The notes beneath the pieces are model-generated. The model was not told where the DNA came from. It saw nothing but the letters and a program-made list of their open reading frames with translations, and ran no database searches. The position numbers and the translations under genes are program-made. Source: an uncultured Methanosarcinales archaeon (lineage in GTDB: Archaea; Nanobdellota; Nanobdellia; Woesearchaeales; UBA10107). From it: DNA of 42,004 bases. Numbering within the stretch: the first letter of the stretch is position 1; every line of letters begins with the position of its first letter. Location of the stretch: positions 1 to 42,004 of the forward strand of contig CAZNFC010000002.1 of assembly GCA_964572885.1 (NCBI GenBank), written 5' to 3'. Positions 1 through 42,004 of this stretch are shown here, one piece after another.

Positions 1-2
1 AT

Positions 3-3000
3 TCAAATCCCTCACTTTGTAGTGCTGAAAGCGGCTCTTTCAGTGGCACGGTGCCAGACACAAACAATAGGTGTTGCGGAGTTACTGCAACATTAGGTTT
101 CATCTCTTCAGATGGAAAATATCTTTGCAATAATAAAAATGGGTGGCAATGGCAGAATCAGGCAACCATCGGAGCATTCAAGATAAATCCAGTTGACAGC
201 ACTTATGATGCAATCTCAAATGGAGATAAATGGTACAGATGCGATCCACTTAATCTTTTCAATTTTCCTTCATTCAAATTCAATGCAACAAATCTCAATC
301 CAACTCCGTCAGGAGATTATGTTTTTGGTCAGCCTGCCTCTCCAACTTTTAGCGGAGGCGTAGTATCATCAGACACAACAGGATTACAAGTTGTCACCCA
401 AGACACAGTATTTCAGGGAATAACTCAAGATCAGGTCATATTATCAAATACGATACAGTTTTCAACGCCACAGGGAATCGTCACAGCTACAATCTCTTCA
501 AAAGAAATAAAAGGAAATGATAAAATAAGTTTGACCATCCAGGGGCTTCCTGCAGTTTCTTTACTGAGAAATAACACAGGATTCAAGATTAAAGTATCAA
601 ATAACAACGCTCAAATAGAAGTAACAAGTCATTCAAATGCAACTCCAAACTCAGGTATTTTAGGTCCGGTCGAAATCACACTTCCTCCCATATCTTCGGG
701 AGTCCATGATTTAAATGTAACAATAGTGAGCTCCGTCACAAATTCAGTATTAAATAATTATTTCTGGCCAAATGCATTTACAAAATTAGACGACCCGATA
801 TCAAACAGTTTCAATCCGATTCTAATCAATCCATCAAGATTCTTTTGTTACAGAAGAGGCGGCACATCAACGAATGGAGCAATCGCAGAGTGCTGCGGTC
901 CTGATTATCGTTATTGCAATAATGCACAGCAGGACAATGTAAGAATTTCAGGAGGACCGACAGGATTATTGAAAGATTATTATGGAGATTATAATAAAAA
1001 TAATGTGCTTAGGGTCAATTTCCCGAAACTTGGCGGATATCCTGGACAGAGCAATCCTACAGTAGGTATCCCTTCGAATTACATATACAATGCAGATAAT
1101 CTGCTTGTTACTGATTGGAGCTATCAATATAGTTATTACAATTCCTTGGAATTTGACGTCTTATTATTAGGAACAAAAAGACTTAGCATCTCTCTGATAA
1201 AAACAGACAATACAGAGATTCCAATCCAAGGATCAGTGCTGTCATATTCAACTACAGGAGATGATTTAGGTAAGTGGCATCATATAAGAATACCATTGAC
1301 TGCTGCCATGAAATCAAATATTAAAACAATCAAGTTATATGCGAATGGCATAGATCTGTATAATGATTACTATTCTCTTCCAGGAGAGAAACCAAAATTA
1401 GACGGCGCAAATCAATTTTTGATATTTTTTGTTGACAGGTTTTATTTAAGCTCAGGTTTAACAAAATATTGTGCTACAAATACAACAGATTACGGAAGTG
1501 CAAGCACAGTCGGGAACTGGATAGGTGATTTAGACTCAGAAAGAGATGCATGCAATAACGTTGCTTCATATAAATGGACAGGAGTTCAGAACACAGGCTC
1601 AGCAAGCAATTACGGACCTTGCTGTGGAGATGACCAGGGAGCTACAGGAAAATTCAATGAATCTTATGTAACTCCTATCGCAGGTTGCTGGCAGGGAAGT
1701 TATACGGCAAATAATACTCCGGCAAATAATAATACTTTATTATTTTCAGATGGAACTTTCTATTCCTGTCTTAATCAGAATTTAGCAAGCGATCTTCAGA
1801 AGCCAACTACTACACAGACAACTACTGATGTTCAAAACAATCCAAATATCTGCGCAAATAAAGGCTCATGGTACTGTGATTTCGATACTAAATGGAAAGA
1901 TGCACTGTCATATAACGCAACTCGGCCTGTAAATGCATTAAAAAACAACACAGGATTGGATTTCAGTTATTTCAACCCAAATACACAAAACAGCCAGTCA
2001 TATAGCAACATCTCTTGCTGTCCGCAGGGATATTGTTTTGACGGCTCAGCAAATGGATGTGTTGCACCTTACGATAATCCAAAAACTCTTCCAATCGGAA
2101 AAGTATTCGGAGATACAGGATACAGATGCAGCAATACAGGAAACTGGACTTTAGTTTCTCTAAGAAAAGATTTCAATCAGGAAGACAGCGGATACTGTAA
2201 CGACGACACAGAATGTTATGCGACAGCAGACAGAAGATGCTTCAAATCTGGAGAATGGGACATAATAGGAGGAAAAGACAGATTCTGTTTCAACGGAAAC
2301 TGGACAACAAGAACAAAATATGTTGCAGCTACTTTATTGAATTACGCATCCACAAATGGTGGTTCAGACTGGGCATTATACTGCGACAAACCTGAAAACT
2401 CATTAGGAATAGAAGAAGCCCAGGGAATAGGGACGATAGAATACAATAGAGTAAATTATTTTGTCAGCCAATTAATATCAAACCCTTCAAAATCAACTTT
2501 CAATGACTACGTAGGATTCGATTCAGGATATTCAAATGTAGCAAATAATGGACTATGCGGCAGGACAGGATCATCAAATATTCCATGTGTAAACAACTTC
2601 TGCATATTAAGATATACAAATATTTTGGGAGACCACATAATACTTGGAACATCTCTGAATAAAGCATTGAATGAATCTACATTCCCTCTTCAGGAAGGAT
2701 TAGGTTTCAACAGGACAAGAGATGTCGTAGGAGCTATCTCTAACGATGAATCAATAAATTTAATATATCAGTCTCCGCAGTCAGGAAACTTCTATTATTC
2801 TTCACAGAAGCAGGTGTTGTTCTATACAGTAGATAACGGAATAAGTCTGACTCCAGGAACACTCGGAGAAAATATTTTGAACGTAATATTGCATCCGGTA
2901 AAGTCGATAGTCAATTTTATTTCTTCAGTAACTGCCGGTCCACAGAGCGCCGAATTAAATAATCTTCTTTCTAAAGTCACAGACTTCGACAGGGTTTACT

Positions 3001-3251
3001 TTGCTGTCAAAGGAACTAAGACTGTAGTCGGATTCCAGGAGACTAAATTCACTAATGTAAGCGGAGTTGCAGGATTGCAGACATTCCTATCGATAAATTA
3101 TACCAACTTTAACAACAATATATGCAATGCAATAATTTATCCACTTGGATGCAATCAAACAGACAGTTCACAATACGTCTTTGGAACGAAGACAGGCTCC
3201 CAGGAGTTCACAGAATGGAAAGATTTGACCGCTAAATTAAGAATAAGTTAA
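3..3251 (+). CDS. Giant secreted Cys/Asn/Thr-rich surface protein, 5'-truncated by the window edge (>=1083 aa visible)
   Basis: Uninterrupted frame-3 ORF. The track start at 51 is a GTG, and the same frame stays open back to nt 3 (SNPSLCSAESGSFSGT...), so the gene very likely starts upstream. No TM segment is visible. CCG motifs recur (RCCGVTA, AECCGPDYRYC, GPCCGDDQG, ISCCPQGYC) and N-x-S/T sequons are dense. One beta-sandwich/CBM-like stretch is present (WSYQYSYYNSLEFDVLL...WHHIRIPL...FFVDRFYLS). Confidence 0.8.
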   Translation, partial: SNPSLCSAESGSFSGTVPDTNNRCCGVTATLGFISSDGKYLCNNKNGWQWQNQATIGAFKINPVDSTYDAISNGDKWYRCDPLNLFNFPSFKFNATNLNPTPSGDYVFGQPASPTFSGGVVSSDTTGLQVVTQDTVFQGITQDQVILSNTIQFSTPQGIVTATISSKEIKGNDKISLTIQGLPAVSLLRNNTGFKIKVSNNNAQIEVTSHSNATPNSGILGPVEITLPPISSGVHDLNVTIVSSVTNSVLNNYFWPNAFTKLDDPISNSFNPILINPSRFFCYRRGGTSTNGAIAECCGPDYRYCNNAQQDNVRISGGPTGLLKDYYGDYNKNNVLRVNFPKLGGYPGQSNPTVGIPSNYIYNADNLLVTDWSYQYSYYNSLEFDVLLLGTKRLSISLIKTDNTEIPIQGSVLSYSTTGDDLGKWHHIRIPLTAAMKSNIKTIKLYANGIDLYNDYYSLPGEKPKLDGANQFLIFFVDRFYLSSGLTKYCATNTTDYGSASTVGNWIGDLDSERDACNNVASYKWTGVQNTGSASNYGPCCGDDQGATGKFNESYVTPIAGCWQGSYTANNTPANNNTLLFSDGTFYSCLNQNLASDLQKPTTTQTTTDVQNNPNICANKGSWYCDFDTKWKDALSYNATRPVNALKNNTGLDFSYFNPNTQNSQSYSNISCCPQGYCFDGSANGCVAPYDNPKTLPIGKVFGDTGYRCSNTGNWTLVSLRKDFNQEDSGYCNDDTECYATADRRCFKSGEWDIIGGKDRFCFNGNWTTRTKYVAATLLNYASTNGGSDWALYCDKPENSLGIEEAQGIGTIEYNRVNYFVSQLISNPSKSTFNDYVGFDSGYSNVANNGLCGRTGSSNIPCVNNFCILRYTNILGDHIILGTSLNKALNESTFPLQEGLGFNRTRDVVGAISNDESINLIYQSPQSGNFYYSSQKQVLFYTVDNGISLTPGTLGENILNVILHPVKSIVNFISSVTAGPQSAELNNLLSKVTDFDRVYFAVKGTKTVVGFQETKFTNVSGVAGLQTFLSINYTNFNNNICNAIIYPLGCNQTDSSQYVFGTKTGSQEFTEWKDLTAKLRIS

Positions 3252-3257
3252 AAATGT

Positions 3258-6200
3258 ATGAAAAAAGCGCAATTAACGATGTTTATAATTCTCGGAATTG
3301 TAATTATAAGTATTTTCGGGTTTGTTTTCTTTGCAACAGGGCAAGTTAGAAATATACAGTCTTCAGCCCAGACACAAAAAATAGTCTCTGATATCCTTCA
3401 GTCAACTCCATTGAAATTTTATGTAGGAAGGTGCGCAGATCTGGCTCTAGAATCAGGAATAGACCTGTTATCTAAGCAGGGAGGAAAAATATTTCCAGGA
3501 CAGCCAGGGAATCTATTAAAAAATCCAGAAAAAGCATATGTATATAGGGAAGATTCAAAGAATAAGACTTATGATGTAGCGTATGCAGTACTGAAAGACA
3601 ATACTCCTCTTCCTCAGTATCCATGCAAGATAGGATTTGATAATTATGACAAGCCAGAAGCATACTGCGAATACAGATCAACGATTGAGATCCAGCCAGG
3701 CATATTTGTAAACAATTCAAAATTCAGCAATCTGGATTTCGGAATAGTAAATCTTCCAAGATTATGCAAGAATTCATTCTCCGGATGCACATTCAGAGAG
3801 GGATGGGACACAAGATTCTCTGTGCAGTCCCAGCTGGAGTCATATGTTGCCGATTATATCAAAAAATGTGTAGATTTTGAATCGATTGTCAGCGTGGCAC
3901 AATCATACAATGTTACTGAGGGGGATCCTTCTGCAAATATTACATTCTCAGACACAGAAATTTCTGCAACAATAAATTTCCCGATAATAATTTCACCCAT
4001 AGGAAGCCAGCCGATAATAAATTTATTTAATTTCCAGAGTACAGTCCCGACAAGATTCAAATTGATATACGGTCTTGCCAGAGAAGCAGTCGTAAAGGAT
4101 GTGTCTTCTCCTACTGCTCCGACATATAATCTATTTGAAGGATTGAAACAGGCAATCATTAATAGATTCAAAGGCTCTGACAGCGGACTTTTAGTGGAAA
4201 AGAATGAAAACATAACATCTTACGACAATATAATAAAAATCATAGACACGACAGAGAAAGATAGGAATTCTGTCTTTCAATTTCTCGAGGAAAACAGACC
4301 TCCTGTATTAGAGTATGTGAATCCAAGAGGTAAAATATCTACAAAATGCGGAGAATATGATCTGATTCTGCTTCAGGGACAGAATTTTGATTTTAAACCT
4401 GAAGCTTTCGATACAGAAGAAAATAATATACAATTTAATTATTCAGGCTGGCTGGCTGATTACAATGAAACAATATCCCCTCCATACACTTATGATGAAA
4501 AAGGTTGTGTCATTAATTACGTTAGCAATAAACATAACTTTCTTAATTCTCAGGATAAAAGAGTGAAGCCAAATGGATTGATATCTACTCCGATAGAAAA
4601 AAGTGATACTGGTCCGCATACATTGACCGTATACGCATGCGATTCGCAGTATTGCGACTCTGAAAATGTCAGAGTTTTAGTAGATGATCTATTAGAGGTA
4701 AATGTCAATGGTTCAAACAGGTTCGGAACACAGACATTCTCGATAGAAGATCCTTATTCTTTTTCAGCTGATATAAAAGACATATGGAATCCCGGAAATT
4801 ACCTGTTCTCATGGATAATAAAAGACAGGACAACAAACAATGTAATTTACCAAAATGATTCCGGAGGACAGACAATCAGCCTTCCGTTAGAAAACTATGA
4901 TATTTTCAATATCAAGCAGAAATACATGTCATATAACGGTCAGCCTTTCATACTTACTTCAGGAAAATACACAGCGATAGGAAGCGTAAGCCAGGGACTT
5001 AATCAGCCAATCCAGTCTAATTTTGATTTTGATGTAAAGAACTGCCTTCCTACTCCTGGAAATACAAATCCTCCTTTCCCATATTATGATGGAGATCCAT
5101 TCGATGGAAATCATGCATGCTGTGAGAGTACAGGAGACTTAAGTTCTACTACAAAACAATGTTACACTCCAACTCCGACTTATGGAAGTTTCATGTCATT
5201 TAATACGGATAAATACAAAACACAATATGACGCAGGGCAAACTGTTGCAAAATCAGGAGTAGATTTAGATCAAATAAAAACAAGTTTCGCAACAGGGCAG
5301 GTAACTTCAACAACAAATGACATATTCAAAAGAGTATTCACAAGAAACTGCGATAGAAAAAGAGGAAACATGTGCAACGGAACAATGACAGAAACTTATG
5401 TTGATATTTCTGTTCCAGACAAGCAATCAGGAGAATCAGCAACATGTTTCGGACCTCCAAGAAAATATCTAAAGGCAAACACAATAACCGAGGAAGCACT
5501 TTCATCAACTCCGTCATATGAAAAATATGGAGAGAATCCAACTACAGCAAATCCTATTACGACATTTGAGAAGGAAGTCGGAATAACGAACAGCAGCTCT
5601 TGTAATGATAATAAAAAATGCGTTTCAGACAACAATGCGGCATATGGTTATACCCTAATCGGTCAAAATCCTCATTATGTATGTTCAGCTGCATGCAGCG
5701 TGGATGGATGTACAAGAACAGTTCCAGATCCAAGCATTTGCATAAATTGTTATGATCAACAAGCATGTACATTATCGGACGGAACTCCTGCTCCTACAAT
5801 ACCTACTCCTGGATCAAGAAATTCATTTTCAATAAAACAATTTAATACATGCGTGCAGACAAACAGCTGTCAATACACGACAAGCACGACAGCAGACAGC
5901 TGCAACGGAGACTTCTTGACTGATTACTATTGCAAGCAGGATCTGTCACAGACTGGAACCGTGCTAAATCAGCAGCAGATCAATTGCACAGATTACAACA
6001 GGCAGTCTGCATTAGATGATGGAGACACACCACTTTCAGCAGGAACATGCACTTATTATGATAAAAGCCTATGTTCTAATGGACAGTGCCAGCCGCAAAC
6101 CACTCCTATAAATAAACAGGAAGGAAGGCAGACAAACTCAACAACAAGTGAATATTATTATCAAGAATACATCATAGTAAATAATCAATGCAAGGAGAAA

Positions 6201-6350
6201 GATTACAATTATGACACAAATCCGACACTTTGCACAAGCACAGTATTTGATTGCGCAAGCGGTCCGAAACAAGGAACATATGACGGTTCAAAGCTAAATG
6301 TACAAGATAGATGCATAGGTGATGATTTGTCAGAAAGGCAAACTTGTTGA
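3258..6350 (+). CDS. Giant (1030 aa) surface protein with a class III (prepilin-like) N-terminus, Ig-like modules and a Cys-rich C-terminal half
   Basis: ATG lies 6 nt after the upstream stop. The N-terminus MKKA|QLTMFIILGIVIISIFGFVFFATGQ has a short basic n-region, then [GA]Q, then about 20 hydrophobic residues. Ig/PKD-like segments are present (ENRPPVLEYVNP..., GPHTLTVYACDSQYCDSENVRVLVDD). The last ~450 aa are very Cys/Thr-rich (HACCESTGD, CINCYDQQAC...). Confidence 0.85.
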   Translation: MKKAQLTMFIILGIVIISIFGFVFFATGQVRNIQSSAQTQKIVSDILQSTPLKFYVGRCADLALESGIDLLSKQGGKIFPGQPGNLLKNPEKAYVYREDSKNKTYDVAYAVLKDNTPLPQYPCKIGFDNYDKPEAYCEYRSTIEIQPGIFVNNSKFSNLDFGIVNLPRLCKNSFSGCTFREGWDTRFSVQSQLESYVADYIKKCVDFESIVSVAQSYNVTEGDPSANITFSDTEISATINFPIIISPIGSQPIINLFNFQSTVPTRFKLIYGLAREAVVKDVSSPTAPTYNLFEGLKQAIINRFKGSDSGLLVEKNENITSYDNIIKIIDTTEKDRNSVFQFLEENRPPVLEYVNPRGKISTKCGEYDLILLQGQNFDFKPEAFDTEENNIQFNYSGWLADYNETISPPYTYDEKGCVINYVSNKHNFLNSQDKRVKPNGLISTPIEKSDTGPHTLTVYACDSQYCDSENVRVLVDDLLEVNVNGSNRFGTQTFSIEDPYSFSADIKDIWNPGNYLFSWIIKDRTTNNVIYQNDSGGQTISLPLENYDIFNIKQKYMSYNGQPFILTSGKYTAIGSVSQGLNQPIQSNFDFDVKNCLPTPGNTNPPFPYYDGDPFDGNHACCESTGDLSSTTKQCYTPTPTYGSFMSFNTDKYKTQYDAGQTVAKSGVDLDQIKTSFATGQVTSTTNDIFKRVFTRNCDRKRGNMCNGTMTETYVDISVPDKQSGESATCFGPPRKYLKANTITEEALSSTPSYEKYGENPTTANPITTFEKEVGITNSSSCNDNKKCVSDNNAAYGYTLIGQNPHYVCSAACSVDGCTRTVPDPSICINCYDQQACTLSDGTPAPTIPTPGSRNSFSIKQFNTCVQTNSCQYTTSTTADSCNGDFLTDYYCKQDLSQTGTVLNQQQINCTDYNRQSALDDGDTPLSAGTCTYYDKSLCSNGQCQPQTTPINKQEGRQTNSTTSEYYYQEYIIVNNQCKEKDYNYDTNPTLCTSTVFDCASGPKQGTYDGSKLNVQDRCIGDDLSERQTC

Positions 6351-6392
6351 GAAGGCCTAAAACGTGGATTATAGGTCAAAACAAGCACAACA

Positions 6393-6400
6393 TTTATAAA
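6393..6400 (+). promoter_or_regulatory. Putative TATA box (TTTATAAA) upstream of the 2056-aa gene, followed by a short hairpin
   Basis: It lies in an 86-nt gap, about 37-44 nt upstream of the start codons at 6437-6443. The hairpin GCTAAGT-tcaa-CTTAGC at 6410-6426 sits between the TATA box and the start. Confidence 0.4.
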
Positions 6401-6436
6401 CGAAACTTTGCTAAGTTCAACTTAGCATAAAAGAGT

Positions 6437-9400
6437 GTGATGATGGACAAAAGAGGCCAAATATTAGTGTTATTTATCTTCACGTCTTTCTTATTAATTC
6501 CAAGTTTATTTGCCCAGACACAAGGCGGGTGTTGCGCAACATCTTCTCAAGAAGTTTGTCCTTATGTAAGCTCTCAATCTGAATGTGATGTTTACGGCGG
6601 AACATATAATTCAGGCGTTTCATGTCCCAACACACCGGGATGTGAATTGGTTTGTAAAGTCTGTGAACCAAGATCGGGAACAACAGGAATCTCACAACTT
6701 TTATGGGGAACACCAATAACGGGTTGTGAAGCAGCAGGATCTAATCTTGTTCAAAACGGTGTTGACCTTACAAAAACACAAGATCAATGCCAAGGTACAC
6801 CTTCATCAGCTCTCGCAACAAATCTTCCAGATGTTGAGGGAAGTGTAAAAGATGGAACCACACCGATTGTTGGCGCCATGGTTTGGTGTACAGGAAGTTC
6901 AACAACATCAGTATCTAATGGATATTACAAAGTAGAAAATTGTTCTATCGGAACAAACGTTGTTTATGCAAGATTTGGGACCAAGTCAGGAAATGCATTG
7001 TTATCTCCGGCATTAGGATCTGGAGCAAACGCAGGAGAAACATTAAGGTCTAATGTAAATATACAGCTTCTTGCAGGAAACTCAAAACAAATAACGATAA
7101 GAGCAAGAAACTCAGCATCACCGACCACACCAGTCACAGCATCCATCACAATTCAAAACAATGCATCAGGATTTCAGGAGACAAAGTCAGGAACTGATGT
7201 GATCTTTAATGTAAAACCGGAAATAGTCCTTATTTCAGCATACGCTTCAGGATTCAAACCGATTTTCAATTCAGTTGATTTCACAGCAATATCTGATTAT
7301 ACCGTTCTTATGGAAACGCAACCGACAATAACTTTGAGCGGGTTTACTTTAGATAATTCGGTGACTCCTAATACTATACTCGGCGGAGTTCTTGTTAAAG
7401 CAGTCTCGAATAGCATAATACTTGCTCAAACAACAACAGGAAATGACGGTTCATATTCATTGAATGTCCCAAGCAGCTCATCATTCAGTTTAATTGCAAG
7501 CAAAACAGGATATTCTGATGCTACAATATCAAATTTGATTTATACTTCTGCTTCTACAAAAAATATTTCATTGAGTTCATCAGCAGTTCCTACTACAGCA
7601 ACTGTAAATGTACTTGCTAAAGACCAATCAAGTAATCCTATATCAGGAGTAAGAATAAGACTTGGACAAAACGGACCTATACAGGAAACAGGGGCTGACG
7701 GAAAGACAGTCTGGTCTGGGTTATCTATGGGAAGTTCTTATACTTTTTATGCGCATGCTGATAATTATAACGACGTATTCAAATCAATAACAATAGTTTC
7801 TGCATCATCAAATCTAGATATAACTCTGACAAGCGTTCCGACAATGATTTTAAACGGAAATATCATTAAAACAAGTTGTACAACTTCATGCGGAATATCA
7901 GGCTCACAAGTTGTTATGTCCGATGGTTCAACTACGACAACAGACTCAAATGGAGCTTTCACAATAACAAGAAAAGTAACAAATAAAGTAGAGACGATTT
8001 ATGTAACTTCACCAGGATATCTTCCAAATACTGCAACAATTCCTTCAAACGCCGGGTCAGGGGGAAGTTACGGCCCTGTCCAGATATCACTTACTCCTGC
8101 CTTATGCAATGATGTCAATAATCTTGGAGACATAGCACTCAATTCTCAGGCGATAGAAGACACTATAAAGATAACATGGTCCGCAAGCTGTCCACCTCCA
8201 CAAAATCAATATACAGTCCTTAGAAAACTCGAAGGAGAGCAGTATGTTCCTGTACAATTTGTAACTCAAGCTCCCTTTGAATATAACGAATTGAATGCTG
8301 CTGAAAATAAAACATATTGTTTCAAAGTAACTGCAACTTACAGTAATTTCGGAGGAATAGTCAAGACTTCAAATGAACAATGTGTAAATGTCGGATTCAA
8401 AGAATGTTTTTCTCTTCCTAGCGAATTCTGTTCAGGAAATACAAGAATCACCTGCACAAATAGGACAAATATCCAGCCACTCCCTGCAAACCAACAGTGT
8501 TCTTCTGATCAAATATGCGTAAGAGAATCACAATCTGTAACAAGATGCTTGTCAGCAAATCAATGCGATTTATGCAACAGACCATTTGGAGTATTTTCTC
8601 AGTCGGCATCGTTCATACAATATACTCAGGGAGCATTATTTGGAGGCATATACAGAAACGATACAAATGTATTCGACTGTTCCGTACAGAGCCTAATTTC
8701 GCCTCAGGCAGTAGGATGTTATTTGGACAGCTCAAAGACAGTAGTGGATAAATATGATTCATGCGCAGATGTTAAATCATGCTACGATTACAATTCAGCA
8801 GCAGCATGCGGCCAGAAAAAGTGTACCCCTTCATTAAATTGTCAATGGAGTTCCTATTCAAATTATTCAGATTTTAGAATCGGAGTATGCAAACCAGTCG
8901 GAATCGATTCAAATAAGCAGGACTGTGCAGAATTCAACAATGCATTGACAAGAGGAGGAGGTTTGAGGGATTATATCTTCAATAAAGTATTTTCAGCAGA
9001 AACAGGAAATGTCGCAAAAGAACTTTGTTCATTATATGGCGATGCTTGTTTCTACAAGGCGAGTACTCAATCATGTTTGAACAAAGATCAAGTAACTTGT
9101 TATGATTATGGAAGTTCCCAATCTGAATGTGAAGGAGCAGCAGGACAAAGCAACCCTGTCAACATAAACGTCACTTGGGGAGCAATACCTGGACAGGGAG
9201 TGATAAAAAAGAGCGGAAGCAACAAAATACTGCAAAGAAGCAATGATGCAGTAGGAATAGGATTATGCAGGTTCACTAATACCTGCATAAAGGATGCTGA
9301 TAAAAGTCTGTCTTCTGACTGCGATCCATCAGATGCAAGCTGCGGTCTTGATGTAAGTCCTCCGAATACTTCAATAGATTATACTGAATATGTAAACTCG

Positions 9401-12400
9401 ACATCTCTTAGCTATACTGCAGTTGATGATAAATCAAGTCAGCAGTCAATAAGGACATACTCACACGTAATCAGGACTACACTTCTCCAGTCGGCTTTAT
9501 TGCAGAAATATCCTTATCAAAGCGAACAGGCACAGAACGGAAAAACTTTAGATCTTCCTTGCGCGGGATTAGTAACACCTTCTAATGAAGGAGATAACTG
9601 CACTATGCTTTATTTCTCAGAAGATTCTTCACATAATCTCGAAGAAGTAAAAAAAATAAATTTCATATTAGACACAGTGAGGCCGAATATCACTGCAACA
9701 TATTCGATAAAACCATATCCTCTTGACAATAAAGTAGATTTGACAGTCAATCTTAAATTAGGAAAAGACTTCCAAGGTTACTGCGTAGATTCTCCAGAGT
9801 TAGGTCTTTGTGTTCAGGGAAGAACATGTCCCGAAATGCCATTTATATCAACAATAGGTATTCCTGGAAATCCAAATGAATGGAGTGCCACATATAGAGA
9901 GATTCCTACCGGCGATAATGGAGTTCCTGCAACATTTTCATGGAGATGTTATGATAAGGCAGGAAATAAAGCAGAGGATCCGTCAAGCATACAGTTAAGT
10001 TTAGATGCAGATGGAATAATATCAAATCCGAGTTTAGTAACGACAAAATCAGGAGTGCCTGTTCCTATTTATGTTCACACACAAAATCCAGGTTCATGCA
10101 GATATATAGATATATCACAAACAGGAAAACCTTTCGATCAATGGACTCCATTTGATAATGTTGATACAATAAGTGAGGGGAGTGATTACAAATACAGTTC
10201 CACTATTCCTTCGCTGTCAGGTTCAAACGAAAGATACAGGTTCAAAGTTAAATGTAATCTTACTGATGTGTCAGATTTGGTAGAAGGAAGAGACAGTGAT
10301 GATATAAGAATAACAATTGATGATAAACCTCCTGTAACACAGCCATATACTTTAGAAAAAGGAGATTACTCTTTTACAAATCCTCAATGGCTAAGTACTC
10401 CTTCATTAAGATTAAGATGTGCAGATGCTCCGCAAGGAGATTTGGAATATCCTCATGAAATAGGATGCCTGGGACTCTCATATTGCCTGAACAATTATGC
10501 ATCTCCTGCAGAAACTCCATGTACTTTAGTTCAAAGTTCTCCTGATGTACTTATAGACTTGTCAGGAAAAGATTCAGCTGTGTTAAGTTATTCTTCATCT
10601 GATAAATTAGGAAATGTAGAGACGGGAAGTCCTAAACAACAATTATTGCTTCTTGACTATATGCCTCCTGTCCTGAATTTAAATTATCCTCTGAATACTA
10701 CATTCATAGTTCAGAAAGAAGGATACGTGACACTATCAGGATTTGTAAATAATTTAGGTCCTGATGGATGTGTCGGAAGTTCATCTATCTCTCCAAATGG
10801 ATGCTTATCATCACCATTGAGCAGTATTTATTACGAACTAAGATACAGGACTCAGCCAACTTTAACAGAGCATCAGCTTAATGAGACGATACAACAGTCA
10901 GGATATGGAACGATAAATATACCTACAAGAACTATCGTATTGAAAGATAATAAAGTGAATGAATTAAGCATTATTGCAAGAGATCAGGCAGGCAATCCAA
11001 GCAGCACAATACCGATAGTCATAGTACATGACAGCTTAGGTCCCAATATATCGCAGGCCACAATAAATGGAAACGATATCAACTCATCAATTAATGTTCC
11101 ATTCGGACAAGATTACGATTTGTCTATAGGAAATCTGAAAGATATATACCCAGATTCTGCTGACTTATTTTCAAGAGTAGATTCAGTCTGGGTAAAAGAT
11201 ATGTTCGGAGCAAAATATAATCTGCATAGGAGCGGAACAGTATGGGTCGGAAAGATAAAGACAGGAGTATGGCCTATAACAACATCAGCATTCAGAACAT
11301 TCATAACTGTATTTGCAAATGATACTTTAGGAAATCCTGAGGAGAAACCGATTCAGGTTAATATCGTAGTCAAAGATACCACACCTCCGGTTGCTACATA
11401 CAAGTTTGAAAACTCATACGGAGAGAATGTAAATCAATTAGTTAAAGGATTGAATTATATGGTTCTTCAGGCATCTGAAACATTGGATAATCTCAGTATG
11501 AATCTGACATCAATAGATAATCCAAGCATACAATACAAAGTAAGGTTTGTTGCAAGAGACTTTGATGCGGTGACGTGGATAGGAATCATAAATGTAACGG
11601 ATACAGTTACCCCTCTTAGGGCAGCAGGAATAATGTACGATTCAAATGGACTCAACTCATCGGATTTCACCCATATTTCAGGTTCAGTAAACGTAGATAT
11701 AAATCCTTTAGAGATAACTGAGCCAATACCTTTAGGAGCTATCCCTAACGATGGCATATATTATGTCATTGAAAGGCCTGTAATATATAGTACGTTAGGA
11801 TTCTCAAATCAGTTCAATGTAAATGGAGTCATATCGACTTCAAATCCTGTTTCAGGACTAAACTTAGGAATTAATGATGTCACAATCAGAGTAGAGGATG
11901 ATTCAGGAAATTATAAGATATTCAATCAAAAAGTATTCGTGAACTCGACATCATCATTATCTTCTTCAGGAGATTCAGTTCTTAATATAGTAACAAAACC
12001 ATTAACTAACGCAGATCCTTTGTATGCAGAAGTTCATGTTTCCGGAGGATCTCCAGTTTCAGCACCAAACATATTCTTAGATGGAAACTCATTATCTCTA
12101 ACGAAATTAGATAACGGATCGTATTATTACAAACAGACAAGAACTGATATATCTGAAGGAGCGCATACAATCACATCTGTTGTAACGAGTCAGGGACCTC
12201 TGCAAGTATCAGCATCACCTGTTCAAATAAATGTGGATAGACATGTACCAGGAATAAGCAGCATATCTGCAAACGATTTAAGCAATGTGAAGCTGATTGA
12301 TTCTCAGATTACTTCAAGAAACCAGACTTTGGACCTGGTCAGCTATTATAATGATTCAGACATATCAGAAGCTTATGTAATAGGAGATGATGGGGCTAAA

Positions 12401-19418: not shown

Positions 19419-20279
19419 GTGGTTGAATTCAAAGCAGTTGCGATGTATATTTTGGGAGCAGTAGTTGCTTTGCTTCTGTTTACATTTTTGAGAGATTTCG
19501 GATTGACGACACAGGGTTTAACAGAGGATCAGATATGCAGGCAAAGCGCAGAAGCAAACGCAGATTTTAGGTTTGAAAAACTTCCAAATAATATAGAGGT
19601 AAAATGTCCGACTTTATTCATCAAAGTCGATTCAGCAGAGCAGAATGTTGTCTTTGAGAATCTTGCGAGATCTTTAGCATCGACTTGGGATGAGATGTTG
19701 TTAGGAGAAAAAAACATATTCGATGTCCAGGACCAGAATTTTTGTGTTATAAGGAGAGTCTTGGAGTTCAAGACAGCAAATAAATACAAAGGATTCTTTG
19801 ATTATTTAGTCCAGAATAATCCTCCTTCATTGCAGCAATCTTATTTTAGATACCTTACAAATGTTGATATGAATCAAAATAAAGAAACTATCAGCTCAAA
19901 TACCAATTTGAAGAATTCTGACATTATAGATACTTCAACTCCTTATGTGGCAGTGTTTGTAATGTCAAAAAAAGCAAATATAGGCAAATTTACAGCAACT
20001 GGAATAGGAGCTGCGACAGGAGTTGCAGGAGGAACAGTTCTTGGAACCTCGATAGGATTCTTTTTGAGCGGAGCAGGAACTCCGATAGGTATTGTTCTAT
20101 TAGGAGGAAGTGCTGTCACAGCTGCAGGAACTGCGTTAGGAGGCACAGCTGGTTATATATTGGGTTCAGAATCTTCAGCAGACTGGGATTCAGCAATGAT
20201 GTTAATTCCTTATACGACCGAAAGCTTGAATAGCCTGAAATGCACTAAACTGCCGGCTTCACCACCGAAACTAAAATAA
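19419..20279 (+). CDS. Paralog of the 18477-19418 product: N-terminal hydrophobic helix + globular domain + glycine-zipper segment, 286 aa
   Basis: GTG start immediately after the upstream TAA. N-terminus MVEFKA|VAMYILGAVVALLLFTFL. C-terminal segment GIGAATGVAGGTVLGTSIGFFLSGAGTPIGIVLLGGSAVTAAGTALGGTAGYILG. Motifs align with the neighbour (QQSYFRYL vs QQTYFEAL, NFCVIRRV vs VNCLVCSDV). Confidence 0.75.
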   Translation: MVEFKAVAMYILGAVVALLLFTFLRDFGLTTQGLTEDQICRQSAEANADFRFEKLPNNIEVKCPTLFIKVDSAEQNVVFENLARSLASTWDEMLLGEKNIFDVQDQNFCVIRRVLEFKTANKYKGFFDYLVQNNPPSLQQSYFRYLTNVDMNQNKETISSNTNLKNSDIIDTSTPYVAVFVMSKKANIGKFTATGIGAATGVAGGTVLGTSIGFFLSGAGTPIGIVLLGGSAVTAAGTALGGTAGYILGSESSADWDSAMMLIPYTTESLNSLKCTKLPASPPKLK

Positions 20280-20318
20280 ACAAGAACTAAACAAATACTA
20301 TATGAAGGTATGGGATAC

Positions 20319-20477
20319 ATGAAAAAAATAAAGAAAGCTCAAGTTGAGGAATCACTCGTGAAAGTCATATTCTATTTAGCGTTGCTCGTGGTTCTAATCT
20401 TTATTGTCTGGTATCTGCTTTCAGGAAGGGCTCCGGAATTATTCAAAAGCATAACGGATAAACTGAGGTTTGGATAA
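20319..20477 (+). CDS. Mini pilin-like ORF (52 aa), not in the supplied ORF track
   Basis: My own translation gives MKKIKKA|QVEESLVKVIFYLALLVVLIFIVWYLLSGRAPELFKSITDKLRFG. Its TAA (20475-20477) shares one base with the next ATG (20477), a TAATG coupling. Confidence 0.55.
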   Translation: MKKIKKAQVEESLVKVIFYLALLVVLIFIVWYLLSGRAPELFKSITDKLRFG

Positions 20478-21403
20478 TGGTAGAAGAAGCAGTTAAAAAG
20501 ACAACAGCACTTGCTATTGCTTTGTTTTTATTGGTAGTCTTGATTTTTGTTGGAATAAACCCATTATATTCAGCTTTCAAATCTTTTTTGTCTATAGGTC
20601 AGCTTGAAAATCCTGAAGTGGCGCAACTTAAGCAGCAGTGTGATGATTACGTAAATATTCATGGAGCAACAGATGGCTGCGCACTTAATGTTGCTGCAAA
20701 AATAGTGGAAACTAATGGAGACTTGTTTGTGGCGCAGAGTTTCCTTAAAAAAGAGATAGAATCTACTAATGACCAGAAAATATTAAATAAATGTTTCGAG
20801 TTTGCAAGGGATGACTTGTATCCAAAATCAAAAGATTGGGAAGGCGCATTAGGTATCTACAACGAATTATTTGATAAATTAAAAACAAGAGATGTCATGA
20901 TTGCAAAAGATGAAGCGCAGCTTAATGTATACATAAATCAAGTTTCTCAGATATATTCGAAGCTTAAGTATCCGGTATCGAGCAGAGATGATTATGGAGC
21001 TAATGCCAATTTCCTTGCAGTAAATCAGGAATTAGTCCCAACAATCAAGAAAGCATTGAAATTGTATAACGGCAATAAAGAGAAATTGAATGTCGAGCAG
21101 TTTTATTTCAATGATTACAAAGGAGATGATGTTTGTAACGCATTATATGCAGCAACCGGTGCACAAGATAATGCTTGTAATATCTATGCAAGAGCTTCTT
21201 TAGATTATGGATGCTTCAGACAGGCAGGATTATGCAAATCTTGTACATCATATCATAAAGCAGGTGTGGATGCATGTAGCGGCTATGACAGCGAGGATGC
21301 ATGTAAAACAGATCCTTGTAATGCAGGAGACTGCTCTTGGACAGGGTTTATAGGTTCATGTAAGTCTGTTAGGGGCACGGTTAACTACTGGGATTTGAGC
21401 TAA
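20477..21403 (+). CDS. N-terminally anchored protein with a helical middle and a Cys-rich C-terminal module, 308 aa
   Basis: N-terminus MVEEAVKKTTALAIALFLLVVLIFVGINPLY is a TM helix without a clear [GA] cleavage motif. The C-terminus is ...CKSCTSYHKAGVDACSGYDSEDACKTDPCNAGDCSWTGFIGSCKSV. Confidence 0.8.
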   Translation: MVEEAVKKTTALAIALFLLVVLIFVGINPLYSAFKSFLSIGQLENPEVAQLKQQCDDYVNIHGATDGCALNVAAKIVETNGDLFVAQSFLKKEIESTNDQKILNKCFEFARDDLYPKSKDWEGALGIYNELFDKLKTRDVMIAKDEAQLNVYINQVSQIYSKLKYPVSSRDDYGANANFLAVNQELVPTIKKALKLYNGNKEKLNVEQFYFNDYKGDDVCNALYAATGAQDNACNIYARASLDYGCFRQAGLCKSCTSYHKAGVDACSGYDSEDACKTDPCNAGDCSWTGFIGSCKSVRGTVNYWDLS

Positions 21404-21414
21404 AAGGCATAAGA

Positions 21415-21426
21415 TTTATATATAAA
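21415..21426 (+). promoter_or_regulatory. Putative archaeal TATA box (TTTATATATAAA) upstream of the three small pilin genes
   Basis: It lies in a 58-nt gap, one of the few real gaps in the cluster, about 36-47 nt upstream of the ATG at 21462. A purine-rich SD-like AGAGGTGA follows at 21449-21456. Confidence 0.5.
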
Positions 21427-21461
21427 TGGTGGCTAAAACAAGCTTATAAGAGGTGACGTAT

Positions 21462-21737
21462 ATGGATAAGAAAGGTGTTGAGATTTCTATGAATGTTCTC
21501 ATAGTAGCAGCTATTGGTTTACTTGTTCTTGTTGTTCTTTCTATAATATTTCTTGGAAGGATAGGAACATTCGGACAGCAGTCAGCGAGTTGCGAAGTGC
21601 AAGGCGGAAAATGTGCAGTAGCATGTAATAATGCAGATTACGGTACACAAAATTTCCAATCAAGAAATCCGTTGTTAACTTGCCCTGACAGTGCAACTGG
21701 AGACAAGCAAATATGCTGTCTGCCGGTAAAAGCCTGA
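21462..21737 (+). CDS. Small type IV pilin-like protein with a six-Cys C-terminal domain, 91 aa (paralog 1 of 3)
   Basis: The track start 21453 is GTG. The ATG at 21462 sits 5 nt after AGAGGTGA and gives MDKKG|VEISMNVLIVAAIGLLVLVVLSIIFLG. The C-terminal domain is C-x6-C-x3-C-x18-C-x10-CC with a GG before the second Cys. Confidence 0.85.
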   Translation: MDKKGVEISMNVLIVAAIGLLVLVVLSIIFLGRIGTFGQQSASCEVQGGKCAVACNNADYGTQNFQSRNPLLTCPDSATGDKQICCLPVKA

Positions 21738-21744
21738 TAACACA

Positions 21745-22008
21745 ATGAAATCCAAGAAGGGCGTAGAGATTGCAATGAACGTTGTAATCATCTCCGTAAT
21801 TGCCTTATTGGTTTTAGTTGTTGTGGTATTTATCTTTGCTGGGAAGACCCAGTCTTTTTCAAAAGGAGTCTCTGATTGTATAAGTTTGGGCGGCACTTGT
21901 GAAGACAGAAATTGTCTCACATTATTGCCTCCAAGACCGTCAATTCCAAATGGAGATTGTACCAAAGCGCAGGATGAAGTCAGGTATTGTTGTTCTAAAA
22001 TACAATGA
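21745..22008 (+). CDS. Small type IV pilin-like protein with a six-Cys C-terminal domain, 87 aa (paralog 2 of 3)
   Basis: N-terminus MKSKKG|VEIAMNVVIISVIALLVLVVVVFIFAG. The C-terminal domain is C-x6-C-x4-C-x14-C-x9-CC with a GG before the second Cys. Confidence 0.85.
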   Translation: MKSKKGVEIAMNVVIISVIALLVLVVVVFIFAGKTQSFSKGVSDCISLGGTCEDRNCLTLLPPRPSIPNGDCTKAQDEVRYCCSKIQ

Positions 22009-22262
22009 GAAATAAGAAAGGATTTGAGATGACAATAAGTGTAGTTGTAGTCTTAGTGATATCTTTGATTTTATTGTCAGTCGGAATATACATAATATAC
22101 ACAAAAATATTGAAGCCTTCTGAGACGGCAAATTCATTCCTGAATTGCGAAGACAGGGGAGGAGAGCCAGGCTGCACAGGAAAAACAGGTGGGTTATGTG
22201 TCAAGCTTCCAACAAGGACGTCCAAAGACCCTGTAGATTGTTATATCAAAGAGCTAAAATGA
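22005..22262 (+). CDS. Small type IV pilin-like protein with a four-Cys C-terminal domain, 85 aa (paralog 3 of 3)
   Basis: ATGA overlap with the upstream gene. N-terminus MRNKKG|FEMTISVVVVLVISLILLSVGIYIIY. C-terminal domain CEDRGGEPGC...C...C. Confidence 0.8.
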   Translation: MRNKKGFEMTISVVVVLVISLILLSVGIYIIYTKILKPSETANSFLNCEDRGGEPGCTGKTGGLCVKLPTRTSKDPVDCYIKELK

Positions 22263-22897
22263 GCAAAGGTTCATTAAACATATCTCTGGAGACCGTCATA
22301 GGGTTGGTCTTGGCAGCAATAATCATTCCAGGATTATTTTTCTTTTCAGTCAATCTTCTTGATTTAGTGACCAATAAACCGGAACAATCGACATTGAACG
22401 GATTTGACGGGTTGATGATAAAGATTAACCAGTTGGTCGATGGAACATTAAATAATGCAGGAAACACGGATAAAACTTTCATAGATGTTCCTTATTTTAT
22501 ACAAAATGATTACGGACTTATAGGATTTGACAGTAATTTTGTGCATCAGACATGCGGATTAAGAAATATAGATCTCAAAAAACCAATTTCATGTCTTCCT
22601 AGACAGGATGCTTGTTTTTGTCTCGACAAATCAGGATGGGGATTAGATGACGTTCAAAATTGGCAGAAGTGTCAGACTATAAAAGATGTAAGATATGTAT
22701 ATGTCACAAAAGAATCGGTATCAAACAGCGGAACAAAGCATGATTCTATTTCAGAAGGCAATAATCTTGCCTTATGGAGCGGCTGCGATCAAGGAACTTT
22801 CGGAGTCAAGAACATCAGGATATCAAAAATAAAGGCAAGAGAGGACAGTAAAATATATGATTTAGTGTTCCAGATACCATCTCCAATTACGAGCTAA
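22259..22897 (+). CDS. Pilin-like protein (class III-like N-terminus), 212 aa
   Basis: The track ORF starts at 22145 inside the upstream gene. The ATG at 22259 forms an ATGA overlap with the upstream stop and gives MSKG|SLNISLETVIGLVLAAIIIPGLFFFSV. Confidence 0.7.
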   Translation: MSKGSLNISLETVIGLVLAAIIIPGLFFFSVNLLDLVTNKPEQSTLNGFDGLMIKINQLVDGTLNNAGNTDKTFIDVPYFIQNDYGLIGFDSNFVHQTCGLRNIDLKKPISCLPRQDACFCLDKSGWGLDDVQNWQKCQTIKDVRYVYVTKESVSNSGTKHDSISEGNNLALWSGCDQGTFGVKNIRISKIKAREDSKIYDLVFQIPSPITS

Positions 22898-22931
22898 AAG
22901 CTTTTAAAGCATAGATTCTAATTCCTTATAT

Positions 22932-23465
22932 ATGCAAAAGAGAGGAGCGACAACCATGCAGTACTTCGTGGTTTTTGAAGCTCTGCTCGCTGTTTTTATC
23001 ATAATTGCACTTCTGAGTTATGTGCATAGTGTCGCAGCAGGTTCATTATTTGAGCAGAATTTCTTGGCCAGAGATGTCGGGTTGACGATAGACAGCTTAT
23101 ACGCATCCCCTGGAGAAATAAATATGATTTATGATTCAGATATAAAGGAAAATGCAGTATTTGATATTCCTATCTTAACATTTGCACCAGAGACTAAGCT
23201 CAGATTTGCATTTGAGAAATCAAGAGTTCATGTTTTCAGAGACTCATCAGGAGAATTATACCAGAATCCTGCTACATATGCTTTCGGAGAAGATTATAGG
23301 ATCAAATTTAATACTCCTCAGGAAGGAGACGCAAATAAACTAAATAGGAACGCTCAGGGATATGAAATCCCTAATACAAAAAGCAATTTGCTTATCAAGA
23401 ATTCTAACGGAATATTATCGGTCGAGTTTACAGAATTAAACAAAAACGGTGTGAATAATGGATAA
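22932..23465 (+). CDS. Pilin-like protein (class III-like N-terminus), 177 aa
   Basis: N-terminus MQKRG|ATTMQYFVVFEALLAVFIIIALLSYV. A TTTTAAAG element at 22902-22909 lies about 27 nt upstream of the ATG, which could mean an internal promoter with a leaderless start. Confidence 0.75.
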   Translation: MQKRGATTMQYFVVFEALLAVFIIIALLSYVHSVAAGSLFEQNFLARDVGLTIDSLYASPGEINMIYDSDIKENAVFDIPILTFAPETKLRFAFEKSRVHVFRDSSGELYQNPATYAFGEDYRIKFNTPQEGDANKLNRNAQGYEIPNTKSNLLIKNSNGILSVEFTELNKNGVNNG

Positions 23466-23970
23466 GAAGGCGCAGGAATCGTTTTCAATATTATTGATCA
23501 TTCCAAGAATGATATTCCTGATAATAGTGATGTTCTCAATATATTTTCTTATAAGAGCATATGTCGTGTCCAAGCTGGACGTTCAGGATGTCCAAGTGGA
23601 TGTTTTCATCAATAAAGTTTTATACTCCCCTAACGGCATCTCATATTATGACCGCGATTTAAAGAGAAGCATCCCTGGTCTGATTAATCCGAGTTCGATT
23701 ACTGACGATAATTTAAACAAGCTGGCGGATTACGATGACAGCTCATTTATCTCTGCAAAAATACAGTTAATCGACAATGACAGCAAAGAAATTACTTCTG
23801 CATTATATAACGGAGAGACTTATTCGAGATGGTTGCCTGTAGCGACAACAGGAGTTCCAGGTCCAGGCGGATATAAACAAACGATTAAATCAGTTTATGT
23901 TAATTTCTTAGACCAAAACAAAATAAGGGAGGGTACATTGAAGTTTGATGTACTGATACCCGGAAGTTAA
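23458..23970 (+). CDS. Pilin-like protein (class III signal peptide), 170 aa
   Basis: 8-nt overlap with the upstream gene. N-terminus MDKKA|QESFSILLIIPRMIFLIIVMFSIYFLI. Confidence 0.8.
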   Translation: MDKKAQESFSILLIIPRMIFLIIVMFSIYFLIRAYVVSKLDVQDVQVDVFINKVLYSPNGISYYDRDLKRSIPGLINPSSITDDNLNKLADYDDSSFISAKIQLIDNDSKEITSALYNGETYSRWLPVATTGVPGPGGYKQTIKSVYVNFLDQNKIREGTLKFDVLIPGS

Positions 23971-23971
23971 A

Positions 23972-24472
23972 ATGAATAAAAAAGCGTCTATACCTGCAGC
24001 AATTGTGGACATAATAGGATACGGGGTGTTTGCATTAATTTTGGTTATATTCTTTTTCTTTTTTAATATAAGCGCAAAAACAACGACTCAGGAGATAAAA
24101 CAGGTTCAATTCAATGAAGTTACAGGAGAGCAATTTTTACTGAATTACATCAGGCATCCTGTATATATTCCAAATCAGGAACCGATAACGATGGCTGATT
24201 TTATTGCTTTGAAGTATGAAAAAGGAGAGACTGTGCAGCTGCGAAATGAGTTAGATAAAGATCTGAAGGAAATACTGGGCAAATCAGGATACGCACAGTT
24301 TTATTTCGTCATGTCAGACGGGAAAATAACTGAGAGAATAAATGAAATTCCTTCTTCTTCATTGTCTTCTTTAGGATTAGGCGGTCTGCCTGTAACAATT
24401 CCAAAGAGCGACGGCACACAAATAGGCATGTGGTTATTTTTATATACACAAGGGAGTCAAGCAAATGGATAA
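23972..24472 (+). CDS. Pilin-like protein (class III-like N-terminus), 166 aa
   Basis: Starts 1 nt after the upstream stop. N-terminus MNKKA|SIPAAIVDIIGYGVFALILVIFFFFF. Confidence 0.75.
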   Translation: MNKKASIPAAIVDIIGYGVFALILVIFFFFFNISAKTTTQEIKQVQFNEVTGEQFLLNYIRHPVYIPNQEPITMADFIALKYEKGETVQLRNELDKDLKEILGKSGYAQFYFVMSDGKITERINEIPSSSLSSLGLGGLPVTIPKSDGTQIGMWLFLYTQGSQANG

Positions 24473-26576
24473 AAAAGGATACGTATTTGTACCATTCATA
24501 GTTATCGGGACATTCTTTGTGCTTACATTCGCATTGTTAGTATTATCCAAGAAATATGAAGTCCGAGATTCTGAAGGAAATCAGAGATTTGTAGGAGAAA
24601 AACAGTCCCAGATATTCCTTGCATATCAAAAAGGAGAGAATGCGTTATTCTATATCTCTCAATCTGCAAGATACTCTGCGCAAAGCACGATAACAAAACT
24701 TGCAGCAAACGAATCAGGATGCGATACCATATTCGGATATGGTGTGTGGGTCACCAAAACAGCGAATTGTATTCCGAACAAAATTTCAGCAGAAAATAAA
24801 TTTAAAGAAGAATTTAAGGACAGGTTAGCTTCTTTCACATCTAAATATAGTGATGCAGCAATACCTACTTTCGATAATTATGATATTTCTTCACAGAATG
24901 ATAAATTAAAAATAATAGGAGATTCATCGTCAGATTTAATTATAAGTACATCAAAGCTTTATTCCAATGTCCTTGTCACTCATTATTACGCACCATCTGA
25001 AAAAGATTTCTCAACATGGTACACAGCTGAAGATTACACAAAGTATCCTGGAAATGAGATAGAAAGCTGGTGTGCTATACCGATGGAAAAGAGAGGATTT
25101 TTCGAGGAAGTCAAATGTGAAGGAGCAGGTGTAGGAATTTCAGGGACGATATATAATTATAAGACAATCAAGCCGACAAAAGAATCAAGTACCACTACAG
25201 ATAAAATAAGTACTGCTACAGGAACGGTGGCGACACCTCACAGAACAATAGCCGTTGCTCCTGATATGATACCTTATGGTTCAAAAGTAGATGTGGAATT
25301 CGAAGGATGCACTCAGAATAGTTGTTGCAGCCAATGGAATGGAGAATATATTGCAGAAGATACAGGAGTGGCGATGCAAAATGACTGGAAACTTGGAAAG
25401 CCTCATATAGACTTATTTGTAGGAACAGGTCTTGATCAGCTCAAGCAATCTGAATGTCTTCCTGGCGGAGAGGTAAACAAGGCAGCACTAATTGTGAAGC
25501 AGAAGGGAGGGCTTTCAACAGGAGACATCATATATAGATTAAAACCTGCATTCAAATCAGAAATAAATTATTCATTTGATGAATATGATAAATTAGGAGC
25601 AGATATTTTGAGTATATCTGAGGAGACCACACACAGATCTGAATGCAATAAAAAAGAATCAAAAGATGAATGTATTAAGGAAATACTTAATAGATATAAT
25701 GATTTCAAATGGAGTCTGAAATGTGACATATCTGATCTTGATGCTGATAAATATCCTCAATATCTATTTTTATGTGCAGAATCAAGATACGGAATTCCTA
25801 CAGATTCGGGAATTAAACATTACATCTACAAGATTGCTTATTTCGCAGGTGATGATGTGGCTCCTGCACAAGTGACAGGGATAACGACATCAGATACACA
25901 ATTAGCAGAGAAGAAAGTCACAATCTCTTTCAATGCAAATACAGAACCGGATGTAGCTTATTATGATATTTATCATTCAGAAAATCCCTTCACAGATGTA
26001 AGTAACTCTGAGAAGTATGACTTGATGATAAATCAAGACCCTTCAAAGACATCATATGATCAAATATTAGATGTTCCTCAAGATGGAAAACAATATTATT
26101 TTGCTGTCACGGCCGTTGATACTACTGGAAATGAAAATACCCAGGTAGTTTCTGTACAGGGAACATCCACAGATGACTTAAAGCCGGGACCAATTAATGG
26201 AGTAACTGTCAATAGATTAAGCCAGACAAATCCTTTCTTAGATGTTTATGTAAATCACCCAACAACAAATGAAGATGGTTCAAAGGTAACAGACGTGACA
26301 AAATACACGATTTATTTCTCTGACTCAGATGTTTGCGACCAATATCATATAAGCAGCATATTGAATGATTACATAGATAAGCAGGACTATTCATTCGAGA
26401 AGACAACCAATCAGGGTTCAGATGTCGATAAGATAGTCCAGCCGCAGCCTCAATTACCAAAATTTGCCAATTCCAAGACATATTGCATGGTTGTAATAGC
26501 AGGAGATGACGGTCCTGACAAAGAACCGACGTCAAATCAGTACGGAGCAAATAGTTTCAAGGAAATAAAGACGTAA
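24465..26576 (+). CDS. Pilin-like N-terminus fused to an MltA/3D-type (lytic transglycosylase-like) domain and two FN3-like modules, 703 aa
   Basis: 8-nt overlap with the upstream gene. N-terminus MDKKG|YVFVPFIVIGTFFVLTFALLVL. The central region is THYYAPSE...CEGAGVGISGTIYNY...TATGTVATPHRTIAVAPDMIPYGSKVDVEF...YIAEDTGVAMQ...HIDLFVGTG. The C-terminal FN3-like modules are APAQVTGITTSD...YYFAVTAVDTTGNEN and KPGPINGVTVNR...YCMVVIAGDD. Confidence 0.85.
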   Translation: MDKKGYVFVPFIVIGTFFVLTFALLVLSKKYEVRDSEGNQRFVGEKQSQIFLAYQKGENALFYISQSARYSAQSTITKLAANESGCDTIFGYGVWVTKTANCIPNKISAENKFKEEFKDRLASFTSKYSDAAIPTFDNYDISSQNDKLKIIGDSSSDLIISTSKLYSNVLVTHYYAPSEKDFSTWYTAEDYTKYPGNEIESWCAIPMEKRGFFEEVKCEGAGVGISGTIYNYKTIKPTKESSTTTDKISTATGTVATPHRTIAVAPDMIPYGSKVDVEFEGCTQNSCCSQWNGEYIAEDTGVAMQNDWKLGKPHIDLFVGTGLDQLKQSECLPGGEVNKAALIVKQKGGLSTGDIIYRLKPAFKSEINYSFDEYDKLGADILSISEETTHRSECNKKESKDECIKEILNRYNDFKWSLKCDISDLDADKYPQYLFLCAESRYGIPTDSGIKHYIYKIAYFAGDDVAPAQVTGITTSDTQLAEKKVTISFNANTEPDVAYYDIYHSENPFTDVSNSEKYDLMINQDPSKTSYDQILDVPQDGKQYYFAVTAVDTTGNENTQVVSVQGTSTDDLKPGPINGVTVNRLSQTNPFLDVYVNHPTTNEDGSKVTDVTKYTIYFSDSDVCDQYHISSILNDYIDKQDYSFEKTTNQGSDVDKIVQPQPQLPKFANSKTYCMVVIAGDDGPDKEPTSNQYGANSFKEIKT
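24975..25435 (+). other. MltA-like + 3D-domain (double-psi beta-barrel) segment within the 24465-26576 CDS
   Basis: The motif order matches my recollection of the family pattern: T-x-Y-Y-x-P, [ST]A[ST]G, R-T-I-A-V-x-P-x-x-I-P-x-G-S, A-E-D-T-G-x-A, I-D-L-F. Two of the three signature Asp are in place. The first is shifted (IAVAPD rather than IAVDP). Confidence 0.6.
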
Positions 26577-26673
26577 AGTATGAAACATAAAAACTAATGT
26601 CCTGCGAGCAGAGCAAATTTTTCTAAAGAAAAAGTATTTAAATCAGCTTTATTGTGTTTTTAATGGTGTTTAG

Positions 26674-27669
26674 ATGATAAAAGTGCCTTACGAAGACATT
26701 ATTGCAAAAATAACAGAAGTTTCTAACATTTCTGAAACAGAACTAAATACCAAGATAGAAGAAAAGATGAATGAGCTCTCAGGTTTGGTATCAAAAGAAG
26801 GAGCGGCTCATATAATCGCAAATGAACTCGGAGTCAAGATCCAGGAGCAGGATGCTGGAAGATTGGTTGTCGATAAGCTTCTTCCAGGGATGAGGTCAGT
26901 CGAGTTTGTCGGAAAGGTCCAGAAAATATTTGAGATAAGAAAATTCGACAAAGGAAACAGGAAAGGACAAGTACAATCAATTGTCGCAGGAGATGAGACT
27001 GGAACAATAAGAGTGGTTCTTTGGAATGATCAAGTGGAGAAGATCCAGACGTTAAAAGAAGGAGATTTAGTAAGGATAGAAAATGCATATATAAAAGAGA
27101 ATCAAAATCAAAAAGAGCTTCACCTTGGAGAAAATTCAAGATTAGAGATAAATCCTCCCGGGGAAGAGATAAAAGAAGTCAAGATTGTCCAGCCATTGAA
27201 AAGCAGGAAAAAAATAGAAGGTCTGCAGGAGAATGACAATAATGTAGAGATTCTTGGAACGATTGTGCAGACTTTCGATCCGAGATATTATGAAATATGC
27301 TCCTCATGCAACAAAAGAGCAAGGCTTGCTCCTGGAGGATCAGATTACATCTGTGAGGAACATGGAAGAGTGCAGCCAAGATATTCATATGTGCTGAATG
27401 CTATAATTGATGATAGTTCAGGTACAATAAGAACAGTATTCTTCAAGAATCAGGCTGAAAACCTGACTGGAAAAAGCGAAGAAGAATTCATCCAGATGAG
27501 AGATAAAAAAGAAGTGATGGAACAGTTAAAGACGGATTTGCTCGGTGAAATCGTCAAAGTGGTAGGAAGAACCGCAAAGAACACAATGTTCGACAGGCTT
27601 GAATTCATTTCTCAGTTAGTATTTCCTAATCCTTCTCCTGAAGAAGAATTAAGGATGATTGAAGAATAA
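26674..27669 (+). CDS. Replication protein A (RPA/RFA-like ssDNA-binding protein) with OB folds and a Cys4 zinc element
   Basis: The N-terminal helical region VSKEGAAHIIANELGV is followed by an OB-fold pattern (VEFVGKVQKIFEIRKF...GQVQSIVAGDETGTIRVVLWND...GDLVRIENAYIKEN). A second OB carries CSSCNKRA...YICEEHG. Confidence 0.75.
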   Translation: MIKVPYEDIIAKITEVSNISETELNTKIEEKMNELSGLVSKEGAAHIIANELGVKIQEQDAGRLVVDKLLPGMRSVEFVGKVQKIFEIRKFDKGNRKGQVQSIVAGDETGTIRVVLWNDQVEKIQTLKEGDLVRIENAYIKENQNQKELHLGENSRLEINPPGEEIKEVKIVQPLKSRKKIEGLQENDNNVEILGTIVQTFDPRYYEICSSCNKRARLAPGGSDYICEEHGRVQPRYSYVLNAIIDDSSGTIRTVFFKNQAENLTGKSEEEFIQMRDKKEVMEQLKTDLLGEIVKVVGRTAKNTMFDRLEFISQLVFPNPSPEEELRMIEE

Positions 27670-27671
27670 AA

Positions 27672-28121
27672 ATGATGTATTATACGCATCTGATATTTGC
27701 TTTTTTAGCAGGATTACTTGGAATAAAATTGTTTCATCCGTCAAATCAGATTCTATTCATGGTTTTAGTGTTATTCTCAGGGCTTCTTCCTGACATAGAC
27801 CATCCTAAATCAAAGCTTGGAAGGTATTTCAGGCCGTTAAACTTCTTTATTTCGCATAGAGGGATATTCCATAGCCTGATGATTTTGCCTGTAATATCTT
27901 TATTACTTTATTATTTTAATTATAGTTATTTATCTCTTCCAATTATTGTGGGATATATCTCTCATCTTATTGGAGACGCAATAACAAAAGAAGGAATAAT
28001 GCCTCTGTATCCTGTCTCTAAGATGAGAATAAATGGATTTATTTCTGTCGGAGGATTTTTGGAGAAGATTTTGTTTATTGGCTTGGTATTGTTGTCGGGA
28101 TATTTCCTTTTTGCATTCTGA
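27672..28121 (+). CDS. Membrane-bound metal-dependent hydrolase, YdjM family-like
   Basis: Four hydrophobic helices with LPDIDHPKSKLGR, HRGIFHS and GYISHLIGDAITKEGIMPLYP motifs, which are typical of YdjM/DUF457 proteins. Confidence 0.7.
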   Translation: MMYYTHLIFAFLAGLLGIKLFHPSNQILFMVLVLFSGLLPDIDHPKSKLGRYFRPLNFFISHRGIFHSLMILPVISLLLYYFNYSYLSLPIIVGYISHLIGDAITKEGIMPLYPVSKMRINGFISVGGFLEKILFIGLVLLSGYFLFAF

Positions 28122-28218
28122 ATCATCCACAGGTCATTGCTGAATATAGCTAAAACCTCTCTATACGGCTTCTTATGTCGTTTTCCTCAATTGATACCAC
28201 AGGACAACCGCGTGTGAG

Positions 28219-28228
28219 CTATATAAAT
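28219..28228 (+). promoter_or_regulatory. Putative TATA box (CTATATAAAT) upstream of a long structured leader
   Basis: This AT-rich element lies about 170 nt upstream of the ATG at 28396. The interval contains several hairpins and palindromes (see findings). Confidence 0.35.
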
Positions 28229-28395
28229 GAAATGACATTATATTATATTATGTCTGAAAAAGGCAATACTCTTTGAGCGAATTCACGGCACTCAAGCCAA
28301 AAATGCTCAACAAAGGAGTACTCCATTGAAACAAAACGCGAACCCGAAAGGGAGTGGCTGAAAAATTTCAGTTTACCAGCAAGGAGGTATTCAAA

Positions 28396-28671
28396 ATGGA
28401 AAACAAAAAAGGACCTGAAAAGGTTTTTTCAACAGGTGCGATACAGGTGGCTGTATGGCGAAATGATTCTGTATCAAAAGACGGTTCAAAATCCGAATTT
28501 AGGACAGTAAATCTTCAAAGAAGGTATGCTGACAAAGCAGGCGAATGGAAATCGACTTCTGTGATGAGAGTTAATGATCTGCCTAAAGCTGCATTAGCTT
28601 TGAACAAAGCATTCGAATATCTTGTCATGAAAGGGCAGGATTCAGAATTCATCGAAGAAATCGTGGTGTAA
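28396..28671 (+). CDS. Small conserved-looking protein, possibly a PC4/YdbC-like ssDNA-binding fold, 91 aa
   Basis: The track start 28354 is GTG. The ATG at 28396 lies 7 nt after a strong AAGGAGGT. The pattern RTVNLQRRYADKAGEWKSTSVMRVNDLPKAALALNKAFEYL parallels the PC4 core (R-E-Y-x-D-x-x-G-E-x-K...S-L...helix) as I remember it. Confidence 0.6.
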   Translation: MENKKGPEKVFSTGAIQVAVWRNDSVSKDGSKSEFRTVNLQRRYADKAGEWKSTSVMRVNDLPKAALALNKAFEYLVMKGQDSEFIEEIVV

Positions 28672-28717
28672 AAACCACCTTTCTTAATTTTATAAAAAAA
28701 CAAGAGGTAATTAAAAA

Positions 28718-29758
28718 ATGGAAACAGAAGTATTAATAAATGAAGATATGATGTTAAACTCTATGGATGAAAATGTCGAAGAGTCCAAAGAGAAGGTAAG
28801 AAAGAAATCCAAAGCAGATCTTACTCTGGAAGATCTTCCGGGAGTGGGAGCAGCTACAGCTGAAAAGCTTATGTCGTGCGGATATGACAATCTGATTGCA
28901 GTTGCAGTAGCAACTCCAGGTCAGCTTGTAGATGCATCAGGAGTCTCTGAAGCAGTAGCAAGAAAAATGATAAACACCGCAAGAGAGCTACTTGATATGG
29001 GATTCGAATCAGGTAATGATGTCCTGAAGAAAAGAGAAAAAGTCATTAGAATAACCACAGGCTCAAAAGCTTTCGATGCAATCATGAACGGCGGATTTGA
29101 AACCGGAGCAATAACAGAATGTTTCGGTGAATTCGGTTCAGGTAAGACGCAGGTAGGACATGCTTTGGCTGTCAATACTATCAAAGTATATCCAAAAGCA
29201 AGTGTCGTATATATCGACACTGAAAATACTTTCAGACCAGAAAGGATCATTCAGCTTGCTAACGGGGCAGGATTGGATCCTGTAAAAGTCTTGAAGCAAA
29301 TCAAAGTTGCAAAAGCTTACAACTCAGATCATCAGATGTTATTGGCTGAAAAAGTCCAGGATTTGATATCTAAAGAAGGAAACGACGTGAAACTTGTCGT
29401 GGTTGATTCACTGACTGCGCATTTCAGGGCAGAGTTCATCGGAAGAGGAACTTTAGCTGAAAGACAGCAGAAGCTGAACAAGCACATGCACACATTATCA
29501 AAGCTTGCAGACATGAACAATCTATGTGTTTATGTCACAAATCAGGTAATGGCAAAGCCAGACCAATTCTTTGGAGATCCGACCCAGTCAATAGGCGGAC
29601 ACATAGTAGGTCACGCTTCGACATTCAGAATCTATTTGCGTAAAGGCAAGAAAGGAACAAGAGTTGCAAAACTTATTGATGCACCTAACTTAGCTGATGC
29701 AGAATGCGGCTTCCAGGTTGAAGAATCCGGTTTGAAGGACTTAAAGGCAGAGAAGTAA
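28718..29758 (+). CDS. radA: DNA repair and recombination protein RadA (archaeal Rad51/RecA homolog)
   Basis: N-terminal HhH region LEDLPGVGAATAEKLMSCGYDNL, Walker A GEFGSGKTQ, Walker B LVVVDS, and YVTNQV...GGHIVGHAST. Confidence 0.95.
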   Translation: METEVLINEDMMLNSMDENVEESKEKVRKKSKADLTLEDLPGVGAATAEKLMSCGYDNLIAVAVATPGQLVDASGVSEAVARKMINTARELLDMGFESGNDVLKKREKVIRITTGSKAFDAIMNGGFETGAITECFGEFGSGKTQVGHALAVNTIKVYPKASVVYIDTENTFRPERIIQLANGAGLDPVKVLKQIKVAKAYNSDHQMLLAEKVQDLISKEGNDVKLVVVDSLTAHFRAEFIGRGTLAERQQKLNKHMHTLSKLADMNNLCVYVTNQVMAKPDQFFGDPTQSIGGHIVGHASTFRIYLRKGKKGTRVAKLIDAPNLADAECGFQVEESGLKDLKAEK

Positions 29759-29775
29759 TTCCTGCTTTTTTTATT

Positions 29776-30048
29776 TTATTTTTTCCTATTTTCTATCACA
29801 AAAGTTGTATCAATAATCAAACCACCGACACCGATAATCAAAGGAATCCAGGATAGTTTATTTCCGATATTTATTTCATATATTGCATAAATGACAAGTA
29901 TTATCCAGAAAGGTATAGCGAACCTGTCAGCTATTGTAGCAACTTTAACCCAATTGTTCATCATGAACCATAAAAGCCCAACATTTATAAACATATATAA
30001 CAATTTTAATCTTAACATAAATAATGCGTCAAAAGCGCATGAAAACAT
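29776..30048 (-). CDS. Small integral membrane protein, unknown function (90 aa)
   Basis: The ORF fills the gap between radA and the TRAM gene and has three hydrophobic segments. I recognise no family. Confidence 0.5.
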   Translation of the reverse strand: MFSCAFDALFMLRLKLLYMFINVGLLWFMMNNWVKVATIADRFAIPFWIILVIYAIYEINIGNKLSWIPLIIGVGGLIIDTTFVIENRKK

Positions 30049-30063
30049 AGGTGAAATATAAAC

Positions 30064-30453
30064 ATGTACGGAGAAAATAGAGATAGGAGAGGCGGTGGCG
30101 GTTTCAGGGGAGATCGTGACAGTGGTTACGGCGACAGGCCGAATTTTGTCCCGGTTAATGTCGGCGATGAAATAGATGTGAAGATAGAAGCTGTCGGAGA
30201 GAAAGGCGACGGCGTAGCAAAGGTTAAGGGATTTGTTCTATTCGTCCCTAACGTCAAAGAAGGAGACCTTGTAAGAGTAAGAGTTACAAAAGTCTTAAGA
30301 AAAGTCGGATTCGCAGAATCATTAGGTCCTGCACAAGGTCCAATAGCTGTCGATAACAAGCCAGCTCCAAAACCAGCTAAGAAAGAAGAGCCAGAAGAAG
30401 ATTTGTCAGGAAATGACTCAGAAGACTTCGGCGATTTCGAAGAATCTAAATAA
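30064..30453 (+). CDS. TRAM-domain RNA-binding protein with an RGG-rich N-terminus and an acidic C-terminus
   Basis: VNVGDEIDVKIEAVGEKGDGVAKVKGFVLFVPNVKEGDLVRVRVTKVLRKVGFAE is a typical stand-alone archaeal TRAM domain. Confidence 0.8.
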   Translation: MYGENRDRRGGGGFRGDRDSGYGDRPNFVPVNVGDEIDVKIEAVGEKGDGVAKVKGFVLFVPNVKEGDLVRVRVTKVLRKVGFAESLGPAQGPIAVDNKPAPKPAKKEEPEEDLSGNDSEDFGDFEESK

Positions 30454-30470
30454 TTCTTTTTATTTTTTAT

Positions 30471-30779
30471 TTATTTTAATTTAGAATCTAACGATTGATA
30501 ATTTCTTGGAACTTCTAATTTTGCTGCCTGTTCATAATGTCGCATTTGATTCTGAAGATTAACCGGTTGATAAGTATTAGCCATCGCGGCACCACTCATC
30601 AAAACCCAGCAGAGATATTTCAACTTAATACTTGGTATCATTCCATCAAATGTTGTATTTACTAGATGGTACTTTCCTCTTTTATCTTCTGCTATTTTAT
30701 GAGTAAATGGCAAAGGATGTATGAATAGAGCAAAATTACTTAATTCAACTACAATCTTTTCTACTAATCCTTTTTTCAT
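30471..30779 (-). CDS. Hypothetical protein (102 aa)
   Basis: The ORF fills an otherwise empty interval. I recognise no motifs. Confidence 0.4.
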   Translation of the reverse strand: MKKGLVEKIVVELSNFALFIHPLPFTHKIAEDKRGKYHLVNTTFDGMIPSIKLKYLCWVLMSGAAMANTYQPVNLQNQMRHYEQAAKLEVPRNYQSLDSKLK

Positions 30780-30951
30780 GATGGTCTCAAGGACATTCTA
30801 ATATAAAAACATTACAGTAACCTTTATAAACCACCTCAGTTCTCAAATTATCATTGCCTCGTATGAAGCATGGCACGAAAGTGGGCTTCAGACACGTTGT
30901 CCGGGCGATAGAAGGACAATAGAACTTAAAGATTCTATTGTTAAATTAAAC

Positions 30952-31554
30952 ATGGCAGAACAAAAAGAAATGCAAGTACCTGTAGAGCTTTATCTAAAGG
31001 CAGGAATACACATAGGAACAAAATTCAAATCAAAGTACATGGAGCCGTTCATATACAAGATAAGGCCAGATGGTTTATTCATCCTTAATTTAGAGAAAGT
31101 TGACCAAAGAATAGGTTTGGCTGCAAAATTCTTGTCGCAGTTCAATCCAGAAGACATCTTAATAGTTTCAAGAAGAGAAAACGGTTGGAAGCCGATAAAA
31201 GCATTCTCAAAACTGACAGGAGTCACAGTTTTTGCAGGGAGATACCCTCCTGGAATATTGACTAACACAAGCTTAAAGAATTTCATGGAAAAGAAAGTGT
31301 TGTTAGTAACTGATCCATGGCCAGACAAGAACGCAGTCGAGGATGCAGGAAGAGTAGGAATCCCAGTCATCGGATTATGCGACACAAACAATCAGGCAAA
31401 TGAAGTAGATCTGGTCGTTCCGTGCAATAACAAAGGAAAGAAATCATTAGGGTTGTTCTTCTGGATATTAGCAAGAGAATATTTCAAATCGAGAGGAACA
31501 ATAAAGAAGAACGAAGACTTCACAGCTCCATTGGAAGATTTCTCAGACGAATGA
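30952..31554 (+). CDS. rps2: 30S ribosomal protein uS2
   Basis: LLKAGIHIGTKFKSKYMEPFIYKIRPDGLFILNLEKVDQRI...LLVTDPWPDKNAVEDAGRVGIPVIGLCDTNN matches archaeal/eukaryal-type S2. Confidence 0.9.
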   Translation: MAEQKEMQVPVELYLKAGIHIGTKFKSKYMEPFIYKIRPDGLFILNLEKVDQRIGLAAKFLSQFNPEDILIVSRRENGWKPIKAFSKLTGVTVFAGRYPPGILTNTSLKNFMEKKVLLVTDPWPDKNAVEDAGRVGIPVIGLCDTNNQANEVDLVVPCNNKGKKSLGLFFWILAREYFKSRGTIKKNEDFTAPLEDFSDE

Positions 31555-32241
31555 TCATTCTACATTAACGATTCCTTCATTAACAATCTTAAACAACATC
31601 TCTTTCGATTGCGGCTGTGATCTATGTTTGATCAAAGTAGCTTTTCTTATTCCGTTATGTCCCTGCTGCAGTTCGATCATGCATTTCGAGCCGTATTTCA
31701 GAATATCTCCTCCGACAATCTTGACTCCATTCGGATTTTCAAAGTCAGAATATACCTGATTGGAAATCAATACGGGAATATTGCTTTTACGGGCAATCTG
31801 TGTCAAAGCAGCAATCTGTTTGCTTAACTCGATGTTCGCATTGAAAGGTTCGTCATTGTTTCCTCTTTCCAATCGATATAGCATCGAGATAGTATCTATC
31901 ACAATCAATTTTATGTCTTTGTCAATCATTCCTTTCAGTTTTTCAAATACATCCTGCTGCTCTTCAAATGAAGTAGGCTTAAAGAAGAATATCCTCTCAA
32001 GTATCTTTTCAGTCTCGCTGCCACAGATTTGTTTTGCTCTTTCGGCTGAGAACCCTCCTTCAGTATCGACAAATATAACTTTCCCTCCATTTCTGGCTAC
32101 ATTGACGGCAGCTAAAACGCATATGTTCGTCTTTCCTGCTCCTGCAGGCCCGTAAATAGTTGTAATCACATCATTCTCGAATCCGCCTGCTAAAAGCTCA
32201 TCCAATACAGTATTTGTAGGTGTTTTTATGATTTCATCCAA
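31555..32241 (-). CDS. radB: DNA repair and recombination protein RadB (RadA paralog)
   Basis: LDELLAGGFENDVITTIYGPAGAGKTN (Walker A), VIFVDTEGGFSAERAKQI, LIVIDTIS (Walker B), and a size of about 228 aa without an HhH domain. Confidence 0.85.
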   Translation of the reverse strand: MDEIIKTPTNTVLDELLAGGFENDVITTIYGPAGAGKTNICVLAAVNVARNGGKVIFVDTEGGFSAERAKQICGSETEKILERIFFFKPTSFEEQQDVFEKLKGMIDKDIKLIVIDTISMLYRLERGNNDEPFNANIELSKQIAALTQIARKSNIPVLISNQVYSDFENPNGVKIVGGDILKYGSKCMIELQQGHNGIRKATLIKHRSQPQSKEMLFKIVNEGIVNVE

Positions 32242-32384
32242 TTTAACCGCCCTAAATTATACTTAATATGAAACTTTTTAAACCTATCTCAAACTGCGTA
32301 TTTTGCCGTTATAAGCCTTAAAACCCACGAATCCTGAACATATGTTGCGAAAAGTTTAAAAAAGAAGTTTATACTGTTTTTATC

Positions 32385-33629
32385 ATGGAGTTTGTTTTGA
32401 CAGTAATCTATACGGGAGCCTTTTTTGCGCTGTTCAGTACGTTCATTTACCTTTTGACTTTATATGAGAACAGGGAAAATCTATCAAATCCTAAGCCAAA
32501 GAAGCTTCCTAAGGTCACAGTCATTGTACCTGCATTCAATGAAGAGGGAAGAATAAAAAGAACAGTAGATTCTTTGTTGAATCTTAACTATCCTAAAAAC
32601 TTGCTGGAAATAATACTTGTAGATGACGGTTCAAGAGATAATACTCTTTCTGAAATGAAGGAATACGAATCAGATAGGGTAAGGATATTTTCAAAGAAAA
32701 ACGGAGGAAAGGCAAGCGCACTTAATCTTGGAATCGAGAAAGCAACAGGAGAGATAGTCGTCTCATTAGATGCGGATTCATTTGTAGATAAGCAATCTTT
32801 GATAAGGATGGTCGGTTACTTCAATGATCCGAATGTGGCTGCAGTCACTCCTTCAATGAAGATATGGAAACCTAAGACAATACTCCAGAAAATACAGTTC
32901 TTTGAATATATGTTCGGAATATTTTTAAGAAAAGCAGCTGCATATCTGGGAAGCATACACGTAACTCCTGGTCCTTTTAGCGCTTACAGAAAATCTTTCT
33001 TTGAGAAATATGGAGGATACCAGGAAGGAAATCTGACGGAGGATATAGAAGTTGCATTGAGGATACAATCCCATCATTTGCTTATTGAAAATGCTCCTGA
33101 TGCATACTCGTACACAATAGGCCCTTCAAAATTCATGCCGTTATTCAGGCAGAGAATAAGATGGTACTTAGGATTCCTTAATAATGTCTGGAATTATAGA
33201 AAATTATTTGGAAGAGAATACGGCACTCTTGGATTATTCTTCCTTCCAAGCGCATTCATATCGGTCTTTTTTACCATATTCCTGTCTTTTTATGCGATGA
33301 AAGTATTGCTTAGCGGTTTTATCAACAATATATTCAAATTATGGTCAATAAATTTCGATTTTCTTAAGATGTTGAATTTCAGGATAGAACCATTCTACTT
33401 AGTTCCAAGCGCAATGACGATACTCACGATTCTTTCAATATGTTTTGTTGCAGGAACCATATGGATAGCAAGAAGAATATCCGACGACAGAGAAAAGATA
33501 TTCATGCCTTCATTGCTCTCGATATTATTTTATGCGCCTCTTTTTGCATTATGGTGGCTTGTTTCATTTGCTTACAAGGCCGGCGGAAAAGATATAAAAT
33601 GGTCAGGAGTAGTCTGGAAGAAAGATTAA
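32385..33629 (+). CDS. Membrane-integrated family 2 glycosyltransferase (processive, QxxRW type)
   Basis: VTVIVPAFNEE, ILVDDGSRDNT, GGKASALN, VSLDADS, TEDIE, and QRIRW, flanked by multiple TM helices. Confidence 0.85.
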   Translation: MEFVLTVIYTGAFFALFSTFIYLLTLYENRENLSNPKPKKLPKVTVIVPAFNEEGRIKRTVDSLLNLNYPKNLLEIILVDDGSRDNTLSEMKEYESDRVRIFSKKNGGKASALNLGIEKATGEIVVSLDADSFVDKQSLIRMVGYFNDPNVAAVTPSMKIWKPKTILQKIQFFEYMFGIFLRKAAAYLGSIHVTPGPFSAYRKSFFEKYGGYQEGNLTEDIEVALRIQSHHLLIENAPDAYSYTIGPSKFMPLFRQRIRWYLGFLNNVWNYRKLFGREYGTLGLFFLPSAFISVFFTIFLSFYAMKVLLSGFINNIFKLWSINFDFLKMLNFRIEPFYLVPSAMTILTILSICFVAGTIWIARRISDDREKIFMPSLLSILFYAPLFALWWLVSFAYKAGGKDIKWSGVVWKKD

Positions 33630-33630
33630 A

Positions 33631-34275
33631 ATGAAAAGAGAGATTCCAAGAGCGAAGTTTGCAGCCGCTTTTTTTATGACAGCATTCATATTCCTTCTCA
33701 TTATAATTACAAACAATTATTTCAATGAGGCAAAATTAAACCAGCTGAATTCTCTTTATAACAATATAAGAATAGATGCCTTGAATGCTGAAGTCCAATA
33801 TGAGATAATATCAGAGAATCCGTGTCTTGCGTTGAATTTTGATCCGATAAGCAACGAATTGTTCTCTTTGGGAGAAAAACTTACAAAGATGGAAGAAGAT
33901 TTGGGAAAAACAAATATACAGGTGCTTGATCTTAAGAAGTATTATTCTATACTTGAGATAAGGCAGTATTTATTTGTCAAAAAGTCTTCTATGCAGTGCA
34001 ATAAGCAGGCAACACCGATATTGTTCTTCTATTCAAATGAGAATGACTGTGCAGACTGTGAATCCCAAGGATTCGTGCTTAATTACATCAGAAACGCAGT
34101 AAATAACACTTATGTATATTCATTTGACGTAAATCTTGACAGTTCGGCTACAAAAGCTTTGAAGCTAAGTTATAATGTAACTTCTGTGCCCACTCTCGTG
34201 ATAAAAGACAAAGCATACCCTGGCTTCAAGAATTCTGAAGAAATATTAAAAATAATAAAAACCCAATCGAACTAA
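33631..34275 (+). CDS. Membrane-anchored thioredoxin-fold protein (CxxC)
   Basis: N-terminal TM helix AAFFMTAFIFLLIIITNNYF. Trx-like ILFFYSNENDCADCESQG...VTSVPTLVIKDKAY. It starts 1 nt after the GT2 stop. Confidence 0.55.
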   Translation: MKREIPRAKFAAAFFMTAFIFLLIIITNNYFNEAKLNQLNSLYNNIRIDALNAEVQYEIISENPCLALNFDPISNELFSLGEKLTKMEEDLGKTNIQVLDLKKYYSILEIRQYLFVKKSSMQCNKQATPILFFYSNENDCADCESQGFVLNYIRNAVNNTYVYSFDVNLDSSATKALKLSYNVTSVPTLVIKDKAYPGFKNSEEILKIIKTQSN

Positions 34276-34295
34276 AGTTCGCTGGGAATAAGAGC

Positions 34296-34496
34296 TTATC
34301 TTCTTTTTCTTAATGCTAATGCGACAGCGCCAAGAACAGCTCCGGCAGCAGCAGCAATAGCAATCGCTCTTTCTGGGTTCTTTCTGATAGCCGAATCCAC
34401 TTTTCTTCTTGCTTCTTTGGCCTTAGCTTCTGCTTTGGCTAATTGAGCTTTTACTTTCTTAACCTCAGCAATTACTTTTTTCTTGTTTATTTTCAT
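34296..34496 (-). CDS. Tail-anchored small protein, YqjD/ElaB (DUF883)-like
   Basis: A Lys/Ala-rich helix is followed by NPERAIAIAAAAGAVLGAVALALRKRR, which resembles the DUF883 C-terminal anchor. Confidence 0.45.
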   Translation of the reverse strand: MKINKKKVIAEVKKVKAQLAKAEAKAKEARRKVDSAIRKNPERAIAIAAAAGAVLGAVALALRKRR

Positions 34497-34506
34497 TTAT
34501 TCACCT

Positions 34507-34824
34507 CTAGTACTTTAATAATTTCGAAGACTGTGCAAGTATTACCGATATCAATAACAAAATAACACCCACAATAAGATATACTGTGCTTCTGTTTATG
34601 CCTATGATATCAACAAGATAGAATATTGATCCAAGAATAACGAAAATAACACCTAATAAAAGTAAAATCAGCGCCATAGCTCTTCTTAGAATCTTTTTTT
34701 GAGTCACCACAACAGCATTTTGAGCCTTTTCTTTTATGCCTGAGAGAACCTGTCCACTGAACACATCAAATAATATCGATTTCCAGTCACCTTCTTTCTT
34801 AGCCATTATTACTGGTTTATACAC
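34507..34824 (-). CDS. Small two-TM membrane protein (possibly YqjE/holin-X-like)
   Basis: Two long hydrophobic helices (MALILLLLGVIFVILGSIFYLV, VYLIVGVILLLISVILA). It sits immediately upstream of the DUF883-like gene, as in bacterial yqjD-yqjE pairs. Confidence 0.4.
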   Translation of the reverse strand: MYKPVIMAKKEGDWKSILFDVFSGQVLSGIKEKAQNAVVVTQKKILRRAMALILLLLGVIFVILGSIFYLVDIIGINRSTVYLIVGVILLLISVILAQSSKLLKY

Positions 34825-34850
34825 AGTCTTTTTTAAATGTTATGTCAAAA

Positions 34851-34922
34851 AGCAGGCGCCCGGACTCGAACCGGGGATGAGAGGGTTGCAGCCTCTTGCC
34901 TTAACTGCTTGGCTACGCCTGC
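34851..34922 (-). tRNA. tRNA-Cys (GCA)
   Basis: The reverse complement GCAGGCG-UA-GCCA..GGC-A-AGAGG-CUGCAAC-CCUCU-CAUC-CCCGG-UUCGAGU-CCGGG-CGCCUGC-U folds as a cloverleaf with anticodon GCA and discriminator U73. No CCA is encoded, and a U-run follows the 3' end. Confidence 0.9.
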
Positions 34923-34929
34923 ATTAAAA

Positions 34930-35004
34930 CGCGGTCGATGGGATTCGAACCCACGACTTCCAGCTTAGAAGGCTGGCACTCTATCCAAGCTGAGTTACGA
35001 CCGC
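34930..35004 (-). tRNA. tRNA-Arg (UCU)
   Basis: The reverse complement GCGGUCG-UA-ACUC-AGCUUGGAUA-GAGU-G-CCAGC-CUUCUAA-GCUGG-AAGUC-GUGGG-UUCGAAU-CCCAU-CGACCGC-G folds as a cloverleaf with anticodon UCU. No CCA is encoded. Confidence 0.9.
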
Positions 35005-35028
35005 ATAAGCAAAAAGAACCTGATGATA

Positions 35029-35039
35029 ATATTTAAAGG
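35029..35039 (-). promoter_or_regulatory. Putative TATA box (minus strand CCTTTAAATAT) for the tRNA-Arg/tRNA-Cys pair
   Basis: It is centred about 30 nt upstream of the tRNA-Arg 5' end (35004) on the minus strand. Confidence 0.45.
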
Positions 35040-35058
35040 TTATGGCCGTTCAAGAACA

Positions 35059-35439
35059 TCATTTATGGTACTCAATTCCTCTATTTACAAATCTTTTTTC
35101 AACTTTCTTAGGTTCAAAATGCTTCTTTGTAAATTCTTCGACATCTTGTTCACTAAATTTACCGCAGCTGTATATGTCTATTGAAATAAAGTTCTTAAGT
35201 GTCAAAGTATGTATCTGTATCCCGCTTTCAACTAAAGGAACCCAACCACTTAAGCCAGCCTTATCTTCATACATTTTAGCATCAGTCCTGAATATGAACG
35301 GAGGCGACTGCTTCTGCATTTTAAGGAATTCTACAAGTTTCTCAAGAAAATCATAGCAAAAAGTAATGTCGTCAGAAACTCCTTCCCTGCAATCATACAA
35401 GTCGAGCATCAATGAATATCCAAACGGTTTATGTTCCAT
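35059..35439 (-). CDS. speH: Pyruvoyl-dependent S-adenosylmethionine decarboxylase-like proenzyme (SpeH family)
   Basis: FGYSLMLDLYDC and GLSGWVPLVE|SGIQIHTLTLKNFISIDIYSCG parallel the SpeH motifs (LY/FY-x-C; E|S self-cleavage site followed by xxxIHT; F/Y-x-CG). Confidence 0.7.
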   Translation of the reverse strand: MEHKPFGYSLMLDLYDCREGVSDDITFCYDFLEKLVEFLKMQKQSPPFIFRTDAKMYEDKAGLSGWVPLVESGIQIHTLTLKNFISIDIYSCGKFSEQDVEEFTKKHFEPKKVEKRFVNRGIEYHK

Positions 35440-35486
35440 ATTTCTTTTTGTTTGTTGTTAAACTTAGTTTTTATATCTTTCTATTT

Positions 35487-36572
35487 TTACGGAAGCCAAG
35501 TTTTAGGATCTTTAATTTTTTTAGGAAGATAAGTATCAATGACAAAATTAAGCGAATGAGAGGAGAATGCCTGCTGCTCCACTCTTTTTCCCATCTTGAC
35601 CATCATATCAAGAGCTTTTTGCCATTCTTTGCTTGATTTGCAGAAAGGATCGTTTTTAATTACATCTTTTATCTTCTTTAAATCCACTTCTTTCAAAGGA
35701 TGAGTCGGAAGTTTGTAGTCAATTATATCCTGAGGGGTGACTCCTATGAATTTTGCTCTCGGAACACAAAAGAACCTATTTATATGAGCAGCGTTTCCTG
35801 AACCCACTTTTAATGTCCTGTATATGTTGAAATAACCGTAAGGATCGCCGTCAGTAAACACATATACGGGAATATTCTTTTCGTCAGATAGTTTTCTTAT
35901 GAATCTTCTTGTCGCCCTTGAAGGAACTCCTTTAAGGGAAATTATGATGCAATTGTTCTTCTTCCAGAACTTGTGATAGTTTAATCTTTGGAACATACCT
36001 GCTGTTTCTATTGCAAGCACGAATTTAGCGTTTGTCTTGAATGTGAACTGTTCTACTGTAGAAGGAACACTGTATCCTCCTGTTCCCATCTTTGTACAGT
36101 CAATTTCTATCTTTTCTCCTGTTTCAGGATCTTTATCAACTATTATTAACTCTCCAGCTACTGCAGAACCGTCTTCATCAGGTATGAATCCTATCCTTTC
36201 TCTGTTGAATCCAAGCATGGCTTCCATATCATCCATGATTGCATCAGATTCTTCCTGTTCATTGAATCCTGCGGCGCCCCATGCACCTTTGGATTGATAG
36301 TAAGCGTCTCTTTTGGTCGCAATATCTTTTGTTTCAACAAGTTTTTTTGACAATCCCATCATTTTCAATGTCTGAGCAAATGTCTTTATTGTTGCAGCTG
36401 TGAGTGTTCTTGCCTTTGTTTTTCCAATTATATCAAAGAAACCTTCTTTTTCATCATATTTGATGTTGGAGAGATCTCTTAAAGGCATCTCGAGCTCAGG
36501 AACTTCTTTTTTCATTATTTTCTTGTAAACATCTTCTGTCACAGATTTTATCTTCTTGATTACATCACTCAT
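35487..36572 (-). CDS. top6A: DNA topoisomerase VI subunit A (Spo11-like)
   Basis: RDAYY (catalytic Tyr region), Toprim motifs LAIETAGMF and [10 protein letters not shown]. It overlaps the upstream top6B by 8 nt. Confidence 0.9.
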
Positions 36573-38199
36573 CTTGTTTTTCCTCTTTCTCTGCTTTTCC
36601 TATCTTAGCAAATGCCTCGTCATATTCCTCGTTTTCAGCTTCAATATCTTCTATCTCTCCTCTGTGTTTCTCAAGCATTTCTTTCAAACTTGATTCCATC
36701 CTTGTCTCTTCAACTTTCTGTAATTCCAGCAGTTCTCTTACTGCTTCAGCGACAATAGGTATGTATTTCTCGATATATCCTCTTTTCTTTAATTCATCTC
36801 CTATCCTCTTTTTCTTTCCGACATATCTCAATAATTCCCTTCCACATTCCTGCAGAGCTAATTTAACCTCTTTTATGATCTCAGGATAATGAGCTATCGC
36901 CTCTTTTGCCTCTGAAGTATAAGGAGTCCATACTGAAGACATGTGCACGCAAATTATACAAGGACCTACAGGAACAGAATCAGAACTTTGCTGTAATCCA
37001 TAAGATTTCCAGCTTGTCTCGATTATCGCTTCAGTGATTCCGCATGCGCTCTGCTGAAACTGCAAAGGAACTCTATTTGCGAATCTCATTATTCTTACAG
37101 GTTTATCTGCTTCTAATTCTCCTCCATATGCTATTGCCGCTTCAATTATGAATGGATTTCCTCTATAAACAGAAGCAGGTCTTGTTGTCGCGGCATAAAA
37201 CTCAGCTCTGATCTCTTTTTTTAATCCTTTTTCCAATAATTCTTTTCCGATAGGAGCCAGACAATCTGTAGGAGGTGCCATGACCTTGACTTTCTGCATT
37301 GCTTTTAGAAGCTTATCGGCTTGTTCCCTCGATATATTTCCTGGTTTCTCATTGGGAAGCAATTTTGCTTCCTCGCACATCTCTTTTGCAACTGCAGGAC
37401 TTACTCTTGAGAAATCATTTTGTAAAAATGAGCTTAAATTTCTTGATTCAGTATATCCCAGCATTTTAATCAACATCCCTAATTCAACTCCGTATGGATG
37501 AGGTTTGATTTCTTTAGGTTCTGGAGGAAGTTCTTTGCTCACTCTTGAGAATATTATCTGTTCAGCTTTTGGATTTGTGTATATTATCGTGGCATGAGGA
37601 TTGACTATTGAGGTTTGCTTAAGATATTCATCAACGGATTGTCCCCCTTTTTGATATATTCCTTCCATCTCAAGCTCGATCCTTGTTCCGTGCTCTTTTC
37701 TCCATTCTTTTTCTTCATCTTTCATGATTTCTGGCTCGTTTTTCTTAGTGTCAATATGAAGTTCAAAATAATGTGCAGGTTTGTCTTTTCCAGTTCTTGA
37801 TATTATCTTTGCAGGCTTTCCTGTCGTCAATTGAGAATACAGTAATGCTGCGCTGATTCCTATTCCCTGCTGTCCTCTCGAGGATTTCATGCTTCCGAAC
37901 TTAGAACCATAAAGTAATTTACCAAAAATCTTTGGAATCTGAGCTTTTACTATTCCAGGACCGTTATCTTCAATTATTATCCTGAATCTTTCTTCTCCCA
38001 TCTCAATTATCTCGATGTTGACATCAGGCAGAATCCTTGCTTCTTCGCATGCATCCAGAGAATTATCTACTGCTTCTTTTATCGCTGTAAGCAAAGCTTT
38101 TCTTTTATTGTCAAATCCTAACAGATGCCTGTTTTTCTCAAAGAATTCGGCTACAGATATCTCTCTCTGCTTTTTTGCCAATTCTTCTGCTGTTGCCAT
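36565..38199 (-). CDS. top6B: DNA topoisomerase VI subunit B (GHKL ATPase)
   Basis: Bergerat-fold motifs [21 protein letters not shown] and [10 protein letters not shown], with a transducer region and an acidic C-terminus. Confidence 0.9.
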
Positions 38200-38231
38200 A
38201 ATAGAACTTCAAAATATTTGCTTTATATACT

Positions 38232-38879
38232 TTATGAATGCCTTTCAACGTTGAAACTTTCTTCAATCTTTCTTAATTTCATATCTTTCCTCTTTTTTTC
38301 TAAGTCTCTGAAAACTCCTGCGTGCATCCCGCCTTCGAGAAGTTTTTCAATTGCATGCTTTGCAATACCTACATTTGATATTTCGCCGATTATTCCTATT
38401 GTCTTTCCATAAACTGAGATATGTGTTTCAGTTAGTTCTTCAACCACTCTTCTTGCCTTTCCTTCTTCACCTATCACTCTTCCTTTCAGTCTTATCTGGG
38501 AGCTTTTTGTAGGAGCATAATCCCTAAGATCAATGACATCGAACATGTATTCGGGCTTTAGAAGTTGATTTGCAATTTCAGGATTGAATCCTCTTGCAAT
38601 CGCTCTTATTATCTCTCTTGCTGTGAATAAACCTAAAGAATCTTTTCCTGTTATTATGACATCTCCTTCCTGGGAGTCAATCTCTAACTTGCAGTGCGTA
38701 TCTTCTTCTAAATGTTTTTTTATTTCTCCACCCTTGCCTATAAGTACAGCTACCCTGTCTTTAGGTACTTTCAAGTCATACGAGAACTCTTGCAGTTCAA
38801 TATACTTGGAGGCGATTACGCTCGGCTTTTCCGGGTCTTGTCCAGCAGTCTTAGCTGATTTCTTTTTGGAGGTCATCAT
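38232..38879 (-). CDS. KH-domain RNA-binding protein (archaeal Dim2/Pno1-like)
   Basis: Two KH modules (RVAVLIGKGGEIKKHLEE; GRVIGEEGKARRVVEE). It lies near the RIO kinase gene, as is common in archaea. Confidence 0.7.
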   Translation of the reverse strand: MMTSKKKSAKTAGQDPEKPSVIASKYIELQEFSYDLKVPKDRVAVLIGKGGEIKKHLEEDTHCKLEIDSQEGDVIITGKDSLGLFTAREIIRAIARGFNPEIANQLLKPEYMFDVIDLRDYAPTKSSQIRLKGRVIGEEGKARRVVEELTETHISVYGKTIGIIGEISNVGIAKHAIEKLLEGGMHAGVFRDLEKKRKDMKLRKIEESFNVERHS

Positions 38880-38960
38880 GAACTATATTGTTTTTAATAA
38901 AAATGTCCTTGCTTATATAGCTTATGCTTTTAAGAATGAATAAAAAAGAAAAAAATAAGA

Positions 38961-39227
38961 TTATTTTTTATTTGCCCAATTCCATACATAAGCAAATACA
39001 AATCCAATGACATATCCCATCACAAACGCCATTATTACAAGCATTATTGCATTGCTCAGATTGAATGGATTGATCATAAAAATAGGCTTCAATGAATGAA
39101 GTCCTGTTACCCAATCAAGGTAGCCCTGTAATTGCCCTGGAATCACTGCAACCAGCAATGACCATATTGCATGTAGTGCACCAGAAAAAGTTCCTAATGC
39201 AAGTCCTGTCTTGTTCTTGTCTAACAT
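38961..39227 (-). CDS. Small integral membrane protein, unknown function (88 aa)
   Basis: Three hydrophobic segments fill the interval between the KH and RIO genes. Confidence 0.5.
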   Translation of the reverse strand: MLDKNKTGLALGTFSGALHAIWSLLVAVIPGQLQGYLDWVTGLHSLKPIFMINPFNLSNAIMLVIMAFVMGYVIGFVFAYVWNWANKK

Positions 39228-39268
39228 ATTACACCTCTTTTTCAGTATAAAGCAGTTAATATATATAA

Positions 39269-39976
39269 TTATTTCCTTATTATCTTGTTTTTTATGTATT
39301 CTTCTGTCGTCTTGATCCCTATCTTATTGAAGAAATTTGAAACGTTCTTTATGTCTCTTATCAACATTTCATCTGAAAAGATAGTGTCCATTTCCATGGC
39401 TTGGCTGAAGTCTATCAAGACAGGCTTATCATGATAGATTAGTATATTGAATTGTGACAGATCTCCATGGACTAAATTTGCTTTGTATAATTTTTTCATG
39501 TTTTTTATTAAATTATTCAGGAATTCATCATCTTCAGGAAACTCATCTTTCAACTGTTTTGCAGGTTGGTTATCTCCTATGAATTCCATCAGAAGAATGT
39601 TTTCTTTAATTAGGTAAGGAGTTGGAACAGAAACTCCTGCATCTCTTGCTTTGTGCAAGTTTCTAAATTCTCTTGAAGCCCACGAATATACGACTCTTCT
39701 CCTGTTTTTTGTTAATTTAGGGAATCTCGGATCCCTTCTCAACAGATCAAACATCCTATTGAAGTCAGCTGTGTTGACTCTATATATCTTTATTATTATT
39801 TTAGTCCCGTCTTTCTTCTTTGCCGAGAAGATATTGGCTTCTTTTCCGATTTTTATAGGACTTAATGTATTATTGTCAAAATAACCTTTTCCTGATAATT
39901 CAAACAGATTCCTGACGGTATGATTATCAAATACATTCTCAAATGTCTTGAACTTTTCTTTTGATGGACGGGACAT
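39269..39976 (-). CDS. rio1: RIO-type serine/threonine protein kinase (Rio1-like)
   Basis: GKEANIFSA (P-loop-like), LVHGDLSQFNIL (catalytic loop) and LIDFSQA (metal-binding loop). There is no N-terminal wHTH, so it is Rio1-like rather than Rio2-like. Confidence 0.85.
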   Translation of the reverse strand: MSRPSKEKFKTFENVFDNHTVRNLFELSGKGYFDNNTLSPIKIGKEANIFSAKKKDGTKIIIKIYRVNTADFNRMFDLLRRDPRFPKLTKNRRRVVYSWASREFRNLHKARDAGVSVPTPYLIKENILLMEFIGDNQPAKQLKDEFPEDDEFLNNLIKNMKKLYKANLVHGDLSQFNILIYHDKPVLIDFSQAMEMDTIFSDEMLIRDIKNVSNFFNKIGIKTTEEYIKNKIIRK

Positions 39977-40016
39977 AAATATTAATTAAAGAAAGGGGGT
40001 TATAAAGTTAATTAAA

Positions 40017-40379
40017 TTAATTATTATTAGAAAGCTCTCTTTCTACCTTTTTCTGTCGAGAAAGTATTCTTTCTAAATCTTCAGGTGATCTCATTGATTT
40101 CCAATTGTATGAAACAGTTGCGCGAGTTCCAACAAACATCGAAATTAATCCAACCGCATTAGCAAGTAATCCTATTTCTACAATTTGATTTGCTACATCG
40201 CTATAATTAGGACCTCCTAAGTAATTGACCAATCCAGCCGCTGCTTCAGCAGCAATACCGGCCACTGCAACATATTTGCCAGTCTTATATGCAGCCCTAT
40301 TGAAGCGAAGTTGATTCATTGCTTCAGAATCCGTCATTGGATAAAACGTTAATCCTATTCTCATTTTAGAAAGTCTCAA
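40017..40379 (-). CDS. Hypothetical membrane-associated protein (120 aa)
   Basis: ORF with Ala/Gly-rich hydrophobic segments (YVAVAGIAAEAAAGLVNYLGG, IGLLANAVGLISMFVG). I recognise no family. Confidence 0.45.
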   Translation of the reverse strand: MRLSKMRIGLTFYPMTDSEAMNQLRFNRAAYKTGKYVAVAGIAAEAAAGLVNYLGGPNYSDVANQIVEIGLLANAVGLISMFVGTRATVSYNWKSMRSPEDLERILSRQKKVERELSNNN

Positions 40380-41129
40380 TTTATGCTTTTATTTAAACCT
40401 TTCTACTATCACTACTCTTAAGTAGCTATAAATCATAACATTTATATAGTAGGACATATATTCTATAGAATATAGGTAAAAGAGATTTACTATCACTAAT
40501 CACAGTCTAAACACCTCTTTTCCTCAACACAAGGCGCCTTAAAACGTCTTGTGATTGAGGTTGATTTTCCTTACAATAAGGAAAAATAAGCCTAAAATGT
40601 AATAATTATTATAATTATTATAATACACAACCTTTAAATAAAAGGTTACATCAACATATTCATTGTGTAAATAGGTCCTTTTAGAGTTTGGCGATGCCAG
40701 GCGATGAGCAAAAGACACTCTTACACAACACAGCCCAAATCGAGAGTACCTAAGGGAGCTGACGGCGAAAGCCAAGCTGGGAACTCAGGAGTTAGTAGAT
40801 GGGCATCATGATCATAATCAAAATCATGTTTCAAAGGAACTAAATTCAAAGTTTCAACGCAAGTTGAAGCTTACACGACACAAGTCGGGTAATGTTTCAA
40901 ATTCAAGTTTGATCCAAAAAATTAGATAAAAATCGATCAAGAAACTTAGCAATAAGGAAATTACGAATTTAGTTCTAAAAGAATAAGCGGTTTCAGCAAA
41001 GCCTGAAATCGTTCCTTTACAAAAAAGGAAAAGAAAGTAACTTTAGGAAATCACATTCGCTAAATCAGTTTGAAAAAGGAATTAGTGTTTCTTAAAGTTG
41101 CTTTGCACATTTAATGGAGGAAACAAAAA

Positions 41130-42004
41130 ATGGCAAAAATCGCGCAAGTAGCGGCAAAATACTTAATTAATGCAAATATAGAGATTGAAGGTACAGTAGA
41201 CAAGCCTGACATGATCGGAGCGATCTTCGGTCAGACAGAAGGACTTTTAGGTTCTGATTTAGAACTTAGAGAACTTCAAAGATCAGGAAGGATAGGAAGA
41301 ATAGAAGTTACAGACGAGATCAAAGGCGGAAAGACTTTTGGGACAATCACGATTCCTTCTTCTTTAGATAAGGCAGAAACTGCGATTGTAGGGGCAGCTT
41401 TGGAGATAATCCAAAGAATAGGTCCTTGCAATGCAAAGATAAAAGTAACAAACATCGAGGACGTCAGGGTTTCAAAGAGAAACCAGGTCGTCTCAAGAGC
41501 AAAAGAATTATTGAAGCAGTTGATGGACAGCTCAATGGCAGATTCTTCTGAAATTGCTCAAGAGGTTTCTGAATCAGTAAGAGTAATGGAAGTCACAGAA
41601 GTGACTACTGACAGATTACCTGCAGGACCTGAAACCCAGAACTCTGATGAAATAATCATAGTTGAAGGAAGAGCTGATGTTGTAAATCTATTGAAATACG
41701 GCATAAAAAATGCAGTAGCAATGAACGGCACATCTGTTCCACAAGGAATAATTGAATTGTGCAGAGGAAAGACAGCGACTGTTTTAGTTGACGGAGACAG
41801 AGGAGGAGATCTTATCATAAGAGAGCTTCTTGATGTCGCAGAAATTGATTTCGTGACAAAAGCTCCAGATGGAAAAGAAGTCGAAGAGCTTCAGATGAAG
41901 GAAATTCATAAGGCTTTAAGATCCAGGATGCCGGCAGAACAAGCTAAGGCTGAAATGGCAGGCAAAACAACTGTACAAAGACCTCACGTAGGGCAGATGC
42001 CTGA
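41130..42004 (+). CDS. dnaG: Archaeal DnaG primase-like Toprim protein, 3'-truncated by the window edge
   Basis: Not in the ORF track because no stop falls in the window. My translation from the ATG at 41130 (GGAGG lies 8 nt upstream) is MAKIAQVAAKYLINANIEIEGTVDKPDMIGAIFGQTEGLLG...IIIVEGRADVVNLLKYGIKNAVAMNGTSVP...VLVDGDRGGDLIIREL. This has the conserved archaeal DnaG N-terminus plus a Toprim domain (E...DGDxxG). Confidence 0.9.
   Translation, partial: MAKIAQVAAKYLINANIEIEGTVDKPDMIGAIFGQTEGLLGSDLELRELQRSGRIGRIEVTDEIKGGKTFGTITIPSSLDKAETAIVGAALEIIQRIGPCNAKIKVTNIEDVRVSKRNQVVSRAKELLKQLMDSSMADSSEIAQEVSESVRVMEVTEVTTDRLPAGPETQNSDEIIIVEGRADVVNLLKYGIKNAVAMNGTSVPQGIIELCRGKTATVLVDGDRGGDLIIRELLDVAEIDFVTKAPDGKEVEELQMKEIHKALRSRMPAEQAKAEMAGKTTVQRPHVGQMP

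What the first reader, a model, noticed from the sequence alone, without database searches (positions are those of the whole stretch)
1..26576. 26.5-kb one-strand cluster of four giant surface proteins plus about 17 pilin-like proteins: candidate undescribed archaeal surface, attachment or invasion apparatus
Seen in sequence: 21 consecutive + strand ORFs, most joined by ATGA/TAATG overlaps or gaps of 0-9 nt. Only three gaps exceed 35 nt, and the two largest (86 and 58 nt) each carry a TATA-like element. 18 of the 21 products begin with a short basic n-region, a [KR][GA] motif and a hydrophobic stretch of about 20 residues. That is the architecture of archaeal class III (type IV prepilin) signal peptides. 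Established knowledge: known archaeal type IV pilus-like systems (archaellum, Aap/Ups pili, Methanococcus Epd pili, bindosome) use only a handful of pilins. They do not combine them with 1000-2000-aa Ig/FN3/CarboxypepD_reg adhesins and a muralytic-type domain. Inference: this is a composite fibre, adhesin and wall-breaching machine. In a small-genome, possibly episymbiotic archaeon it would be a good candidate for host contact. No PilB/ArlI-type ATPase, PilC/ArlJ-type platform protein or PibD/EppA-type peptidase lies in the window, so the motor must be upstream or elsewhere.
Basis: partly seen in the sequence, partly recalled or inferred. Interest (0 to 1): 0.9.

Follow-up and report, generated by a model that had tools for sequence, protein, structure and literature searches.

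The report
Archaeal pilus-like cluster with wall-cutting enzyme
A small-genome archaeon (Woesearchaeota, DPANN) carries a conserved run of 21 surface-protein genes, most with pilus-subunit-like starts and the last carrying a bacterial-cell-wall-cutting domain; it looks like an undescribed apparatus for gripping and opening bacterial cells, but no motor genes lie nearby and nothing has been shown experimentally.

Summary
Window 3-26576 carries 21 tightly packed + strand ORFs. Eighteen start with [KR][GA] followed by one hydrophobic helix, against 1 of 20 other ORFs in the window.

The cluster is collinear across Woesearchaeota: a 774-kb genome, about 10 MAGs and 37 long metagenome contigs. It always ends directly upstream of the RPA gene. 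The small proteins belong to large families with no Pfam or PDB match (1961 hits for three of them).

Evidence for pilins:
- The families share a homologous N-terminal module with +1 Gln and a nearby Glu, as in Methanococcus Epd pilins.
- The N-termini are more conserved than the rest of each protein.
- A confident AlphaFold model of g07 shows a 56-residue N-terminal helix plus a four-stranded sheet.

The last gene (g21) combines this kind of N-terminus with a 3D domain and FN3 repeats. Its positional orthologues add Peptidase_M23 or Amidase_2, so the target is probably bacterial murein.

Against:
- No assembly ATPase, platform or prepilin peptidase lies in the window or in about 100 related loci.
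- No curated pilin profile matches.
- Foldseek finds no pilin.
- One giant (g03) more likely has an ordinary Sec signal.

Verdict: a real, conserved, undescribed pilin-like cluster; the function is inferred.

The parts
3..3251 (+). g01: giant Cys-rich surface protein, 5'-truncated by the contig end (>=1082 aa). It corresponds to two adjacent genes (1035 + 984 aa, or 1232 + 621 aa) in relatives; both of those have Sec signals.
3258..6350 (+). g02: 1030-aa protein with a conserved class III-like start (MKKAQLTMFIILG...). Candidate giant pilin-like adhesin; no Pfam domain.
6393..6400 (+). TATA-like element TTTATAAA in the 86-nt gap before g03; putative internal promoter.
6437..12607 (+). g03: 2056-aa giant with CarboxypepD_reg domains. 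The N-terminal KRGQ is not conserved in orthologues, so a Sec-type signal (cleavage ..LFA|Q) is more likely.
12617..15754 (+). g04: 1045-aa protein with a Sec signal, a large ectodomain containing TSP3_bac (Ca-binding) and Cys-rich repeats, three C-terminal TM helices (797-868) and a Lys/Glu-rich cytoplasmic tail. Candidate membrane anchor.
15751..16299 (+). g05: 182-aa pilin-like protein (..KKG|QMES..). First of a quartet (g05-g08) whose order is invariant in all related loci.
16296..17387 (+). g06: 363-aa pilin-like protein (..NKG|QVEVQFNW..). N-terminal 35 aa are 83% identical to the orthologue, against 48% for the rest.
17389..17892 (+). g07: 167-aa pilin-like protein (..RKA|QIQMGEN..). 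AlphaFold2 model pLDDT 93.6: helix 3-58, then a four-stranded antiparallel sheet. Large family with no Pfam or PDB match.
17876..18376 (+). g08: 166-aa pilin-like protein (..TKA|QMEIMG..). Its N-terminal module is homologous to that of g07 (hhalign 95%).
18367..18480 (+). g09: 37-aa mini-ORF (MLLRKG|QSGED.. plus one helix). An equivalent ORF exists in OZ246410.1.
18477..19418 (+). g10: 313 aa, class III-like start plus a C-terminal glycine-zipper hydrophobic region.
19419..20279 (+). g11: 286 aa, same architecture as g10 (N-terminal helix plus C-terminal Gly-rich hydrophobic region).
20310..20477 (+). g12: 55-aa mini pilin-like ORF (..KKA|QVEES..), conserved in OZ246410.1 (57% identity).
20477..21403 (+). 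g13: 308-aa Cys-rich protein with a plain signal anchor (no [KR][GA] motif).
21415..21422 (+). TATA-like element TTTATATA in the 58-nt gap before g14, followed by the strongest Shine-Dalgarno match in the cluster (GAGGTGA).
21462..21737 (+). g14: 91-aa pilin-like protein (MDKKG|VEISMN..) with a Cys-rich C-terminal knob. Candidate major subunit: the N-terminal ~35 residues are nearly constant across loci while the C-terminus varies.
21745..22008 (+). g15: 87-aa paralogue of g14.
22005..22262 (+). g16: 85-aa paralogue of g14 and g15.
22259..22897 (+). g17: 212-aa pilin-like protein (MSKG|SLNISLE..).
22932..23465 (+). g18: 177-aa pilin-like protein (MQKRG|ATT..).
23458..23970 (+). g19: 170-aa pilin-like protein (MDKKA|QES..). 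Large family, weakly related to the g07 family over its full length (hhalign 70%, E 4e-5).
23972..24472 (+). g20: 166-aa pilin-like protein (MNKKA|SIP..).
24465..26576 (+). g21: 703-aa modular protein. It has a class III-like start (MDKKG|YVF..), a helix/sheet N-terminal module, a 3D domain (res ~165-325; D299 and D316 invariant) and tandem FN3 repeats. Positional orthologues add Peptidase_M23 or Amidase_2.
26674..27669 (+). RPA-type ssDNA-binding protein gene. Not part of the apparatus as such, but it lies directly downstream of the cluster wherever that flank could be read.

Best explanation
The cluster encodes the structural parts of a type IV filament-like surface organelle that is specific to, and conserved across, Woesearchaeota.

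Proposed mechanism (inferred):
1. Sixteen to seventeen products are made with short basic leaders ending in a small residue (K-[G/A/S]|Q...E).
2. A prepilin-type peptidase encoded elsewhere cleaves the leaders.
3. The mature proteins assemble through their conserved hydrophobic N-terminal helices.

Proposed roles (inferred):
- The tandem 85-91-aa proteins g14-g16 have their own TATA box and the best ribosome-binding site. They are the likeliest bulk subunits.
- The invariant quartet g05-g08 would act like a minor-pilin priming or tip complex.
- g02 (1030 aa) and g21 are 'modular pilins' that carry functional modules on the fibre.
- The Sec-secreted giants g01, g03 and g04 supply adhesive and anchoring surfaces. 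g04 spans the membrane.
- g21 presents a murein-cleaving 3D domain on FN3 spacers. Because an archaeon has no murein of its own, the target is most likely the cell wall of a bacterium to which the cell attaches.

What is shown: gene anatomy, conservation, motif conservation, domain content and one confident fold model.
What is inferred: leader cleavage, filament assembly, the roles of individual genes, and the bacterial target.
For: Motif enrichment and conservation:
- Enrichment inside the cluster.
- The motif is kept in orthologues that are 35-60% identical.
- g07 family: -1 is Ala, Ser or Gly; +1 is Gln in 51 of 55; an acidic residue lies within +7 in 51 of 55.
- This matches the Epd pilin signature of +1 Gln and a nearby Glu (PMC3875500).

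N-terminal module:
- The N-terminal 35 aa are more conserved than the rest, pooled 53.5% against 41.8%. For g06 the figures are 83/48, for g07 80/50 and for g14 71/38.
- hhalign links the N-terminal modules of g07 and g08 (95%), and of g14 and g07 (88.5%). It links g07 and g19 weakly over the full length.

Fold: the AlphaFold2 model of g07 (pLDDT 93.6, pTM 0.79) has a continuous helix 3-58, a loop region and four antiparallel strands.

Candidate major subunit: g14 has a TATA-like box and the best SD match. Its family has a near-constant N-terminus and a variable Cys-rich C-terminus, and often occurs as tandem copies.

Wall-cutting end protein:
- g21 has a 3D domain above the Pfam cut-off.
- Residues including D299 and D316 are invariant across 14 homologues.
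- FN3 repeats are shown by Foldseek.
- Orthologues carry Peptidase_M23 + 3D (L006, 7e-23) or 3D + Amidase_2 (P0010).

Conservation: the order is collinear in OZ246410.1, in several of the 17 genome loci (almost all Woesearchaeota MAGs) and in 37 long metagenome loci.

A motor may exist elsewhere: CpaF/TadC loci are reported in Woesearchaeota genomes (PMC11291902).
Against: - No PilB/ArlI/CpaF-type ATPase, TadC-type platform or A24 peptidase lies in the window, in 21 genome loci (about 400 kb) or in 80 metagenome loci (733 kb).
- One paper states that type IV pilus components are missing in DPANN genomes (10.1101/2020.05.14.094862).
- No curated pilin or class III profile (Pfam, NCBIfam) matches any product, even when N-terminal fragments are scanned alone. 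The best results are two sub-threshold Flp1_like matches and one TIGR04205 match at E = 0.06.
- Foldseek of the confident g07 model finds no significant PDB match and no pilin.
- Ser at -1 in 21 of 55 g07-family members lies outside the usual [KR][GA] rule.
- The acidic residue sits at +2 to +6, not at a fixed +5.
- g10 and g11 have a second hydrophobic region at the C-terminus, which fits poorly with a filament subunit.
- The first Asp of the canonical 3D triad is not conserved in the g21 family, and no muralytic activity has been tested.
Confidence: 0.5

Rival explanations
1. Cell-envelope cluster rather than a fibre. The giants are S-layer or surface-coat proteins. The small proteins are N-terminally membrane-anchored (cleaved or not) components of a static envelope or anchoring complex, with the hydrolase acting in scavenging. 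No type IV assembly machine is involved.
For: - The cluster sits in a core-genome position next to RPA, RadA and S2 in every relative examined.
- g04 has the Sec signal plus C-terminal TM layout typical of archaeal surface-layer proteins.
- No ATPase, platform or peptidase is linked in about 100 loci.
- No pilin profile or Foldseek match was found.
- g10 and g11 have hydrophobic regions at both ends.
Against: - A plain anchor would not need a conserved K-[GAS]-Q...E motif.
- It would not be expected to keep its N-terminus more conserved than its ectodomain.
- It would not predict one homologous N-terminal module shared by several families.
- The 56-residue helix plus four-strand sheet of g07 is the pilin layout.
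- The 37-91-aa products are hard to rationalise as envelope proteins but are typical sizes for Epd/Flp-type pilins (PMC3875500).
Confidence: 0.22
2. Competence-like DNA-capture pilus. The pilin-like proteins form a short fibre or pseudopilus that binds and imports extracellular DNA. This would be functionally coupled to the adjacent ssDNA-binding RPA and nearby RadA, feeding a nucleotide-auxotrophic cell. Lysis of neighbouring bacteria by g21 would supply the DNA.
For: - An RPA gene lies directly downstream of the last cluster gene in 7 of 7 genome loci and in at least 21 of 37 long metagenome loci, even where the other neighbours differ.
- RadA lies nearby in several loci.
- From general knowledge, not tested here: bacterial competence pili are type IV filaments with several minor pilins.
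Against: - No ComEC-like channel, DNA-binding pilin motif or nuclease lies in the cluster.
- RPA has its own 97-nt upstream gap with an AT-rich element and is a housekeeping gene.
- The adjacency may simply be inherited gene order.
- Giant adhesins and FN3-mounted hydrolases are not features of competence pili.
Confidence: 0.1
3. Not an organismal apparatus: a horizontally acquired island, provirus remnant or assembly artefact.
For: Foldseek hits of g21 to phage minor tail proteins. Hydrolase module combinations resemble phage tail lysins.
Against: - GC content is uniform, 0.36-0.39, across the window.
- The same position and gene order hold in dozens of divergent genomes.
- The phage hits are explained by FN3 repeats alone.
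- No integrase or capsid genes are present.
Confidence: 0.02

Closest known systems
Methanococcus maripaludis Epd pili (archaeal type IV filament 'system 1'; DUF361/PF04021 pilins cleaved by EppA)
   Same: - Short basic leader ending in a small residue, +1 Gln and a nearby acidic residue.
- Many pilin-like genes per genome, including very small ones (67-76 aa) as the major subunit (PMC3875500).
- System 1 is reported in some DPANN (10.64898/2026.04.22.720090).
   Different: - No PF04021 match.
- Glu is not fixed at +5, and -1 is often Ala or Ser.
- No ATPase, twin platform genes or EppA in the cluster, whereas the epd operon contains them.
- Here the pilin-like genes are joined to 1000-2000-aa giants and a murein hydrolase.
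- All families are unannotated.
Bacterial type IV pilus / type II secretion minor-pilin operons with PilY1, and 'modular pilins' (e.g. Streptococcus sanguinis PilB, PilC)
   Same: - A conserved ordered set of about four minor pilin-like genes, one of them larger (g05-g08).
- Large adhesins encoded alongside.
- Pilin modules fused to functional domains (g21, g02), as in PMC8179133 and PMC9934059.
- The g07 model has the roughly 53-residue helix plus four-strand sheet typical of bacterial pilins.
   Different: - Archaeal host.
- No sequence or Foldseek similarity to any solved pilin.
- No N-methylation-type G|F(M)TLxE motif.
- About 16 pilin-like genes rather than 5-6.
- The grafted module is a murein hydrolase.
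[quoted passage not shown] 2021, fam00969 / Module 98; GH23 proteins of Vigneron et al. 2022)
   Same: - Same lineage.
- Same idea: extracellular murein-cleaving proteins in archaea that lack murein, pointing to bacterial partners (PMC8204110, PMC9723730).
- Giant 3D-domain relatives of g21 (about 2150 aa) occur in L012 and L020.
   Different: - Those reports treat single proteins.
- The class III-like N-terminus, the fixed position as last gene of a pilin-like cluster, and the module swapping (3D, M23, Amidase_2) are not described there.
- The domain here is 3D (MltA/RlpA-type), not GH23.
Type IV pilus loci with coiled-coil proteins in cluster 2 DPANN (Hamm et al. 2024)
   Same: Same superphylum, Woesearchaeota included. 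The pilus genes are proposed to mediate host interaction. Those loci supply the CpaF ATPase and TadC platform that this cluster lacks (PMC11291902).
   Different: Different loci: the neighbours there are Mpg, GroEL and GatE; here they are RNase P p30 and RPA/RadA. No sigma-1-like coiled-coil proteins, CpaF or TadC occur here. The families here were not recognised by arCOG-based searches.
Phage tail-associated (virion-associated) peptidoglycan hydrolases
   Same: A wall-cutting module (glycan-cleaving domain, with or without an M23 endopeptidase or an amidase) is mounted on FN3/Ig spacers at the end of a fibre-like device, for local wall penetration.
   Different: The cluster is a cellular, chromosomal, core-genome locus. 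The protein is anchored by a pilin-like N-terminus, not by a tail. The Foldseek similarity is limited to FN3 repeats.

Membership tests
Type IV filament (TFF) superfamily system | Subunits with class III signal peptides: a short basic leader, a small residue at -1, then a ~20-residue hydrophobic helix | tested here: met
   18 of 21 by the simple motif and 16 of 21 by the strict detector, against 1 of 20 elsewhere in the window. The motif is conserved in orthologues and across large families. This is a sequence pattern only; cleavage has not been shown.
Type IV filament (TFF) superfamily system | Pilin fold: long N-terminal alpha-helix packed on an antiparallel beta-sheet | tested here: inconclusive
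   The g07 AlphaFold2 model (pLDDT 93.6) has helix 3-58 plus four strands. Foldseek against the PDB gives no significant match and no pilin (best E = 0.14).
Type IV filament (TFF) superfamily system | Assembly ATPase (PilB/ArlI/CpaF, PF00437) encoded with the pilins or in the genome | tested here: not met
   No T2SSE-like Walker A / GE[IVL]R protein lies in the window, in 21 genome loci or in 80 metagenome loci. Genome-wide presence could not be tested. The literature reports CpaF in Woesearchaeota (PMC11291902).
Type IV filament (TFF) superfamily system | Polytopic platform protein (PilC/TadC/ArlJ, PF00482) | tested here: not met
   Polytopic ORFs in all loci were listed. Those closest to the cluster were scanned against Pfam and none matched T2SSF. 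Genome-wide presence is not testable with these tools.
Type IV filament (TFF) superfamily system | Prepilin peptidase (A24: PibD/FlaK/EppA) | not testable with these tools
   None lies in the window or in related loci. One divergent locus (L018) has a presenilin/SPP-type GxGD protease inside the cluster.
Epd-type pilins (Pfam PF04021 Class_III_signal / DUF361) | Match to the PF04021 profile | tested here: not met
   No match at E <= 0.1-10 for full-length products, family members or isolated N-termini.
Epd-type pilins (Pfam PF04021 Class_III_signal / DUF361) | +1 Gln and +5 Glu after a leader ending in Gly (PMC3875500) | tested here: inconclusive
   +1 Gln occurs in 9 of the 18 window products that have the motif, and in 51 of 55 g07-family members with the motif. 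An acidic residue lies at +2 to +6 in 11 of the 18, but rarely exactly at +5. The -1 residue is Ala or Ser more often than Gly in the g07 family.
Archaellum | Archaellin (PF01917), ArlF/G, ArlH/I/J | tested here: not met
   No such Pfam or NCBIfam matches in any product.
3D domain (PF06725; MltA/RlpA/YuiC-type murein glycan-cleaving fold) | Profile match above the curated cut-off | tested here: met
   g21 residues 260-324: 30 bits against a cut-off of 23.8. Orthologues in L006, L009 and L015 score 24.1-44.5 bits.
3D domain (PF06725; MltA/RlpA/YuiC-type murein glycan-cleaving fold) | Three conserved aspartates / lytic activity on murein | tested here: inconclusive
   D299 and D316 are invariant in 14 homologues. 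The first Asp position is variable. The profile gives no PDB sequence match. Enzymatic activity is not testable here.

The most novel reading that the evidence does not exclude
Woesearchaeota, one of the most abundant uncultivated archaeal groups, share a lineage-wide surface organelle built from pilin-like proteins of entirely unannotated families and genetically unlinked to any known type IV motor. The organelle would carry interchangeable murein hydrolases (3D, M23, amidase) at its business end. That would make it an archaeal device for attaching to and cutting into bacterial cells. It would also be the first molecular evidence that these archaea are cross-domain epibionts or predators of bacteria, and it might be assembled by a non-canonical machine.
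Probability: 0.3. Interest if true: 0.85.

Novelty: new variant of a known kind. Interest (0 to 1): 0.68.

Why it matters
No Woesearchaeota are in culture, and their partners and mode of contact are unknown. This cluster is conserved across the group, and none of the papers searched describes it.

- It supplies a concrete, testable parts list: candidate fibre subunits, adhesins and a wall-cutting end protein.
- The murein-specific modules (3D, M23, Amidase_2) argue that the partners are bacteria rather than archaea. That is a specific prediction for co-occurrence studies, cryo-ET and enrichment work.
- It shows that ATPase-centred searches for archaeal type IV filament systems miss large stand-alone pilin clusters made of unannotated families. 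Three of the families here give 1961 hits among 50%-identity representatives.
- It may provide the 'missing' pilins for the DPANN ATPases noted by Makarova et al. 2016 (PMC4858521).

Tried and rejected
- Exact look-ups of window proteins returned nothing for g02 and RadA. Context came instead from homologues.
- My third homologous-protein search used a 1139-aa concatenation of six small proteins and returned no hit. This was probably a word-index artefact, and the search was wasted. The same trick did work with the search of protein representatives.
- The 65-sequence g07 alignment was too diverse for the metagenome scan. A 12-sequence version worked.
- Pfam and NCBIfam scans of all small products, of 65 + 25 family members and of isolated N-termini found no pilin family.
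- PDB sequence-profile searches with the g21, g07 and g14 families found nothing meaningful.
- Foldseek of g07 found nothing significant.
- Foldseek of g21 against the PDB and the viral library was dominated by FN3 repeats. It therefore said nothing about the 3D domain or the N-terminal module.
- The reading that all 18 motif-bearing products are prepilins is rejected for g03, because orthologues lack the motif.
- Archaellum, a mobile element and an assembly artefact were considered and rejected.
- Rfam scans of the two long non-coding stretches found nothing.

Full report
**Origin and setting**

The window is a whole 42,004-bp NCBI contig: the 703-aa product of 24465-26576 is found exactly, on a contig of that length. 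The non-cluster genes are archaeal housekeeping genes:
- RPA, YdjM, RadA, a TRAM protein, S2, RadB and a GT2 glycosyltransferase;
- tRNA-Cys and tRNA-Arg;
- TopoVI A and B, a KH protein, Rio kinase and DnaG.

GC content is uniform at 0.35-0.39.

The closest relative is the 773,982-bp chromosome OZ246410.1, whose cluster genes are about 35-60% identical. Most other relatives are titled Candidatus Woesearchaeota. The organism is therefore a small-genome DPANN archaeon.

**Observation**

Twenty-one + strand ORFs fill nt 3-26576.
- Junctions are ATGA-type overlaps or gaps of at most 9 nt. The exceptions are 86, 58, 34 and 30 nt.
- The two largest gaps each hold a TATA-like octamer, at 6393 and 21415. 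These are 2 of only 6 matches in 27 kb.
- g14, downstream of the second octamer, also has the best Shine-Dalgarno match, GAGGTGA.
- Eighteen products have [KR][GA] within 20 residues of the start, followed by one hydrophobic helix.
- A strict detector gives 16 of 21 in the cluster against 1 of 20 for the rest of the window (p = 3e-6).

Corrections to the finding:
- The first ORF runs off the contig. It equals two neighbouring genes in relatives.
- g03's motif is absent from its orthologues, which carry Sec-type signals.
- g04 has a Sec signal, three C-terminal TM helices and a charged cytoplasmic tail.
- g13 has a plain signal anchor.

**Conservation**

In OZ246410.1 the same genes occur in the same order. 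Upstream to downstream the products are 190 aa, 1035, 984, 1049, 1898 and 1032 aa, then 164, 383, 163, 157, 323, 277, 52, 330, 91, 85, an uncalled ~86-aa g16 equivalent, 230, 155, 170, 172 and 694 aa. The locus is bounded upstream by a tRNA-modification gene and RNase P p30. It is bounded downstream by RPA, YdjM and RadA.

A scan of one genome per species with the g21 family found 17 loci, almost all Woesearchaeota MAGs. In L005, L006, L007, L009, L010, L015 and L018, a one-strand run of 8-16 ORFs with the same kind of N-terminus ends in a large 3D-domain protein. That protein lies directly upstream of RPA.

A metagenome scan with the g07 family returned 80 loci. In all 37 loci longer than 9 kb, every detected homologue but two lies on the + strand. 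Their order is giants, g05, g06, g07, g08, (g10, g11), g14/g15, (g18-g20), g21, RPA, with one exception (L053/L054, where g14 copies precede g10/g11). Identities are 20-56%.

A full HMMER search with g07 + g08 + g19 found 1961 cluster representatives at E <= 1e-3 and 761 at E <= 1e-10. Nearly all are 150-190 aa long. The feature is therefore real, old and lineage-wide.

**Are the small proteins pilins?**

Evidence for:
- The motif is conserved position for position in orthologues.
- In the g07 family, the 55 of 65 members with the motif have Ala (30), Ser (21) or Gly (4) at -1. Gln is at +1 in 51 of them, and an acidic residue lies within +7 in 51. Most of the 10 members without the motif are truncated gene calls; two have Asn or Gln in place of Lys/Arg.
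- This resembles the Methanococcus Epd pilins: a 5-13-residue leader ending in Gly, +1 Gln and +5 Glu, with major pilins of about 74 aa (PMC3875500).
- N-terminal 35-residue segments are more conserved than the remainder. The pooled figures are 53.5% against 41.8%. For g06 they are 83/48, for g07 80/50 and for g14 71/38. That is the pilin pattern rather than that of a generic anchor.
- Profile comparison shows a shared N-terminal module between g07 and g08 (95%) and between g14 and g07 (88.5%). g07 and g19 are weakly related over the full length (70%).
- AlphaFold2 with 65 homologues gives a confident g07 model (pLDDT 93.6, pTM 0.79). It has an unbroken helix 3-58, a loop region with two short helices, and a four-stranded antiparallel sheet. 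This is the classical type IV pilin layout.

Evidence against:
- No Pfam or NCBIfam pilin family matches anything.
- PDB sequence-profile searches find nothing.
- Foldseek of the g07 model finds no significant match and no pilin.

I therefore treat 'works like pilins' as likely. Membership of any curated pilin family is not established.

**Roles within the cluster (inference)**

- g14-g16 are tandem 85-91-aa paralogues behind their own TATA box. Their family keeps an almost constant N-terminus (KKG.x[LI]S.N.II.AAIAL.VLVVL..IF.GR) with a variable Cys-rich C-terminus, and often occurs in two or three copies. They are the best candidates for the bulk subunit.
- g05-g08 form a quartet with invariant order. 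This recalls the four core minor pilins of bacterial systems.
- g02 keeps its class III-like start in orthologues and would be a 1030-aa modular pilin.
- g01, g03 and g04 are Sec-dependent giants. g03 has CarboxypepD_reg domains and g04 has TSP3 repeats.

**The wall-cutting end**

g21 has a class III-like start. Its AlphaFold2 model has pLDDT 83.9.
- The N-terminal module has helices 3-30 and 45-82 followed by strands.
- The 3D domain scores above the Pfam cut-off. A block of residues including D299 and D316 is invariant across 14 homologues.
- Tandem FN3 repeats are confirmed by Foldseek.

Genes in the same position, or homologues, in other genomes carry different wall-directed modules:
- Peptidase_M23 plus 3D in L006 (7e-23);
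- 3D plus Amidase_2 in P0010;
- 3D alone in L009 and L015;
- a GDSL hydrolase in L021.

Three independent murein-directed activities recur in homologues of one protein, and in L006 at the same cluster position. This argues that the substrate is bacterial peptidoglycan, which the archaeon itself lacks. Large murein-lytic proteins in Woesearchaeota and Pacearchaeota have been noted before (PMC8204110, PMC9723730). Those reports do not describe the pilin-like N-terminus or the cluster.

**The missing motor**

No secretion-type ATPase, TadC-like platform or A24 peptidase is present in the window, in about 400 kb of genome loci or in 733 kb of metagenome loci. The literature disagrees on whether one exists elsewhere:
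- One study states that type IV pilus components are missing in DPANN (10.1101/2020.05.14.094862).
- Another reports two conserved loci with a CpaF ATPase and a TadC platform in Woesearchaeota and allied lineages (PMC11291902).
- Makarova et al. noted nanoarchaeal ATPases whose pilins could not be found (PMC4858521).
- The recent ATPase-centred census of archaeal type IV filaments would not detect a stand-alone pilin cluster of unannotated families (10.64898/2026.04.22.720090).

I could not scan the rest of OZ246410.1, so this remains the decisive open test.

**Verdict**

The finding is a real, conserved and, as far as the searched literature shows, undescribed gene cluster.
- Best reading (confidence about 0.5): the structural genes of a type IV filament-like organelle with adhesins and a murein hydrolase, used for contact with bacteria.
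- Main rival (about 0.2): a static envelope complex whose members merely use pilin-like anchors.
- A link to DNA uptake, suggested by the invariant RPA neighbour, is possible but weak.

I class it as a new variant of a known kind, with an interest score of 0.68.

Noticed in passing
window 26674-27669 (and L005-L018, L027-L099): An RPA-type ssDNA-binding gene lies directly downstream of the last cluster gene in every genome locus where that flank is visible, and in at least 21 of 37 long metagenome loci. This holds even where the genes after RPA differ (SAHH in L007, an ABC transporter in L010).
   Followed up: partly
L018:6758-7669 and L018:568-1935; L016:1898-3253: In one divergent MAG, a presenilin/SPP-type GxGD intramembrane aspartyl protease (PF06550, 1.8e-14) sits inside the cluster, between the CarboxypepD_reg giant and the pilin-like genes. 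A HerA/DUF87 + Zot-like ATPase lies about 6 kb upstream, and a similar ATPase is near the cluster in L016. These could be an alternative processing enzyme and motor, or coincidence.
   Followed up: partly
window 3-3251 versus L003:10001-16002 and L004:10001-15561: The first giant ORF of the window aligns with the C-terminal half of one gene and the C-terminal part of the next gene in relatives. It is therefore a fusion here, or a split there.
   Followed up: partly
window 18477-20279: g10 and g11 are same-architecture neighbours. Each has a class III-like N-terminus plus a C-terminal glycine-zipper-like hydrophobic segment (e.g. AVGLGYVSGAVIGGKIGLVTGGPVFAFGGSVAGAAIGMIG). This is an odd layout for a filament subunit.
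   Followed up: no
L005, L007, L008, L012, L017 (record titles): Several MAG records that carry this Woesearchaeota-type cluster, including the complete chromosome OZ246410.1, are titled 'uncultured Methanosarcinales archaeon'. That conflicts with their gene content and with the Woesearchaeota relatives, and is probably a placeholder or wrong label.
   Followed up: no
window 40380-41129 and 28122-28353: Two unusually long stretches lack a convincing ORF: about 750 nt before dnaG and 232 nt between ydjM and the 105-aa gene. Rfam finds nothing in either.
   Followed up: partly
window 28354-28671: A small conserved protein (105 aa; 91 aa in OZ246410.1) with no Pfam family sits between ydjM and radA in both genomes.
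   Followed up: no
L003:3427-4476: OZ246410.1 has a DDE_Tnp_1 transposase and several orphan ORFs inserted upstream of the cluster. The JGI relative L004 lacks them.
   Followed up: no
window 34851-35005: tRNA-Cys(GCA) and tRNA-Arg(TCT) lie 6 nt apart on the - strand.
   Followed up: no

Follow-up and report, generated by a model that had tools for sequence, protein, structure and literature searches.

An open reading frame in a Woesearchaeota-type archaeon, on the forward strand of a 42,004-nucleotide stretch of DNA (the window), encodes a 703-aa protein whose core is a compact relative of the MltA-family lytic transglycosylases, which we take to be CAZy family GH102. Our main reading, which we hold at a probability of roughly 60%, is that this protein is an extracellular, disulfide-rich enzyme, held at the cell by its N-terminal helix, that opens the bacterial sacculus. 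The archaeon, a tiny symbiont of DPANN type, lacks a bacterial-type wall. Its enzyme gene is the last in an operon whose other genes resemble those for pilus subunits, so the enzyme probably serves to attach to bacterial host cells or to breach them. The gene has the following features.

24465..26576, forward (+) strand: whole gene, encoding a predicted surface protein of 703 aa with 14 Cys (from the ORF list, AF2 model, and Cys positions)
24465..24554, forward (+) strand: class III (prepilin-type) signal-like N-terminus, aa 1-30 (sequence, conservation, and model helix)
24555..24953, forward (+) strand: N-domain, alpha/beta, aa 31-163, with C86 and C102 nearly invariant (alignments)
24954..25499, forward (+) strand: mini-MltA lytic transglycosylase-type module, a double-psi beta-barrel, aa 164-345 (Pfam, Foldseek, HMMER, and hhalign)
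24978..24986, forward (+) strand: T172-H-Y174, the "TxY" strand (HMMER alignment to "FTGYYTP" of 2ae0)
25257..25259, forward (+) strand: A265, at the position of the first 3D Asp (D261 in MltA; alignments to 6qk4 and 2ae0)
25359..25361, forward (+) strand: D299, equivalent to the -2 sugar binder D297 of MltA (alignment; role from PMC4499186)
25410..25412, forward (+) strand: D316, counterpart of the catalytic Asp (in the alignment, "HFDIY" of 2ae0)
25500..25856, forward (+) strand: middle alpha/beta domain, aa 346-464, with conserved Cys (model secondary structure and alignment)
25857..26573, forward (+) strand: two tandem FN3-like beta-sandwich modules, aa 465-703 (~465-575 and ~576-703; Foldseek)

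The open reading frame starts with ATG, and its translation begins MDKKGYVFVPFIVIG. We checked the key codons individually, and the frame and the motifs reported in a first-pass annotation of this DNA lie exactly where they had been placed: VTHYYAPSE (T172 = nt 24978), CEGAGVG (aa 218-224), TIAVAPD (aa 261-267), YIAEDTG (aa 295-301), and HIDLFVGTG (aa 314-322; nt 25404-25430). From the class III-type N-terminus, the protein runs through the N-domain, the mini-MltA module, and the middle domain to the two FN3 modules, and its full-length AF2 model has a mean pLDDT of 83.9. For the N-domain (aa 31-163), a PDB sequence search and Pfam returned no match, and no pilin was found among the Foldseek matches in a region where the confidence of the half-length model is low. 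The middle domain carries an extra insert of ~140 aa in several relatives. At the C-terminal end, the two FN3-like modules noted earlier proved real at the fold level, since tandem-FN3 structures are the top PDB matches for the full-length model (Foldseek, E~2e-8); the Pfam fn3 profile matches one relative and not the 703-aa protein. On the strength of the model, this FN3 pair is probably a spacer or adhesion region. From the hydrophobic N-terminal helix, the 14 Cys, and the FN3 modules, we infer that the protein is extracellular.

The modelled structure shows the module to have the MltA-type double-psi beta-barrel fold. Solved members of this family include E. coli MltA (2AE0/2PI8), B. pseudomallei LtgG (6QK4), and N. 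gonorrhoeae MltA (2G5D). When the modelled N-terminal half was searched against the PDB with Foldseek, ranks 1-14 were all MltA-family lytic transglycosylases (E from 8e-7 to 2e-2), led by 6qk4 (8e-7) and 2pi8 (2.9e-6), and below rank 14 only generic DPBB folds followed, none of them significant. Within this half-length model, the module has pLDDT values of 83-95. Profile searches pointed the same way: Pfam 3D (PF06725) matches aa 260-324 at 30.0 bits, above the gathering cut-off of 23.8 (E=6.2e-7), as it does all 14 close relatives at E<=1 (best 2.3e-12) and 72 of 77 representatives at E<=0.001. A profile of the diverse family reaches the PDB MltA chains 6qk4 (E=5e-9) and 2ae0 (E=4e-8), and hhalign gives the module a 96.7% probability against E. 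coli MltA. It is also the best-conserved part of the protein (mean column identity 58% versus 30%). Of the "MltA plus 3D" architecture proposed at first, the 3D region and the MltA fold stood; the MltA domain proper did not, as the Pfam MltA profile (PF03562, domain B) matches none of 14 members at E<=1, and the insert in place of domain B is ~80 aa rather than the ~140 aa of MltA. As most of domain B is absent, we regard the module as a compact "mini-MltA." The CEGAG/CQGSG hairpin resembles VQGSG of MltA at the level of motif and fold only, and neither HMMER nor hhalign aligned the two.

We mapped the functional residues of characterized enzymes onto the module. T172 and Y174 correspond to T99/Y101 of MltA, T91/Y93 of YuiC, and T128/Y130 of LtgG; the Thr of this strand orients the catalytic Asp (PMC4499186, PMC6667503). 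D316 corresponds to D308 of MltA, D162 of YuiC, D343 of LtgG, and D321 of Bd3285; where the alignment places D316, chain 2pi8, which carries the D308A mutation, has "HFAIY." Of the three conserved 3D Asp residues, the second (D299) and the third (D316) are therefore present, and the first is replaced by Ala265, which HMMER aligns with "IAVDP" of LtgG and "SVASD" of E. coli MltA. The Ser of the MltA QGSG motif (S164, which contacts the -2 sugar) is apparently Ala221 here. Across 105 divergent modules, which are 30-40% identical overall, conservation is 91% for T172, 96% for Y174, 96% for D299, and 94% for D316. These alignments show that the four residues make up a conserved, predicted MltA-type active-site set under strong purifying selection. 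The earlier observation of IAVAPD where related enzymes have IAVDP was correct, but Asp267, read at the time as the displaced Asp, is not conserved, and the first-Asp position itself is N in 53, D in 25, and A in 12 of the 105 modules. As this position varies across the whole family, the loss of the first Asp is no argument for inactivity.

Fusions in relatives suggest the substrate. Amidase_2 is fused to the module in seven members (best match 1.6e-28), in P0010 as an insertion between the N-domain and the mini-MltA module, Peptidase_M23 in two, and Peptidase_M15_4 in one; family members reach 2,149-2,788 aa. These murein-specific partners point to bacterial murein as the substrate, and they lend support to the proposal that the protein acts on another cell's wall. 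That proposal had named bacterial murein or pseudomurein as the target; the fusions favour the former and speak less for the latter, and no pseudomurein-binding or chitin-binding domain was found in the 77 representatives.

The host is an archaeon, as had been proposed: RPA, RadA, RadB, and Topo VI A/B are present in the window, and all 17 related genome loci are of Woesearchaeota/Nanoarchaeota type (DPANN). The GC content of the enzyme gene is like that of its surroundings, and the order from cluster to enzyme to RPA is conserved across genomes whose RPA proteins are only 40-70% identical. No viral relative of the module was found in IMG/VR. The neighbours, GC content, synteny, and lack of viral relatives support an archaeal, chromosomal gene with no recent acquisition. 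Between this genome and the related locus L001, the enzyme is 42% identical, versus 70-84% for housekeeping genes. A gene for a GT2 chitin-synthase-like glycosyltransferase is located 5.8 kb downstream, with a syntenic counterpart in L001; RPA, YdjM, RadA, and other housekeeping genes separate it from the enzyme's operon.

Upstream, the enzyme gene adjoins two further features.

21745..24472, forward (+) strand: six upstream operon genes encoding 87, 85, 212, 177, 170, and 166 aa (ORFs, N-termini, and junctions)
3258..21403, forward (+) strand: larger co-directional cluster (ORFs, N-termini, and domain search)

The enzyme gene is the last of a tightly coupled seven-gene operon inside the larger cluster, with junctions of -4, -4, +34, -8, +1, and -8 nt; an 8-nt overlap joins its start to the stop of the preceding gene, and GGGAG precedes the start. 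All six upstream products have a K/R-rich leader, then G/A, then a hydrophobic helix, and L001 preserves this gene order among its homologues. As candidate major subunits we take the first two, which are small and rich in Cys, and as candidate minor subunits the other four. The larger cluster encodes giant surface proteins of 1030, 2056, and 1045 aa, with CarboxypepD_reg and TSP3 repeats, and seven proteins of 166-398 aa, most of its products having a class III-like N-terminus. Of the 16 ORFs in the cluster, 13 have a [KR][GA]|hydrophobic N-terminus (P~5e-10), and seven have Q at +1; G/A after the last K/R is absent from the single N-terminus that is clearly a Sec-type signal. The enzyme gene stands at the end of such a cluster in 11 of the 17 species-level loci.

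The N-terminus of the enzyme itself reads MDKK-G|YVFVPFIVIGTFFVLTFALLVL, in which a short basic leader (MDKKG) precedes ~25 aa of hydrophobic helix, modelled by AF2 at aa 3-30, with a putative cleavage site after G5. The G/A at -1 and K/R/H at -2 are kept in all relatives that have this N-terminus. A class III-like N-terminus is present on about one quarter of 158 representatives, judged by a rough pattern that picks up some Sec and lipoprotein signals as well, and an ordinary signal or anchor takes its place on the enzyme in some loci. Of the pilin-type N-terminus that had been proposed, the class III motif is thus well founded and cluster-wide, but neither Pfam nor NCBIfam has a family of pilins or of class III signals that matches the 703-aa protein or its neighbours, and no pilin structure is among the Foldseek matches of the half-length model. 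The 42-kb window contains no filament ATPase, platform protein, or class III signal peptidase gene. The suggested incorporation into a fibre therefore gains no backing from family, fold, or assembly machinery; archaeal pilin genes are often unlinked from that machinery, and archaeal class III signals are found on non-pilin proteins too, e.g., substrate-binding proteins. The pilin reading of the protein draws on a short motif and the gene neighbourhood.

Four other explanations have to be weighed. The N-terminus might be an uncleaved signal-anchor, in which case the same muralytic enzyme would be a type II membrane protein and no filament subunit, and the neighbouring genes would encode small membrane or surface proteins unrelated to it. 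We consider this unlikely, although it agrees with the missing pilin matches and assembly genes and with the plain hydrophobic N-terminus that the enzyme has in P0008, P0012, L006, L008, and L016. A plain anchor needs no G/A site, yet one directly follows the last K/R in most cluster genes, is kept at -1 in all relatives with the leader, and is lacking from the clear Sec-type signal. Moreover, an anchor would hold the catalytic module near the cell's own membrane with the FN3 pair distal, an awkward arrangement for reaching another cell. A non-catalytic adhesin, i.e., a degenerate 3D/DPBB domain that grips glycan strands, seems improbable to us. Ala265 and the apparent Ala221 could be taken as signs of decay, and NCBIfam gives weak matches to the "cell wall-binding protein" entries EntA, EntB, and EntD, but the catalytic-site residues are 91-96% conserved while the first-Asp position varies, also in members fused to active-looking amidases, and in the accessible literature on MltA-type enzymes only the third Asp has been shown to be essential. 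For that reason, the binding-only activity that the first-pass annotation had left open is disfavoured.

The two remaining explanations concern the target. The enzyme might cut another glycan, whether chitin or a different GlcNAc polymer, pseudomurein if the host is a methanogen, or an envelope polymer of the archaeon itself, which would have to be opened for its appendages. Bacterial secretion and pilus systems have dedicated lytic transglycosylases that act on their own wall, which we counted, together with the GT2 gene, on the side of this explanation. Chitohexaose is a ligand of MltA, and an anhydro product arises when YuiC cuts penta-GlcNAc (PMC4499186). Even so, we rate another glycan as still less probable than a non-catalytic adhesin, as the partner domains in relatives (MurNAc-L-Ala amidase, M23, and M15) cut bonds of the murein peptide stem, housekeeping genes split the GT2 gene from the operon, and binding domains for pseudomurein or chitin are lacking from the representatives. 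Least probable of all is nutrient scavenging, in which free peptidoglycan or dead bacteria would be degraded for amino sugars and amino acids with no specific host contact. Peptidoglycan has been proposed as an amino-acid source for Pacearchaeota (PMC11537232), and DPANN archaea have very limited biosynthesis. However, the protein is tethered to the cell and not released, and in 11 of 17 loci its gene is linked to a cluster for surface or appendage-like proteins. It also evolves much faster than housekeeping proteins, as expected of a host-interaction protein, and no uptake or anhydro-muropeptide recycling genes are nearby.

We suggest the following mechanism for a helix-held enzyme acting on the bacterial sacculus. 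After export, the protein would probably be cleaved after Gly5 by a class III signal peptidase, and its hydrophobic N-terminal helix would hold it either in the membrane or in a structure resembling a type IV filament and made of the small operon subunits. Its most plausible place in such a filament would be the tip, the position predicted for modular pilins too. When the archaeon meets a bacterium, the groove of the module would bind a glycan strand, with D299 contacting the -2 GlcNAc, and D316, oriented by T172, would cleave the MurNAc-beta-1,4-GlcNAc bond and form 1,6-anhydroMurNAc. Local opening of the sacculus might then let the archaeon fix itself to the bacterium, enter it, or draw material from it. 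The middle domain and the two FN3 modules would serve as a spacer or adhesin, and the added amidase or endopeptidase modules of relatives would cut the peptide stems. In its strongest form, which we put forward only tentatively, the mechanism describes a "drill-tipped pilus": a DPANN type-IV-filament-like appendage with a peptidoglycan-cutting, pilin-like tip subunit, carrying a two-enzyme payload in relatives, through which wall-less archaea would breach bacterial sacculi. If true, it would mark bacteria as hosts of many Woesearchaeota, provide a mechanism for cross-domain episymbiosis, and carry the idea of the "modular pilin" over to archaea and to a payload that is an enzyme and breaches walls.

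That Woesearchaeota and Pacearchaeota have extracellular murein lytic transglycosylases is an idea already published, in a 2021 paper on DPANN archaea and earlier in Rinke 2013 and Castelle 2015. The published enzymes are likewise large extracellular proteins of the same organisms, predicted to bind and degrade the bacterial walls of putative hosts. One paper equates them with GH23, whose lysozyme-like Slt fold and catalytic Glu are unrelated to the MltA fold; our module, in contrast, has a DPBB fold, and no SLT or lysozyme-like family matches the 703-aa protein or the 77 representatives. The 2021 paper neither names the domain of its transglycosylases nor lists it in the supplement, so its enzymes may overlap with the mini-MltA family. 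A class III N-terminus, a pilin-like operon, and a residue-level analysis are not mentioned in these papers. Murein-degrading enzymes are among the few genomic hints that some Woesearchaeota and Pacearchaeota live on bacteria. The locus described here makes that hint concrete, with a conserved MltA-type module that has an intact predicted active site and is tied to a prepilin-like cluster of surface proteins; in relatives, a murein amidase or endopeptidase often accompanies the module.

Among known systems, modular type IV pilins such as PilB of Streptococcus sanguinis, with >1,200 bacterial examples (PMC8179133), are the closest parallel to a filament tip. Their design is like that proposed for the archaeal protein: they graft a functional module onto a class III signal and hydrophobic helix, are encoded beside pilin genes, and are predicted to sit at the filament tip. 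Unlike the archaeal protein, they are bacterial and are recognised by IPR012902, whereas the pilin module of the archaeal protein is putative. Most of the modules they carry are adhesins, either lectins or vWA domains, and one type is a peptidase; the same paper makes no mention of a muralytic module or an archaeal example. Pili-like appendages of ultrasmall cells do extend into hosts (PMC7906910). An MltA-type enzyme aimed at another cell's peptidoglycan is known from a predatory or parasitic interaction: MltA-like Bd3285 of Bdellovibrio bacteriovorus is secreted into prey, where it cuts the prey septum (PMC10127604) and needs its third Asp. Bd3285 differs in being a bacterial lipoprotein with a disordered N-terminus, all three Asp residues, and no link to pilin-like genes. 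Among viral proteins, Gp12.1 of Bacillus phage SPO1, a "tail protein with lysin activity," matches best in structure (E=3.7e-6), and no other phage protein matched in sequence. In the phage, a fibre or tail carries a muralytic 3D module that pierces the bacterial wall from outside, a parallel to the role proposed for the archaeal module, but the match covers the 3D part alone (34% of the module), and Gp12.1 is a viral structural protein.

The MltA family gives the best structural and profile matches and shares with the archaeal module the DPBB catalytic domain, the motif order of TxY strand, QGSG-like hairpin, and 3D region, the Thr/Tyr pair, the -2 binding Asp, and the catalytic Asp. However, the archaeal module is ~180 aa rather than ~340, lacks most of domain B, and has the first Asp replaced, and it sits in a multidomain 703-aa protein with a class III-like N-terminus and conserved Cys pairs and no lipobox. 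B. subtilis YuiC and the firmicute Sps proteins are minimal, active 3D-domain lytic transglycosylases, a "stripped-down MltA" with T-x-Y and two functional Asp residues. YuiC matches the archaeal module weakly in sequence (E=0.1) and differs from it as a bacterial autolysin that keeps all three Asp residues, forms a domain-swapped dimer, and has no QGSG-like hairpin insert. In MltA, domain B supplies a helix proposed to stabilise the reaction intermediate, yet YuiC is active without this domain (PMC4499186), which makes domain B dispensable. A compact, disulfide-stabilised module lacking both domain B and the first Asp may be informative on the minimal MltA catalytic unit.

The gene at 24465..26576 (+) opens with an ATG in the ORF list and encodes 703 aa, with the N-terminus MDKKGYVFVPFIVIG. 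Its position is exactly that given in the first-pass annotation, and the motifs quoted there were recovered at aa 172-322 (nt 24978-25430), with the key codons verified individually. The mini-MltA module, a compact MltA-type lytic transglycosylase module, lies at aa 164-345, and the rest of the protein is laid out as follows:

aa 1-30: basic leader, then a hydrophobic helix
aa 31-163: alpha/beta domain, no detectable relatives
aa 346-464: middle domain
aa 465-703: two FN3-like modules, borne out as first proposed by tandem-FN3 structure matches (E~2e-8)

Conservation peaks in the module, where mean column identity is 58% versus 30% for the whole protein. Pfam 3D (PF06725) matches aa 260-324 with 30 bits (gathering cut-off 23.8) and is found in 14/14 close-family proteins (best 2.3e-12), whereas Pfam MltA (PF03562) was matched in none of the 14. 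Of the combination "MltA plus 3D" proposed earlier, the 3D region is matched at the profile level and PF03562 was not detected. Because a full-length AF2 model gave only FN3 matches against the PDB, we built a second model of aa 1-350, which reached a pLDDT of 83-95 across aa 165-335. Its best 14 PDB structure matches are all MltA-family lytic transglycosylases, among them LtgG 6qk4 (8e-7), E. coli MltA (2pi8, 2ae0, 2gae, 2pic, and 2pjj), and enzymes of A. baumannii, C. crescentus, A. tumefaciens, and N. gonorrhoeae. The matches that rank below the MltA family are to generic double-psi beta-barrels (barwin, kiwellin, and Cel45), with non-significant E-values. Together, the profile and structure searches uphold the MltA/3D-type fold. 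A PDB search with the single protein sequence returned only noise, and with a profile of 14 close relatives MltA came up no better than E=1.4. Significant matches required greater diversity: a profile built from 37 diverse modules matched 6qk4 (E=5e-9), 2ae0 (E=4e-8) and, weakly, YuiC, and hhalign aligned the module to E. coli MltA with 96.7% probability across the 3D part. The family is sizeable, with 541 representative clusters at E<=1e-3, of which 129 also pass E<=1e-10.

To map the active-site residues we used printed alignments together with the sequence of E. coli MltA; the residue roles come from studies of YuiC (PMC4499186), LtgG (PMC6667503), and Bd3285 (PMC10127604). The position of the catalytic Asp was confirmed by the mutant chain 2pi8, which reads HFAIY against HFDIY in 2ae0. 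We then compared 105 modules, whose identity to the window module is often only 30-40%.

Active-site positions of the module and their conservation in 105 modules
T172 (MltA T99): orients the catalytic Asp; 91% conserved
Y174 (MltA Y101): Tyr of the TxY strand; 96% conserved
A265 (MltA D261): first 3D Asp; variable (N 53, D 25, A 12)
D299 (MltA D297): binds the N-acetyl of the -2 GlcNAc; 96% conserved
D316 (MltA D308): catalytic; 94% conserved

The first signature Asp had been described as displaced. Ala265 does stand in its place, but Asp267 is not conserved in the family. A family that can do without the first Asp yet keeps the catalytic set argues, at the level of residue conservation, for an active enzyme and against a binding relic. 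The module is also short: about 80 aa separate the TxY strand from the 3D region, versus about 140 aa in MltA domain B. A stretch within this segment ('GFFEEVKCEGAGVG..TIYNY' in the window protein, 'GFYEDVKCQGSGV' in the family consensus) resembles 'NFIMDVQGSGYIDF..NFFSY' of MltA. One residue of the MltA motif, S164, is a ligand of the -2 sugar; the window protein has Ala221 at the Ser position. Neither HMMER with filters off nor hhalign paired this QGSG-like hairpin with E. coli MltA, so the correspondence is drawn at the motif level. C203 and C218, about 90% conserved, flank the hairpin, and the 14 Cys in total are consistent with an extracellular, disulfide-bonded protein.

The gene is followed by archaeal housekeeping genes, which uphold the assignment of the host to the archaea:

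26674-27669: RPA, directly downstream of the mini-MltA gene
after RPA: YdjM, then RadA (28718), RadB, ribosomal protein S2, and topoisomerase VI A and B

A set of 185,579 species, represented by one genome apiece, was searched with the module's two conserved peptide patterns. The 17 loci found this way all lie in MAGs, which carry the labels Woesearchaeota, Nanoarchaeota, unclassified 'archaeon' or 'uncultured Methanosarcinales'. The locus nearest to the window is on OZ246410.1, a 774-kb chromosome (RadA 83.5% and RPA 69.6% identity); the whole mini-MltA protein is only 42% identical to its orthologue there, versus 70-84% for RPA and RadA, and thus evolves faster than the housekeeping genes. 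Relatives of the module were not found among IMG/VR viral contigs. The archaeal neighbours, the 17 DPANN-type loci, and the lack of IMG/VR relatives together indicate that the gene is native to the chromosome of a DPANN-type archaeon, and neither a contaminant nor part of a provirus.

Two other origins were considered and rejected. The SPO1 tail lysin Gp12.1 is the top viral structural match of the module; against a viral origin, SPO1-like phages match 3D only in part, IMG/VR yielded no relatives, and chromosomal synteny is conserved. Against bacterial contamination or a chimeric contig, the evidence is given by archaeal housekeeping genes on both sides, by uniform GC (0.36 in the mini-MltA gene, like the remaining window), and by the same arrangement in the 774-kb chromosome. 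A second copy of the module within the window was also rejected, and a sigma-70 promoter and terminator scan of the window, which is not applicable to archaea, gave no enrichment.

RPA lies directly 3' of the mini-MltA gene in the window and in ten related loci (L001, L003, L005, L006, L008, L009, L013, L015, L016, and L020). RPA identity across those genomes is only 40-70%, so the adjacency of surface cluster and replication gene is unexpectedly stable. Between YdjM and RadA, 28354-28671 (+) holds a small conserved ORF (105 aa from a GTG start) with no family match; its counterpart by position in L001 is an ORF of 91 aa. Several MAGs (L001/L004 on OZ246410.1, L006, L007, L011, and L017) are titled 'uncultured Methanosarcinales archaeon' and have DPANN-type content. 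In gene order and RadA/RPA, the complete 774-kb chromosome among them is closest to Woesearchaeota MAGs and the window, and the organism name in these titles looks like a misassignment or a placeholder.

The mini-MltA gene is the seventh and final gene of an operon (21745-26576; junctions -4, -4, +34, -8, +1, and -8 nt), itself part of a larger co-directional cluster beginning at 3258. The operon opens with two small genes:

21745-22262 (+): overlapping, paralogue-like neighbours encoding Cys-rich proteins of 87 and 85 aa, each with a head of ~45 aa (6 and 4 Cys)

These proteins consist of scarcely more than a leader, a helix, and a small head, and are conserved in L001 (44% and 61% identity); they are candidate major filament subunits. 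The enzyme's own N-terminus, MDKK-G followed by a hydrophobic stretch, follows the pattern of archaeal class III signals, and in its relatives position -1 is always G or A and -2 is K or R (H once). Since our class III pattern is crude and also catches some Sec/lipoprotein signals (e.g., the family protein P0013), the share of representatives with such an N-terminus, about a quarter, is approximate. Within the cluster, 13 of 16 scorable ORFs (15/17 by eye) have G or A directly after the final K/R that precedes the hydrophobic helix, against a background frequency of 12% (P~5e-10 for 13/16). Seven of the ORFs with this site have Q at +1, and ORF 12617, the one clear Sec-type signal of the cluster, lacks the motif. 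In 11 of the 17 species-level loci the enzyme gene is the last in a co-directional cluster of such ORFs, usually with RPA next, and this terminal position is kept even where the enzyme N-terminus differs.

The first-pass annotation had read the N-terminus as pilin-type and the muralytic-type domain as possibly incorporated into a fibre. The class III form of the N-terminus and the G/A site across the cluster agree with that reading; other results speak against the pilin part. No Pfam/NCBIfam pilin family matched the neighbours, the N-domain had no pilin match in the PDB, and a pilin fold was not detected for any of these proteins. The 42-kb window contains no assembly ATPase, platform protein, or class III peptidase, and class III signals also serve non-pilin archaeal proteins. 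Surface display via the predicted class III-type N-terminus is thus well supported, and incorporation into a filament is plausible, at about one chance in three.

Four giant ORFs (1066, 1030, 2056, and 1045 aa; 51-15754, +) precede the small-ORF cluster. The 1066-aa ORF has no in-frame stop upstream of its start and is possibly longer. Two of the four open with a class III-like motif (MKKA, then QLTMF...; DKRG, then QILVLF...); the 2056-aa protein carries CarboxypepD_reg-like domains and the 1045-aa protein bacterial TSP3 (Ca-binding) repeats. The four probably act as giant adhesins and belong to the same surface system as the cluster.

The domains that accompany the module bear on its substrate. 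P0010, a family protein in the same genomic slot, has an Amidase_2 (N-acetylmuramoyl-L-alanine amidase) domain between its N-domain and the module (E=1.6e-28). Among 77 further representatives, Amidase_2 occurs in six, Peptidase_M23 in two, and Peptidase_M15_4 in one, all annotated as acting on murein peptide stems, and none has a chitin-binding or pseudomurein-binding domain. On this domain evidence, bacterial murein is the most likely substrate. Of the two walls of another cell suggested earlier, murein is thus favoured over pseudomurein. A self-made glycan is a rival target. Two genes at 32385-34275 (+), syntenic in L001, bear on it: the first encodes a GT2 glycosyltransferase weakly similar to chitin synthases, the second a thioredoxin-like protein with a membrane anchor. 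The pair could make a GlcNAc-containing polymer; the murein-stem partners speak for bacterial murein instead.

In P0010 (L003 3444-6656) and the six Amidase_2 carriers among the 77 representatives, Amidase_2 is inserted upstream of mini-MltA, so that a single class III-type protein bears a cassette of two murein-degrading enzymes. Further family members carry GDSL lipase/esterase or FGE-sulfatase domains.

The proposed mechanism starts from what is established here: the fold, active-site conservation, architecture, and gene neighbourhood. The N-terminus would be processed as a class III signal, the enzyme might sit in a filament or at its tip, and it would cleave by lytic transglycosylase chemistry, presumably on a bacterial cell. 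Pili-like appendages of ultrasmall cells reach into host cells (PMC7906910), modular pilins of bacteria place grafted functional modules at the tips of pili (PMC8179133), and Bdellovibrio secretes an MltA-like enzyme that acts on the walls of its prey (PMC10127604). Phage tails likewise carry 3D-domain lysins, as the SPO1 matches illustrate.

The finding is conceptually anticipated: murein transglycosylases of DPANN archaea have been published before. One paper equates them with GH23, whose fold is unrelated to MltA. Castelle et al. 2021 do not name their lytic transglycosylase domain, and members of the mini-MltA family reach 2.1-2.8 kaa, so the family may overlap their fam00969. In the searchable literature we found no MltA/3D family assignment with residue mapping, no compact architecture without domain B and the first Asp, no class III-type N-terminus on such an enzyme, no conserved terminal place in a prepilin-like operon, and no module fusions with murein amidases or peptidases. 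The mini-MltA locus offers a solid lead, open to testing, on which hosts DPANN archaea have and how they attach.

Other family members differ at the N-terminus. P0128 (681 aa) begins very like ORF 3258 and bears the module at its C-terminus. The module is also C-terminal in a subfamily of roughly 590-775 aa (P0013-P0016, P0022, P0023, P0033, and P0038; e.g., L007 7708-9690), whose proteins combine a lipobox-like N-terminus (LFTAC, LASC, or LTSC) with a large conserved N-terminal region, opening 'KY.GT.G', for which Pfam has no annotation. Members without a KKG-type leader often show [ILV]TG-x-[AV][TIV] a few residues past the N-terminal hydrophobic segment. This motif occurs in 17/158 proteins (P0024, P0036, P0039, P0041, P0042, P0047, P0056, P0059, P0064, P0078, P0093, P0115, and others), about 15 of them convincing, with about 0.02 expected per stretch of that size, and may serve these archaea as a signal for processing or sorting.
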